A stretch of DNA of 54,407 nucleotides from Deltaproteobacteria bacterium (lineage in GTDB: Bacteria > Desulfobacterota > Syntrophia > Syntrophales > UBA2210), in contig JAPLJO010000167.1 of the NCBI GenBank assembly GCA_026388515.1, forward strand, positions 1-54,407, written 5' to 3'. This document shows positions 1 to 54,407 of this stretch, in pieces. The notes below the pieces were generated by a model that was given only the letters and a program-made list of their open reading frames with translations, was not told the origin of the DNA and ran no database searches. A program made the position numbers and the translations under genes. The first letter of the stretch is position 1. Every line of letters starts with the position of its first letter.

Positions 1-226
1 TTTCCTCCACCGTCACGGCGTAGCTCATGGTATCCATATCGGCGCCGCCCAGTTCACGGGGCGCCTGGATGCCGAAGTAGCCGAGCTTCCCCATCCGCTC
101 CACCATTTCCCAGGGGAAGCGGGCCTCCCGGTCGATGTCGCCGGCAATGGGCGCGAGTTCACGCTCGCAGAACGCCCGTACCGACCGCCGGACGGCACGG
201 CTTTTTTCAGAAAGCAGTGTGTTCAT
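1..226 (-). CDS. Acyl-CoA dehydrogenase, N-terminal part (runs off the window)
   Basis: Manual translation from the ATG at 226: MNTLLSEKSRAVRRSVRAFCERELAPIAGDIDREARFPWEMVERMGKLGYFGIQAPRELGGADMD..., a typical ACAD N-terminal helical domain. GAGG RBS upstream. Not in the ORF track because it has no stop in the window. Confidence 0.85.
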   Translation of the reverse strand, partial: MNTLLSEKSRAVRRSVRAFCERELAPIAGDIDREARFPWEMVERMGKLGYFGIQAPRELGGADMDTMSYAVTVEE

Positions 227-288
227 GTCGCCTCAATCGAATCCGTGACGGCAGGATATTATTCACTAATACTCGCAGGTAGGGCGTG

Positions 289-317
289 ACGCTACCAGAA
301 ATCGGAAGGCGAGTCAA
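289..317 (-). promoter_or_regulatory. Putative sigma70 promoter for the divergent acyl-CoA dehydrogenase
   Basis: On the minus strand TTGACT-17 nt-TAGCGT. Confidence 0.35.
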
Positions 318-360
318 TACACAGGGCCGATCCTTGACGGGAGAGCAAATACTATAGATT

Positions 361-385
361 CCTCCCCCTTTGATGGGGGAGGGGA
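361..385. repeat. REP-like hairpin (CCTCCCCC...GGGGGAGG type)
   Basis: cctccccc-tttgat-gggggagg stem-loop; similar elements at 8475, 50703 and 50969. Confidence 0.45.
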
Positions 386-470
386 CGTACACAAGGAATG
401 GTGAAATTTCCTTTACAGGACCTGGCTTCTGGATTACAAGGCAGGGGCATTTTTCAAAGAGGCGCAATTC

Positions 471-1298
471 ATGACGACGGTACCGAAGGATGCGGCAACG
501 GTCATGCTTGTCCGGGACATGAGCGGGCAGGAGGGCGGGGGAATGCAGATCCTCATGATGCGCCGTCACCCGAAAAGCGACTTCGTCCCCGGTTCATATG
601 TATTCCCGGGCGGCGCCCTCGAGGATGAGGATTGCCTTTCCGGAACGGAGTGCCGGTGCGCCGGGCTTGACCGCAGTCGTGCCACTGCAATCCTCGCGGA
701 TGCGGCAGTCCCGGAGTACGCCCTCGGGATATGGGTGGCGGCAATCCGCGAGACCTTCGAGGAGGCGGGCATTCTTCTCGCCAGCCGTGAGAATGGGGCG
801 CTCGTCTCCGTGGAGTCGCCCCGTGAGCGTGAGAACTTCTCATCATACCGCCGGATGCTCGCCGTGCGGGAGTTATCCTTTTCGGAAATGCTCGAAAGGG
901 AGAAGCTCACGCTGGCAACCGACAGGCTTCACTACTACTCCCACTGGATCACCCCGGAGCTTTCACCCATACGGTACGACACGCGGTTCTTCGTCTGCGA
1001 AGCGCCGCCGTTCCAGACGGCCTTTCATGACGGCGTCGAGCTGACGGCTCACCACTGGATCGAGCCGCAGCGGGCCCTCGAGGACTATGACAAAGGAACG
1101 ATCCGAATGGTGATTCCCACCGTTGTGACGCTTGAAGAGCTTTCCCGTTTTTCCAGCGCCGCCGATGTCATTGCGTCGACTGAAGGGAAGACAATCCCGG
1201 CAAACCTTGTGCAGATTTCCATTGACGAGGCGAACAACATCATCGCGTATACACCCGACGGGCGCGAGTTCACAATCAAGACCCGCGCCGTTCGATAA
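471..1298 (+). CDS. Nudix hydrolase (NUDT19-like, probable acyl-CoA diphosphatase)
   Basis: AATVML...YVFPGG, AAIRETFEEAG Nudix box, HWITP...RYDTRFF motifs. Confidence 0.85.
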   Translation: MTTVPKDAATVMLVRDMSGQEGGGMQILMMRRHPKSDFVPGSYVFPGGALEDEDCLSGTECRCAGLDRSRATAILADAAVPEYALGIWVAAIRETFEEAGILLASRENGALVSVESPRERENFSSYRRMLAVRELSFSEMLEREKLTLATDRLHYYSHWITPELSPIRYDTRFFVCEAPPFQTAFHDGVELTAHHWIEPQRALEDYDKGTIRMVIPTVVTLEELSRFSSAADVIASTEGKTIPANLVQISIDEANNIIAYTPDGREFTIKTRAVR

Positions 1299-1322
1299 AA
1301 CTTCTCACGAGGAGAGTACACT

Positions 1323-2111
1323 ATGAAACTGATGGAGTTATTCAGGCTTGACGGCAAGACCGCGCTCATTACGGGCGGCGGTCGCGGCATCGGAAAATTC
1401 ATCGCCACCGGGCTCGCCGAGGCGGGGGCGAATATCGTCATCACGTCCCGCAAGCTCGCGAACCTCCAGAAGACGGCAGATGAGATCGCCGCATCCTGCG
1501 GCGTGAAGACGCTGGCTATGGCGGGCGACATCGCGAAGGAAGAAGACATTGACGCGATTCTCGCCGCGATGAAGGAACGGTTCCCCCGTATCGATATACT
1601 GGTCAACAACGCGGGCGCCACCTGGGGCGCACCGACACTCAAGTTCCCCCTCGAGCGGTGGGACCAGCTGTTCAACGTGAATGTGCGCGGCGTGTGGATA
1701 CTCACGCAGAAGGTCGGGAACATGATGAAGGATGCCGGCGGCGGCACGATTATCAACATTTCATCGGTCATGGGATTCCGCGGCTCCGAGGAAATGTCGC
1801 ACCCCGCGGTGGCATACAACTCCACCAAGGCGGCCATCAACATCCTCACCATGAACCTCGCCGTGAAGCTGGCGCCCCATAAAATCAGGGTCAATGCCAT
1901 CGCGCCGGGCTTTTTCCGCACCGATATGATGGCGTACATTGAAAAGCCGGAATTCGAAAAAGCGCTTGAAGCGACGATGGACAAGATTCCGCTCCGCCGT
2001 ATGGGCGACATCGACGACATGAAGGGTGTGGCCGTGTTCCTCGCCTCCGACGCCTCGGCCTACATGACGGGACATATCCTTCTCGTGGACGGGGGAATGC
2101 TGGCAAAGTAA
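1323..2111 (+). CDS. Classical short-chain dehydrogenase/reductase
   Basis: TGGGRGIG, NNAG, catalytic YNSTK, VNAIAPG, VDGG; GAGGAG RBS. Confidence 0.9.
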   Translation: MKLMELFRLDGKTALITGGGRGIGKFIATGLAEAGANIVITSRKLANLQKTADEIAASCGVKTLAMAGDIAKEEDIDAILAAMKERFPRIDILVNNAGATWGAPTLKFPLERWDQLFNVNVRGVWILTQKVGNMMKDAGGGTIINISSVMGFRGSEEMSHPAVAYNSTKAAINILTMNLAVKLAPHKIRVNAIAPGFFRTDMMAYIEKPEFEKALEATMDKIPLRRMGDIDDMKGVAVFLASDASAYMTGHILLVDGGMLAK

Positions 2112-2184
2112 AAAAAGACCGAGGGGTGCGTGTAACCATTACCACTTCAAATATTTGTCTCGTCTCGAAAATCTATTTAAAACA

Positions 2185-2232
2185 TTGACAGCCCCCGTTA
2201 AAAATGGTTTATCTAAACCGTTTCAACGGGGG
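2185..2232 (+). promoter_or_regulatory. TTGACA -35 box followed by a 41-bp imperfect inverted repeat (possible operator)
   Basis: TTGACA at 2185-2190; CCCCCGTTAAAAATGGTTT-ATCT-AAACCGTTTCAACGGGGG at 2192-2232; -10 box weak. Confidence 0.4.
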
Positions 2233-2267
2233 TTTACATACTAAGGAGGAACCAATGTCGTAACGTT

Positions 2268-2308
2268 ACCCTGTTTTCTCGTTGTGGTGAGAAGCAGGGT
2301 TTTTTATT
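2268..2308 (+). terminator. Intrinsic terminator-like hairpin
   Basis: ACCCTGTTTTCTC...GAGAAGCAGGGT stem followed by TTTTTATT. Confidence 0.55.
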
Positions 2309-2523
2309 TAATCCCCTGCTCAACACACACAATCAGCGAGCGGTATCGTTTACATTACCCTGTTCCACTTCGAGCGGCGGCGTAAGAACTCCGGTTCAGG
2401 TTGGCTTCACTTCACTATCGAACGCACGACTCCACTTCGCACGCCACTCTCTGCCGCCAGTGAGTGAAAGATGAACGCATAGTGTGCAAATGTCCTGGAA
2501 TTACGTATCGGTTCACGGTGCGG

Positions 2524-2539
2524 TGGCAAATCAATTGAA
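2524..2539 (+). promoter_or_regulatory. Possible non-canonical sigma54 promoter (-12 GA instead of GC)
   Basis: TGGCAAATCAATTGAA about 40 nt upstream of the SCP2 start. Confidence 0.3.
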
Positions 2540-2579
2540 AGCATAATATTAATGAGCATCCATGAAAGGAGGAAGTACT

Positions 2580-2969
2580 ATGTCGGTCGTGTTTAAAGAT
2601 ACCGTGAAAGCAAAAGAGTTTTACAAGGCGTTCTGGACGGATCTCATCAACGAATTGGGTTCACAGATTGACATTTCATTGCTTTTTATCGTGAAGGATC
2701 CTGATTTCATGATGTACATCGACTCGAATGGAATCAAGATTGATGATGAGATTGGTGATGCGAAAGCGGATATTCAATTCACCCTTTCCGTCGACACCGC
2801 CCATCAGTTCTGGCTCAAAGAACTCAGCCTTCCCAAAGCACTTGCCACGCGTCGGGTCAGAACAAAAGGTTCGTTGCCGAAGGTAATGAAACTTCTGCCC
2901 CTTCTGAAACCCGCGTACGCGCGATACCGGGAATACTGTGAAAAATACAACCTGCCCCAGAAGATTTAG
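2580..2969 (+). CDS. Stand-alone SCP2 sterol/lipid-binding domain protein
   Basis: ADIQFTLSVDTAHQFW...LPKALATRRVRTKG...KVMKLLP is an SCP2-like pattern; start placed after the AAGGAGG RBS (ORF track starts at 2562). Confidence 0.7.
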   Translation: MSVVFKDTVKAKEFYKAFWTDLINELGSQIDISLLFIVKDPDFMMYIDSNGIKIDDEIGDAKADIQFTLSVDTAHQFWLKELSLPKALATRRVRTKGSLPKVMKLLPLLKPAYARYREYCEKYNLPQKI

Positions 2970-3064
2970 CATCGCGGCCTGCCGAGGAATCACCACATAT
3001 CCGGCTGTGAGACCGGTGCCATAATGAAACGCCGTGAAAGTAACCAGAACGAGGAGGTTTAAGC

Positions 3065-4315
3065 ATGGATTACTTGGATATAAGCCTGCAGCTGTCAGAG
3101 GATGACATCGCGATAAAAAACGCAGCCCACGAGTTTGCGGAAGAAATAATGCGGCCTGCCGCAAAAGCCCTTGACGAGATGTCCGCGGAGGATGGCGTGG
3201 CGAAGAAATCTCCGCTGTGGCCGTTCCTGAAAAAGTCTTACGAACTGGGATACCACCGGATACTGCTTCCCGAGGCATATGGCGGTTTAAGTCTCTCCCC
3301 CCTTCAGCTCAACCTTGTGCTTGAAGAGTGGGGCTGGGGGAGCATGGGGCTCGGAGTGCTGCTGGGAGTCGCCGCGTTTCCCTTTTTCGCGATTGCCCTC
3401 ACGGGTGACGATGAACTTATTGAAAAGTACGTTATTCCCTTTTGCGAGTGTACCGATGGAAGCATACGAGGCTGCTGGTGCGGCACCGAGCCGGAACACG
3501 GAAGCGACATTCTATATTTCGACGATTTCTTCAAGAACCCCAAAATCAAAGGCAACGTGCAGGCCCGGCTCAAAGGCGATTCGTGGATTATAAACGGCCA
3601 GAAATCCGCCTGGGTCTCCGGTGGAACAATTGCCACTCATGGGCTTACCTTTCTTCAGGTCGATCCATCGAAAGGCATGGCGGGAGGCGGCGTGTGTGTC
3701 GTGCCACTCGACAAGGGCGTATCGCGGGGGAAGCCCTTGGAAAAAATTGGACAGAGGGACCTCAACCAGAGTGAAGTCTTTTTCGATGACACGAAGATTC
3801 CCGCCAATCACATGATTACAGAGCCCGACTACTACCCGGAAATGGTTGATCTTATTCTCGGTGCAGCGAACGCGGCGATGTCCGCCCTGGCAACGGGGGT
3901 GGCGCGGGCGGCATTTGAAGAAGCGCTCGTTTACGCACGGGAACGGGTGCAGGGAGGGGTGCCCATTACGAAACACACCTCCGTCAGGCAGCGGCTTTTT
4001 GACATGTTTGCCAAAGTGGAAGCGTGCAGAGCCCTCTCGCGGGCGGTGTTTAATTTCAATTTCAATGTATCGCCGCCCGTCACGGAATATTCCATAGCGG
4101 CCAAGACACGGTGCACCCAGACGTGTTTTGAAGTAACCCATGAGGCAATTCAGATTCTCGGTGGGAACGGGCTTGCCAGGGAGTATCTTGTCGAAAAAAT
4201 ATTCAGGGACGCCCGGGCCTCGCTGGTGGAAGACGGCCTCAATGAAATGCTCGCGGCGGCCGGCGGCCTGACCATCACGGAAACATATCCAAGAAAAAGC
4301 AGCGATATTTATTAA
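3065..4315 (+). CDS. Acyl-CoA dehydrogenase
   Basis: TEPEHGSD, INGQKSAWVS, KIGQR, YARERVQGG, QILGGNG, RDAR motifs. Confidence 0.92.
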   Translation: MDYLDISLQLSEDDIAIKNAAHEFAEEIMRPAAKALDEMSAEDGVAKKSPLWPFLKKSYELGYHRILLPEAYGGLSLSPLQLNLVLEEWGWGSMGLGVLLGVAAFPFFAIALTGDDELIEKYVIPFCECTDGSIRGCWCGTEPEHGSDILYFDDFFKNPKIKGNVQARLKGDSWIINGQKSAWVSGGTIATHGLTFLQVDPSKGMAGGGVCVVPLDKGVSRGKPLEKIGQRDLNQSEVFFDDTKIPANHMITEPDYYPEMVDLILGAANAAMSALATGVARAAFEEALVYARERVQGGVPITKHTSVRQRLFDMFAKVEACRALSRAVFNFNFNVSPPVTEYSIAAKTRCTQTCFEVTHEAIQILGGNGLAREYLVEKIFRDARASLVEDGLNEMLAAAGGLTITETYPRKSSDIY

Positions 4316-4371
4316 GGCGGTGACTCTGGGGGCCGGCCTCTTCATCCTAAAATTAACCTCTATCAAGGAAT

Positions 4372-5664
4372 ATGAATATGAGCGGTGATGTGTATATTAT
4401 TGGAACAGGGATGACCAGGTTTGGAAAGCACCTCGACAGGAGTATCAAGTCGTTGACGGGAGAGGCTCTCGATCTTGTCCTCGCGGATTGCGGCCTGGCT
4501 CGCGCCGATATTGAGGCCGCGTGGTTCTCCAACACCTTCTGGGGCTATTACTCGTCCCAGCATTCCATACGTGGGCAGGTTGCCCTCTCCGCCGCCGGTC
4601 TTGAAGAGATTCCTATCATCAATGTGGAAAATGCCTGTGGAAGCGGCGCCACCGCCCTTCACAGTGCGTGGATGTCCGTCAAGGCGGGCCTTTACGACTG
4701 CGTCCTCGCGATAGGAGTTGAAAAGCTCTACGATCCCGACAGGGCCAAGGTCATGATGAGTTTTATCGCCGGCACCGACCTGGAAGTGACCTCACAGATG
4801 CTTGTGCGGTTCCAGGAGGAAGAAAAGAAAAGAAACGCACGTGGAGCCGAAGAAAAGCCGGGGGGCCATTCTGCCGCGATGGATCTTTATTCCATCGCCG
4901 CGCGGATCCATATGAAGAAATTCGGCACGACCCAAAAGCAATTCGCCGTCATAGCGTCGAAAGCACATAACAACTCCGTCCTAAACCCCCTGGCGCAATA
5001 CAATTTTCCCATGACGGTGGAAGAAGTGCTTGCCGACCGGGAGATTTCATATCCTCTCACACGGGCCATGTGCGCGCCGATCGGAGATGGCGCGGCTGCG
5101 GCTGTTATCTGCAGTGAGCGATTCCTGCGACGGAGCGCGTCCCCGGGCCGCGCGGCTCGTGTACGGGCTTCCGTCCTGCGATCGGGAAAAAACCTGGACC
5201 AGGATACCCTGCTCTCCATCATGCTGGAGCCTTCGGGTCACGCCGCGAAGACGGTTGCCAGCAACATCGGCGCGCGCACCTCAAAAGCGGCCTACGAAAT
5301 GGCCGGCCTCGGCCCGGAGGACCTGGATCTTGCAGAGGTGCACGACGCGAGCGCCTATGGCGAGCTCAGCCAGACGGAGCAGATGGGTTTCTGTCCCGTG
5401 GGTGAGGGAGGGCTGTTTGCCGAAAGCGGCGCCACTGCACTGGGCGGAAAGATGCCGGTGAACCCCAGCGGAGGGCTCATCGCCCGCGGGCACCCCTTGG
5501 GCGCCTCCGGCCTGGCGCAGATTCATGAGCTGATATTGCAGCTCCGCGGTGATGCGGGGGCGCGGCAGGTAAAGGGCGCCCGGATCGCCCTTGCTGAAAA
5601 CGGCGGGGGCATTATCGGCATCGGTGAGGCTTCAATGGCCATCCATATCCTGGAGAAAGCGTGA
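4372..5664 (+). CDS. SCP2-type (SCP-x) thiolase with catalytic Cys
   Basis: NVENACGSG, EVHDA, NPSGGLIARGHP, ENGGG motifs. Confidence 0.9.
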   Translation: MNMSGDVYIIGTGMTRFGKHLDRSIKSLTGEALDLVLADCGLARADIEAAWFSNTFWGYYSSQHSIRGQVALSAAGLEEIPIINVENACGSGATALHSAWMSVKAGLYDCVLAIGVEKLYDPDRAKVMMSFIAGTDLEVTSQMLVRFQEEEKKRNARGAEEKPGGHSAAMDLYSIAARIHMKKFGTTQKQFAVIASKAHNNSVLNPLAQYNFPMTVEEVLADREISYPLTRAMCAPIGDGAAAAVICSERFLRRSASPGRAARVRASVLRSGKNLDQDTLLSIMLEPSGHAAKTVASNIGARTSKAAYEMAGLGPEDLDLAEVHDASAYGELSQTEQMGFCPVGEGGLFAESGATALGGKMPVNPSGGLIARGHPLGASGLAQIHELILQLRGDAGARQVKGARIALAENGGGIIGIGEASMAIHILEKA

Positions 5665-5684
5665 ATACTAAAGGAGGAAACGGC

Positions 5685-6413
5685 ATGGGGGCGGAAGAAA
5701 AAAACAGCAACGAAACAGTCGAACGGCTGAAGACGGAATTTACCGAAACGGAAAAGATAATCCTGAGCCGCAGGAGCGTGCGCCTTTTCAAAAAAGAGCA
5801 GGTCCCCGCATTCATGATAAAAAGAATTCTGGAAGCGGGAAGGTTTGCACCGTCGGCGGGAAACAGCCAGCCCTGGAAGTTCATCGTGGTGCGGGAGCCG
5901 GAAATTATAGCGGGCATCACGAAGGATGTCGTGACGATCTGCAAGCTCTCCACGGCGCTCATCGATTACCGGCGGCCGGGGTACGGCTGGCTGCGGCCCC
6001 TTTCAAAACTCTTTATCAGGCTGAAGCACAATGACCTGCACCCCGTCCCCTTCGAGATAGTTCCCCTCATGGCAGAGGGAAAGGCCGATGTCTGGTGGGG
6101 CGCGCCCACGGTAATTCTCATATTCAAGGATGTCCGCGGCGTATCGTGCCCCGATCTTGACTGCGGCATCGCCGGCCAGAATATGGTGATCGCCGCCCAC
6201 AGCATGGGGCTTGGGACATGCTGGGTGGGCTTCGCGCGGCCCGCCTTTCAATACATGAGAAAGTGGAGCAAGTGCCTCGGCGTGGAGTATCCTTATAAAT
6301 TCGCCAGCACCCTGGCAATCGGCTGGCCCATGGGCAGTCCCAACGGCATGGTGCCACGGGATACCCATGCGACGGAATGGTTTGAGAACGGAACAAAGAC
6401 TACCATTTATTAG
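5685..6413 (+). CDS. Nitroreductase family flavoprotein
   Basis: SRRSVRLF, APSAGNSQPW, AAHSMGLGTCW; start after AAGGAGG (track starts at 5661). Confidence 0.88.
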   Translation: MGAEEKNSNETVERLKTEFTETEKIILSRRSVRLFKKEQVPAFMIKRILEAGRFAPSAGNSQPWKFIVVREPEIIAGITKDVVTICKLSTALIDYRRPGYGWLRPLSKLFIRLKHNDLHPVPFEIVPLMAEGKADVWWGAPTVILIFKDVRGVSCPDLDCGIAGQNMVIAAHSMGLGTCWVGFARPAFQYMRKWSKCLGVEYPYKFASTLAIGWPMGSPNGMVPRDTHATEWFENGTKTTIY

Positions 6414-6430
6414 GGACGAGGAGGTTTTAT

Positions 6431-6748
6431 ATGGCACAGATCAGCCTTTGGGAAAAGATATGCATCCCCACCTACAACGATCCCCGCGACACCCACCATG
6501 GGGAGGTGGCCTTCGATCATGAAAAGTGCAAGGGCTGCGCCATGTGTGCAAAGATATGCCCTGCCAATGCAATCGTCATGAAAGAAAAGAAACCTGTCAT
6601 GGTCGTCCCGCAGTTTAATTACTGCATCGCCTGCGGGTGCTGCATCGCCATATGCCCGGATGACGCAATCACCCTGAAATCGCTGTACCGGTACACAAAG
6701 TACTTCAAGACCATCGACCGCGGGGCGCCGCAGCCGCCGCGTCTGTAG
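6431..6748 (+). CDS. 2x[4Fe-4S] ferredoxin
   Basis: CKGCAMCAKICP and CIACGCCIAICP; GAGGAGG RBS. Confidence 0.9.
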   Translation: MAQISLWEKICIPTYNDPRDTHHGEVAFDHEKCKGCAMCAKICPANAIVMKEKKPVMVVPQFNYCIACGCCIAICPDDAITLKSLYRYTKYFKTIDRGAPQPPRL

Positions 6749-6773
6749 CAGCAACAAGGGAAAGGGATCAATC

Positions 6774-8351
6774 ATGGGAGACACGAGACTGAACTGGGCG
6801 GTCATCCTGGAAGAGCAGGCGGAAAAATGGAACGACAAACCGTTTCTCCATGTTCTCTACAACGACCGGTTCATCACTTACGGGGACATGGACCGCAATG
6901 CCAACAGAATGGCCCGCTATCTTCTTCAAATCGGCGGCGCGCCCGGAACCGGCGTCTCTGTGCTGATGGGAAACTCGCCCCAGTTTCTCGATATATTTTT
7001 CGGCATACAGAAGATCGGCATGTATATGAATCCCGTCAACACCGCGCTCCGCGGTGAGAGCCTTGCCTACATCATCGATAACAGCGACACGGAAATACTC
7101 GTCGTCGATCACGATCTTCTTGATTTATACAAAAGCGTACAGAGCGAAATACCCAAAATTAAAAACGTGGTCATCAATACGCTGGAAGCCCCCGATGGGT
7201 TTGTGATGCCGCGGGACATGTATGACCTCAAAGAAGCGTACCGGGACGAGATCCCATCCACAAAACCGCAGGTGGAGTTCAGCGATGATTCAATCCTGAT
7301 AATCATGTATACGTCCGGCACCACAGGCCTGCCAAAAGGCGTGGTGGCACGATACAACAGGAATATCCTGGAAAGGTTGAAACCCCTCGTTGGGCTGCTC
7401 CTGCCGCCGGATACCATTTATTACACCCCGCTTCCTCTTTTTCACGGCAACGCCCTTTTCGTTACCGTGACAATGGCATTGATTGTGGGAGGAACCGTCG
7501 CGCTCAACAAAAAATTCAGCGCGAGCCGCTTCTGGGAAGACATCCATCACGCCCGGGCCACCATCTTCAATACCATAGGCGCCATACTGCCGATTCTCAT
7601 GAAGCAGCCTGAAAACGTTCATGAAAAAAACAACACCATCAATTACGTTCTCTCGGGAGGATGCCCGGCGAGTCTCTGGGAGCCTTTTGAAAGCCGCTTC
7701 GGGGTGAAACTCTGGGAAGTGTACGGCGCCGTGGACGGCACCGGGCAGCTTATCAATCTCGGCGACGGCCCCAAAGGCTCAATAGGAAAACCGGTGAATT
7801 ACGTGATCAGGATCATCGATGAAAAGGGAAACGATATTCCCCCCGGACAGCCCGGAGAGCTTCTTTTTCAGGTACAGAAAGACAGGAAAAGCACCGTCGA
7901 GTATTATAAAAACAGAGAGGCAACCGAAGAAAAGACACGGGGCGAATGGGAGTACACGGGCGACCTGGTGTATCAGGATGAACAGGGATACCTTTACTTC
8001 GTCGGCCGATGCACCGATTCCATGAGAAGGCGTGGTGAGAATGTGTCGGCATACGAAGTGGAAAAAATAATTCTCAAACACCCTGCGGTGCTGGAATGCG
8101 CGGTCTACGGCGTACCCTCGGAACTGACCGAAGACGATATAATGGCCGCCGTAAAACCGGTCGAAGGTATGAAAATAGAGCCGAAGGAATTATGGAACTT
8201 TCTTGAGGACAAACTCGCTCGCTTTGCCATCCCGCGCTACATTCGAATCGTCGACGATTTCCCCAGAACAGAAACCTTCAGAATCAGGAAGAACGAACTG
8301 AAAGCAGAAGGCATCACACAGGATACCTTTGACGCCGAAGAGGGGAATTAA
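6774..8351 (+). CDS. Acyl-CoA synthetase (AMP-binding, CaiC-like)
   Basis: YTSGTTGLPKG, LPLFHGNA, YTGD, RRRGENVSAYEVE motifs. Confidence 0.92.
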   Translation: MGDTRLNWAVILEEQAEKWNDKPFLHVLYNDRFITYGDMDRNANRMARYLLQIGGAPGTGVSVLMGNSPQFLDIFFGIQKIGMYMNPVNTALRGESLAYIIDNSDTEILVVDHDLLDLYKSVQSEIPKIKNVVINTLEAPDGFVMPRDMYDLKEAYRDEIPSTKPQVEFSDDSILIIMYTSGTTGLPKGVVARYNRNILERLKPLVGLLLPPDTIYYTPLPLFHGNALFVTVTMALIVGGTVALNKKFSASRFWEDIHHARATIFNTIGAILPILMKQPENVHEKNNTINYVLSGGCPASLWEPFESRFGVKLWEVYGAVDGTGQLINLGDGPKGSIGKPVNYVIRIIDEKGNDIPPGQPGELLFQVQKDRKSTVEYYKNREATEEKTRGEWEYTGDLVYQDEQGYLYFVGRCTDSMRRRGENVSAYEVEKIILKHPAVLECAVYGVPSELTEDDIMAAVKPVEGMKIEPKELWNFLEDKLARFAIPRYIRIVDDFPRTETFRIRKNELKAEGITQDTFDAEEGN

Positions 8352-8397
8352 GGTATCCTCATCAGTCCATGCCGAGGCCGACCCGTTGACCTCTGCC

Positions 8398-8426
8398 GTC
8401 ATTCCCGCGCAGGCGGGAATACAGAC
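8398..8426. repeat. REP-like palindrome GTCATTCCC-N8-GGGAAT
   Basis: gtcATTCCCgcgcaggcGGGAATacag, the same core as Neisseria dRS3-type repeats. Confidence 0.6.
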
Positions 8427-8437
8427 ATGTTTCTCAA

Positions 8438-8474
8438 GCAGGGGGCCGACCCGTGTATCGGCCCCCTGCCTTTT
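8438..8474 (+). terminator. Hairpin (terminator or GTAG-type REP) after the CoA ligase
   Basis: GCAGGGGGCCGA-N8-TCGGCCCCCTGC perfect 12-bp stem, then CTTTT. Confidence 0.6.
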
Positions 8475-8618
8475 CTCCCCCTCTTGAGAAGGACCGGGGT
8501 GTGTTTCCTTAATGTATCTCAACGCCCTGGATTCCATTGAATGATCAACATGAATGACCTTGCAGGTTAGTCACACTTCCCTTATATATTAAAGTTATCC
8601 AGTCATGGGAGAATATTC

Positions 8619-11399
8619 ATGAGTAAAACATCAAGGGAAAATCATGAGGAGATAGTGGATAAGCATCGTTATATGCTGAAAAAATCTTTAAAGTCATCGG
8701 CGTCCACTAAGAATATTCAACAACTATTAAAAATCCCTGCCTTTACCAATATCGCAATTCTAATAATTGACGCCAGTTGCAGGATTATATTCTGCAACAG
8801 AGCCTATAAAAAACTTTCTGCGCACAAAGGCAAGGATAGCATCGGCACAGGCAAAAAACGGAAGTCCCCTCAACTGCAGGGAATTAAATCGGTCGCCGAA
8901 CTCATTGTTGAAGGTACAACACCCGCGAAAATCAAGCGTTACTATGGCGCACATGCCCGGCATGTCGAGTGTGCTGACGGTGAGTATAGCCTTGAGATAT
9001 TTCCCCCTCATCTTGGAGAGAGAGGGATGTGGCTGTTTTCCACGGCAGCACCCCTGACAGATAAAAAGGGAATTCTGATTGGTGCGGTGCAGACCCTGCA
9101 GGACCTCAACGCGAGAAAAAAGATCGAAGACGATCTGTTTGATTCCGAACAGAAGACGCAAACCATTCTGAATCAAATAGAAGACGGCTATTACGAAGTT
9201 GATCTCCGCGGTCATACGCTCTCCTGTAACGATGCGCTCTCCAGGATTTTTGGATATTCCCGCAGTGAGCTGATCGGAAAATCGTACAAGGTCATGATGG
9301 GCGACAAAGACTCGAGTGAGGTATTCAAGATATTTAACAGAGTGTACAAGAGCGGAAAACCTTTGAGTGCAATAGAAATGGAGATTGTCAGAAAGGACAA
9401 ACATCCAAGGATTATTCAGCTGTCCACTTCCCTGATGCGGGACGCTGAAGGCACGCCAACGGGATTCCGCGGCATCATCCGGGACGTCACGGACATGCGA
9501 AATGCAGAGCGTGCGTTGATTCAATATAAAGAGCGCCTTGAGGATCTTGTCCGTATCCGCACGAAAAAATTGCGAACGGCCAATAAAATGCTCAGGGATG
9601 AGATCAGAGAACGGGAAAAGGCGGAACAGAATCTGAGGCGGGAAAAGAATATTTCGGAAGATATCATCGAATCCATCCCATCTCTTTTCTATGTCATCGA
9701 TGAAAAATTCAAACTGATTAAGTGGAACAAGAATGTGGAGTTGGTGACGGGTTTTTCGCCGGATGAACTCCTGGGGATGAATACGCTGGAATTTTTCCGT
9801 AACGAAGACGTTCCCTTCGTAAGGGAGAAAATCAAGGAAACGTTCACCAAAGGACGGGCAACGGCGTATGTCAGTTATCGCGTCAGGAGCGAGATGATTC
9901 CCTATTTTTTCACCGGCGTGAGAACAATGATCAATGACAAGTATTATCAGGTGGGGGTCGGCATAGATCGGGCCGAACTGCAGGAGACCAGAGAGGCGCT
10001 GCAGGAAAGTGAAGCCCGCCTGAGCCTGGCCGCGGATTCCGCTGAAGCCGGCCTGTGGTCTTTGAATATCAACAGCGGTCATATCTGGGCCACCCTGAAA
10101 TCTCTGGAGCTGCACGGAGTTACTCCCGGCAGGGAAATAAACTTTGAGGGGTTGCTCGATATCATTCATCCCGAGGATCGCGCACAGTTTGCAGAGGCCG
10201 TTCAGAAGACCTTAAAGACAGGGCAGGACTTCAAGATTGAATACCGCATTCCACTTCCCGATGGAGGCATACGCTGGCTCGCCGCCCGGGGTCGCCAGCA
10301 TTCCACCGCAATGGAGGATACAGAGCGTTTGATGGGCGTATCCATAGATATTACTGAACGTAAACTCATGGAAGTGCAGCTTCAGGAACGCCTGAAAGAA
10401 ATCGAGAAACTCAAAGAGCAACTGGAAAAGGATAATGTGTATCTGCGCGAAGAGGTCAAGCTTCTTTTTGAGCACGAGAATATTGTCGGCGTGAGTAATG
10501 TTTTCAAGGAAGTCCTGGCCAAGGCCGAACAGGTGGCGCCGACGGATTCCACGGTACTTATTCTCGGTGAAACCGGCACCGGGAAAGAACTGCTTGCGCG
10601 GGCGATTCACCACATGAGCTGGCGGAGGGATCGGCCGCTGATAACGGTAAACTGTGCATCCCTGCCGCCGTCATTGATAGAGAGTGAATTGTTCGGTCGT
10701 GAGAAGGGCGCGTATACCGGAGCCTTGACAAGAATGATCGGGCGCTTTGAGGTGGCCGACGGATCGACTCTCTTCCTGGATGAGATTGGTGAGCTTCACT
10801 ATGAATTGCAGAGTAAACTTCTCAGAGTGCTTGAGATCAGCCAGTTTGAGCGCCTGGGATCGACAAAGACCATTCAGGTCAATGTCCGTTTTATCGCAGC
10901 CAGCAACCGGGATCTGTCCAAAGCGGTGAAAGAGGGGAAATTCCGGAGAGATTTGTATTATCGCCTGAATGTCTTTCCCATTGTGATTCCACCGCTCCGT
11001 GATCGTCGGGAAGATATTCCTGCCCTGATCTGGGCATTCGTGAAGAAGTTTGAAAACAGTCTGGGTAAAAAAATCGAGAGCATTCCTCAAAAAAGCATGG
11101 ATGCCCTCCTGCAGCATCAGTGGCATGGGAATGTTCGTGAGCTGAAAAATGTCATTGAACATGCAATGATCATGAGCAATAAAACCCTTAATGTAGCGCC
11201 GACGGGCTTGACTTCACAGGAAGATGTTGAGTATACCGATGACCTTGAAAATATCGAGCGCAGACATATCATCGGGGTGCTCAATAAGACCGGCTGGCGC
11301 ATTGCGGGGAAAAATGGGGCTGCCGATATGCTTGGACTGAAGCGTACCACCCTTATCTCAAAAATGAAGGTTTTAGGCATCACGCGGCAGAAAACATGA
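8619..11399 (+). CDS. Multi-PAS sigma54-dependent transcriptional activator (FhlA-like bEBP)
   Basis: Several PAS/PAC domains; GETGTGKE Walker [41 protein letters not shown]-terminal Fis-type HTH. Confidence 0.93.
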
Positions 11400-11434
11400 T
11401 GTCTATATATCGACACCATGTCGAATAATCGACA
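11400..11434. promoter_or_regulatory. Tandem palindromic upstream activator sequences (TGTC-N8-GACA x2)
   Basis: TGTCTATATATCGACA (11400-11415) and TGTCGAATAATCGACA (11419-11434). Confidence 0.65.
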
Positions 11435-11484
11435 TTTCCAGTGATTGTGAACCCTTCGTCCTGCCACCGTTTTTATATAGGATA

Positions 11485-11497
11485 TATCAATTATTTA
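11485..11497 (+). promoter_or_regulatory. IHF binding site
   Basis: TATCAATTATTTA matches WATCAANNNNTTR, has an AT-rich 5' flank, and lies between the UAS and the sigma54 promoter. Confidence 0.6.
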
Positions 11498-11534
11498 AGT
11501 ATGTTGCTTGCCTGAATCACATCTCCTCGCCTCC

Positions 11535-11550
11535 TGGTACAAATTACGCA
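11535..11550 (+). promoter_or_regulatory. Sigma54 (-24/-12) promoter
   Basis: TGGTACAAATTACGCA has GG-N10-GC spacing. Confidence 0.6.
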
Positions 11551-11740
11551 TATACAATACCTCATCAACGTACAACCGGCGACGGGAAGCATCGCATGTG
11601 GAGAAATTTGCCAAAGAAAATCTTAAATGCGCACCACCCGATAGTTGCCCTGTCCTTTATGCCGGTGTCGGCGCGTATAAACGATTAGTGTAAACCATGT
11701 CGTATGACCGCATCAACGCACGCAACCGGAATGGTGATAC

Positions 11741-12067
11741 ATGATTCACGCGACAGTAAAAATCGAGCTTAGCCCCGATAAACATGATGAGGCCCTGCAG
11801 ATATTACGTCCGATTGTTGACCGAATCAGAAACTCGAACAGCTGTATAAGCTGCTCCATCTATCAAGACATTGAGGAGGCGCATCTGATCGTGCTGGAAC
11901 AATTCTGGGAAAGCGAAGAGGGAATGACGCGTCACCTTCGTTCTCAGGATTACCAGAAGATTCTTATTGTTATGGAGATGGCGATGAAACCGCCGGAAAT
12001 CCAGTTCAACACTATTACAGGCTCGACCGGCGTAGAGACAATAGAAAAGGCAAGGATGAGCAAATAA
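11741..12067 (+). CDS. Antibiotic biosynthesis monooxygenase (ABM/YgiN-like) domain protein
   Basis: CISCSIYQD...LEQFWESEEGMTRHLRS pattern, 108 aa. Confidence 0.8.
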   Translation: MIHATVKIELSPDKHDEALQILRPIVDRIRNSNSCISCSIYQDIEEAHLIVLEQFWESEEGMTRHLRSQDYQKILIVMEMAMKPPEIQFNTITGSTGVETIEKARMSK

Positions 12068-12107
12068 TAATATCCGCGATACGCAGCCGGTAAAAGGGAG
12101 GCAAAAA

Positions 12108-12857
12108 ATGAGCAGCTTGATTTGGGCAGGAATTGTACTGGCGGTTCTCGTTTTCTGGATGTGGCTGGAGAGATGGAGGCTGCTTCAGCCTTCCGTTCCG
12201 TGGGCCCTGAAGATCGGGGTCAAGAAGTATGGATTGAAATATCTGTTGGACGGAAGAGGCCTGAACATCTTTGCCTATGGTCGCTTTTTACCCCATTATA
12301 TTGCGGTCTATCAGTGGTTTATGGTGCGAATGGGGGCAAAAGGAAAAAAATGGATGGCGGAGACATACCATGGCAAGGTTTTACCGACGGAGCTTGCAAA
12401 AGCCATCATCACGGTCGATCATAATATTCCCCTGCAGGACCTCGGCACAAGGATCATACCCTATGGAAAGGCCAGGGAGATCATGATGGAAGCGAATCCG
12501 GACATCGCTCTTACGCATTGCGCATGCAGAACGGCATCGGGAAAGAATTGCGGACCGAAAGATGTCTGCATGGCCATCGGACGGCCTTTCACGGATTTCG
12601 TCCTTGAGCACCAGCCGAAAACTACCCGACGGATCACCAAGGAAGAAGCCCTCAAGATCCTGGATGATGCGCACAAGCGCGGATGTGTGCACAATGCCTA
12701 TTTCAAGGATGCCGCGTTCGACCAGTTTTATGCCATCTGCAGCTGCTGCTCCTGCTGTTGTACCGGCATCATGGCCATGGGTCTTGGGATAGATATGGTA
12801 TGTGCATCCGGATACATTGCGGAAGTTGAAAATGTCCTCAACAGGCCAGGAAACTGA
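12108..12857 (+). CDS. Membrane-anchored Cys-rich Fe-S protein lacking the C-terminal ferredoxin domain (possibly truncated)
   Basis: N-terminal TM; YHGKVL, IIPY, CACR, DVC, ICSCCSCCC; paralogous to 13780-14691 but ends after SGYIAEV. Confidence 0.7.
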   Translation: MSSLIWAGIVLAVLVFWMWLERWRLLQPSVPWALKIGVKKYGLKYLLDGRGLNIFAYGRFLPHYIAVYQWFMVRMGAKGKKWMAETYHGKVLPTELAKAIITVDHNIPLQDLGTRIIPYGKAREIMMEANPDIALTHCACRTASGKNCGPKDVCMAIGRPFTDFVLEHQPKTTRRITKEEALKILDDAHKRGCVHNAYFKDAAFDQFYAICSCCSCCCTGIMAMGLGIDMVCASGYIAEVENVLNRPGN

Positions 12858-12942
12858 TTTTAGGCGGCGAGCTTAAACCCATGGATGTTCGAACGCTGAA
12901 TTAAAAGAAGCACCGTTCAAGGATGACATCGATCTGAAGAGC

Positions 12943-13704
12943 ATGGATAAAAATAATTTCAGCACGGGATCAGGCGTACAGGAAAATAAAAAAAGCAGAA
13001 TCAGGACGATCGCCGCAGTTCTCCTGGTGGTCGGAATTTTCGTCTGTGGATATACCTGGCTGCTTGCCCCCTGGCTTCTGAACTGGGGAACAACCGCGGA
13101 AGAGGCAGTCAGGGTGCTGCCGGGCGATACATATGTGTCAGGCCCCACCAGAGTCGGGATGACACAGGCCATTACCATCGATACGCCGCCCGACAAAATC
13201 TGGCCATGGCTTGTTCAGATGGGACAGGATCGTGCAGGATTCTATAGTTATGAGAAGCTTGAAAGACTCTTCGGATTTGGCATCCATAATACCTACCGGA
13301 TCGTCCCGGAGTGGCAGAATCTTGAAGCAGGTGATTTCGTCAAATTCCATCAATGGGGCATAGGAATGCAGGTGGTCTCCGTGGAAAAAGATAAGAACAT
13401 TTTGATGGTGACCGACTCACGAACGCCGATGAAAGATACTCCGGGGAAAAAAGAATTAAGACTTCCTCTTCCTGAAGGGATGTATATCGTGTGGGACTGG
13501 GATTTTAATCTCATCTCGCTCCCTGATAAAAAAACCCGACTCGTCATCCGTGCATTGGCCGGCTGGAGCGACATGAATCCGGTGATAAGCTGGATTCTTC
13601 AATTCGCAGTGGGTTTTCCAAGCTCGATTATGCAAATGCAGATGCTGAAGGAATTGAAACAATGTTCTGAAGGAACCCATCCGGCCCTTGCAGTAAATAA
13701 ATAG
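12943..13704 (+). CDS. SRPBCC/START-like membrane-anchored protein
   Basis: WGTTAEE...LPGD, TQAITIDTPPDKIWPWLVQMGQDRAGFYSY. Confidence 0.7.
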   Translation: MDKNNFSTGSGVQENKKSRIRTIAAVLLVVGIFVCGYTWLLAPWLLNWGTTAEEAVRVLPGDTYVSGPTRVGMTQAITIDTPPDKIWPWLVQMGQDRAGFYSYEKLERLFGFGIHNTYRIVPEWQNLEAGDFVKFHQWGIGMQVVSVEKDKNILMVTDSRTPMKDTPGKKELRLPLPEGMYIVWDWDFNLISLPDKKTRLVIRALAGWSDMNPVISWILQFAVGFPSSIMQMQMLKELKQCSEGTHPALAVNK

Positions 13705-13779
13705 CTGACTTTCATTATGCATTAAGAGAAATTAATCTTTTAGTAATAGAAACAGTTATCAACCACGCGAAAAAGGAGG

Positions 13780-14691
13780 ATGAAACCGATGAGAGGATCC
13801 ACAAGAAGGCTGATGGCCAAACATGGCTGGCGGATCGACAAGGCGATTCACAATTACATCTACTTTGCCTTTTATTATCCCTATGTCTGGACATTGACCC
13901 AGTATGCGGGGAAGCTGTTTCCGAAGACAACGTGGTTCAAACCGATAAACCCCATCCTGCGGATGATAACAAGTCGCTACCACGCCAAAATGCTCTCGGG
14001 CGGGGATGTCCAGCAGATACTCACCCTTAACGAAGATGTGGTTGCCACATCCGACAAGAACAAGCGGATCATTCCCTTTACCTATGCGCACAAAATCCTT
14101 TTCCAGAATCCGGACTATATTGCCGTTATGGATTGTCCCTGCAAGCGTTCACTCGGCGTGAAGGATCCGAAACTGCTCAATTCCTGTATCTGCGTGGGAA
14201 AGAACACGGCCGAATTCTGGGTGGATCGCTGCGGTAAAAAGTATCATGCCCGCAGGATAAATCAGAAAGAAGCACTCGATATCGTGACGAAGTTCAGAAA
14301 GATGGGTTATATCACCCAGATTTTTTTCAAGGTGGCCACAGGGGGAGCGGCGGGGGTTATCTGCAGCTGCCACAAAAGCAGCTGCCCGGAATTAAGGGCT
14401 CATCTGGCTATGAGGAAATGCGCGCCGGACCTCCGGATGACGGCCGATTCGGGGTACTCGATACGGCATGATGAGTCGATATGTAAGCACTGCGGCACCT
14501 GCGCCAAGATTTGCCAGTTTGAAGCCATTACGTTCAAGAATAACCGTGTGGAGTATGAAAGACGGAACTGTCTGGGGTGTGGTTTGTGTACGGAGCATTG
14601 TCCTCAAGGCGCCCTCAAGCTTTATCAGGATCCGGGGAAAGCAGTCCCCTTAAACATTGATATCGTAAAAAGAGAATATTTAAGCCATTGA
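13780..14691 (+). CDS. 4Fe-4S binding protein
   Basis: YHAKML, IIPF, CPCK, ICSC; C-terminal CKHCGTCAKIC and CLGCGLCTEHCP. Confidence 0.85.
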   Translation: MKPMRGSTRRLMAKHGWRIDKAIHNYIYFAFYYPYVWTLTQYAGKLFPKTTWFKPINPILRMITSRYHAKMLSGGDVQQILTLNEDVVATSDKNKRIIPFTYAHKILFQNPDYIAVMDCPCKRSLGVKDPKLLNSCICVGKNTAEFWVDRCGKKYHARRINQKEALDIVTKFRKMGYITQIFFKVATGGAAGVICSCHKSSCPELRAHLAMRKCAPDLRMTADSGYSIRHDESICKHCGTCAKICQFEAITFKNNRVEYERRNCLGCGLCTEHCPQGALKLYQDPGKAVPLNIDIVKREYLSH

Positions 14692-14706
14692 AATAAGGAG
14701 GGATCC

Positions 14707-16044
14707 ATGAGCGCTGAACCCAGCAAAAAGAAACAGGATGTGAAGAGCACACGCAATGAGTATGATGTCATCGTTGTTGGATCGGGTGTGGGAGGGACCA
14801 CCGTTGCGCGTGAGATGAGCCGGCGGGGAAAGAAAGTATTGCTGTTGGAGCGCGGGGGAAACTGGACCGCCCTCGGCAACTCTATGGCAAACCTGATGGT
14901 GATGCAATGGAGTCCTCTGATCTTCAGCAAGCAGTTGAGTGCCATATATTGCACATCCAACTATGGCGGCGCTTCCGTAGTCAGTTGCGGTGCTGCCGTC
15001 CCGCCGCCTAAAAAAGTGTTCGACAAAGTAGGCATCGATCTCAGCGTCGAAACCGAGGAAGCCCGCAGTGAGATGTGGATCAACAAGATGCCCGATGTGC
15101 TTGTGGGGCCAACCACGCTGCGCCTGCTTGAGTGCGCAAACGATCTTGGATACCACTGGACGAAGCTGGAGCGTTTTGTTGACGTGAACCGGTGTGTGCC
15201 GAACTGCTCCGACTGCATGCTCGGCTGCCCCCGGGGGGCCAAATGGACCGGCCGTATTTACGGAGACGACATGCTCAGAAACGGTGGAGATCTGCAGCTC
15301 AACACAAAAATCATGAACATCATCGTGGAGAACGGTAAGGCTGTCGGCGTCCAGGACAGCAAAGGCAAGAAATACTACGGCAAGAAAATCATACTGAGCG
15401 CGGGCGTGGGCAATGTGGGACTTCTCCGACGTGCGGGTCTTAATGAAGCAGGCAGGAGTTTTGCCGTCGATTATCTTCAATTCATCGGTGGCGTCATTCC
15501 CCATATGAATTCGGTGTATGAGCAGCCCATGACAATCGGCACCCAGGAACATTACGAAGAGGATGGATTCATCCTCGTACCTGTGTTTACCAACTGGTAC
15601 TTTCTTGCCATACTGCTCACGCTCAAAGGGCCGTGGCACTATTCGTGGTTAAAGAACGCCTTTCGCAGTACGGGTATCATGGTGAAGGTGCAGGACGAAC
15701 TGGCAGGAGAGATCTATCCTGATAATTTCTTTTATATGGCTTCCAAAACGCCGAGCGAGAGGGATAAAAAGCGGCTGAAAAAGGGAGCGGATATAGTAAA
15801 GCGGGTACTCAGGCGAGCGGGAGCGACGGACAATTCTTTTATGGAACTGCCGCCCATGGGGGCTCATCCTTCAGCCACATGCCGTATCAACGACACGGTG
15901 GACAAGAATCTTCAGACCAGAATTGAAAATTTGTACTGCTGTGACGCAAGCGTGGTGCCCGAATCGCTCGGTGAGCCGGTTGTCTGGACGGTGGTTGCTC
16001 TTGGCAAGCGTCTTGCCAAGCACCTGGACGCACAGCTTGCCTGA
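14707..16044 (+). CDS. GMC-family FAD-dependent oxidoreductase
   Basis: VIVVGSGVGG, YGGASV, CSDCMLGCPRGAKW, AHPSATCRI, NLYCCDASV. Confidence 0.85.
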   Translation: MSAEPSKKKQDVKSTRNEYDVIVVGSGVGGTTVAREMSRRGKKVLLLERGGNWTALGNSMANLMVMQWSPLIFSKQLSAIYCTSNYGGASVVSCGAAVPPPKKVFDKVGIDLSVETEEARSEMWINKMPDVLVGPTTLRLLECANDLGYHWTKLERFVDVNRCVPNCSDCMLGCPRGAKWTGRIYGDDMLRNGGDLQLNTKIMNIIVENGKAVGVQDSKGKKYYGKKIILSAGVGNVGLLRRAGLNEAGRSFAVDYLQFIGGVIPHMNSVYEQPMTIGTQEHYEEDGFILVPVFTNWYFLAILLTLKGPWHYSWLKNAFRSTGIMVKVQDELAGEIYPDNFFYMASKTPSERDKKRLKKGADIVKRVLRRAGATDNSFMELPPMGAHPSATCRINDTVDKNLQTRIENLYCCDASVVPESLGEPVVWTVVALGKRLAKHLDAQLA

Positions 16045-16141
16045 AACTCACGAGAGGGGAATGACCTCTCTTTACAATAAGGTCCTCGGGGACCTGGGTA
16101 TGGAAGACAAGATCATTGACTGACTGATTCAAGCGTTCCGT

Positions 16142-16176
16142 GGTGGGAGGGTCCGGACGAACCTCCCACCTTGTTT
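16142..16176 (+). terminator. Intrinsic terminator
   Basis: GGTGGGAGG-N11-CCTCCCACC followed by TTGTTT. Confidence 0.6.
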
Positions 16177-16356
16177 CCCGCCTGACTTCTATTCCCTGTT
16201 TACAATATGCTGTTTCAATTTCAGAGGGTATGCTGTGTCTGCCAGTACAATCTTCTGTAAACCCTGTGATCCGGTTGATTCTCGGGGACTTTTTTTACGT
16301 AACTTTAATTCCTGGTTGCTTATTCATTAAAAAATTATTTCTCCACAAATTTTTTC

Positions 16357-16409
16357 TTGACAAGAAGTTTGGATGTCTATTATATGGTGACGACTGACCA
16401 ATCAGTCAT
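16357..16409 (+). promoter_or_regulatory. Sigma70 promoter plus palindromic TetR-type operator
   Basis: TTGACA at 16357, AT-rich -10 region near 16378-16386, then GACTGA-CCAA-TCAGTC (16392-16407). Confidence 0.55.
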
Positions 16410-16486
16410 ATTTATTCGATTCAAAATATTTAAAGTAATTACAATACGTTAATATCTTTTTATTCAAAAAGACGGGGAGATTTGCA

Positions 16487-17089
16487 ATGGACAAAGCGCC
16501 CGCCAAAAGAGACATCATTCTGGATGCCGCCATACGGGTTTTCGCTGAAAAAGGATACTCTTCCAGCCGGACCCTGGACATTTCCAAAGAAGCCGGTGTC
16601 GCCTATGGATCTCTCTACAGCTATTTCAGCAGCAAGGATGAAATTCTTCTGTCCATTTTCCGGGAACGCTGGCGAATCCTCCTGGAGCGGATAGATCAGA
16701 TCAACCGCACCCTCTCGGACCCCGATGAGAGGTTTCTTGCCATCATCGACTTCATTTTTCGAAGCTACCAGCGCAATCCGGCCATGATGAAGGTCCTCAT
16801 CATGGATGTCCCGCGGCATAAGGAGTTTTACACCCCCGAGAACTGGAAATTATACAATGCTTTTTTTAAAGCACTGGCGGACATTTTCCGCGAAGGCCAG
16901 GAGAAAGAGATATACAATCGAAATATTTCCCCTTTAATAGCCACCTACTGCATATACGGTGCGGTTGACACAACCATCCGTCAATACGTCTACAACCCCG
17001 AATTCAATCATGAAGAGTTTCCCATCGAGCAGACCAGGCAGCAGATTGTTGGAATGCTGAAACAGGGTTATTCAAAAAGAGAGGTATGA
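16487..17089 (+). CDS. TetR/AcrR family regulator (FadR/YsiA-like)
   Basis: ILDAAIRVFAEKGY...ISKEAGVAYGSLYSYFSSKDEIL HTH. Confidence 0.92.
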   Translation: MDKAPAKRDIILDAAIRVFAEKGYSSSRTLDISKEAGVAYGSLYSYFSSKDEILLSIFRERWRILLERIDQINRTLSDPDERFLAIIDFIFRSYQRNPAMMKVLIMDVPRHKEFYTPENWKLYNAFFKALADIFREGQEKEIYNRNISPLIATYCIYGAVDTTIRQYVYNPEFNHEEFPIEQTRQQIVGMLKQGYSKREV

Positions 17090-18894
17090 AAATGGGCCAG
17101 AATATGTACAGGCGGGACGACCGGGATTTACGATTTGTCCTGAAAGAGCATCTGGATATCAGCCGGTTATTGAAGCTGGATCGGTACCGGGAATTTACAA
17201 TGGAGGATTTCGACATGATCCTCTCCCAGGCGCACCGGATTGCCGCCGACATTATCGCGCCGACATTTCAGGATGGAGATCGGGAAGGTTGCCGATTTGA
17301 GAACGGCCGGGTGACGGCACCACGGTCCTTTCACGATGTATGGCGAGTGTATCGTGAGGGATGCTGGTTCGCCCTTGCCTCAAAAACAGAATATGGCGGA
17401 CAGGGTCTGCCTCTGGTCATCGCGGAAGCGGCACAGGAATTTTTCATGAGCGCCAACTTTGCGTTCGGCTGCTATGCCGGCCTCGGGCCCGGGAACGCTT
17501 CGATGATCGAAAAATACGGGACACAGGCACTGAAGGATCTGTTTCTGCGCAAGATGTACGATGGCACATGGGGTGGTGGGATGTGCCTGACCGAGCCCGG
17601 GGTAGGATCGGACGCACATATGGTGACGACCAAGGCGATTCCTGACGGAGATTTATTCCGCATTCAGGGCACAAAAACTTTTATCACCTCCGGGGAGCAC
17701 GATCTCACGGAGAACATCATTCATCTGGTCATAGCCAGGATCGAAGGAGCTCCGGAAGGCGCCAAGGGAGTGTCACTGTTCGCCGTACCCAAGATCTGGG
17801 TCAACCCTGACGGTTCCCTGGGAGAGTCCAACGATGTTGCATGCGTCGGCATTGAACACAAGATGGGTCTTAACGGTTCAGCCACCTGTGTCATGAATTT
17901 TGGAGAGAACGGCGTGTGCCGGGGTCACCTGATCGGCAAGTCCGGGATGGGATTGGCCTACATGTTCGACATGGTGAACCTGGCCCGGATGGCCGTGGGA
18001 CTCGAGTCGGTGGCCTTCGGGGCCAACATCTACGCCAATGTCCTGGCGTACGCCAAAGAGCGGGTCCAGGGGGTTCCCTTCGGGAAGAAGGGGATCCGGG
18101 TGCGGATCGTGGAACACACGGATATCCGGCGGATGCTGATGAACATCAAGGCCCTGACGGAGGGACTGCGGGCACTTGTCTTCAAAGCCTATTTCATGGA
18201 GGACCTGGCCAGGGCGGCGGCCACGGAGGAAGAGCGGAAAACCGCACTGGGGCGGCTGGAGTTCCTGACGCCCCTGGTGAAGGCTTACGGCTCCGACCGG
18301 ATCTTCGAAATGGGCCGGGAGGGCATCCAGATCCTCGGCGGCTACGGCTTCACCAGGGAGTATCCCGTGGAGCAGTACACGCGGGACTGCAAGATCTTCT
18401 CCATCTGGGACGGCACGAACTACATCCAGGCGGTTGATCTCATCGGCCGGAAGCTCAACATGGAAGGCGGAAAGATTTTCCGGGACTGGAAGGACGAAGT
18501 CCTGGCCCTCATCCGGAAGGGACGGACAGAGAACCGCTATCCCGGCGAGTTCGCCCTCCTCGAGGAGGCCCTCGAGACCATTACGGAGATCGCGCTCCTC
18601 TACGACTCCCTGCTCAAAGAGGGGAAACCCGATCTCGTGCCCCTGACGGCAACCCGTTTTCTCGACTGCGTTGCCGAGGTGGCCATCGCCCACCTTCTGA
18701 TGGAGCAGGCCCTCCTCGTCGACGACAAGCTACGGAACCCGGCCACCGATCCGGCGGACCGGGCCTTCTACGAGGGGAAAATCCACACCGCCGGCTACTA
18801 TCTCAACAACTTCCTTCCCCAGGTCTTCGGGCGGGCACGCATCATCAAGCTCCAGAATGATTCGGCCGTCCGGATCCCCGAAGACAGCTTGTAG
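17086..18894 (+). CDS. Large (~600 aa) acyl-CoA dehydrogenase
   Basis: MCLTEPGVGSD, GTKTFITSGEHDLTENIIHLV, IEHKMGLNGSAT, QILGGYG, IWDGTN; start could be 17092. Confidence 0.92.
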   Translation: MKMGQNMYRRDDRDLRFVLKEHLDISRLLKLDRYREFTMEDFDMILSQAHRIAADIIAPTFQDGDREGCRFENGRVTAPRSFHDVWRVYREGCWFALASKTEYGGQGLPLVIAEAAQEFFMSANFAFGCYAGLGPGNASMIEKYGTQALKDLFLRKMYDGTWGGGMCLTEPGVGSDAHMVTTKAIPDGDLFRIQGTKTFITSGEHDLTENIIHLVIARIEGAPEGAKGVSLFAVPKIWVNPDGSLGESNDVACVGIEHKMGLNGSATCVMNFGENGVCRGHLIGKSGMGLAYMFDMVNLARMAVGLESVAFGANIYANVLAYAKERVQGVPFGKKGIRVRIVEHTDIRRMLMNIKALTEGLRALVFKAYFMEDLARAAATEEERKTALGRLEFLTPLVKAYGSDRIFEMGREGIQILGGYGFTREYPVEQYTRDCKIFSIWDGTNYIQAVDLIGRKLNMEGGKIFRDWKDEVLALIRKGRTENRYPGEFALLEEALETITEIALLYDSLLKEGKPDLVPLTATRFLDCVAEVAIAHLLMEQALLVDDKLRNPATDPADRAFYEGKIHTAGYYLNNFLPQVFGRARIIKLQNDSAVRIPEDSL

Positions 18895-18978
18895 GACGGA
18901 AGCCGAGCGAAGGCAGGAAGGACAACACCCTTAGGCCGCAAGGCAGGAAGGGATAATCCATTTCAGAGAGGAGATATC

Positions 18979-19437
18979 ATGGAGAAGCTGTTTTTCGAGG
19001 ATTACACCGTAGGTGAAACCATGAAATCCCCGGCCCGGACCATTACCGAGACGGACATCACCTTCTTTGCCATGCTCACGGGGGACTGGCACCCCATCCA
19101 TACGAACGTCGAATTCGCCAAGAAGGCTTTCTTCGGCGAGCGGATCGCACACGGCATGCTGACGCTCTGCATCGGCAGCGCCCTCATCTTCCGGCTGGGG
19201 CAGTACGTGGCCCTGCCCAAGTCCTTCATCGCCTTCTACGGCATGGACTCGGTGCGGTTCACCGGCCCCGTGAAGATCGGTGACACGATCCATTGCGAGG
19301 TCCTCGTGGAAAAGCTGGATGTGAAGGACGAAAAGTCGGGGATCATCGTGTCGAAGAATTCCATCAGGAATCAGAGAGGCGAGGACGTGGTTATCTACAC
19401 GACGCGGGCCCTGGTGGGAAGAAAGCCGCAGGGCTGA
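18979..19437 (+). CDS. MaoC-family (R)-enoyl-CoA hydratase/dehydratase
   Basis: RTITETD, GDWHPIH, FGERIAHGML, PVKIGDTI. Confidence 0.9.
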   Translation: MEKLFFEDYTVGETMKSPARTITETDITFFAMLTGDWHPIHTNVEFAKKAFFGERIAHGMLTLCIGSALIFRLGQYVALPKSFIAFYGMDSVRFTGPVKIGDTIHCEVLVEKLDVKDEKSGIIVSKNSIRNQRGEDVVIYTTRALVGRKPQG

Positions 19438-19444
19438 GAAGGAG

Positions 19445-20329
19445 ATGCTGCAAGATCCCGGCTATCTCGTTAACCGGCACCGCCGCTCCGTCCGCTTCCC
19501 CGGGCTCCTCGGTGCGCGGCTGCGCGCGGGCTCGACCGGATCCTTGCAGGCGGCGGGAGTCGGCGACGGAATCCTGATCCATCCCGACAAGGCCTTCTTC
19601 GCCGTCGGAGACGGTTCCGACCGGAATCCGCGGGCTGTCCGGCAGGCAATGGAGTGCTTCGTCGCGCTGCTGGAGGGATTCCCCGGTCTGAAGGCGGGCA
19701 GGATTTACCGGGAAGAGGAAGCGGCTGAACTCCGTGACAGCGTCCTTCTGGCCGCGGCCGGACTGATCAGGGATCTCTATCCGTCCGACGGCTGCACCTT
19801 CACCGGCATCCTGCTCTTCAGGACGGCCGGCGGTTTTCGAGGCCTGTTGTTTCATGCGGGAGACAGCCTTCTGTACCGGATCGACACGGAGAGCGGAGAA
19901 ACCCAAAGGCTGACGGAGAACAACTTCTGGTTCGTCGGCCGGACGAGCCGGTTTTCCCAGGTAGAGGAAATTCCGCTCCGGCCCTCCTCCCTCCTGCTTC
20001 TCGCCACCGACGGATTCGCCGCGCTGCTCCCGTCCGGAGAGGGCGACGGGACTTCCCTCGGGGAGGTCTGCCGCCGTCATCCGGTGGAGGAGCTCCCGGA
20101 CCTCCTGTTCGATCGGTATGACCGGCCCGGGGAGGTCCTTGATGACGCGGCGGTCCTGTGCCTTGTCCCCGCCGGACAGACGGGCGGCAGTTGTCAACCG
20201 ATCATCCTCGGGGGAACAAATGCCGAGGAGGAAAAACAAAGGAGCAAAGACATCCGGGAGCATCCTCCGGGAGACTGCTACCAAAGCGGTACCCCGGACA
20301 CCGCAGCAGGCTGCGGGGCGATTTTATAG
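19445..20329 (+). CDS. PP2C-like metal-dependent phosphatase
   Basis: FAVGDG, HAGDSLLY, LLATDG, DDAAV motifs; AGGAG RBS. Confidence 0.75.
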   Translation: MLQDPGYLVNRHRRSVRFPGLLGARLRAGSTGSLQAAGVGDGILIHPDKAFFAVGDGSDRNPRAVRQAMECFVALLEGFPGLKAGRIYREEEAAELRDSVLLAAAGLIRDLYPSDGCTFTGILLFRTAGGFRGLLFHAGDSLLYRIDTESGETQRLTENNFWFVGRTSRFSQVEEIPLRPSSLLLLATDGFAALLPSGEGDGTSLGEVCRRHPVEELPDLLFDRYDRPGEVLDDAAVLCLVPAGQTGGSCQPIILGGTNAEEEKQRSKDIREHPPGDCYQSGTPDTAAGCGAIL

Positions 20330-20367
20330 AAGGAATCGGAAGATTCCGTAAACACAAGGGAGGATCC

Positions 20368-21507
20368 ATGTACAACGAATATTTCAGTGAATCGCATACC
20401 ATGTTGCGGGACAGCATCCGCCGTTTCATCGCACGGGAAATCACACCTCATCTCGACAAATGGGAAGAAGAGGGGATCATTCCCCTGGAGCTTTACAAGA
20501 AGGCCGGCGATGCCGGGTTTATCGGGCTCGGCTATCCTGAGGAGTATGGAGGAACGCCCGGCGACATCTTCCACCAGGTGGCCTACATGGAGGAGATCAT
20601 GCGCTGCGGTGCCGTGGGTCTCGCGTCGAGCCTCGGCGTCAGCGCCATTGCGGTGCCGCCCATCCTGGTCCTGGGCACCGAGGAGCAGAAGAAAAAGTAT
20701 GTCCCTCCGGTTCTGGCGGGCGACAAGATCGCCGTCCTGGGCGTCACGGAGCCGAGCGGTGGCTCCGATGTGGCGAACCTTCTCACGCGGGCCGTCCGGA
20801 AGGGTGACCGGTACATCGTCAACGGGTCGAAGACCTTCATTACCAGCGGCACCCGGGCGGACTACGTAACCACCGCCGTCAGGACCGGCGGGCCGGGCCA
20901 CAAGGGAATCAGCATCCTGATCATCGAAAAAGGCACGCCGGGGTTCACCGTCTCGAAGAAACTCGAAAAGATGGGCTGGTGGTCTTCCGACACGGCGGAG
21001 TTGAGCTTCCAGGACTGCGAGGTCCCCGCCGAAAACCTCCTCGGTGAAGAAAACAAGGGCTTTGCCGGAATCATGGTCAATTTCCAGAAGGAGCGGCTCT
21101 ACCTCGCGGTGGAAGCCCACGCCGTGGCTGAGCTGGCCCTGGAGGAATCGATCAAGTACGCCAGGGAGCGCGTCGCCTTCGGCAAGCCCCTGACGGGCTT
21201 CCAGGTGACCCGGCACAAGCTGGCCGAAATGGCGACCCTCGTGGAGGCATCCAAGCAGCTCAACTACAGCATCGCCGCCAAGATCGGAAACGGGCAGCCG
21301 TGCTTCAAGGAAGTCTGCATGGCGAAAAACTTCGCCACGAAGGCCTGCGACCGGGTGGTATACGATGCCGTCCAGATCCACGGCGGCTATGGCTACTGCC
21401 GTGAATACGTCGTGGAGCGCCTCTACCGCGATTCCCGTCTCTTCGCCATCGGCGGCGGGACGTACGAAATCATGAACGAAGTTATAAGCAAGCAGATGGG
21501 GCTGTAG
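20368..21507 (+). CDS. Acyl-CoA dehydrogenase (AtuD/LCAD-like)
   Basis: GVTEPSGGSD, NGSKTFITSG, KMGWWSSDTAEL, QIHGGYG, IGGGTYEI; start after GGAGG (track starts at 20158). Confidence 0.92.
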   Translation: MYNEYFSESHTMLRDSIRRFIAREITPHLDKWEEEGIIPLELYKKAGDAGFIGLGYPEEYGGTPGDIFHQVAYMEEIMRCGAVGLASSLGVSAIAVPPILVLGTEEQKKKYVPPVLAGDKIAVLGVTEPSGGSDVANLLTRAVRKGDRYIVNGSKTFITSGTRADYVTTAVRTGGPGHKGISILIIEKGTPGFTVSKKLEKMGWWSSDTAELSFQDCEVPAENLLGEENKGFAGIMVNFQKERLYLAVEAHAVAELALEESIKYARERVAFGKPLTGFQVTRHKLAEMATLVEASKQLNYSIAAKIGNGQPCFKEVCMAKNFATKACDRVVYDAVQIHGGYGYCREYVVERLYRDSRLFAIGGGTYEIMNEVISKQMGL

Positions 21508-21522
21508 ACAGGGGTATTCACC

Positions 21523-22170
21523 GTGGAAATGGACCTCCACATTCACACGAACCGCTACTCCGGGTGCAGCAACCTGGATCCGTCGGCCCTCCTCCGGAAG
21601 GCCCGCGATGTGGGGCTGGACGGGATCGTCCTGACGGAGCACGGCATCCGCTGGTCCGATGAGAACCTCCGGGAACTCGTCGAGGCAAGCGGCGTGAAGG
21701 ACCTGCTGGTCCTGGTGGGGCAGGAGGTGGCCTGCTACACCCCGCGGGGCGAATTTCAGGGGGAATTCCTGCTGTTCGGTTATCCCCGGAGTCTCGGGTC
21801 GAGCCGTTCCCTTGAGGTGATTCTCAAACTTGTCCATGGAGAAGGGGGCGTCGTCATCGCCGCCCATCCCTTTAAAAAGATAATTTCCGCCAATGGCGAC
21901 GGGTTTTACGGGGCCGGACACCTTGTGTATGAGTACGACCTGGACGGACTCGAAGTGGCCCATCCGTCCTATGACCGTGAAAGCACCGCCCTGGCGGAAG
22001 AGGCCATGAGGAAGCGGAACCTCGCCGGCATCGGCTGTAGCGATGCTCACGACCTGATGAGCGTCGGCCTCTGCCGGTCCGTATTCCCGGACCCTGTCAC
22101 CGACATGGAGGGCCTCTGCGAGGCGATCCGGGAGCGCCGCGTAAAAGCGATCTCCATGAAAGCAGTTTAA
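21523..22170 (+). CDS. PHP-domain metallophosphoesterase
   Basis: DLHIHT, LTEH, AAHP, GCSDAH motifs. Confidence 0.85.
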   Translation: MEMDLHIHTNRYSGCSNLDPSALLRKARDVGLDGIVLTEHGIRWSDENLRELVEASGVKDLLVLVGQEVACYTPRGEFQGEFLLFGYPRSLGSSRSLEVILKLVHGEGGVVIAAHPFKKIISANGDGFYGAGHLVYEYDLDGLEVAHPSYDRESTALAEEAMRKRNLAGIGCSDAHDLMSVGLCRSVFPDPVTDMEGLCEAIRERRVKAISMKAV

Positions 22171-22211
22171 TCCAGTTCCCTTATCAGCCGAACGGGCTCC
22201 GGATATTGATA

Positions 22212-22231
22212 ATGACTAACTGATCAATCAT
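22212..22231. promoter_or_regulatory. Second copy of the TetR-type operator
   Basis: ATGACTAACTGATCAATCAT, 15/20 identical to ACGACTGACCAATCAGTCAT at 16390-16409. Confidence 0.5.
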
Positions 22232-22255
22232 AAATTTACAGAAGGAGGCGTTGCA

Positions 22256-23719
22256 ATGTCGAACAAGTTCAAGGTACCCCGTAATCCTGAAGAGATCATG
22301 ACATGGATCAACAGCATACCCATGTACCGGGAGGATCATCCGAACGATCTTTCTTTTAAAAGCAAAGAAGCCATTCGAGACATTCAGGATGCATGCCTGG
22401 TAAAACAGATGGACCGCCTGGAAAAATTCAGCCCGTACTACCGGGAGAGATTCAAGGAATGGGGTCTGGATCCCACGTCGATCAAGACCATTGATGATCT
22501 TGAAAAAGTGCCGCTGACCGGCAAGGGCGACTTTATGAAAGACCGCGGCGAATCCTTCAAGCTGGATATGGATTTTGCCAACATCATGGAATACATTCTT
22601 TACGAGATCACGTATACGACGGGCACCACGACGGGGATGCCCTCCCGTTTTTACAACACGACATACGACATGTTCATGCAGTCCTGGATGTTCCGGATCG
22701 GATGCAAGATCTGCTATCTTGAGCCGGACGATATTCTCATGAATCTCTTTCCATTCCACTTCATTCCCCATATCGGGTACTACAAGACGCTCCATTTTGC
22801 CTCTGCAGTGGGGATGACTCTGTGCTTCGGCTTCACCGGCGCGGCTCTGCCCGGATTCCCCCACAACATCCACCGGTCCATGCAGCAGGCCATCGAGGAC
22901 ATTGAAAAGAAGAAAGTCAATGCCATCTCGGGCATTGCTTCCTATATACGCCGTCTCATCATTACGGCCGAAGAGCAGGGCAGGGATTTTTCCCGGATCA
23001 ACAAGATTCAGGCCCTGGGCGAGCCGGTTCCCAAAGGAATGCGCGAAGACATGCGGCGCCGCCTCCAGGGGATGGGTGCCGGAGAAGTCTTTATCAGCAA
23101 CGCCTTCGGTTTTACGGAAGGCCAGACCGCGTTTCAGGAATGCCGGGAGCTCGGAGGGGCCCATAGCGGGACACCCCAGCTTTACTATTTTGAGGCTGTT
23201 GACGAGAGCGGCAAGCGAAAGCCCGATGGTGAACCGGGACTGCTCGCCATCACGCACCTGGACCGGCGGGGCACGTGTCTCCTGCGCTATCTTGTGGGAG
23301 ATATTGTTGCCGTCACGAACGAGCCATGCCCCCACTGCGGACGGAACGATCAGCGGCTCGTCACGGCGGCGGGCAGCACGTATGGGACCCGCACCAAGGA
23401 ACTCATGAAGGTGAAAGGAACCCTGATCAACCCTGAGATTATGAGGGATGCCGTGGCCAATACGCCGGGCGTGATCGAATACCAGTTTATCATCACCAAG
23501 GAGAAAGCCGACGATCCGTATTCGATGGATGTGCTGAAGCTCAAGGTCGGAGCGGATGCCGGCGTCGATCTCAAGAAGCTCGAATCAACCCTCAAGGAGA
23601 AAGTGAAGAGGGCGGTAGAACTCACGCCCAGGGTGGAGTTTGTCCAGTGCTCCGATATCTTCAACCCCGGCCAGACGCTCAAGGCCACCCGTGTGATTGA
23701 CGAGCGGCCCCAGGGATAA
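22256..23719 (+). CDS. Phenylacetate-CoA ligase (PaaK)-family adenylate-forming enzyme
   Basis: YTTGTTTGMP P-loop, FGFTE, GEPGLLAIT, LLRYLVGD, KVKGTLINP, RVIDER. Confidence 0.85.
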   Translation: MSNKFKVPRNPEEIMTWINSIPMYREDHPNDLSFKSKEAIRDIQDACLVKQMDRLEKFSPYYRERFKEWGLDPTSIKTIDDLEKVPLTGKGDFMKDRGESFKLDMDFANIMEYILYEITYTTGTTTGMPSRFYNTTYDMFMQSWMFRIGCKICYLEPDDILMNLFPFHFIPHIGYYKTLHFASAVGMTLCFGFTGAALPGFPHNIHRSMQQAIEDIEKKKVNAISGIASYIRRLIITAEEQGRDFSRINKIQALGEPVPKGMREDMRRRLQGMGAGEVFISNAFGFTEGQTAFQECRELGGAHSGTPQLYYFEAVDESGKRKPDGEPGLLAITHLDRRGTCLLRYLVGDIVAVTNEPCPHCGRNDQRLVTAAGSTYGTRTKELMKVKGTLINPEIMRDAVANTPGVIEYQFIITKEKADDPYSMDVLKLKVGADAGVDLKKLESTLKEKVKRAVELTPRVEFVQCSDIFNPGQTLKATRVIDERPQG

Positions 23720-23776
23720 GCCAATGACAGACTTGTGCGGTCTTGATCCAGGATAATGCACACGAGCGGTGATTGG

Positions 23777-25159
23777 ATGAACCATTATGACGCTGTCATC
23801 ATCGGTGCGGGTATTGCCGGCCTCGGCGTTGCCGGCCTTCTCCAGGGCAGGGGATTGAAGACCGTGGTGCTTGAGAAAAGCAAAACCCCCGGCGGACGAT
23901 CGAAGACCTATGAACTGCCCGGGGGATGGAAGGTGGACACGGGAACCCACTGTGTCGATCTCGGTAAATATTCCGCATGCGCCACCCTGCTGCGGAAGCT
24001 GGGAAAGGAAATCGCCTGGTCGCGCAATCTCGAGGGCTTCATGTTTTATGACGGGGGTACATGGAAACCCATGACGGAGTATCTCGCCCTCAGCCCGAAG
24101 GAGATACGTAAGCTTGCGGAGATGGAGAATTGGATACGGCAGACCGGTGATGAAGAGATCGACGCCCTTGACAATGTGTCGCTGACGAAATTCATTGAGG
24201 AGAAAGTTTCTTCACCCCGGATTGCGGAATTCGTGAAGACGGTGGGCATGGTTCAGACAACTCTGACGGAGGCGGATATTATTTCTGCAGGAGAATTCGT
24301 CGCCATCTACCGGGATTCGCTGCGGCTCAGTTCCCGAAACAATTTTCCCTTTGACAACGTGAGAATGCCCGTCGGCGGGATAGCCACGATGATCGGGGCC
24401 ATGGCGGAGGCATATACGGAATGGGGCGGCGCGCTTCTGCCGGGTACTCCTGTCCGCCGCGTCAACGTGAAGTTGGGCGGGCTTATGGAGGCCGTGACGG
24501 ATAATGAAACGTTCCGGGCTCCCGTCGCAGTTATCGCAGCGCCCATCTGGCACATGCTCAAGGTGCTTTCAATGGAGGAAATGTCCGGATTCGTGCCGGA
24601 GTGGACAGTGCGCATGCGCGGCTTTGAGAGGGAAACAAGCGCATCCATGGGGTTCACCATCGGGACGAAAGCGCCCCTTTTCACAAGCCCATGCTATTTG
24701 TCCGCACGGCGCCTCCCCGATATGGATCTCCCTTTACAGATTCTGGGACACTCGCTGTTCGATGACACCATCGCACCCCCCGGCCACATGGTCGCCTTCA
24801 TGGGCGCCTGCTGCACGCCGGCTCAGGCGATTGACAAGGATTTCCGCGAGAAAACCCTCGCCGCATTCTGGGAATTATTGAAAAAAATGTTCCCCTCAAT
24901 GGAAGCCGATCTCCTGTGGAAGCATGACGGCTTCTATGTGGGAATCGACGGGCTGAGCCGCTCTCCGGGCATGACGGGCCGCTACAGACCGCCGGTGTAT
25001 CTGCCGGAGGTACCCGGACTTTATTTTGCAGGCGACTGCTATACGGGCCGCGGCGTCGGGATGAATGCGGCGGCGAACTCGGCGATGATCTGCGCGGATA
25101 CAATTCTGAAGCAATTCAATACAACTACAAAAACCATCAGGAAGGAGGAATCACAGTGA
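23777..25159 (+). CDS. Phytoene desaturase-family (COG1233) FAD oxidoreductase #1
   Basis: IIGAGIAGL, E...PGGR, VDTGTH, PVGG, VPGLYFAGD...GVGMNAA; track start 23756. Confidence 0.85.
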   Translation: MNHYDAVIIGAGIAGLGVAGLLQGRGLKTVVLEKSKTPGGRSKTYELPGGWKVDTGTHCVDLGKYSACATLLRKLGKEIAWSRNLEGFMFYDGGTWKPMTEYLALSPKEIRKLAEMENWIRQTGDEEIDALDNVSLTKFIEEKVSSPRIAEFVKTVGMVQTTLTEADIISAGEFVAIYRDSLRLSSRNNFPFDNVRMPVGGIATMIGAMAEAYTEWGGALLPGTPVRRVNVKLGGLMEAVTDNETFRAPVAVIAAPIWHMLKVLSMEEMSGFVPEWTVRMRGFERETSASMGFTIGTKAPLFTSPCYLSARRLPDMDLPLQILGHSLFDDTIAPPGHMVAFMGACCTPAQAIDKDFREKTLAAFWELLKKMFPSMEADLLWKHDGFYVGIDGLSRSPGMTGRYRPPVYLPEVPGLYFAGDCYTGRGVGMNAAANSAMICADTILKQFNTTTKTIRKEESQ

Positions 25160-26043
25160 ACGTACAGAAGATCACCGTATTAGGTGCCGGCACCATGGGA
25201 CACGGCATTGCGCAGGCCGCCATAGCGGCGGGATTCAACGCGGTCCTCTATGACGTCAGCCGGGAATTCGTTGACAAGGGAGCGGGCCGGATCAGGAAAA
25301 GCCTCGCAAAACGTGTGGAGAAGGGAAAGCTGAAGGATGAAGAGATGAAGGCGATTCTCTCACGTTTGACGACCGCCACGGACCTCAAGGAAGCGGCCGC
25401 CGGCGCGGATTTTGTGGTCGAGGCTGTTCCCGAAAATCTGGATCTCAAGAAAAAGATCTTCGCGGAGCTGGACAGGATCTGCAAGCCCGAAGCCATTCTG
25501 GCGACGAACACGTCCGTGCTGTCCGTCACTGCCATGGCGGGGGCGACGCAGCGGAAGGACCAGGTGGTGGGCACCCATTTCTTCAATCCCGCCGCGGTCA
25601 TGAAGCTGGTGGAAATCGTGTGCCCGATCGGCGTCTCGGAGAGCATTGTCGCGATTGCACTCGACACCATGAAAAAGATGGGCAAAGTTCCCATCCGTGT
25701 GAAGGACACCCCGGGCTTCATCGTGAACCGCCTCCTGGGACCGTTGTACATGACCGCAGCCCAGATGGTTCTGGAAGGCACGGCATCGGCGGAAGATATT
25801 GACACGGCGATGAAGCTTGGAGCGGGTCATCCCATGGGACCCTGCGAACTGGCCGATTTCGGAGGCTTCGATGTCATCCAGATGGCCCAGGATTCCGTCT
25901 TTGAATATACCCACTCGGAATCGGACAAGCTCAATATCCTTTACCGAAAGATGATCGAGGCGGGACGGCTTGGATTCAAGAACGGCAAGGGTTTCTACGA
26001 TTATCTGCCGGATGGCACCAAGAAACCATTCAAAGTCTTTTAG
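25156..26043 (+). CDS. 3-hydroxyacyl-CoA dehydrogenase
   Basis: GAGTMGHG, EAVPE, ATNTS, HFFNP, PGFIVNRL, HPMGP. Confidence 0.92.
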   Translation: MNVQKITVLGAGTMGHGIAQAAIAAGFNAVLYDVSREFVDKGAGRIRKSLAKRVEKGKLKDEEMKAILSRLTTATDLKEAAAGADFVVEAVPENLDLKKKIFAELDRICKPEAILATNTSVLSVTAMAGATQRKDQVVGTHFFNPAAVMKLVEIVCPIGVSESIVAIALDTMKKMGKVPIRVKDTPGFIVNRLLGPLYMTAAQMVLEGTASAEDIDTAMKLGAGHPMGPCELADFGGFDVIQMAQDSVFEYTHSESDKLNILYRKMIEAGRLGFKNGKGFYDYLPDGTKKPFKVF

Positions 26044-26056
26044 GAGGACGCATACT

Positions 26057-26842
26057 ATGGACTACAAAGATATTCTTGTTACCAAAGATGGAGCAGTAGC
26101 CACCATCGCCATCAATCGCCCCGAGGTCCTCAACGCCATCCGGGACAATACCATGTTTGAAATCCAGGACGCGCTGAATGACATAGAAAAGGATGATGCC
26201 ATTCGCGTGGTAGTGCTCACCGGGACGGGGGACAAAGCGTTTGTGGCGGGTGGCGATATTTCCATCATGGCCAAGGGAGCGGGATACCTCGACGTCATCC
26301 ACGGACTGCCGGCCGGTCAGCAGATCACCTGGAACATTGAACATTTCAGGAAACCGGTCGTAGCGAGGATCAACGGAATTGCCCTGGGCGGCGGAACGGA
26401 GCTGGCCTTGTGCTGCGATATCCGCGTGGCGGCCGATACGGCGATTATGGGAGTCCCTGAAATCAATCTCGGAATTATCCCCGGCTACGGCGGCACCCAG
26501 CGTCTCCCGAGGATTGTCGGCACGGGCATGGCCAAAAAGATGGTGTTGACGGGTGAGCATATCAGCGCCCAGGAGGCGTACCGGATTGGTCTCGTGGATG
26601 TGCTCGCACCAAAAGCAGAACTGGATGATGCCGTCGCCAAGCTGTGCAAACGCATCGCCTCCAAAAGTCCTATAGCCCTCGCCATGGGCAAGGAAGCCAT
26701 CAACATGGGGATGCAGGCGGATTTGCGCACGGGGCTTTCCATTGAAGCCCGCTGCTTCTGCATGTGCTTCGGGTCGGAGGACCGGGTGGAAGGAATGAAT
26801 GCGTTCCTGGAAAAGCGGAAACCCGATTTCAAGGGACGCTGA
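26057..26842 (+). CDS. Enoyl-CoA hydratase (crotonase family)
   Basis: NRPEVLNA, AFVAGGDI, ALGGGTE, PEINLGIIPGYGGTQRL; start after AGGAGG. Confidence 0.92.
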   Translation: MDYKDILVTKDGAVATIAINRPEVLNAIRDNTMFEIQDALNDIEKDDAIRVVVLTGTGDKAFVAGGDISIMAKGAGYLDVIHGLPAGQQITWNIEHFRKPVVARINGIALGGGTELALCCDIRVAADTAIMGVPEINLGIIPGYGGTQRLPRIVGTGMAKKMVLTGEHISAQEAYRIGLVDVLAPKAELDDAVAKLCKRIASKSPIALAMGKEAINMGMQADLRTGLSIEARCFCMCFGSEDRVEGMNAFLEKRKPDFKGR

Positions 26843-26868
26843 TAACCTGTATGATGAGGAGTGATATT

Positions 26869-28053
26869 ATGAGAGAAGTCTTTATCGTGGATGGCGCAAG
26901 GACACCAATCGGCCGGATGGGCGGAGCGCTCGCGGCCTTCCGCCCCGAGGAGCTGGCGGCTTTCGCACTCAAGGGCCTGCTGGATAAAACCAAAATCGAC
27001 CCCTCGATTGTCGAGGACATACTGATCGGCCATGCATGTACGAACAATGCCGCGGTGAACATCGCCCGCTGGGCTGCGCTGAAGGCCGGCTTCCCTGTGA
27101 CGGGGACGGCACAAACCATTGAACGGCAGTGCGGTTCCTCACTTCAAACGATCAATACGGCGGCGGCAAATATCCTTGCCGACTTCGGCGAGGTGTATAT
27201 CGCCGGCGGCTGCGAGAGCTGGAGCAACCAGCCGTATCTGATGGAGCGCCAGAAGGCGCCCTATTCACTTTCTCCGAATGCATGGATTACGCGTGAAGTG
27301 GGGCCGACCCCGGACACGAATGTCCCCATGGGCATCATCGCCGAGGGCCTGGCGTCTGAATGGTCGGTGACGAGAGAGGAACAGGACCGGTGTGCCCTCC
27401 GCAGCCAGGAGTGCGCAATCCGGGCCATTGATGCGGGACACTTCAAGGATGAGATCGTTCCGATTAGTATTCCACAGAAAAAGGGAGACCCGGTGATCTT
27501 CGACCGGGACGAGCACCCGCGGGCTACCAGCATGGAAAAGCTCGCCGCACTGAGGCCGGTTTTCAAGAAGGACGGCACCGTGACCGCGGGCAACTCATCG
27601 GGACTGAACGACGGGGGTGTGGCCGTGCTGCTGATGTCCCGGCAGAAATGCGAAGCGCTGACACTCAAGCCGCTGGGGCGATTTGTGGCATGTGCCCTGG
27701 CGGGAGTGGAGCCCCGGTACATGGGAATCGCGCCGGCGTATGCGGTTCCCAAGGTGCTGGCAAAAGCGGGCCTGAAACTCGAAGACATGTCCGTCATCGA
27801 ATGCAATGAGGCCTTCGCCGCCCAGACTCTCGCCGTGATGAAAGAGCTGGCCAAAAATGGCCACAAAGTGGAAGAGGATAAATGGAACCCCAACGGCGGA
27901 GCCATTGCCTTTGGACATCCGAACGGCATGAGCGGCGGTCGCCTGGCCCTGGCAGTCCTCCATCAGCTTCGCCGGACAGGTGATCGCTATGGTCTCGCGA
28001 CGCTCTGCATCGGCGGCGGCCAGGGAATAGCCACCATCTTCGAGAGCGTGTAA
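26869..28053 (+). CDS. Acetyl-CoA C-acyltransferase (canonical thiolase)
   Basis: RQCGSS, NEAF, GHP, CIGGGQG, all catalytic residues present; start after GAGGAG. Confidence 0.92.
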   Translation: MREVFIVDGARTPIGRMGGALAAFRPEELAAFALKGLLDKTKIDPSIVEDILIGHACTNNAAVNIARWAALKAGFPVTGTAQTIERQCGSSLQTINTAAANILADFGEVYIAGGCESWSNQPYLMERQKAPYSLSPNAWITREVGPTPDTNVPMGIIAEGLASEWSVTREEQDRCALRSQECAIRAIDAGHFKDEIVPISIPQKKGDPVIFDRDEHPRATSMEKLAALRPVFKKDGTVTAGNSSGLNDGGVAVLLMSRQKCEALTLKPLGRFVACALAGVEPRYMGIAPAYAVPKVLAKAGLKLEDMSVIECNEAFAAQTLAVMKELAKNGHKVEEDKWNPNGGAIAFGHPNGMSGGRLALAVLHQLRRTGDRYGLATLCIGGGQGIATIFESV

Positions 28054-28086
28054 ATCCACCACAGCCGGTGACCAAGGGAGGTAGAC

Positions 28087-29232
28087 ATGTCAGATAGAGT
28101 TGCCATTGTAGGGGTGGCCCAAACACGGTTTGCTCCGAAGCGCCCGGACGTCAACTACGGAGAGATGGCATACGAAACCATCTCGCAGGTGCTCCGGCAG
28201 ACGAACCTGGCGCTGCCCGATGATATCGACAATGCCATCAGCTGTTCCCATGATATCTGGGATGGCCAGACCATTTCCAACATCAGCATCACGGATGTCA
28301 TCGGCGGACATCTCAGGACAGAGGAGAAAATGGCTCTCGATGGTTCGACAGCCGTTTATTATGGTGCGGTGGGCATCCTGTCGGGAGAATATTCCTGCAC
28401 CCTCCTGATGGCCCACACGAAAATGTCCCAGACGAACAGGAACATCGTCAACAATGTTGCATTCGATCCCATCTACAGCAGAATGCTGGGATTCGACTAC
28501 ACGTCCGCAGCGGCGCTGCAGGCAAGGCGCTACATGTACAAGTACGGCATCACCCGCGCGCAGATCGCCGAAGTCGTGGTGAAGAATCTGTCCAATGCCA
28601 GATTCAATCCATCGGCCCATCAATCCGGGGAAATTTCCATCGCGGATGTGCTGAGCTCTCCCGTGGTGGCTGCCCCGATCCACAGGCTGGACATTGCCCC
28701 CGATACCGATGGAGCCGTCGCCGTCATCCTCGCCTCGGAAGAGCGGGCAAAATCCATCACGGACAAACCGGTCTGGCTTCTGGGGATGGGGACCAGCTAT
28801 GACGCCCATTACCTGGGTGACCGCGATCTGGCGGACTGCCGCGCGCTGCAGCAAGCCGCAGAGCGCGCATATCGTATGGCCGGCATCAGGAATCCCCGCC
28901 GGTCTGCGGATCTCGCGGAAGTCGGTGATGAATTTTCGTATCAGGAGCTGCTCTGGATGGAAGGATTGGGCCTGTGTGACAAGGGAGATGCCGGTCGACT
29001 TGTCGAAAGCGGCGCCACTGCCATCGGCGGAAAACTTCCCGTGAATCCATCGGGCGGACTTTTATCGGGTGTACCGATCAATGTGGCCGGCCTGAACAGG
29101 GTCGCGGAGGCGGTGCTCCAATTGCGCGGTGAGGCGGGAGAACGCCAGGTCAAGGGTGCGAAGATCGCCATAGCCCAGGGACATAGCGGATTCTGCGGAC
29201 AGCACCAGTGTGTGCTGGTGCTCGGCAACTGA
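28087..29232 (+). CDS. Thiolase-superfamily protein lacking catalytic Cys/His (Ltp4-like)
   Basis: Thiolase-fold motifs (DGAVA, NPSGG), but MALDGSTA at the Cys position and GVP at GHP. Confidence 0.8.
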   Translation: MSDRVAIVGVAQTRFAPKRPDVNYGEMAYETISQVLRQTNLALPDDIDNAISCSHDIWDGQTISNISITDVIGGHLRTEEKMALDGSTAVYYGAVGILSGEYSCTLLMAHTKMSQTNRNIVNNVAFDPIYSRMLGFDYTSAAALQARRYMYKYGITRAQIAEVVVKNLSNARFNPSAHQSGEISIADVLSSPVVAAPIHRLDIAPDTDGAVAVILASEERAKSITDKPVWLLGMGTSYDAHYLGDRDLADCRALQQAAERAYRMAGIRNPRRSADLAEVGDEFSYQELLWMEGLGLCDKGDAGRLVESGATAIGGKLPVNPSGGLLSGVPINVAGLNRVAEAVLQLRGEAGERQVKGAKIAIAQGHSGFCGQHQCVLVLGN

Positions 29233-29247
29233 AAGACGGAGGAAGAT

Positions 29248-30417
29248 ATGAAACGAAATGTGGCCATCATCGGCGGGGGTCAGACGTTCCATGCGGCCCG
29301 GCGACATGATGTCGATCAGGCGGAAATGGTGAACGAGGCCGTACGTGCCGCACTCAATGACGCCCGGATGACCATGGATGAAATCGACCTGGTCATTCTC
29401 GGAAATATGGAGTTCTTCGAAGGCACCCACATGACGGATTGCTGGCTTGTGCATGGGACGGGCGCCTACGGAAAGCAGGGTCTCAAGATCACGACGGGAG
29501 GAACGGTCGGCGCCACCGCGGTCGTCACGGCAGCCCATCATGTGGCAAGCGGACTTTTCCCCAGGGTTCTGTGCATCGGTTTCGAGAAGCAGGAGGAGGG
29601 AGACACGGGAGCGATTCTCAGCGGCGTGGCCCATCCCTTGTGGGGCCGCTCTCTCGCCGGTGCGGCGGTAGGCTATTTCGCCATGATGGGCTCGTCCTAC
29701 ATGGCCGCGTGGGGTGCCACGGAGGAGCATTCCGCCATGGTTGCCGTCAAGGCGAGACAGAACGCGAGAAAGAATAAGTATGCCCATCTGAAACTCGATA
29801 TCGGCATCGAGGACGTCCTCAATTCCCGGATGCTCTCCTGGCCCATCCGGATGCTGGACATGTGTCCGGCCTCCAATGGCGCCTGTGCGATGATCCTGGC
29901 GGATGAGAAGACGGCGAAGGCACGATGCAAGAAGCCGGTATGGATTCGTGCCATGGACACGGCCCATAACGAGCAGTTCGAACTGGATTGGCGTGATGTG
30001 AAAACGACACGCCCCATCTTTTCCAGGACCTGTGCAAAACGTATTTACAGGAAGCTCGGTGTCCAGAAGCCGTCCGAATATTTCGATGTCTTTGAGGTGT
30101 ATGAACCCGCCACATGGTCGGAGCTTGTATGGTACGAAGACCTTGGGCTCTGCGCCCCGGGAGAAGGTTTCCGCCTCATTGAAAAAGGGGTGACGGAAAT
30201 CGGAGGTGCGATACCTGTCAATCCTTCCGGCGGCGTGTTGTCCACGAACTGCATCGGCGCATCGGCCATGCTCCGCGTCTGGGAAGCGGCCCTGCAGATC
30301 CGGGGAGATGCCGGAGAACACCAGGTGCCCAAGGATGTCCGGCGCGCGCTCACGACGGCCTACGGCGGCACCAACTGGACGGTCATGACGGCCCTTTCCA
30401 GGACACTGGATGATTAA
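29248..30417 (+). CDS. Thiolase-superfamily protein, Ltp3-like putative aldolase
   Basis: TTGGTVGAT (no Cys), EVYEP, NPSGGVLSTNCIGASA. Confidence 0.8.
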   Translation: MKRNVAIIGGGQTFHAARRHDVDQAEMVNEAVRAALNDARMTMDEIDLVILGNMEFFEGTHMTDCWLVHGTGAYGKQGLKITTGGTVGATAVVTAAHHVASGLFPRVLCIGFEKQEEGDTGAILSGVAHPLWGRSLAGAAVGYFAMMGSSYMAAWGATEEHSAMVAVKARQNARKNKYAHLKLDIGIEDVLNSRMLSWPIRMLDMCPASNGACAMILADEKTAKARCKKPVWIRAMDTAHNEQFELDWRDVKTTRPIFSRTCAKRIYRKLGVQKPSEYFDVFEVYEPATWSELVWYEDLGLCAPGEGFRLIEKGVTEIGGAIPVNPSGGVLSTNCIGASAMLRVWEAALQIRGDAGEHQVPKDVRRALTTAYGGTNWTVMTALSRTLDD

Positions 30418-30428
30418 GGAGGAAACCT

Positions 30429-30908
30429 ATGGCAACAAAAATTCAGGAACCGATTTCCATCCCCATGACGGTGAGCGTACCGTATCGTTTTGCGGCGGGA
30501 TCATATCTGACAAAATGTCTGATCGGGCTTCGTGATCATGGCACGCTCTTCGCCGTAGAATGCCCGAAGTGCAAGCGTGTCCAGCTTCCCCCGCGTATCG
30601 TGTGCGCCACGTGCCATGTCAGGAATGAGCGCTGGGTGGAGTTAGGTCTGGAAGGAACGCTGGTCGCGTTTACCATCATGTATCTGCCGTTGACCGACCC
30701 CACGACGGGCAAGCCGCATAATCCCCCCTTCGTATACGGAACCGTGCGGCTCGACGGCGCCACTTCAGTCCTGGACCATTTCATCAATGTGGAGCCCGAT
30801 CTGGAAAAGATCAGGGTGGGCATGCGATGCCGGATGATCCTGCGCCCGCAGGCTGAGAGGATAGGAGATCTCAGCGACATCCTGTACTTCGATCCGATAC
30901 CGGGCTAA
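30429..30908 (+). CDS. DUF35 Zn-ribbon/OB-fold protein
   Basis: CPKC...PPRIVCATC, GTLVAFT, RLDGA, VGMR. Confidence 0.88.
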   Translation: MATKIQEPISIPMTVSVPYRFAAGSYLTKCLIGLRDHGTLFAVECPKCKRVQLPPRIVCATCHVRNERWVELGLEGTLVAFTIMYLPLTDPTTGKPHNPPFVYGTVRLDGATSVLDHFINVEPDLEKIRVGMRCRMILRPQAERIGDLSDILYFDPIPG

Positions 30909-30959
30909 CGCACCACGAAGAGCGAATGCCTCAACCTATTGAGAAAGGAGATATGTGGC

Positions 30960-31415
30960 ATGGAAGAAAAACACACCACGGATACGTTCGAGGTGGATCA
31001 GCGACTCACGGCCCATGGAACGTACTGGGCAGGCAAGATGGGCACCCGCTTTTACACTGCCCTGAGGGACCAGCAAAAGATTCTGGGAACACCATGCACA
31101 ACCTGCAATAAAGTCTTCTGGCCTCCCCGTTCAATCTGTACATTCTGTTTTTCCGAATTGAAGGACGTCGTTGAAATCGGTCCGCGTGGTACCGTTGAGA
31201 CGTTTACGCTGGTTACCTATACCGAACCGATTCATCCCCGGACTGCACCATTCCTCTATGCAGTGATCAAACTGGACGGCGCCGACACCGGCATGGCCCA
31301 TTTTCTTGATGAAGTGGAAATCGACAAAGTCCATATCGGCATGCGCGTGCAGCCGGTATTTGCAAAAGACCGGAAGGGCAACATTCTGGACATACAGTAT
31401 TTTAAACCCATTTGA
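30960..31415 (+). CDS. DUF35 Zn-ribbon/OB-fold protein
   Basis: CTTC...PPRSICTFC, GTVETFT, KLDGAD, IGMRV; start after AAGGAG. Confidence 0.88.
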   Translation: MEEKHTTDTFEVDQRLTAHGTYWAGKMGTRFYTALRDQQKILGTPCTTCNKVFWPPRSICTFCFSELKDVVEIGPRGTVETFTLVTYTEPIHPRTAPFLYAVIKLDGADTGMAHFLDEVEIDKVHIGMRVQPVFAKDRKGNILDIQYFKPI

Positions 31416-31430
31416 CCGAGGAGACGTTCC

Positions 31431-32453
31431 ATGGAGGAAAAAGAAAAACGTTGCTACCTTGCCTCGTTTGAAGGTGAGCGGCGGGCCGAGCGGAATCCCG
31501 TAAACTACCAGCGCAGGGACGATGCGCACCACATCTATCAGGGTGATGAGTACTATGAGTGGTGGTATATCGACTGTTCGTTCGATAACGGATATCACAT
31601 GGTCTTGACCTATCACTACATGAACGGATTCCTCAAACCCATCATTCCCACCACACAGCTCATGGTGTATCGGCCTGACGGGAAACAGACGCTTCGCATG
31701 GCCGCCTGGAAGCCGGAAGAAATCCAAGCCGGCGCCGACTGGTGCGACGTAAAGATGGGAGACAGCTGGATGTGTGATAAGGGCAACGGGGTCTATGATT
31801 TGTCCATGATCATCAACGGCGTGGGGGCGCAACTCACGATGAAAAGCATTGTCCCGGGCTGGAAGCTGGGCGCAGGATTCAATTACAAAAACGAGGAAAC
31901 GGGCGCGGTTGCCGGATGGGTGGTGCCGGTGCCGCATGCGGAGGTGGAAGGCGAACTGTATCTGAAGGGGGAAACCCTGCAGGTTAAAGGTACTGCGTAT
32001 CATGATCATAACTGGGGGAACCGGCGGTTTTACCGGATTTTTTCTTCATGGTACTGGGGGCGGATTCACAGCAGCCAGTATACGGTGGATTACGCATGGG
32101 TGTTCCCGCGGGACCCGGAAGCCCCCATCTTCGCTCCCCTTCTCATTGCGAAGGGAGGGGAGATCGTCCTGTCCACCAACATCATGAACACCGCGTTGAA
32201 TGATATTGTTCGTGATCCCACGATACAGCAGGACTATGCAAGAAACCTTGTTGTCTCGACAGACAACCTGGGTGTAAAGATGAACCTGACCATCGACACG
32301 ACCCGCCTGGTGGAAACGATGCAGCTTCCTCAGGCGGCGGAATGGAACCAGTATTATTTCCGTTTCCTGGCGGATTACCGCATGGACATTGAGATCGATG
32401 GAACAAAGGAAACCATAGGGGGCGAGATGCTCCATGAATATATGGTGCTGTAA
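31431..32453 (+). CDS. CrtC/tocopherol cyclase-like (AttH lipocalin-fold) protein
   Basis: YYEWWYID, GTAYHDHNWG, WYWGR motifs. Confidence 0.75.
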   Translation: MEEKEKRCYLASFEGERRAERNPVNYQRRDDAHHIYQGDEYYEWWYIDCSFDNGYHMVLTYHYMNGFLKPIIPTTQLMVYRPDGKQTLRMAAWKPEEIQAGADWCDVKMGDSWMCDKGNGVYDLSMIINGVGAQLTMKSIVPGWKLGAGFNYKNEETGAVAGWVVPVPHAEVEGELYLKGETLQVKGTAYHDHNWGNRRFYRIFSSWYWGRIHSSQYTVDYAWVFPRDPEAPIFAPLLIAKGGEIVLSTNIMNTALNDIVRDPTIQQDYARNLVVSTDNLGVKMNLTIDTTRLVETMQLPQAAEWNQYYFRFLADYRMDIEIDGTKETIGGEMLHEYMVL

Positions 32454-32482
32454 ATCAAGATGAAAGAGAGGGCTGCAACGAC

Positions 32483-34009
32483 ATGAACGATGAAACACGC
32501 TACGACGCCATCGTCATTGGTGCCGGTGTAGGCGGGCTCGCAGTGGGCACACTCCTTGCCCGGGAAGGGAAGAAGGTACTGATTCTTGAACAGCTCGATC
32601 GGCCGGGGGGTCGTGCCCTGTCCGTCCGTGGTGAAGAGATCGCCGACAGGGGACTTGACTGGTACAGGAAACTCCTTTCTTCCCAGTATACGTACATTGC
32701 CGGTTCCGAACCGGATCTGGAAACAATTATCAAAAAGCGTCTTCTCGACGGGTATACCCTCGATATCGGATATCACGCCATAAGCGCCAACGGCGCCGGA
32801 TACATGCTTGATTTCGAAGACTGCATCGGGGGGCTCCCTGAAGTGGAGAAGCATGGCGCCCATTTCGGCAGCCACTATAAAGGAAAGATTTACCGTGACG
32901 TGGCAGGTTCTTCCATTGATCCGGAACTCAAGCGGATTGCAAAAGAAGGACGAATTCCTTATTTGTCATTTTATACGGATCCCTATGGATTGTCCGACGA
33001 TGATATCGATGAGCTGGAAAAGGTGTCCTTCAAGGAATGGGCGGACAAGAAGGGCATATCGAAAAGCGATGTCATCTTCAATCACCTCCACACAGTCAGC
33101 ACACTTTTTTCGACCATTAACGACCCCGGCGATATCTCGATAGGAGATATCTTCCGATATTTCAAGCATGCATTCCTCCCAAAACTGCACAGGGGCGTCC
33201 TGGGCTGGGCGGGAGGATTTATCGGCCATGGAGCCATGGAATGGTCGAAGGCCGTTGCACAAAAAATCCGGGATCTGGGCGGAGAGATCCGCTTTGAGGC
33301 GCGGGTCACACAAATTCTCGTGGATCAGGGCAGGGTGAGCGGCGTGCGGGTTGAGCTGCCGAAGGGAGAAACAACGTTCCAGGCTGATATCGTTATCAGC
33401 AACATTCCCGCCCAGCACACCTTCAAAATCATCGACCGGAAATATTTTCCCGAAGCATGGGCGACCAGAGTTGAGACCATGTACGGCTACGGCAGCTATG
33501 TTCCCTATATGGGACTGAACAGGCTCGTGATGCCGGAGGGGGAAGCAAAAATGGGACTCAAGAATACCTGTGTCCTGCCCAAGTCGGAAGGCTTTGATTA
33601 TGATGTCTACATCTGCTGGAATATCCAGTCAGCCGTGGATCCTTCCGTGGCGCCGGGGGGAAAGTACCTGTATACGGCGTACCTGCCGGTCACGGAAAAA
33701 GAGGCAATGAACCGTAAGCTGATCAGCAAGATCATGCACAGGCTTCCGGAATTCATGGAGGAGATATACCCCGGTTTCAAGGCCAGCATCGATTGGAAGC
33801 TTGACCTTGTCTGCTGGAAGCTCGAAGGTGTCGCGAAGAGCATCTCCCAGGCCGGCACACAGAAAGTGCCGGTACGGTCGGAGCATGTCAAGGGGCTCTT
33901 CTTTGCAGGTGATACGGCCAAGGGATACGGTGTGGCCATGGACTGCGCCATCGCGTCGGGGATGATCTGCGCGGGTGAGATCCTGGGCAAGGACTTCGGA
34001 ATCCGTTAA
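32483..34009 (+). CDS. Phytoene desaturase-family (COG1233) FAD oxidoreductase #2
   Basis: VIGAGVGGL, RPGGR, LDIGYH, DPSVAPGGK, VKGLFFAGD...GVAMDCA. Confidence 0.85.
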   Translation: MNDETRYDAIVIGAGVGGLAVGTLLAREGKKVLILEQLDRPGGRALSVRGEEIADRGLDWYRKLLSSQYTYIAGSEPDLETIIKKRLLDGYTLDIGYHAISANGAGYMLDFEDCIGGLPEVEKHGAHFGSHYKGKIYRDVAGSSIDPELKRIAKEGRIPYLSFYTDPYGLSDDDIDELEKVSFKEWADKKGISKSDVIFNHLHTVSTLFSTINDPGDISIGDIFRYFKHAFLPKLHRGVLGWAGGFIGHGAMEWSKAVAQKIRDLGGEIRFEARVTQILVDQGRVSGVRVELPKGETTFQADIVISNIPAQHTFKIIDRKYFPEAWATRVETMYGYGSYVPYMGLNRLVMPEGEAKMGLKNTCVLPKSEGFDYDVYICWNIQSAVDPSVAPGGKYLYTAYLPVTEKEAMNRKLISKIMHRLPEFMEEIYPGFKASIDWKLDLVCWKLEGVAKSISQAGTQKVPVRSEHVKGLFFAGDTAKGYGVAMDCAIASGMICAGEILGKDFGIR

Positions 34010-34033
34010 TCTTAAGAAAGGTGGAAACTCATT

Positions 34034-35257
34034 ATGAAACCAGATGATGTGGTCATTGTCAGTGCCGTTCGAACTCCTTTCGGCAGATTCGACGGTGTGC
34101 TCAAAACCGTTCTGAGCATGGACCTCGGTGTGCTCGCACTCAAGGAAGTGGTGCGGCGGATCAATCTCGATCCCGCACAGGTGGATGAAGTCTATTACGG
34201 CACATGCATTCCCGCCGAGTATGCCATTTATACCAATGTTCCCGCCCGGCAGATTACGCTCCTGGCGGGATTCCCGGAGAATAACATCTCGCTCACCATC
34301 GACCGCGCCTGCTGTTCATCCATGACGGCCCTGCGGCTTGGATGGAGAGCGATCAAATCGGGAGCGGCGCAGATTGTCATCGCCTCCGGCGCTGAAAACA
34401 TGGGCAACGTTCCGCTCATCGCCAGTGCGGAAAAAACCCGCTGGGGAAGCCGCCTCGGAAACGTGCCACTCGAAGACGTGCTGTTCGAGCTCGGCTACAG
34501 CCGCAAGGGATTTGCGCCGGTGGCCACCGATGCAGGCGAAGTGGCCGTCGAATACGGCGTCACCAGACAAAAGCAGGACGAATGGGCCATCCGAAGCCAC
34601 CGGAAATACTTCGAGGCCTTCAAAGCGGGAAAATTCAAAATCGGCGAGGAACTGATGCGCCTGGAAATTCCCCAGAAGCGGGGCGATCCGATTGTGCTCG
34701 AAAAGGATGAATCTCCCAGGGAGAATCTTACCCTGGAGAAGATGGCCGCGCTGAAGACCGTGTACGGAAGCCCGACCGTCACCGCGGGCAATGCCCCGGG
34801 CCTCAATTCGGGAGCATCGGCGGTGGTGATCATGGCACGGCGGAAAGCTGACGAACTTGGACTGGAGCCGCTGGGAGAAATTGCAGCCTGTGAGCCCGCG
34901 GCGGGATCGCCCAAATACATGGCTTGCGTCCCGGCCCAGACCATCGACAAGATGCTTGCCAGGACCGGCCATGCCATCGGTGATATCGATCTCGTAGAAA
35001 TCAACGAGGCCTTTGCCGCAGTCACCCTGGTATCGCTCAAGATGCTGGCCAAGGACGATCCGGGCAAGTGGCAGGAGCTCCAGGACAAGTCGAACGTGAA
35101 TGGAGGCGCCATTGCCATCGGACATCCGGTAGGGGCAAGCGGTGCGAGGATCACCATGGCCCTTCTGTACGAGCTTCGGCGGCGAGGCGGCGGCCTCGGA
35201 GTTGCCGCCATCTGCGGAGGCCTTTCGCAGGGGGAAGCGCTCCTTTTGAAAGTATAA
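34034..35257 (+). CDS. Acetyl-CoA C-acyltransferase (thiolase)
   Basis: RTPFG, RACCSS, NEAF, GHPVGASG, ICGGLSQG. Confidence 0.9.
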   Translation: MKPDDVVIVSAVRTPFGRFDGVLKTVLSMDLGVLALKEVVRRINLDPAQVDEVYYGTCIPAEYAIYTNVPARQITLLAGFPENNISLTIDRACCSSMTALRLGWRAIKSGAAQIVIASGAENMGNVPLIASAEKTRWGSRLGNVPLEDVLFELGYSRKGFAPVATDAGEVAVEYGVTRQKQDEWAIRSHRKYFEAFKAGKFKIGEELMRLEIPQKRGDPIVLEKDESPRENLTLEKMAALKTVYGSPTVTAGNAPGLNSGASAVVIMARRKADELGLEPLGEIAACEPAAGSPKYMACVPAQTIDKMLARTGHAIGDIDLVEINEAFAAVTLVSLKMLAKDDPGKWQELQDKSNVNGGAIAIGHPVGASGARITMALLYELRRRGGGLGVAAICGGLSQGEALLLKV

Positions 35258-35292
35258 CTGACGGAAGAAGAAAAAAGAGACAGGGGAAGCCA

Positions 35293-35443
35293 ATGGGAAG
35301 AAAAGTGATTGTCACCTGCGCACTGGTCGGTTCGGCGACGCGCAAAAATCAGAACCCCAGTACGCCCTATGACATCGGCCCTCGACCACGATCCGGTAAC
35401 TCCGGATGAAGCCCGGGCGATCATGGGGACCACCAGGCGATGA
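35293..35443 (+). pseudogene. Internally deleted beta-keto acid cleavage enzyme (BKACE/DUF849, Kce-like) relic
   Basis: N-terminus MGRKVIVTCALVGSATRKNQNPSTPY joined out of frame to C-terminus ...ALDHDPVTPDEARAIMGTTRR*; both ends resemble DUF849 termini. Confidence 0.7.
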
Positions 35444-35474
35444 AAGAAATCAACATGCATGGAGAGGAGCGCAT

Positions 35475-35930
35475 ATGACTGAATGGTTAAAAAGCGTTGA
35501 ACCGTTGACACTGAAGGGGCAAATCGCCGTTCCCTATACATGGTGGGTCGGTGAGACGGGCGGCAGGTTCATGGCTGCCCTCAGGGACCATCGGAAGATT
35601 CTCGGAACAAAATGCAGCTCCTGCAAAACGGTGTATGTGCCGGCACGCAAGAGTTGCGGCCGCTGCTTCATTGACATGGAGGAGTGGGTGGATATCGCCG
35701 ATGAGGGCGTCATTCAGGCCTATACGATCGTGCATTACGGGCATCCCGTGCAGCCTGCAAAGCCGCCGTTCGCGTACGCACTGATCAGGCTCGACGGGGC
35801 CGATGTGGGCTTTCTGCACGTGATAAAAAAAGATCTGGACAGGATCAAAAACGGCCTCAGGGTGAAGGCAAAATTCAGGGCGGAGCGAACGGGGACCATC
35901 CTTGACATCGACTCCTTTGAACTCATGTAG
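35475..35930 (+). CDS. DUF35 Zn-ribbon/OB-fold protein
   Basis: CSSC...PARKSCGRC, RLDGAD; start after GAGGAG (track starts at 35406). Confidence 0.88.
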   Translation: MTEWLKSVEPLTLKGQIAVPYTWWVGETGGRFMAALRDHRKILGTKCSSCKTVYVPARKSCGRCFIDMEEWVDIADEGVIQAYTIVHYGHPVQPAKPPFAYALIRLDGADVGFLHVIKKDLDRIKNGLRVKAKFRAERTGTILDIDSFELM

Positions 35931-35950
35931 GCGCCTGTGGAGGAACTGAA

Positions 35951-37093
35951 ATGGACAAAGCGGCAATAGTCGGAGTCGCGCAGATAAAATATGAAAGAAG
36001 AAAGAAGGACCAGATCTTCGCCGATATGGTGTTTGATGTGACCCGGGAGGCCCTTGATGATGCAGGCCTTACCATCCATGACGTGGACAATGTCGTCACG
36101 GTGTCGAATGACTTTTTTGACGGCCGGACGATATCGGGCATGGCGGTCGGTGATGCGTGCGGGGGCCAGGACAAGAATATCTCGACGGTTTCCGGTGACG
36201 GCACGTTTGGAGCCTTCTACGGCCTCATGCGGGTCCTTTCCGGATACAAGGCCACCATCGTCGTCGCGCACTATAAAGGCAGTGAAGGCGATATCAATAT
36301 AACGACCAACGGCATGTTCGACCCGGTCTTTCATCGCCATCTCGGGATAGACGCCGTATCCTCGGCGGCTCTGCAGGCGAACGCCTATATGACCAGATAC
36401 GGCATACGTGAAGAGGATATTGCGCAGGTATCAGTGAAGAATCACGGCAACGCAAAGAATAATCCCTTCGCCCAGCTTCCGATGGATATCACAGTAAATG
36501 ATGTCATGAAGTCGAGAAAAATAGCTGAGCCGCTGAAGCTTCTCGACTGCTGTCCCATCAGTGATGGGGCTGCGGCGGTCATTATCGCGGGCGAGGACAT
36601 TGCAGCAAAATGCAGAAAAAAGCCCGTGTGGGTGAGGGGAGTCGCGCACTGCTGCGAGGAATATTTCCTCGGTGACCGTGACCTTTCCAATCCGGTTGCG
36701 CTGCGTGAAGCGGCAACGCGGGCATACGCGATGGCAGGAATCAGGAACCCGATCGAAGATATCGATGTGGCCGAAGTGCTTGAGCCGTTCAGTTACATGG
36801 AACCCCTGTGGCTTGAAGGGCTGGGGTTCTGCGAACCGGGAGCGGGCTGCAGTCTCATCACAAAAGGAATTACCGTCATGGGTGGGAAGCTTCCCGTCAA
36901 TCCATCCGGCGGCGCACTGTCGGCAAACCCTGTGCTTGTGGCCGGGCTTGCGAGGCTGATTGAAGCCGCGCTCCAGGTCCGGGGCGAAGCCGGGGCACGA
37001 CAGGTGAAGAACGCCGACACGGCGCTCGCGCAGGGCTTCAACGGACCGTGCGGTCAAAGCCACTGCGTGTGGATCATCAGCGGGACGAAGTGA
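35951..37093 (+). CDS. Thiolase-superfamily protein lacking catalytic Cys (Ltp4-like)
   Basis: VSGDGTFG at the Cys position, EVLEPFSY, NPSGGALSANP. Confidence 0.8.
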   Translation: MDKAAIVGVAQIKYERRKKDQIFADMVFDVTREALDDAGLTIHDVDNVVTVSNDFFDGRTISGMAVGDACGGQDKNISTVSGDGTFGAFYGLMRVLSGYKATIVVAHYKGSEGDINITTNGMFDPVFHRHLGIDAVSSAALQANAYMTRYGIREEDIAQVSVKNHGNAKNNPFAQLPMDITVNDVMKSRKIAEPLKLLDCCPISDGAAAVIIAGEDIAAKCRKKPVWVRGVAHCCEEYFLGDRDLSNPVALREAATRAYAMAGIRNPIEDIDVAEVLEPFSYMEPLWLEGLGFCEPGAGCSLITKGITVMGGKLPVNPSGGALSANPVLVAGLARLIEAALQVRGEAGARQVKNADTALAQGFNGPCGQSHCVWIISGTK

Positions 37094-37101
37094 GGTGACC
37101 A

Positions 37102-38262
37102 ATGGCACGAAGAGTAGCTATCGTAGGAACGGGACAGACATACCACAAGAGCCACAGGCCTGATGTGACGTCGCGGGAAATGATCAAGGAAGCCGTGTCA
37201 AGCGCGCTTGCCGATGCCGAACTGACCATCAGGGATATCGATGCCATTGTCATCGGCAATATGGACCACTTCGAGTCCATCAACTACGTTGACACCTACA
37301 GCGTTGAAGGCTCCGGCGGCGTGATGAAGCCGATCATGAAGGTGACGACCGGCGGCACCACGGGGGCGACGGTGGCAATCGCGGCATACTACCATGTGTC
37401 TTCAGGTTTCTTTGACAGGGTGCTGGCGATCGGATTCGAGAAGAACTCCGAATCGGATACCACGGGAGCAATCATCACCTGCTCCGATCCGGTGTGGGAT
37501 CGGTTCTCGTATTCCGGGGCGATACCGAGCCTTGCCACGGAGGCAACGGCATACATGGAGAAGTACGGTGCGACCCAGGAAGATGCCGCGCTTATCGCGG
37601 AGCGGGACCGCGGCCATGCGATGAATAATCCTTACGCGCACCTGAGGCGGCCCCTTACCGTTGCGGATATCATGGCGTCGCCGATGCTTGCGTATCCGAT
37701 CAAGCTGGGTGACATCTGCCCGAGATCGGATGGCGCCTGCGCCATCGTGCTGGCGGCTGACGGTATAGCCCAGAAAATTACCGGCAAGCCGGCATGGTTC
37801 AAGGCCGCCGCCGTGAGACATACCTACACCTGGTTCGGCGACTCCACGGATTATAACAAGGGACTCGTATCGATGCAGCGCGCCTCAAAGGACGCCTATG
37901 CGCAGGCAGGAATCACGAAGCCCGTTGACGAGATCGATGTGGCGGAGCTCTATCTTCCCTATACGTGGGCCGGCCTCAAGTGGATTGAGGATATCGGATT
38001 CTGCGGTCCCGGGGAGGCCTCGAAATTTGTAGGCGACGGGCACACCCACATGGGCGGCAAGCTCCCCATCAACCCGTCGGGGGGCGTGATTTCAACAAAC
38101 TGCATCGGGGCAACAGCCCTGCTCCGGGTTGCGGAAGCGGCCATCCAGGTCATGGGCAAAGGCGATACAAGGCAGGTCCCCGATGTCAGGAATGCCATCG
38201 CCACAGGATTCGGCGGCTGCTTCTGGAGTGATATCGTCATTCTAAGCTCAGAGAGACCATAA
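37102..38262 (+). CDS. Thiolase-superfamily protein, Ltp3-like putative aldolase
   Basis: TTGGTTGAT, ELYLP, NPSGGVISTNCIGATA; paralogue of 29248-30417. Confidence 0.8.
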   Translation: MARRVAIVGTGQTYHKSHRPDVTSREMIKEAVSSALADAELTIRDIDAIVIGNMDHFESINYVDTYSVEGSGGVMKPIMKVTTGGTTGATVAIAAYYHVSSGFFDRVLAIGFEKNSESDTTGAIITCSDPVWDRFSYSGAIPSLATEATAYMEKYGATQEDAALIAERDRGHAMNNPYAHLRRPLTVADIMASPMLAYPIKLGDICPRSDGACAIVLAADGIAQKITGKPAWFKAAAVRHTYTWFGDSTDYNKGLVSMQRASKDAYAQAGITKPVDEIDVAELYLPYTWAGLKWIEDIGFCGPGEASKFVGDGHTHMGGKLPINPSGGVISTNCIGATALLRVAEAAIQVMGKGDTRQVPDVRNAIATGFGGCFWSDIVILSSERP

Positions 38263-38279
38263 CAGGAAGGGGAACAACC

Positions 38280-38759
38280 ATGTCGACACAGAACAGGCAA
38301 GGTGAACTGATGCAGTTAACCTTCGCATACCCGATGCCGTACGAATGGTCCATCGGGCTCTACGGAAGCAGGTTCTTTCAGGAAATAAAGGAGAAGAGAC
38401 GTTTCATCGGCATCAAGTGCAATGGCTGCGGTATGGTGTACGTTCCGCCGCGCCGTGTGTGTGGCCCCTGTTTCAAAGAGCTGTCAGAGCTCGTTCCTCT
38501 GTCCGACACGGGCGTGATAACGGCGTTCTCCGTGGTGAATTATCCTTTTATCGATCCGAACACGGGACTTCAGCGACCCATTCCCTATACGTACGGCTAT
38601 ATCAGGCTCGACGGCGCCGACAATATCTTTTCACACATCATCAATGAAACGGACCTCGGCAGAATCCATGTCGGGATGAAGGTGCGGGCGGTATTCAAGG
38701 AACCCGATCGAATGCAGGGCAACATCCAGGACATCAAATATTTTGATATCATCAGCTGA
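38280..38759 (+). CDS. DUF35 Zn-ribbon/OB-fold protein
   Basis: CNGC...PPRRVCGPC, RLDGAD, VGMKV. Confidence 0.88.
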   Translation: MSTQNRQGELMQLTFAYPMPYEWSIGLYGSRFFQEIKEKRRFIGIKCNGCGMVYVPPRRVCGPCFKELSELVPLSDTGVITAFSVVNYPFIDPNTGLQRPIPYTYGYIRLDGADNIFSHIINETDLGRIHVGMKVRAVFKEPDRMQGNIQDIKYFDIIS

Positions 38760-38762
38760 ATC

Positions 38763-40088
38763 GTGGATATGCATTCACCGACACTAAGCTCTGCAGTTGC
38801 GACGGGGGGCAGATTCCGCTGGTTCATTGTCGCATGGTTCTTTCTCATGCTTCTCATCGTGTATATGGACAGGGTGAACCTGGCCATGGCAGCGCCGCTG
38901 ATCATGAATGAATTTAACCTGAGGCCTTCCATGCTCGGCCTCGTGATGAGTGGCTTTACGATCGGATATACGATACTGCTCTTCCCCGGAGGATTCCTGG
39001 TTTCACGGTTTTCCGCCCGGAAGATCCTGGCGGCCATCATGGCGCTGCGATCAGCCGCAAGCGTTCTTACGGGATGTGCGTGGGGTTTTGTCAGCCTCAT
39101 GGTCTTCAGGATCGGCTTCGGGCTGGCGGAGGGTCCCATGCTGCCGGCCATCAATGCCACCGTCAACCACTGGATGCTCAATCGTGAAAAAGCCACCGCG
39201 GCGGCGCTCTACATCACGGCGCTGCCTCTGGGCATCATCTCTGGAAACATTGCAAGCGGCTATGCCATCAATGCGTTTGGCTGGCGATTCATGTTTTATG
39301 TGTTCGGCGCACTCGGTCTTGCAGCGGGGGGCCTGGGCTGGATCATCATTCGGGACACACCGGCGGAACATCCTGCAATCTCGCGCCGGGAACTGGAGCG
39401 CATCGAAGCGGACTATCATCCCGCGGTCGACGGGTCGCCCGGCGGCTCCACGTTTCGCCAGTTGATGAAAGATCCCTGGTTATGGGTCAATGCCGCCTAC
39501 AACTTTTTCTACAGCTTTCCCTTCTGGGCCAATCTGCACTGGCTGCCGACCTATTTCGTGATGGCGAGGGGCACCTCTATTCTCAAGTCGGGATATCTTT
39601 CCTCCGTGCCGTGGATATCGGGTCTGCTGGGGCTCCTGGTGCTCGGCGCCCTGTCGGACAGAGTCGGGAGAAAATATCGCGGCAATTGGATGGCTGCCTG
39701 CCAGTTTTTATCCATCCCTTTTACGGCTTATGCGGTCGTGACCCCGTCGGTTATCATCAGCCTGGTATGCTTTTCCGTTTCTTTGTTTTTTGTCCTGGGC
39801 TCGATGAGCATAGGTACCGCCCTCATCTGGGAACTCTTCGACAGGGCCGACGTGGCCAAGGCCTACGGGCTGCTTGCGTCATGGATGACGGGGGCGGGTA
39901 TTCTCGCGCCCTATATTTTGGGCATCATCCTCGAGAAAACCAATTCATTCAATATGGCCTATTATATTTTTTCCTGCTGCGCATTTCTGGCAGGCTGCAC
40001 TGCGGTGGCACTGCATGTCAGGGAACGACGCGTCAGGGAAATGAGGATTCATCGAAGTCATGAAATGCAGACGGCTTCAGCTACGTAG
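38763..40088 (+). CDS. MFS transporter (anion:cation symporter family)
   Basis: YMDRVNL, RIGFGLAEGP, about 12 hydrophobic segments, GALSDRVGRK. Confidence 0.9.
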   Translation: MDMHSPTLSSAVATGGRFRWFIVAWFFLMLLIVYMDRVNLAMAAPLIMNEFNLRPSMLGLVMSGFTIGYTILLFPGGFLVSRFSARKILAAIMALRSAASVLTGCAWGFVSLMVFRIGFGLAEGPMLPAINATVNHWMLNREKATAAALYITALPLGIISGNIASGYAINAFGWRFMFYVFGALGLAAGGLGWIIIRDTPAEHPAISRRELERIEADYHPAVDGSPGGSTFRQLMKDPWLWVNAAYNFFYSFPFWANLHWLPTYFVMARGTSILKSGYLSSVPWISGLLGLLVLGALSDRVGRKYRGNWMAACQFLSIPFTAYAVVTPSVIISLVCFSVSLFFVLGSMSIGTALIWELFDRADVAKAYGLLASWMTGAGILAPYILGIILEKTNSFNMAYYIFSCCAFLAGCTAVALHVRERRVREMRIHRSHEMQTASAT

Positions 40089-40103
40089 CCGGGAAAGGAA
40101 GCC

Positions 40104-41510
40104 ATGAAAAAGAAAATTGACACCATTATTATCGGAGCCGGGATTGCCGGATTGGGAGTGGCAGCCATCCTGAGCAGGGAAGCTCACCAGAAAGTCCTCG
40201 TCATTGACCGTTTTCCAAAGTCCGGCGGACGCATGATGAGCTATGATGGATATCCGGCAAAAGGATGGCGCATTGAAATCGGCCTGCACATGATCGAGCT
40301 GGGTGAAAAATCTTCCTGCGATGCCCTCAACCGGCGAGTGGGGAAAACGGTATCATGGGGGCCGTTCAGCGATACAGTCGATATCTGGAACGGAGAGAAG
40401 TTTGTCAGCGTCGCCGACCTCGTTCCTATGAGCCGGGAGGACAAGGTTGCCTTCCGAAACCTTGTCCAGAAGATTGCCACCCTGAAAGATCATGAGATTG
40501 AGGCATGGGATAACCGCTCCCTTGAAGAATGGCTGGCAGAGCATGTCGAGCAGCCGCCGGTGCGGGAGCTCTTTACAGACCTGGGAATGATTATGACCAC
40601 CATTCCCCGGGCCATTGACATGGCAGCCGGGGAAGTCCTGTACATTGCCAGGGATAATTTGCTGAAGACGCAACAGGTCCTGCAGGCCAGCTTCCCTCTC
40701 GACGGCATGGAGGGGGTTACAAGGGGTCTCGCCGAAGTGGTCCGGGACGCAGGCGGAGAGATCCGGCTCAACTGCGACGTGCAGGAAGTCGTCATCAAGG
40801 ACGGCCGGGCCATCGGAGTCCGCATTCCCACCGGGCGCCATCCCTATGAAGAAGAGTATCGCATCCCGGAGACGGAAACCATTCATGCGGATCGTGTGGT
40901 GTGTGCTTTGCCGATCTATCAACTCCAGAAGCTCCTCGATTTCAACTCCGATACAAGCCCTCTCCCGCGGTGGTGGCGAAAGCGTATCACTGACATTCAG
41001 CATGAAGTGACCGGTCTTATCGGGTTCATGCTTGGCCTTTCGGAACCGGTCGTTGACCCGGCGAAGAAATGCTTCTTCTCTGCTTTGAAGACGCGGCATG
41101 CGGGTTTTCCTTTCCAGGGATTCCCGGCCTCCAATTTTACCGATCATGTCGCACCTCCGGGCAAACAGCTTCTTCATACGGACATCGTGGTCGAGCACGA
41201 AGAGGCCTCGGACAAATTCAAGCGGGAGAGACTCCTTGCCCTTCTATGGGAGGACCTCAAGGATATGTTCCCCGGCATTGAAGGCAAAATGGAATGGCGC
41301 CTGCCATACTATGTGGATGGGTGCGATGGTCTTGCCCGGCAACCGGGCCTGGTGGGCAATTTCAAACCGGGCCTGAAAGCTCCGGGCATTCCAAATCTTT
41401 ATTTTGCCGGCGATACGTATCTGGGCCGCGGTCTGGCCATCAACAGCGCCGCACTGAGTGGAATGAACTGCGCGGATCTCATCCTCGCAGAACTGAAAAA
41501 AAATAAATGA
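40104..41510 (+). CDS. Phytoene desaturase-family (COG1233) FAD oxidoreductase #3
   Basis: IIGAGIAGL, SGGR, EIGLH, APPGK, IPNLYFAGD...GLAINSA; closest to 23777-25159. Confidence 0.85.
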   Translation: MKKKIDTIIIGAGIAGLGVAAILSREAHQKVLVIDRFPKSGGRMMSYDGYPAKGWRIEIGLHMIELGEKSSCDALNRRVGKTVSWGPFSDTVDIWNGEKFVSVADLVPMSREDKVAFRNLVQKIATLKDHEIEAWDNRSLEEWLAEHVEQPPVRELFTDLGMIMTTIPRAIDMAAGEVLYIARDNLLKTQQVLQASFPLDGMEGVTRGLAEVVRDAGGEIRLNCDVQEVVIKDGRAIGVRIPTGRHPYEEEYRIPETETIHADRVVCALPIYQLQKLLDFNSDTSPLPRWWRKRITDIQHEVTGLIGFMLGLSEPVVDPAKKCFFSALKTRHAGFPFQGFPASNFTDHVAPPGKQLLHTDIVVEHEEASDKFKRERLLALLWEDLKDMFPGIEGKMEWRLPYYVDGCDGLARQPGLVGNFKPGLKAPGIPNLYFAGDTYLGRGLAINSAALSGMNCADLILAELKKNK

Positions 41511-41522
41511 AAGGAACGGGTC

Positions 41523-42377
41523 ATGATTAAGAAACTATGCGTTATCGGCGCAGGAACGATGGGAGCCGGCATCGCCCAGGTCGCTGCAGAAAACGGTATC
41601 GAAGTGGTCCTGCGGGATACGGAAGATGCGTTTGTTCAGCGGGGAGTCGGGATCATCAGGAATTTTATCGGCAAGAAACTTGAAAAGGGAAAGATTTCGC
41701 AGGATGCTCATGATCAGATAATCGGCCGTGTCCGGGGGACGACAAATCCGGAAGAGGGCTTTTCCGGCGTCGATATGGTCATCGAAGCTGTCTTCGAAAG
41801 CCTGCCTCTCAAGCAGAAGATCTTTGCGGAAGCCGACCGTCTCTGCAATCCCGGGGTCATTCTGGCATCCAACACATCGACCTTGAGTATTGCGAAGATC
41901 GCTTCGGAAACTGCAAAGCCCGAGAGGGTCATTGGAACCCATTTTTTCAGTCCCGTCCCTGTCATGCGCCTGGTGGAAGTCATCCGTGGAGATAAAACCG
42001 CCGATCGTGTTGTCACTGCCACCCTGGATTTCTGCAAAGCCATCGGGAAAACCCCCATCCTGGCGAAAGACATTCCCGGCTTCATCGTGAATCGTTTTCT
42101 ATGCCTTCTTTACAACGAGGCGGCCAACCAGATCCATCAGGGACTGGCCACTGCGGAAGACATAGACCTGGGCCTGAAACTTGGCTCCAACCATCCCATG
42201 GGACCGGTGGAGATCATGGACCTTGCCGGAGTGGACGTGGTCAACAATGCGCTGAAGGCCATGTATGAAATGACCGGCGAAGAGCGGTATAAGCCATCCC
42301 CGATTTTCGAGGAGATGATCCGGGCCAACCGTCTCGGCCGGAAAACCGGGCGCGGCTTCTATGAATATGCAAAGTAG
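41523..42377 (+). CDS. 3-hydroxyacyl(butyryl)-CoA dehydrogenase
   Basis: GAGTMGAG, EAVFE, ASNTS, HFFSP, PGFIVNR, HPMGP, LGRKTGRGFY. Confidence 0.92.
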   Translation: MIKKLCVIGAGTMGAGIAQVAAENGIEVVLRDTEDAFVQRGVGIIRNFIGKKLEKGKISQDAHDQIIGRVRGTTNPEEGFSGVDMVIEAVFESLPLKQKIFAEADRLCNPGVILASNTSTLSIAKIASETAKPERVIGTHFFSPVPVMRLVEVIRGDKTADRVVTATLDFCKAIGKTPILAKDIPGFIVNRFLCLLYNEAANQIHQGLATAEDIDLGLKLGSNHPMGPVEIMDLAGVDVVNNALKAMYEMTGEERYKPSPIFEEMIRANRLGRKTGRGFYEYAK

Positions 42378-42480
42378 GTAAGGCCGAAAAATTTCAGCAC
42401 CGTAAAACAATAAGGGGATAACGACGGGGTATCCGGGAGTTCCTTGTTGAGGATATCGATATTACCACATTATAAAACAC

Positions 42481-42512
42481 AAAAAGGCAGGGTCAAAACA
42501 GCCCTGCCTTCA
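42481..42512. terminator. Hairpin terminator after the large operon
   Basis: AAGGCAGGG-N9-CCCTGCCTT with an upstream A-tract. Confidence 0.5.
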
Positions 42513-42606
42513 TTATATTGATTTCCGATTAATGTTCCAATGAATTTCTTGACAGTGGATGAAAATGAATGGTAAACGGCTATACCCTGCAAGGGACTGT
42601 CGACAC

Positions 42607-42924
42607 ATGAGAACCCACAGTGGACGCAATCTAAATATCATCGTTGCCGCGTTATTCTTTTTTACGTCGCTGGGGCTGGCCATTCACCATGACGACCTTC
42701 CCTTCCAGTCAATTTCCTGTTCGACATGCAAGGTTAAAGGCGCGGCCACAGGTACGCCTCAGAAGATAAAAACGGATTTCAGCTTTTCAGTAACGGTTAA
42801 TCCGTCCCTTGTTGCAGAGGCATGCCTCGTTTATTCGGGCAGGGTCCCCGAGGCTGTCGTGTTCCACTCGTCATCAAATTATTTCTTTGCCTTCAACAAC
42901 AAAGCCCCTCCGATCCAGCTCTAA
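42607..42924 (+). CDS. DUF2946-like leader protein (signal/TM, HH, CxxC, C-terminal KAPP)
   Basis: IIVAALFFFTSLGLAIHHDD...CSTC...NKAPPIQL*; TTGACA at 42549 suggests a start downstream of the track's 42559. Confidence 0.55.
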   Translation: MRTHSGRNLNIIVAALFFFTSLGLAIHHDDLPFQSISCSTCKVKGAATGTPQKIKTDFSFSVTVNPSLVAEACLVYSGRVPEAVVFHSSSNYFFAFNNKAPPIQL

Positions 42925-43008
42925 TACCATCCTTTTTATATCGCATTCAATTAGAAGAGGGGATTTCTCAACGACTTGTTCGATTAAAGTGATGCAGGTA
43001 ACAAACGC

Positions 43009-43995
43009 ATGGATGTGCAGATAAGAAAAACCCGGGTTGCGCTTCTGTCAGTGATTTCCAATACGGTTCTCGTTGTGATGAAACTCGTCGTGGGAATCAT
43101 GATCAGCTCGGTTTCCGTCATCTCCGAGGCCATTCACTCCGGGATGGACCTGGTAGCGGCGCTCATCGCCTGGTTCTCCGTCAGGACATCCAGCAAGCCT
43201 GCCGATGACGATCATCCGTTCGGTTATGGGAAGATCGAAAATGTCTCGGGTACGGTTGAGGCACTGCTGATCTTTCTCGCCGCCGGATGGATCATCTATG
43301 AAGCCGTCAAGAAGTTTATCCATCCGGAGCCCATCGAAACGGCCTTTTGGGGCGTCGGGGTCATGCTCATCTCGGCCGTCACGAACATCATCGTTTCCCA
43401 TACGTTATTCAAAGTGGGCAGGGAAACGGACTCTGTAGCTCTCCAGGCCGATGCATGGCATTTAAGAACGGATGTCTATACCTCGGTCGGTGTCATGGCG
43501 GGCCTTGCGCTGATCTGGCTGGGGCAATGGATATTTCCAGGTTATGACCTTAACTGGCTGGATCCGGCCTGCGCCATTGCCGTTGCGCTCCTGATTATCA
43601 AGGCGGCATACGAATTGACGATACAATCCGCCCGGGATCTTCTTGATGCAAATCTTCCCGAGATAGAGGCAAACTGGATAAGGAATCTCATCGAATCCCA
43701 TTGCGAGGCTGTCAGGGGATATCACAATCTTCGAACGCGAAAAGCCGGACATTACAGGTTTGTAGAATTCCATATTCAGGTTGATCCTCAGATGACGGTC
43801 GATACTTCACATCAACTGACGCAGAAATTGAGCAGAAAAATCAAAGAGCATCTTCCTCATTCGACAGTGACGATTCATATTGAACCATGTAACGGGGAAT
43901 GCAATGAAAAATGCCTCGCCGGTTGCCTGCGATCGGAATTGGATCGTCGGAGAATCAAGAGTAACAAGAAACTACTATCTGACGCGGCGAATTAA
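43009..43995 (+). CDS. Cation diffusion facilitator (FieF-like) transporter
   Basis: EAIHSGMD, HPFGYGKIE, DAWHLRTD, HNLRTR, IHIEP; Cys-containing tail. Confidence 0.92.
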   Translation: MDVQIRKTRVALLSVISNTVLVVMKLVVGIMISSVSVISEAIHSGMDLVAALIAWFSVRTSSKPADDDHPFGYGKIENVSGTVEALLIFLAAGWIIYEAVKKFIHPEPIETAFWGVGVMLISAVTNIIVSHTLFKVGRETDSVALQADAWHLRTDVYTSVGVMAGLALIWLGQWIFPGYDLNWLDPACAIAVALLIIKAAYELTIQSARDLLDANLPEIEANWIRNLIESHCEAVRGYHNLRTRKAGHYRFVEFHIQVDPQMTVDTSHQLTQKLSRKIKEHLPHSTVTIHIEPCNGECNEKCLAGCLRSELDRRRIKSNKKLLSDAAN

Positions 43996-44141
43996 AAACA
44001 AGTATATATCACGCGGAGAAATATTCGGACTACGGCATGAAAGCGACCGCACATGATTAAAATGATATTTTCAAGAGAAGACCGATTAAACGAAGATTCA
44101 CGTGCGCGTCAGATTTATCACTACAATTAAAGGGGGAATAT

Positions 44142-44273
44142 ATGAAAGGAAATAAAGGTTTCACACTCGGTGAAATTGCCTACACAGGAAGAAATATTAT
44201 ATCCGCGACGTTTACTATAACAAGTGGAACGCAAACCAATCCTGCCACAATTTTATTGAGTATAACACCATGA
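44142..44273 (+). pseudogene. Type IV pilin-like relic (43 aa)
   Basis: GGGGG RBS; MKGNKG|FTLGE prepilin cleavage-like motif without the hydrophobic helix; followed by a hairpin with a T-tract. Confidence 0.45.
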
Positions 44274-44298
44274 AGAAGTTTGCAGCATTGAAAGAATG

Positions 44299-44331
44299 AA
44301 AGGGGGGTTATTTATATGAAGAACCCTTTTT
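44299..44331 (+). terminator. Intrinsic terminator-like hairpin
   Basis: AAAGGGGGGTT...AACCCTTTTT. Confidence 0.45.
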
Positions 44332-44361
44332 ATCAGGAAAATTAGAAATGAGGCGTGGATA

Positions 44362-45162
44362 ATGAGGACCAACTCGGTACAACTAAAAAAAATTGCCTAC
44401 CTATTCATTACTGTAATGCCCATAACAATCGGAGTAGGTATTCTGAAATTTATTTTCCATTATTTCGGCTGGGAACCGATCGGTTCAAGTCTTTTCCCCT
44501 TTCTGTCGAGTGCCTTTGCGGGCACATTTTTCATTCTCGGCTTCATGCTGGCAGGTGTGCTGTCGGATTTCAAGGAAAGTGAAAAATTTCCTTCGGACAT
44601 ACTCAGTTGCCTCTATGTTATTCAGCAGGAGGCAGAAATTCTCATTAAAAAGGGACTGTCTCAGGCCGCAGACATGCAATCAAAGTTATGCACGTTCATC
44701 GAAGTATTTAAACACAACTTTCTTGTCACGAAAAATGACCGAATTTTTGATCTTCTTGATTCATTTTCGGATGATTTTCTTTCAATGGATGAAAAAGGTG
44801 TTCCACCACCCTTCATGGCCCGACTCAGAAATGAACAGGCAAATCTTAAGAAAATCCTTGTGCGGATAAAAGTAATCCGTGACACAAGTTTCGCTCCCGG
44901 GGTGTATGCAGTAATAGAAGCCATGATTCTTTTTCTCACTATTTCACTTTTGCTGCTGAAATTTGAGTCCTTCGGTATCCTGGAGATGTCGTTTGTATGC
45001 CTATTTTTCTTTCTCCTCTTCTCAGTTTTCAGTCTTCTGAAAGATCTGGATGATCCTTTTGAATACCAGGAGGGAAAGGTACGGATCAATGAGATAAGTT
45101 TCGACGTACTGTTCGATTTCGGGGAACGAATCAAGAAAAGAATCGCTGATCGTCCACATTGA
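44362..45162 (+). CDS. Membrane protein, bestrophin/DUF4239-like
   Basis: Four hydrophobic segments; LGFMLAGVLSDFKESEK, LKDLDDPF. Confidence 0.7.
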   Translation: MRTNSVQLKKIAYLFITVMPITIGVGILKFIFHYFGWEPIGSSLFPFLSSAFAGTFFILGFMLAGVLSDFKESEKFPSDILSCLYVIQQEAEILIKKGLSQAADMQSKLCTFIEVFKHNFLVTKNDRIFDLLDSFSDDFLSMDEKGVPPPFMARLRNEQANLKKILVRIKVIRDTSFAPGVYAVIEAMILFLTISLLLLKFESFGILEMSFVCLFFFLLFSVFSLLKDLDDPFEYQEGKVRINEISFDVLFDFGERIKKRIADRPH

Positions 45163-45268
45163 AGCAAATTGCGAAAGCTTCTTTTGATGAAACCAAATAA
45201 ATATTACACAAAAATATATGAGGGTTTGGCTGATTTAAAATATTACAGTTTGTGGGAGTCGGGTCAGC

Positions 45269-45685
45269 CTACACGGAATATACCCTATTGATTCCTGTTA
45301 TAAATGAGTAAATAAACGCGTTGGGATGCCAGAACCATACGGGCGAACCGAGAAACACGAGCCGGTACTTCGACAGATCGATCTTCTGTGGTGTGATCTC
45401 CACAAATTCATTTCGCCTGGGGACTGAAATAATAGAGTCTTGCGAGCCTTCCGGGACATCGAGTCGGACATAGTCGGAGTTCATCTGCTCGGATATAAGC
45501 ATGCCCATGTGTGCCGTATTTCCAGAACGGGAATGAACAACCACAATACTGCCTGCATCAGGCCGGGTGATCGACATATCCGCCGGGGTGAGTTTTTGCA
45601 CCGGGCCGACACAACCCAGGAATAGTACGGTGAGCAGTAAAATCAGCCATGTCCTGCCTGCAGAAGTCGCCACGTTTGTTTTCAT
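45269..45685 (-). pseudogene. Flavodoxin-like lipoprotein, apparently C-terminally truncated
   Basis: Lipobox-like FLGC, VVHSRSGNT FMN loop, LVFLGSPVW; ends soon after, lacking the remaining flavodoxin strands. Confidence 0.55.
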
Positions 45686-45733
45686 GAGAGTATCCTTATC
45701 GTGTTTTGTTATATCATTTCCCGGCAGTCGCCT

Positions 45734-45784
45734 TTCGAAGAGGGCAAGCCCGAAGATGATGAGGAGAGCGGATGAGATATCCAT
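45734..45784 (-). pseudogene. 5' fragment resembling DUF475/TerC-type membrane protein N-termini
   Basis: MDISSALLIIFGLALFE, then diverges; preceded by an RBS and a strong promoter. Confidence 0.35.
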
Positions 45785-45851
45785 TTCAGCCTTCCCGATT
45801 TATGACAATTGAATTATTGATGTTGTTAAGAACTTACTTTGTCATGGAGGG

Positions 45852-45880
45852 AGTATAAGGAAAGCACCCTTGTGAGTCAA
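45852..45880 (-). promoter_or_regulatory. Sigma70 promoter
   Basis: Minus strand TTGACT-17 nt-TATACT. Confidence 0.6.
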
Positions 45881-46301
45881 TGGCATAGTAACCGGAAGAT
45901 GCAGGGCGGTGTATCAATGATCGTCTAGGAAACATGATCATTGAGGTTCGGTATCCATCCGGGAAAGGCAGGTCCATTGATTTCAGCAGCAAGACGATAA
46001 TTTAAATTGACTTAGGTCGGTCATCTCATTTAGACTTTCGCGCATCTCTGGGAAAGAGGACCATAGAATTTCGATCTCACCCCACTGTGGCGCCAGGAAG
46101 TGCGGATGGCTGATGTGACCGCCCGCGGCTGTGAAACTGTCAATGGGGGAAAATCAGTTCCTTCGATATGGAAATAGAGCTGTAACCCCCGCAAAGACAT
46201 GGCCCGTCGAGTTCGTCACCCATCGCTATCCGCTGTAAGAACATAACAAGGCTTTCAACACAATCCATCCAACCAACCTGCAGGATTAAAAGGAGTACAC
46301 C

Positions 46302-47141
46302 ATGCCCCTCAGCGAACAGGAAATTGCCGGGTTGCGGCAGCACGCGCGACAGCTCCGACAGGACATACTGGACGTGACGTTCTGGGCGGGAGGCGCCCAT
46401 ATTGGAGGAGCATTGAGCATCGTCGAAATCCTGGTGCTGCTCTATTACAAATACCTTTCCATCGATCCGAAGAATCCGGAGAAAGAGGACCGGGACCGGT
46501 TCATTCTCAGCAAGGGCCATGCGGGGGTGGGGTTCGCCGCCCTTCTGGCGCGGAAGGGATACTTCGATTTCGAGCTGCTGAAAGACTTCAACAAATTCAA
46601 TTCGCCCTTCGGCATGCACCTGGACAAACACAAAGTGCCCGGGCTGGATGCCTCGACGGGTTCCCTGGGTCACGGACTCCCCATGGCGGTGGGGCTTGCG
46701 CTCGGCGCCCGGCTGCAGAAGAGACAGTGGCTCACCTATTGTCTCCTGGGTGACGGCGAGTGCAACGAGGGGTCCATCTGGGAGGCGGCGATGGCGGCCG
46801 CCCATTACAAGCTCACAAATCTCATTACCTTCGTGGACCGCAACAGATTCTCGGTGGACGGCAATACCGAAGATGTCATGGCGCTCGAGCCGTTTGCCGA
46901 TAAGTGGCGTTCCTTCGGCTTCATCGTACACGAGGTGGACGGCCACAGCTACACCGAGCTTTCCCGTGCCATCGAGGCCGCGATGAAAGAGAAGGCGGCG
47001 CCGGTTCTGATAATGGCCCATACCGTGAAGGGTAAGGGAGTGGACTTTATGGAAGGCGATGTCCGGTGGCACTACGGGGGGCTCGATTCCGATACGCTGG
47101 CAAAGACGAAACAGTCCCTGGCGAGCACGGCAAAGGACTGA
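46302..47141 (+). CDS. Transketolase-like protein, N-terminal (ThDP-binding) subunit
   Basis: AHIGG, RDRFILSKGH, STGSLGHG, GDGECNEG...DRN, TVKGKG; AAGGAG RBS. Confidence 0.92.
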   Translation: MPLSEQEIAGLRQHARQLRQDILDVTFWAGGAHIGGALSIVEILVLLYYKYLSIDPKNPEKEDRDRFILSKGHAGVGFAALLARKGYFDFELLKDFNKFNSPFGMHLDKHKVPGLDASTGSLGHGLPMAVGLALGARLQKRQWLTYCLLGDGECNEGSIWEAAMAAAHYKLTNLITFVDRNRFSVDGNTEDVMALEPFADKWRSFGFIVHEVDGHSYTELSRAIEAAMKEKAAPVLIMAHTVKGKGVDFMEGDVRWHYGGLDSDTLAKTKQSLASTAKD

Positions 47142-47187
47142 TGCCCGCATGTGCCAAAACGCACCGGCATAGAAATAGCTATTAAAA

Positions 47188-47323
47188 ACGGTATAATAAT
47201 GTCCGCTTTTGGTCATTCCCCGACTCGATCGGGGAATTCAGAAAAGACTGGATTCCGGAGCCTGCCCCGTACCCGATACGGGGTCAAGCCCGGAATGACA
47301 CACAGAGGACATTAATTTACAGT
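47188..47323. mobile_element. MITE-like / REP composite element between the transketolase subunits
   Basis: Imperfect 17-bp terminal inverted repeats (ACGGTATAATAATGTCC / GGACATTAATTTACAGT) enclosing nested GTCATTCC...GGAATGAC hairpins. Confidence 0.55.
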
Positions 47324-47354
47324 CATCAATAATTTGTCGTGAGGGAGGTATAAG

Positions 47355-48365
47355 ATGGCAGAGGGCCTGACGTGGAATGTGTATGACGCCAATACGATGA
47401 CACAGGCCGATATTTACGGCGACGTGTTATGCCTGCTTGGTGAAAAATACGACCGTATCGTCGGTCTTTCGGCCGACCTTGCCAAGTCTACGAAGATCGG
47501 AAAATTCGCTGAAAAATATCCCCACCGGTTCTTCAATGCGGGCATCGCGGAGCAGAATATGTTCGGCATGGCGGCGGGGCTTGCCCTTTCGGGCCTCGTG
47601 CCTGTCGTCTCGACCATGGCTGTGTTTACCACCATGCGTGCGGCGGAGCAGGTCCGGACCGACATATGCTATCAGAACCTCGACGTGAAGATAATCGCCA
47701 CGCACGGCGGGATCTCCTTCGGGCAGGCCGGCACCACGCACCAGTGCACCGAGGACATCGCGATAATGCGCTCCATGGCCAATATGACGGTGGTGGTGCC
47801 CGCGGACGGCATCGAATGCGGCAACGCAGTCATCGCCTGCATCGAACATCCCGGCCCGGTCTATATCCGGATCGGCCGCGGGTTCGAACCGACATGCTAT
47901 GAAAACGACACGTATGGCTTTGAAATCGGGAAGTCCGTGGAAATCGTCCCCGGCAGCGATATCACGCTCATCTGCTGCGGCATCACCGTACTGCAGGCGC
48001 GGGAGGCGGCGCAGATACTGAAGAAAACCGACGGCCTGAGTGTCAGGGTCATCAATATGCATACGATAAAGCCCCTCGACGCCGAGGCGGTGCGGAAGGC
48101 CATTGCCGAGACGCGCCGGATCATCACCTTCGAGGACCATAACATTTATGGGGGGCTCGGAAGCGCGGTGGCCGAAGTCATCGCCGAAAGCGGCAAGGCC
48201 TGCGCCTTTACCCGTGTGGGCATACCGGACTGTTATTCCCTCGTGGGATATCCGGAAGACCTCTACCACCACTATAAATTCGACGCGGACGGTATCGTCG
48301 GAAAGGTGAGAGAGGTTATGGGAAAAGACTTCGAAGAGGATGAAAACTGGGAGGACGGTTTCTGA
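47355..48365 (+). CDS. Transketolase-like protein, C-terminal subunit
   Basis: ADLAKST, GIAEQNM, GTTHQCTED, GPVYIR, TIKPLD, GGLGSAVAE. Confidence 0.92.
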   Translation: MAEGLTWNVYDANTMTQADIYGDVLCLLGEKYDRIVGLSADLAKSTKIGKFAEKYPHRFFNAGIAEQNMFGMAAGLALSGLVPVVSTMAVFTTMRAAEQVRTDICYQNLDVKIIATHGGISFGQAGTTHQCTEDIAIMRSMANMTVVVPADGIECGNAVIACIEHPGPVYIRIGRGFEPTCYENDTYGFEIGKSVEIVPGSDITLICCGITVLQAREAAQILKKTDGLSVRVINMHTIKPLDAEAVRKAIAETRRIITFEDHNIYGGLGSAVAEVIAESGKACAFTRVGIPDCYSLVGYPEDLYHHYKFDADGIVGKVREVMGKDFEEDENWEDGF

Positions 48366-48366
48366 C

Positions 48367-49152
48367 ATGGCACCCGACAAGGACAGAATGGCGGCACAGC
48401 TTTTTCTGCAGGCCCTTTTCCCCTTATTGAAGGTGGTCCTGGGGGATAACCAGAACATCAGAAAAAAGTTCGAGGGCGTGACTGCGAAAATTCAGTTTGT
48501 GGCGCGGGATGCCAGGCAGGGGGACCTTGGCGCCTATCTCTCGTTCAATAACGGTACTCTCGATGTGGTACAGGGCATATGCCCCGATCCCGCTATTGCG
48601 TTCAAGTTTTCCAGCGTCAAAAGGATGGCGGCCATGCTGGCAGGCAAACCGGCTCTCTTCCGCATCGGGGGCTTCTACCGGCTTGGCCTGCTCTTTAAGC
48701 TGCTCTCCCTCCTGATGACCCTCACGCTTCTCATGCCCACGGCAAAACCGAAAGATCCCGCCAAGAAACGGCTGAAAGTGAAACTTTCAATATACATGAT
48801 GGCAGCTTCGCTGAGCAGGTATAACAAGCTGGGAGATCCCGAGATCAACAAGTGGACCGGAAAACAGCCCGAGCGGGTGTACCAGTTTTCCGTGACCGGT
48901 GAAGATGATATCGCCGCCTATCTGCGGGTGAAGGCTGGCAACACGCAGGCGGCGCCGGGCAGGTATACCAAGAGAAAGCCCTTCGTGCACATGAAGTTCA
49001 GGGGCATCGACGAAGCCATTCCCATACTGCTGAATGAAATCAACATGGTGAAGGCCGTCGAGAAGGGGTACCTTTCGCTCGAGGGGTCGCCGGAATACGC
49101 ACGTGACCTCGGCAATTTTCTCATGAGGATTCAGACGCTCGTCATGGGGTAA
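48367..49152 (+). CDS. Hypothetical protein with two SCP2-like repeats
   Basis: Two segments of the type QF...AYL...G...G...F; C-terminal AVEKGYLSLEG resembles SCP2. Confidence 0.55.
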   Translation: MAPDKDRMAAQLFLQALFPLLKVVLGDNQNIRKKFEGVTAKIQFVARDARQGDLGAYLSFNNGTLDVVQGICPDPAIAFKFSSVKRMAAMLAGKPALFRIGGFYRLGLLFKLLSLLMTLTLLMPTAKPKDPAKKRLKVKLSIYMMAASLSRYNKLGDPEINKWTGKQPERVYQFSVTGEDDIAAYLRVKAGNTQAAPGRYTKRKPFVHMKFRGIDEAIPILLNEINMVKAVEKGYLSLEGSPEYARDLGNFLMRIQTLVMG

Positions 49153-49176
49153 CCACCATCCGGGGAGGAAAGAGCA

Positions 49177-50127
49177 ATGGCTCCATCAGGAAATATTCTC
49201 GGCATCACCGGCGCATTCGGCTACATAGGCAAGCGCCTGATGAAACGCCTTGAGCAGGACACGGAGTTTGAGCGGATAGTGTGCGTTGACATCGCGCCCG
49301 CCCCCTCCGACCTCCCGCATCGCTATGAATACCGCCAGTGCGATATCCGGGATGGAGAAAAGCTTCTCTCTGTGTTCAAGCAGGCCGGCGTCACGACGGT
49401 GATACACCTTGCCTTCATCGCCTATCCGACGCGTGACCCTCAATTCGAGTACAATGTGGACGTGAAAGGTACCGCACACGTATTGAAGGCGTGCGGGAAG
49501 ACGGGGGTGAAGAAACTCGTCGTCGCCAGCTCCGATTGCGCCTATGGATTCTTCGAGGGAACGCCTGACTACCTCCCCGAGAACGCGCCGATTCGCTCGA
49601 CGCCCGGGTTTCCCTATTCCGAAAACAAGGCCGAAATAGAAAAACTGGTGGCGGAATTTGCCGGCTCCAATCCCTCATGCCAGGTCGTCGTGCTGCGGCC
49701 GTGCATCGTCATGGGACCCACGTGCAGGAGCACCACCGCGAAGTCCATGAAAGATCCCGTCATCGTCGGCGTCAAGGGCTATGATCCCATCATGCAGTTT
49801 GTTCACGAAGACGACACCGCGGAGGCATTCTATCAGGTTGCCGTACGCAACGTATCAGGCGCGTTCAATCTTGCAGCCGACGAGGGGTTACGATACTCCG
49901 AGCTCGCGAAGTTTCTGAAGAAGCCTTTCGTGGCCCTCCCTCCCTGGCTGATTTATAATCTCGTGGAGATTCTCTTTCGTCTCAGGATAGTTCCTTTCGG
50001 GAAGGCTCAAATCGATTATATCCGCTACCCGCTTTCCATGGACATCACAAAAATAAAAAGGGAACTGGGCTTTGCGCCCCGGTATACCAGCAGGGAAACC
50101 CTGCGCTCCTTCATGGACGCCGTATAG
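49177..50127 (+). CDS. Extended SDR (NAD-dependent epimerase/dehydratase, 3-beta-HSD-like)
   Basis: TGAFGYIG, IHLA, SS..AYG, YSENK, LRPCIVMG, QFVHEDD. Confidence 0.88.
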   Translation: MAPSGNILGITGAFGYIGKRLMKRLEQDTEFERIVCVDIAPAPSDLPHRYEYRQCDIRDGEKLLSVFKQAGVTTVIHLAFIAYPTRDPQFEYNVDVKGTAHVLKACGKTGVKKLVVASSDCAYGFFEGTPDYLPENAPIRSTPGFPYSENKAEIEKLVAEFAGSNPSCQVVVLRPCIVMGPTCRSTTAKSMKDPVIVGVKGYDPIMQFVHEDDTAEAFYQVAVRNVSGAFNLAADEGLRYSELAKFLKKPFVALPPWLIYNLVEILFRLRIVPFGKAQIDYIRYPLSMDITKIKRELGFAPRYTSRETLRSFMDAV

Positions 50128-50279
50128 TTCACCCGTCCGGATGAAATGTTTCTGAAAGAATTCAGGCATGCCTCCCCGATTCTTTGCCTGTCTGAACTTT
50201 ATCTGGCATAAGCAAAAAAGCCGCGATACAATCAAGCCGAAGTGTGCACTGCCACTCTATGAAGGAACGGGGGTATATC

Positions 50280-50639
50280 ATGAAACTACGAATTTATTTC
50301 ATTGCAGTGGTTCTGCTTTTTGTCAGTGTGACGGCAGTCCACGCTCAGGAATACGGCAAGATTCGCGCCCTGCAGCAGAGGGCAATTCATGTAGTCACAC
50401 TCAAGAACGATTTTGTTTCGCGGGTGCTGACCTCATACGACATCCCCCATGAACGTAATGCACAGGGTGCCGTGGTGCGCATCAACATGGACGGCCAGTG
50501 GCTGAATATAAATGCCATTGAAATTGTTCCCGTGCTCAAGGAAGCAGCCGACAAACACCAGCAGGTCACGGCGCATGAATTATTTTTCTACACGGATGAC
50601 GGCATACTGGATCTGGTCTCGGAATTGATAATTCGCTGA
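50280..50639 (+). CDS. Hypothetical exported protein
   Basis: Signal peptide MKLRIYFIAVVLLFVSVTAVHA. Confidence 0.65.
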   Translation: MKLRIYFIAVVLLFVSVTAVHAQEYGKIRALQQRAIHVVTLKNDFVSRVLTSYDIPHERNAQGAVVRINMDGQWLNINAIEIVPVLKEAADKHQQVTAHELFFYTDDGILDLVSELIIR

Positions 50640-50702
50640 TCTGACGGCTCTGTAGAAATACCAGGAACACAACCTGAACAGGAAGAAAACGGCTCCCTTT
50701 TT

Positions 50703-50734
50703 CTCCCCTCTTTGAGAGGGGCTGGGGGTGTGTT
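50703..50734. repeat. REP-like element CCCCTCT...GAGGGG-GGGGTGTG
   Basis: ctcccctctttgagaggggctgggggtgtgtt; similar to 8475-8505. Confidence 0.5.
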
Positions 50735-50968
50735 GAATTTATTCAGGGATAAACCCATGTCTGTCCTCTACATCTCGAATCCCGCAATAAACAGCATTGC
50801 CAGTTCTTCTTTGCAGCGGGGACACACTTGAGCATCGCGGGAGGGATCGGCAGAATCAAGGAACGTATCCGTCATTTCCTCCAGAGGTGCCTATTCCGCT
50901 GATATCTCCACCTGATTCCGGAAGAAGGCGCCACAGGAATATGATCCATTGCGCCAATGGAAATAAAA

Positions 50969-51004
50969 GAACACCCCCCTGTGGTCCCCTCTCGAAGAGG
51001 GGAC
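50969..51004. repeat. REP-like element, inverted relative to the copy at 50703
   Basis: acaccccc...gtcccctctcgaagaggggac. Confidence 0.5.
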
Positions 51005-51025
51005 GAAAAAATTCTGAAAAAATAT

Positions 51026-51607
51026 TTATTCCTTGGTATGCAGCTTCTTCAACAGCCACGCCATGTTCTCACCAAGGGTTTTCATAGTCTGAATACCTTC
51101 CTCGTCTTTGAGTACATCTCCAGGATCTCTGCCTATCCCCAGGCTCCAGTAACTCGATCCGGGCATTATCATCTGCATATAATGCAGAAACAGGTTCATG
51201 GAACTGAAGGCGGGTATGGCGCCTGCCCGCCTGACTGCGACAACAGAAGCTCCCACCTTTCTTTTGAACATGTAGTCATTGGCACGTGCGACAAAACCGC
51301 CGCGCTCGATAAACGCCCGCATGCCTGAGGTAACGTCCGAGAAGTAGGTGGGCGATCCAAGAAGAATGCCATCCGCAGGTTCCATCTTTTCCAGTATGTC
51401 GTTCAAATAATCATTTTTAACGGCACAGCGGCGGTCCTTATTCTGAAAACACTTGTAGCAGGCCTTGCAGCCGGCAATCTGGTGCCCCGCCAGCTGGATC
51501 AGCTCTGTTTTTATGTGCTCCTTTTTCAGCTCATCCAGAACCGTGTTCAGCAGAATTGCCGTGTTGCCGTCTTTCCTCGCGCTGCCATTCAGGGCCACTA
51601 CTTTCAT
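51026..51607 (-). CDS. Flavodoxin-family / iron-sulfur flavoprotein (NADPH-dependent FMN reductase family)
   Basis: NGSARKDGNT, CKACYKC...C, LGSPTYF, RRAG. Confidence 0.9.
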   Translation of the reverse strand: MKVVALNGSARKDGNTAILLNTVLDELKKEHIKTELIQLAGHQIAGCKACYKCFQNKDRRCAVKNDYLNDILEKMEPADGILLGSPTYFSDVTSGMRAFIERGGFVARANDYMFKRKVGASVVAVRRAGAIPAFSSMNLFLHYMQMIMPGSSYWSLGIGRDPGDVLKDEEGIQTMKTLGENMAWLLKKLHTKE

Positions 51608-51771
51608 AAGTTTTCTCCCGGACTATTGATTTCGGACGTACCGCATTGCACGGCCACTCTCGCATTTCTTTTCGTGATGTCTGATAAAAGCCGGCGCGTA
51701 GTACCTATTTTATCGGTTCAGAAACTCTAAAATCATTAACAACTATTGCGTTTAAATCTATAGAACGACTT

Positions 51772-52668
51772 TCAAATCTGAGGATGGTTTCCGTTTCTGA
51801 TAAATGTGAGAAAAAAGAACTCTATGATATCGGTAAGTGAATGCTTGCTAAGACCAATTATTTGAGAATAACAAGTGAAATCAAATCCCCCAAAAATAAT
51901 ATGGGCCATGAGCCTTGGGTCTTTTTTTGCGATTGGAGGCAAGCCTATGTCTGTCGCTTTAATGAGATCTGCTGCTATGAGATCTATAATAAAATTATAG
52001 ATTGTTTTGATATTTACTCGTGTGAGATTTTTTTTACCGATTGATTCAGCTCTGATGATTTCGAAGATACGGCTATATTTTTTGTGAAAATTGAAATATG
52101 ACCGTGCCCTTTCACGCATCCTTATAATGATATCATCAATATTGGATATTTTTTTCTCGATATTCGTCATTTCACGGACGAGATGTTCAAATACCGTGAC
52201 AAGTAAATCTTCTTTATTCGTAAAGTAAATATAAAAAGTCCCCTTTGAAATGTTTAAGGCATCGGTAATGTGATTGATATGAACGGAATGATATCCCTTT
52301 GATGAGAACAGTTCGATCGCTTTCTCAATAATCCTTTCTTTTTGTTTTTCACCTTTCGTCGCGTCTTTTCTTTTATGAATTGTGGTTATTATTGCTTCTG
52401 GCGAATTCCAATATTTAGCAAAACGCAGTTTTACCTCACGTCGTATACCGGCAATGGGCATATGGTGTTCTTCGCGGAGCGTGCGTATGTATTTCAGTGC
52501 CTCTACATGAATATCTGTATAGAGAGACATGGTCTTTCCTGATTTAACAGGAGGCGGCAACAGTCCTTCTCTCAAATAATAATGAATGTTATGGCGTGAC
52601 ACCCCGCTTTCCTCAATCAATTCTTTGATACGCATCCAGTTTGTTCGAGTTATCTTCCGCTTGGGCAT
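51772..52668 (-). CDS. MerR-HTH + TetR fusion transcriptional regulator
   Basis: MRIKELIEESGVSRHNIHYYLREGLL (MerR) and IIEKAIELFSSKGY...SKGTFYIYFTNKEDL (TetR); low GC; track start 52695. Confidence 0.85.
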   Translation of the reverse strand: MPKRKITRTNWMRIKELIEESGVSRHNIHYYLREGLLPPPVKSGKTMSLYTDIHVEALKYIRTLREEHHMPIAGIRREVKLRFAKYWNSPEAIITTIHKRKDATKGEKQKERIIEKAIELFSSKGYHSVHINHITDALNISKGTFYIYFTNKEDLLVTVFEHLVREMTNIEKKISNIDDIIIRMRERARSYFNFHKKYSRIFEIIRAESIGKKNLTRVNIKTIYNFIIDLIAADLIKATDIGLPPIAKKDPRLMAHIIFGGFDFTCYSQIIGLSKHSLTDIIEFFFLTFIRNGNHPQI

Positions 52669-53035
52669 ATCTATTCTCCTATAGACAAGAATCATTCTCT
52701 TTATTTATGACGCCACAATAACTGTATAGAAAAAACACACTGTTGTCAAAATATGTACTGTATATTTGAAAGCATCAGGGATTTTCTGCAGAAGAAATTT
52801 GGTGATATAAAGATTATTTTCCCTTTCAGCACCCTCTCGTCGTTAAAAAACACCCTCAAATAGGTTATCTCATGCGTAAGTTATGTCTCATTGCACTATA
52901 CAGTTATGATATTATAATACTCGACAATAGATTGTCAATTAACAACATCAATGATGGTATTCGGTTATTAAAATTATATATAATAATGGTATTATTAATT
53001 AAATAGACGTTCTCGGTCATTTGATAAAAAATGTA

Positions 53036-53076
53036 TTGACAGGCTTATTAAGCTATAATAAACTGACGCGTAAGTT
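53036..53076 (+). promoter_or_regulatory. Sigma70 promoter overlapped by a palindromic operator
   Basis: TTGACA-17-TAAACT; AACTGACGCGTAAGTT palindrome at 53061-53076; related box ATCTCATGCGTAAGTT at 52867-52882. Confidence 0.55.
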
Positions 53077-53106
53077 CTATAAATTGTCCATCAGGGAGGT
53101 GATCAT

Positions 53107-54407
53107 ATGACTGTAATTAGTGCGCTTGAATCTATAGTCGGATCAGGGAACGTCTATTATGAAAACGATATTCTGGATGATCATTCACATGATAAGAGTT
53201 TCGTTCCGTCAATACGTCCCCGGTGCATTGTCAAACCACAGAAACGAAGCGAGGTAGAACATATTGTTAAATGGGCCAATGATACATTGACGCCATTGAT
53301 ACCTATAAGCTCCGGTCCCCCTCATTTTTATGGAGATACTGTTCCTCAAGCCGGGGGGTCCGTCATTGTTGATTTGAGCGGCTTGAAACAAATTATTCGT
53401 ATTGACCGGCGCAATCGCGTGGCGACGATAGAGCCGGGTGTTACCTTTCCGGAGTTAATACCGGCTTTACACAAAGAGGGATTGGCCCCGCTCATCCCAT
53501 TTATGCCGCGGCCATCGAAATCTGTTCTCGCCAGTTTTCTTGAAAGAACACCGATAACGGCTCCCCGCTTTCACTGGGAATCTATGGATCCGCTCTGCAG
53601 CCTTGAGGTTGTCTACGGAAATGGTGACATCCTCTGGACGGGTTCAGCAGGAGGTCCCGGCAGCATTGAAGAACAGTTACTCGCCGGGCGTGCCCTGATG
53701 CGGGGCATGGGACCAGGTCAGATTGATTTCACCCGCCTACTCCAGGGTGCCCAGGGCACCCTGGGAATCGTTACGTGGGGCACAATCAGATGCCGGCCAT
53801 TATTCAAAGTGCAAAAGATGTTCCTCGCACCCAGCAGTTCTCCTGACCCGTTGATAGAAATGGCATACCAAATAACATACAAAAAACTGGGAGAAGATTT
53901 ATTCATCATCAATCGATCCAATCTTGCGGCGGTCCTGGGACACACGAGAGATGAAATCAATTCCTTGAAAAAGAAACTTCCCGCTTGGATTCTTGTGTTC
54001 AGTATTGATGGTGCGGGTCTCCTGCCTGAGGAAAAGATCGCATACCAGAAAATTGAAGCCGATCAAATAGCTCAACAATTAGGGCTTAAGCTCAAGACCG
54101 CAATACCAGGGGCTAAAGCAGATGATATTTTAAAAGCGCTCGCTCATCCTTCTCAAGGGACCTATTGGAAACTGCGGTCCGACGGCGAATGCAGTGACCT
54201 GTTCTTCCTCACCACAATGGATAAGGCTCCCGGATTCATACAAAAGATGACAGAACTAGCGGACAGTCACCACTATGATTCTTCAGAAATGGGCGTCTAC
54301 ATTCAACCATGCGTTCAGGGCGCCAATTGCCATCTCGAGTTTAATTGTCCCTATGAGACAGACCCTCCGGATGACAAAGAGAATATAAAGCAGTTCATGA
54401 CACACAG
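53107..54407 (+). CDS. FAD-binding oxidoreductase, VAO/PCMH family (partial, runs off the window)
   Basis: Manual translation: PRCIVKP, PISSGPPHFYG, VDLSG...IEPGVTF, GAQGTLGIVTW, GVYIQPCVQG..CHLEF; GGAGG RBS. Confidence 0.85.
   Translation, partial: MTVISALESIVGSGNVYYENDILDDHSHDKSFVPSIRPRCIVKPQKRSEVEHIVKWANDTLTPLIPISSGPPHFYGDTVPQAGGSVIVDLSGLKQIIRIDRRNRVATIEPGVTFPELIPALHKEGLAPLIPFMPRPSKSVLASFLERTPITAPRFHWESMDPLCSLEVVYGNGDILWTGSAGGPGSIEEQLLAGRALMRGMGPGQIDFTRLLQGAQGTLGIVTWGTIRCRPLFKVQKMFLAPSSSPDPLIEMAYQITYKKLGEDLFIINRSNLAAVLGHTRDEINSLKKKLPAWILVFSIDGAGLLPEEKIAYQKIEADQIAQQLGLKLKTAIPGAKADDILKALAHPSQGTYWKLRSDGECSDLFFLTTMDKAPGFIQKMTELADSHHYDSSEMGVYIQPCVQGANCHLEFNCPYETDPPDDKENIKQFMTH

Follow-up and report, generated by a model that had tools for sequence, protein, structure and literature searches.

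Several described enzymes that can be compared with parts of the locus reported here act on steroid side chains and isoprenoids. In the aldolases TcLtp2 and CtSal, the catalytic base is described as the Tyr of a YDHF and a YDCY motif, respectively (PMC12329534), and Ltp3 and Ltp4 are reported to be aldol-lyases that are essential for branched, but not for straight, sterol side chains (PMC6273163, citing Wilbrink 2012). AttH-like hydratases are described as hydroxylating tertiary carbons only, and one of them forms a genetic pair with a desaturase (bioRxiv 10.1101/2025.10.20.683597). Flavoproteins of the COG1233 type, such as CtmAB (PMC4109377) and a delta-24 desaturase (PMC11061730), are reported to carry out O2-independent oxidation beside isoprenoid double bonds. 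Candidate counterparts of these enzymes meet in the window analyzed here, a 54,407-nt stretch of DNA. Our reading, which we put forward tentatively as a serious possibility, is that a conserved TetR-controlled operon would direct the CoA-dependent, O2-independent catabolism of a methyl-branched (isoprenoid-type) acid, with aldolases cutting tertiary alcohols. Such an oxygen-free route through a methyl-branched acid is probably not yet described. The host comes from sediment, is uncultured, and is read as strictly anaerobic and probably syntrophic; the absence of O2 is taken from the taxonomic labels of its relatives.

An earlier note on this DNA had described 19 co-oriented genes and a relic forming a unit of ∼20 kb. 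All 19 forward-strand ORFs between 22256 and 42377 carry Pfam families (E ≤ 0.001) that match the domains it stated, and the tight spacing was also borne out, with 17 of 18 junctions being 36 nt or less or overlapping. The sole wide junction is a 148-nt gap that contains the relic. The estimated size was too small. Based on co-orientation and on synteny in relatives, the unit begins upstream of 22256, near 16487 at a TetR gene, and when the six extra co-oriented syntenic genes are counted it comprises ∼26 kb and ∼25 genes, all on the forward strand. The probable first gene encodes a TetR-family regulator (16487..17089; TetR_N and YsiA-like TetR_C_4 by Pfam) with colinear orthologs of 42 to 68% identity in seven related loci. 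It is followed by a long acyl-CoA dehydrogenase of 602 aa with an Acyl-CoA_dh_C tail (17086..18894; Pfam), which has syntenic orthologs and for which every NCBIfam match is under cut-off, and by a MaoC-type (R)-specific enoyl-CoA hydratase of 152 aa (18979..19437; PF01575, E = 2.6e-31; syntenic). The next gene encodes a PP2C/SpoIIE-type (PPM) phosphatase-like protein (19445..20329; Pfam SpoIIE, E = 2.1e-5), whose syntenic orthologs are 36 to 42% identical and whose DG, GDS, TDG, and DD motifs are invariant in seven orthologs. A second acyl-CoA dehydrogenase of ∼386 aa (20347..21507; Pfam) has AcrC, an acryloyl-CoA reductase, as its top NCBIfam match (349 bits, cut-off 640); its ORF is listed from 20158, but in orthologs the alignment begins at residue 64 of this longer frame. 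The last of the six is a PHP-family metallohydrolase (21523..22170; PHP and PHP_C by Pfam), which is syntenic in 11 loci with coverage above 80% and scores 57.5 bits against the cut-off of 80 for the NCBIfam CehA/McbA domain. A branched-acid scheme offers no role for the phosphatase-like protein or the PHP hydrolase, which counts against it. At the other end, a terminator-like hairpin of 10 pairs, six of them G-C, follows the last gene (42484..42510, forward strand); it is weak evidence, as such sites number 16 overall, which is not above the 9.8 ± 3.2 of shuffled sequences. Elsewhere in the window lie a separate AMP ligase at 6774, which matches steroid-22-oyl-CoA synthetase at 242 bits (cut-off 900) and is not syntenic with the cluster, and a Cys-bearing SCP2-type thiolase (4372-5664), which served as a comparison sequence.

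Conservation was examined in 30 loci that encode a CrtC-like protein at least 50% identical to that of the window. The gene for DUF35 protein 2 lies just upstream of the CrtC-like gene in 24 of these loci, b1 is found in 20, and the flavoprotein gene FAD2 is found downstream in 18. At least eight core genes are strictly colinear in 16 of the 30, two more being flagged solely for a second FAD2-like match, and all 14 core genes are present in six. The thiolase-like a/b and DUF35 proteins, which account for eight of the 14 core genes, are kept at 70 to 90% identity across loci. Metagenome-assembled genomes among the relatives are labeled Syntrophales, Syntrophaceae, Smithella, and Spirochaetota/Leptospirales. 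Lack of conserved gene order, or orthology to a characterized cluster, had been posed beforehand as possible refutations. The order proved to be conserved elsewhere, as in a relative genome (G031) where a single contig carries 23 of the 25 window genes with their order unchanged, and no orthology to a characterized cluster was found, with all NCBIfam equivalog matches far under cut-off.

The four thiolase-like proteins (Thiolase_C_1, SCP2-type by Pfam) form two pairs, a1 (28087..29232) with b1 (29248..30417) and a2 (35951..37093; 47% identical to a1) with b2 (37102..38262). They are accompanied by DUF35 proteins 1 (30429..30908), 2 (30939..31415), 3 (35406..35930), and 4 (38280..38759), all of which consist of zf-ChsH2 and OB_ChsH2_C (a C4 zinc ribbon and an OB fold) with a CxxC-x10-CxxC ribbon in each. 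DUF35 protein 3 probably starts later than its ORF, because orthologs align from residue 13, and DUF35 protein 4 weakly matches BbsA (E = 9e-8). The thiolase-like proteins had been called Cys-less, and their degeneration goes further. As compared to BbsB (7pxp), the zebrafish SCP2-thiolase (6hsj), and the SCP2-type thiolase of the window, all four lack the nucleophilic Cys as well as the His of both the HDCF and the GHP motif. None of 58 a/b sequences has a Cys at the nucleophile position, which in b1 is occupied by Gly. Every b subunit (b1 20/20, b2 10/10) opens its HDCF-equivalent motif with Tyr, as in the YEPA of b1 and the YLPY of b2, and Asn-Cys replaces the GHP His in 28 of 30 (as TNC in 18/20 b1 and 10/10 b2), which makes b1 and b2 candidate retro-aldolase subunits. 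The a subunits vary: at the first HDCF position, 19 a1 sequences show G (17), C (one), or S (one), and nine a2 sequences show L (four), Y (four), or S (one); four of the nine keep the GHP His. From its residues, a1 is probably a non-catalytic partner. The b-subunit Tyr occupies the catalytic-base position of Ltp2 and Sal, although YEPA and YLPY share nothing but this Tyr with YDHF and YDCY. The AF2 model of b1 (pLDDT 85.8) has an SCP2-thiolase fold, and a Foldseek search placed SCP2-thiolase and BbsB at ranks 1 to 3, with Ltp2 and Sal further down at ranks 19 and 36, respectively. The model is thus structurally nearest to true thiolases and not to the steroid aldolases, which counts against an aldolase reading.

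Between the two modules lies a CrtC/AttH-fold hydratase-like protein (31431..32453; PF07143, 25.8 bits, cut-off 22.5), which has no signal peptide and is predicted to be cytoplasmic. Its AF2 model (pLDDT 95.6) matches AttH (2ich, E = 2e-13), kievitone hydratase (7a0q, E = 2e-11), and 25-phosphosteroid lyase (E = 7e-8, TM 0.55) in Foldseek. HDHNWGN and W-Y-W motifs are invariant in the CrtC-like proteins, and a profile alignment revealed that the Asp and W-x-W are common to these and to CrtC, AttH, and kievitone hydratases. Residues D192, W207, and W209 have the same spacing (15/17) as the catalytic D268, W283, and W285 reported for RgCrtC (PMC12402844). In the cluster of a Smithella-labeled relative, a CruF-like gene of the carotenoid-hydratase family (PF04240) is present as well. 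All three flavoproteins belong to the Amino_oxidase/NAD_binding_8 families of Pfam and fall far under every NCBIfam carotenoid cut-off. The COG1233 label that the earlier note gave them agrees with these Pfam and NCBIfam matches. FAD1 (23756..25159; CrtI/HpnE/amine-oxidase superfamily; HpnE 79 bits, cut-off 283) is a variable member with orthologs seen only in two loci, and is a paralog (32% identical) of FAD3 (40104..41510; HpnE 75.5 bits, cut-off 283), which has a 74% identical ortholog in locus L035. FAD2 (32483..34009; crtI_fam 72 bits, cut-off 238), a distant CrtI/CrtD-family member whose nearest PDB matches are 3ka7, PF1083, and CrtI (E about 1e-8), is the only one in the conserved core. 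The covalent-FMN consensus of CtmAB and the delta-24 desaturase is found in none of the three window flavoproteins, which counts against the branched-acid reading.

The remaining genes encode an acid-activating enzyme, β-oxidation enzymes, and a transporter. The PaaK-superfamily acid-CoA ligase (22256..23719; AMP-binding and AMP-binding_C_2 by Pfam) has FlxY as its top NCBIfam match (158 bits, cut-off 520) and matches phenylacetate-CoA ligase (4r1l, E = 3e-25) and 2-hydroxyisobutyryl-CoA synthetase (6hdw, E = 1e-14) in the PDB. 3-Hydroxyacyl-CoA dehydrogenase 1 (25156..26043; 3HCDH_N/3HCDH) is nearest to 3-hydroxybutyryl-CoA dehydrogenase (325 bits, cut-off 408), and the crotonase-type hydratase (25970..26842; ECH_1 match beginning at residue 40, E = 1e-72), which probably starts near 26057 because orthologs align from residue 30, is nearest to the short-chain enoyl-CoA hydratase of NCBIfam. 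The short-chain (C4) look of the dehydrogenases and the crotonase also counts against the branched-acid reading. Canonical thiolases 1 (26764..28053; TIGR01930, 440 bits) and 2 (34034..35257; 380 bits) exceed the cut-off of 240.55 and retain the catalytic Cys, His, and Cys (in thiolase 1 the Cys, GHP His, and CIGGG Cys); thiolase 1 probably starts near 26869, because orthologs align from residue 36. The last gene encodes 3-hydroxyacyl-CoA dehydrogenase 2 (41523..42377; Pfam), which has orthologs in three related loci. The MFS transporter (38763..40088; MFS_1; TIGR00893, 202 bits, cut-off 395) had been taken as the importer of the pathway. It is a putative importer outside the conserved core, with a counterpart in none of 78 related loci and an acyl-CoA dehydrogenase in its position in G031. 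The relic gene of the earlier note is real and can now be identified as a β-keto-acid cleavage enzyme (BKACE) with an internal deletion (35293..35440). With the intact BKACE of locus L020 as a tblastn query, 35293-35370 corresponds to residues 1 to 26 (88% over 26 aa) and 35381-35440 to residues 267 to 286 (75% over 20 aa), the two stretches lying in different frames. Intact genes are found in L020 and two other loci.

With the gene content, synteny, lost thiolase residues, aldolase-base Tyr, hydratase fold and motif, and a/b/DUF35 recurrence directly observed, we infer what each enzyme does, that the subunits assemble as heteromers, in which order the steps run, and to which class the substrate belongs. 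The PaaK-type ligase would convert the acid to its CoA thioester, and unbranched stretches would undergo ordinary β-oxidation by the two acyl-CoA dehydrogenases, the MaoC and crotonase hydratases, the two 3-hydroxyacyl-CoA dehydrogenases, and the two canonical thiolases. At each methyl branch, desaturation and subsequent hydration would yield a tertiary alcohol, which no dehydrogenase could oxidize. Where the branch is near the thioester, an acyl-CoA dehydrogenase and a hydratase would make this alcohol; at positions without thioester activation, the CrtI/CrtD-like flavoprotein and the cofactor-free CrtC/AttH-type hydratase would do so. The 3-hydroxy-3-methylacyl intermediate would then undergo retro-aldol cleavage with release of acetyl- or propionyl-CoA, putatively catalyzed by a pair of paralogous complexes, in each of which a degenerate a subunit would join a b subunit bearing the Tyr and two of the DUF35 zinc-ribbon/OB proteins. 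Such cleavage would leave a CoA-free methyl ketone, which counts against the branched-acid reading. A BKACE could return a β-keto acid to the CoA pool. Since the operon holds no carboxylase, the genome no Hydantoinase_B gene (acetone-carboxylase type), and the BKACE is a relic, the scheme leaves the continuation of the chain past the ketone unexplained.

Four other readings were weighed against this proposal. It is unlikely that the operon degrades the side chain of a bulky polycyclic acid, for instance a bile acid or another steroid or hopanoid acid, with the a/b aldolases acting as Ltp2/Sal or Ltp3/Ltp4 and the flavoproteins acting on the ring or side chain. Heteromeric subunits in steroid systems accommodate bulky substrates, which speaks for this reading, as do the likeness of the CrtC-like fold to 25-phosphosteroid lyase and the way in which the acyl-CoA dehydrogenase, MaoC, aldolase, and thiolase set mirrors sterol side-chain enzyme sets. 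In the accounts of PMC12329534 and, for Ltp3/Ltp4, PMC6273163, steroid side chains are moreover the substrate of all characterized Cys-less DUF35-bound aldolases. However, the b subunits resemble Ltp2/Sal no more closely than they do true thiolases, genes for a kinase, a molybdenum hydroxylase, or ring degradation are missing from the window, the genome has a small size of 2.68 Mb, the MFS/ABC transporters and PaaK-type ligase differ from the types known in steroid systems, and the ligase at 6774 with the weak steroid match stands apart from the cluster. The PaaK-type ligase, the MFS protein, and a Liv-type ABC system (L035) would be appropriate for small, soluble acids, aryl and alicyclic ones among them, which also counts against the branched-acid reading; the transporter types and the ligase agree better with a smallish soluble acid than with a long lipid or a sterol. 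An alkyl-substituted alicyclic or aryl-alkyl acid (for example naphthenic-type or succinate adducts), with a/b/DUF35 acting as BbsAB on alpha-branched 3-oxoacyl-CoAs, is likewise improbable. It would agree with the PaaK-type ligase, with BbsB as one of the top PDB matches (E = 4e-38; Foldseek rank 3), with the weak BbsA match of DUF35 protein 4, with under-cut-off matches of the acyl-CoA dehydrogenases to cyclohexane-1-carbonyl-CoA dehydrogenase models, and with a 2,4-dienoyl-CoA-reductase-like OYE gene in the L020 cluster. Yet thiolysis requires the nucleophilic Cys that is absent from 58 of 58 a/b sequences, the operon encodes neither a glycyl-radical enzyme nor a CoA-transferase or ring-cleaving hydrolase, and the CrtC/AttH-type hydratase, whose described cases are limited to tertiary-carbon chemistry (bioRxiv 10.1101/2025.10.20.683597), is left without a role.

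A redundant island for β-oxidation of straight-chain or unsaturated fatty acids, in which the Cys-less proteins would be scaffolds without activity, with ordinary double bonds left to the flavoproteins and hydratase, strikes us as quite unlikely. The complete β-oxidation sets with short-chain-type Hbd/Crt-like enzymes and the YsiA/FadR-like TetR regulator point that way, and expression of enzymes for long-chain fatty-acid degradation has been reported for Syntrophales relatives in a methanogenic culture (PMC12583861). But this reading idles eight of 14 core genes despite their high identity and the conserved Tyr and Asn-Cys of the b subunits, and CrtC/AttH-family hydratases, as described, require trisubstituted alkenes (PMC12402844, bioRxiv 10.1101/2025.10.20.683597). 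We consider it highly improbable that the operon makes a polyene- or isoprenoid-like lipid through thiolase-like/DUF35 condensation comparable to that of the archaeal thiolase/HMG-CoA synthase/DUF35 complex or of PhlABC. FlxY is a flexirubin ligase, the remaining components are related to carotenoid enzymes, and DUF35 complexes can condense, 6esq, 5m3k, and 9vbo being among the structural neighbors of b1. The condensing enzymes of those complexes, however, need the Cys missing here, no ketosynthase, ACP, prenyltransferase, or HMG-CoA synthase is present, and the regulator, transporter, acyl-CoA dehydrogenases, and a chemoreceptor gene in Spirochaetota-labeled loci are catabolic features.

A full-text literature search found no paper describing this combination, in line with its having been called undescribed. 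For the proposed catabolism of a methyl-branched acid, the idea of retro-aldol cleavage and prenyl hydration in the earlier note is strengthened by the b-subunit Tyr, by the CrtC-like fold and motif, and by other cassettes of the source genome that join ACAD and MaoC genes to a/b/DUF35 and have no dehydrogenase or thiolase gene. The source genome holds five further a-b-DUF35 modules, one of them in a cassette on C28. This cassette consists of a TetR gene and the series ligase-glyoxalase-ACAD-MaoC-a-b-DUF35, with no 3-hydroxyacyl-CoA dehydrogenase or thiolase within the 12 kb examined, and matches the ChsE-ChsH-Ltp2 pattern, and Ltp3/Ltp4 provide a precedent for paired aldolases.

The gene set under study is an unbroken run of 19 ORFs on the + strand at 22256-42377, and all 19 match Pfam families (E <= 0.001). 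From 22256 the run encodes, by Pfam assignment, a PaaK-type ligase, the flavoprotein FAD1, a 3-hydroxyacyl-CoA dehydrogenase, a crotonase, and a canonical thiolase, followed by a first pair of SCP2-type thiolase-like subunits (a1 and b1), two DUF35 proteins, a CrtC-like protein, and the flavoprotein FAD2. The next five genes encode a second canonical thiolase, a DUF35 protein, a second pair of thiolase-like subunits (a2 and b2), and another DUF35 protein, and the last three, which end at 42377, encode an MFS transporter, the flavoprotein FAD3, and a second 3-hydroxyacyl-CoA dehydrogenase. Seventeen of the 18 intergenic junctions are 36 nt or shorter or overlap, and the remaining one is 148 nt. 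Both canonical thiolases retain the catalytic Cys, His, and Cys, and the only NCBIfam models they passed are those of the generic acetyl-CoA C-acyltransferase subfamily.

Directly 5′ of 22256, six further + strand genes encode a TetR regulator (16487), a 602-aa acyl-CoA dehydrogenase (ACAD), a MaoC protein, a PP2C-type phosphatase-like protein, a second ACAD, and a PHP-family metallohydrolase. No gap between these genes exceeds 85 nt, and in other genomes they keep synteny with the remainder of the operon. A 443-nt gap lies 5′ of the TetR gene. Past the last gene, at 42484-42510, a hairpin of 10 pairs leads into a T-rich tail; the terminator scan that gave it had a total site count not above that of shuffled sequences. 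The number of sites from a promoter scan of the window was not above that of shuffled sequence either, and no Rfam family matched anywhere in the window. Based on the upstream spacing, the synteny, and the flanking gap and hairpin, the unit comprises ∼26 kb and ∼25 genes. The earlier note had described a ∼20 kb operon; its co-oriented run at 22256-42377 and the domains within it stand, whereas the size falls short by the syntenic upstream genes. The PP2C-type phosphatase-like gene (19445-20329, +), whose product has intact metal-binding motifs, and the PHP-family metallohydrolase gene (21523-22170, +) are both kept within this β-oxidation-type operon, the former diverging faster than its neighbors (36-42% identity versus 60-90%). 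Among the sequencing runs that contain the stretch there is no RNA run; the DNA runs amount to five rows from two studies labeled freshwater sediment metagenome, one of them possibly its own source.

The first 16 kb of the window were considered as part of the same pathway and rejected, since they showed no synteny with the cluster in 78 + 8 loci, bar one GMC-like gene in L050, one of these loci. Directly upstream of the operon, 12108-16044 (+) encodes two Pfam-less proteins (249 and 253 aa), a ferredoxin-domain protein of 303 aa, and a GMC-like flavoprotein whose match to carotenoid isomerase is weak. L050 carries a 52% orthologue of the GMC-like protein, together with a Fer4 protein, immediately 5′ of its CrtC-like gene, and the block may be a further hydratase-linked redox module. 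The genes at 1323-11399 (+) encode an SDR, an ACAD, an intact SCP2-type thiolase (Cys, HD, GHP), a nitroreductase, an AMP-binding ligase, and a PAS/sigma-54 activator, and none of them is syntenic with the cluster in the loci examined. On the other side of the operon lies a transketolase split into an N-terminal half (46302-47141, +) and a C-terminal half (47355-48365, +), followed up to 50127 (+) by an SCP2-domain protein and a 3-β-HSD/epimerase-family protein; an opposite-strand ORF of 358 aa (46140-47216) is probably not a real gene.

To follow the cluster in other genomes, the CrtC-like protein was used as a probe. It has a match in 10 of 41 related genomes, the source genome included. Close orthologues (52-75% identity) were found in three genomes out of the 40 besides the source, each from the same order but from a family other than the window's; within the window's own family (24 genomes), the three matches reach only 29-32% identity. 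On a single contig of the related genome G031, 23 of 25 window genes recur in unchanged order, with an ACAD where the MFS transporter stands, an additional ligase, and one flavoprotein gene shifted. A wider scan with one genome per species gave 597 stretches that encode a relative, and 78 loci were retained from them; counts refer to tblastn matches with coverage > 50% and identity >= 50% on the same strand. The 30 loci whose CrtC-like protein is at least 50% identical form the base for neighbor counts. A DUF35-2 orthologue lies upstream of the CrtC-like gene in 24 of these loci, b1 is present in 20, FAD2 in 18, and b2 in nine. Strict colinearity of at least eight of the 14 core genes was found in 16 loci (two more were flagged solely for a second FAD2-like match) and the complete core in six, many of the loci being interrupted by contig ends or by the 10-kb flank. 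The cluster is absent from six loci: L024 and L040 carry the CrtC-like and FAD2 genes only, L031-L033 a lone paralogue, and L043 is a 1.9-kb contig. The earlier note had made its case depend on gene order being conserved elsewhere, and the six complete cores and G031 bear it out on this point.

By record title the loci are MAGs throughout, with no cultured organism among them, and are labeled Syntrophales, Syntrophaceae, "Deltaproteobacteria," Smithella, Desulfocicer, and, for four bins, Spirochaetota/Leptospirales. The patchy spread and the cross-phylum labels, for which binning errors are possible, fit a mobile functional unit. Three Spirochaetota/Leptospirales-labeled MAG loci (L039, L041, and L042) hold the whole 14-gene core at 55-85% identity and carry a methyl-accepting chemotaxis protein gene between the TetR and first dehydrogenase genes. 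This suggests that the substrate acts as a chemotactic signal and that the cluster has moved from one phylum to another. Outside the core, gene content varies. The MFS transporter was seen solely in the window, FAD1 orthologues occur only in L024 and L037, and a FAD3 orthologue occurs in L035, which also carries a Liv-type ABC system. Ordinary AMP-binding ligases are found in cluster loci L022, L025, L027, and L037, a CruF-like PF04240 gene in L027, and an OYE-type dienoyl-CoA-reductase-like gene with a ferredoxin-domain gene in L020. Five loci from Dehalococcoidia/Chloroflexota MAGs (L052, L054, L060, L063, and L067) each contain two to six CrtC-like paralogues and no thiolase-like modules.

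The residues of the thiolase-like subunits were compared using PDB alignments and the window's Cys-bearing SCP2-type thiolase (4372-5664), which is separate from the operon and has the Cys and both His. In a1, b1, a2, and b2 the nucleophilic Cys is replaced by Gly or Ala, and neither the HDCF His nor the GHP His is present, so that all four lack the three catalytic residues of SCP2-type/BbsB thiolases. We extended the comparison to orthologues with coverage > 85% and identity >= 55%, weaker matches being discarded, which gave 58 sequences (19 a1, 20 b1, 9 a2, and 10 b2). A Cys at the nucleophile position was found in 0 of 58. Retro-aldolases of this fold use as base a Tyr at the first position equivalent to HDCF of SCP2 thiolases (YDHF in TcLtp2, YDCY in CtSal), with Tyr344 in TcLtp2 or Cys304 in CtSal as the acid residue, as described in the available text of PMC12329534. 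The b subunits carry Tyr at this position in 30 of 30 sequences (YEPA or YLPY), versus four of 28 a subunits: a1 has Gly in 17, Cys in one, and Ser in one, and a2 has Leu in four, Tyr in four, and Ser in one. Judged from these alignments, the aldolase base Tyr is common to the b subunits and Ltp2/Sal, and the remaining motif is different. The second catalytic residue (Tyr344, or Cys at the third position of YDCY) has no counterpart in YEPA/YLPY, where the third residue is neither Cys nor His. At the GHP position, 28 of 30 b subunits have Thr-Asn-Cys, and four of nine a2 sequences have a His; the conserved Asn-Cys of the b subunits might supply the acid.

The best PDB matches of the thiolase-like proteins are BbsB, zebrafish SCP2-thiolase, and archaeal thiolases (phmmer, E 1e-38 to 1e-46), and Ltp2 ranks after those (E 1e-21 to 1e-25). 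The AF2 model of b1 (pLDDT 85.8) has SCP2-thiolase and BbsB as structural neighbors at ranks 1-3, Ltp2 at rank 19, and Sal at rank 36, with TM scores of 0.82-0.87 throughout. From the model and the matches, it looks like the Cys was lost independently in the a/b proteins, outside the Ltp2 and Sal clades. The four DUF35 proteins, which are the predicted partners, all have a C4 zinc ribbon and are free-standing, with no hydratase fusion.

The module is not confined to the operon. The source genome (2.68 Mb in 175 contigs, estimated completeness 100%) has 27 matches to the thiolase-like model NF006180 and contains five further a-b-DUF35 modules at loci L101-L104, two on contig C39 and one each on contigs C142, C24, and C28, which brings the count to at least seven copies in a 2.7-Mb genome. 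In all seven, the a gene is immediately 5′ of the b gene, and mean identities within this genome are 43% a-to-a, 42% b-to-b, and 32% a-to-b. All five further b subunits have the base-position Tyr; two of them have a Cys one column off the nucleophile position and, to go by the alignment, may still be thiolases. The surroundings of the five modules include ligases, ACADs, MaoC or crotonase, TetR, an OYE-type reductase, and, on C39 and C142, a β-keto-acid cleavage enzyme (BKACE). The cassette on C28 runs from TetR through ligase-glyoxalase-ACAD-MaoC-a-b-DUF35, with dehydrogenase and thiolase both absent within the 12 kb examined; by analogy with ChsE-ChsH-Ltp2, this layout would be expected if the a/b complex cleaves hydrated enoyl-CoA directly. 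A second CrtC-like paralogue, ∼32% identical and of the same type as the matches in the window's own family, is the last gene of a methylmalonyl-CoA-mutase-type operon (mutase, B12-binding subunit, MeaB, and corrinoid adenosyltransferase) elsewhere in the genome (contig C147, 4677-5783, −; locus L105).

The 148-nt gap in the operon holds what the earlier note had recognized as a relic gene. With the intact BKACE of L020 as a tblastn query, 35293-35370 matches residues 1-26 at 88% identity, and 35381-35440, which is in a different frame, matches residues 267-286 at 75%. We therefore identify the relic, by its matches, as a BKACE gene whose middle was lost; with only these two segments left, it lacks the intact TIM barrel of ∼275 aa that marks the BKACE family (PF05853). 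Intact BKACE genes are present on C39 and C142 of the same genome and in loci L020, L026, and L051. Ketone carboxylation as the continuation of the chain after an aldol cut was dropped for the source genome on the basis of the BKACE result and two others: no carboxylase is encoded in the operon, the carboxyltransferase genes of the genome being on other contigs only, and no Hydantoinase_B gene is present in the genome.

Relatives of the CrtC-like protein are annotated as "hypothetical" or "predicted secreted hydrolase," and the N terminus of the operon protein has no signal peptide. Its AF2 model (pLDDT 95.6, 37 homologues) has the two-barrel lipocalin-like fold of CrtC, AttH, and kievitone hydratase. 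Foldseek matched it to AttH (2ich; E 2e-13, TM 0.66), kievitone hydratase (7a0q; E 2e-11, TM 0.58), fungal Diels-Alderases (about 1e-11), and the 25-phosphosteroid lyase (9g4c; E 7e-8, TM 0.55), and PF07143 is barely passed (25.8 bits versus a cut-off of 22.5). In a profile search, the invariant YHDHNWGN...WYWG aligns with LDREW...WDW of AttH and YDRQWGN...WTW of kievitone hydratase. Among the 37 sequences, D192 and W207 never vary and W209 is conserved in at least 90%, giving the Asp and W-x-W of these enzymes; compared by published positions, the 15/17 spacing is identical to that of D268/W283/W285 in RgCrtC, which are essential by mutagenesis according to the available part of PMC12402844. 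According to the same source, CrtC accepts C13-C18 terpenoids that have an acid or a thioester as head group and hydrates their terminal prenyl unit. For archaeal lipids, the available text of bioRxiv 10.1101/2025.10.20.683597 reports that the gene of the AttH-like hydratase Hgs overlaps that of the desaturase Ted, that the two jointly add tertiary hydroxyls to saturated isoprenoid chains, and that AttH-like hydratases are known for tertiary carbons only. In the operon, the FAD2 gene is 29 nt 3′ of the CrtC-like gene; in L050, a GMC-like flavoprotein and a ferredoxin-domain protein precede the CrtC-like gene instead. A predicted complex of FAD2 and the CrtC-like protein scored 0.00 in a run without controls and carries no weight for or against their interaction.

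FAD1-3 are Amino_oxidase/NAD_binding_8 proteins for which the superfamily-level Pfam Amino_oxidase is the sole model passed. Their top NCBIfam models (HpnE, crtI_fam, CrtD, and carotenoid isomerase) score 40-79 bits against cut-offs of 238-640, and the CrtI/CrtD family models (TIGR02734 and equivalogs) 61-72 bits against 238. In the PDB they come closest to an uncharacterised Methanosarcina oxidoreductase, to PF1083, and to CrtI (E ∼1e-8), and in the ESM Atlas FAD2 falls in generic "amine oxidase/phytoene desaturase family" clusters only. FAD1 (23756) and FAD3 (40104) are paralogues (32% identity) encoded 15 kb apart, and the conserved core includes FAD2 only. The anaerobic CtmAB is called COG1233/phytoene-dehydrogenase-like in PMC4109377, as far as its available text goes, and shares with the Δ24-steroid desaturase the covalent-FMN consensus G-F-[LR]-x-[NS]-[TL]-H-A, per the available text of PMC11061730. 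This consensus was found in none of the three operon flavoproteins, which have a looser G-[WY]-x-x-x-x-G-x-H, and their assignment to the CtmAB/Δ24-steroid desaturase class was rejected on that ground; by analogy, they may nonetheless work in a like manner.

Taken together, the parts of the operon fit one chemical logic, and therefore catabolism of a methyl-branched, isoprenoid-type acid is the reading we favor, tentatively and at somewhat under an even chance. Two complete classical β-oxidation sets would handle the unbranched parts. A methyl branch at C3 blocks β-oxidation because hydration yields a tertiary alcohol, and the block would be lifted by a retro-aldol cut through the Cys-less thiolase-fold complexes with their aldolase-type Tyr. 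The putative hydratase and desaturase pair would fit here as well, its known relatives acting at the tertiary carbon of isoprene units. The favored scheme does not explain the PPM phosphatase, the PHP hydrolase, the resemblance of the dehydrogenases and crotonase to short-chain enzymes, or the fate of the CoA-free ketone left by the retro-aldol cut. Nor does it account for the PaaK-type ligase and the transporters for small molecules, which suggest that the acid is soluble and of modest size and not a long lipid. A bolder version is doubtful: syntrophic anaerobes would break down isoprenoid chains (acids derived from phytol or terpenoids, or the phytanyl chains found in archaeal lipids) with neither O2 nor a carboxylase, CrtI-like desaturases and the CrtC/AttH hydratase setting tertiary alcohols at the methyl branches and heteromeric a/b/DUF35 aldolases, a new thiolase-derived class, cutting the chain there, with the module multiplied and exchanged between phyla.

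Several rivals account for part of the same evidence. An alicyclic or aryl-alkyl acid as the substrate would suit the PaaK-type ligase but is improbable; the hydratase relatives act at isoprene-type tertiary carbons. Degradation of a polycyclic side chain would share the aldolase logic of steroid degraders and is equally improbable, with no steroid genes near the operon. Plain fatty acids would engage the two β-oxidation sets, leaving the Cys-less modules idle, and are quite improbable. Biosynthesis, to which the kinship of several components with carotenoid enzymes would lend itself, is highly improbable, the regulator, transporter, and ACADs being catabolic features. Should methyl-branched acid catabolism, our favored reading, hold, the operon would bear on a carbon pool that includes phytol, terpenoid acids, archaeal lipids, and sterol or hopanoid side chains. 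To our knowledge, mineralization of methyl-branched or isoprenoid carbon by strict anaerobes is largely uncharted at the gene level, and the solutions we know of all need O2 (α-oxidation, P450), molybdenum hydroxylases, glycyl-radical enzymes, or biotin carboxylases. The operon supplies a defined set of conserved genes on which a different solution can be tested, and it draws attention to heteromeric thiolase-fold enzymes without the Cys, an uncharacterised class that takes up a notable share of a small genome. If the activities are confirmed, the clusters would be markers for isoprenoid turnover in sediments and digesters, and their enzymes would be new C-C lyases and cofactor-free hydratases for biocatalysis.

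The earlier note had left room for orthology to a characterized cluster. We found none: no NCBIfam equivalog cut-off was reached by any of the 19 ORFs, and the full-text literature searched, outside which most subscription journals lie, held no description of the cluster or, for Syntrophales, of heteromeric Cys-less thiolase-like/DUF35 modules. The methanogenic limonene pathway (lss/lrc) was rejected as a counterpart, its gene set being different in the available text of PMC12583861, and the available part of PMC7411048, on ATP-dependent hydroxylation, gave no family assignment of use for the operon proteins.

The closest parallels are ChsE1E2-ChsH1H2-Ltp2 of actinobacteria and Shy-Sal of Comamonas, which share with the operon the SCP2-thiolase fold minus the nucleophilic Cys, Tyr first in the HDCF-equivalent motif (in the b subunits), a DUF35 zinc-ribbon/OB partner (predicted for the operon), and adjoining ACAD and MaoC hydratase genes. 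In contrast to these homodimers, whose DUF35 domain is fused to the hydratase and whose motif is YDHF/YDCY, the operon pairs distinct a and b subunits with two free-standing DUF35 proteins and has YEPA/YLPY. In sequence and fold its a/b proteins are no nearer to Ltp2/Sal than to true thiolases, its host is strictly anaerobic by the labels of relatives, and no steroid genes lie nearby. The a and b types presumably resemble the Ltp3/Ltp4 NCBIfam families PRK07937 and PRK08313. The Ltp3/Ltp4 aldol-lyases of Rhodococcus rhodochrous are described as essential for sterol side chains that are branched (at C24), not for straight ones (PMC6273163, citing Wilbrink 2012), and by the description in the available text they are, like the operon genes, two adjacent thiolase-like genes tied to alkyl-branch removal (PMC6273163). 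BbsAB, the archaeal thiolase/HMG-CoA synthase/DUF35 complex, and PhlABC are DUF35-bound SCP2-type folds and the best sequence or structure matches to a/b; however, they use a catalytic Cys that a/b proteins do not have (0 of 58).

For the hydratase, CrtC/CrtD of spirilloxanthin synthesis, kievitone hydratase, and Hgs-Ted likewise feature a cofactor-free two-barrel enzyme with Asp and W-x-W, and in CrtC/CrtD and Hgs-Ted a desaturase-type gene adjoins and the chemistry is at the isoprene tertiary carbon. Unlike them, the operon protein sits in a catabolic, CoA-dependent context and is predicted to be a soluble protein of the cytoplasm, having neither an anchor nor a signal peptide; FAD2 is far under the CrtD and CrtI cut-offs, and Ted is a radical SAM enzyme, not a flavoprotein. 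CtmAB and the Δ24-steroid desaturase are O2-independent flavin enzymes of terpenoid or steroid side-chain catabolism that work next to isoprenoid double bonds and resemble the operon flavoproteins by their COG1233-type description, but the latter are shorter (467-508 aa versus about 550-566), form no adjacent α/β gene pairs, and have no ferredoxin or reductase genes in the operon. The Atu/Liu pathway overcomes the 3-methyl branch that blocks β-oxidation of CoA-activated acyclic isoprenoid acids, and Atu does so with a biotin carboxylase and a lyase, whereas the operon has no carboxylase. The superfamily of every component is known, and aldolase-assisted β-oxidation has its precedent in steroid degraders; what is new is the way the components are combined, together with the a/b architecture and the anaerobic host.
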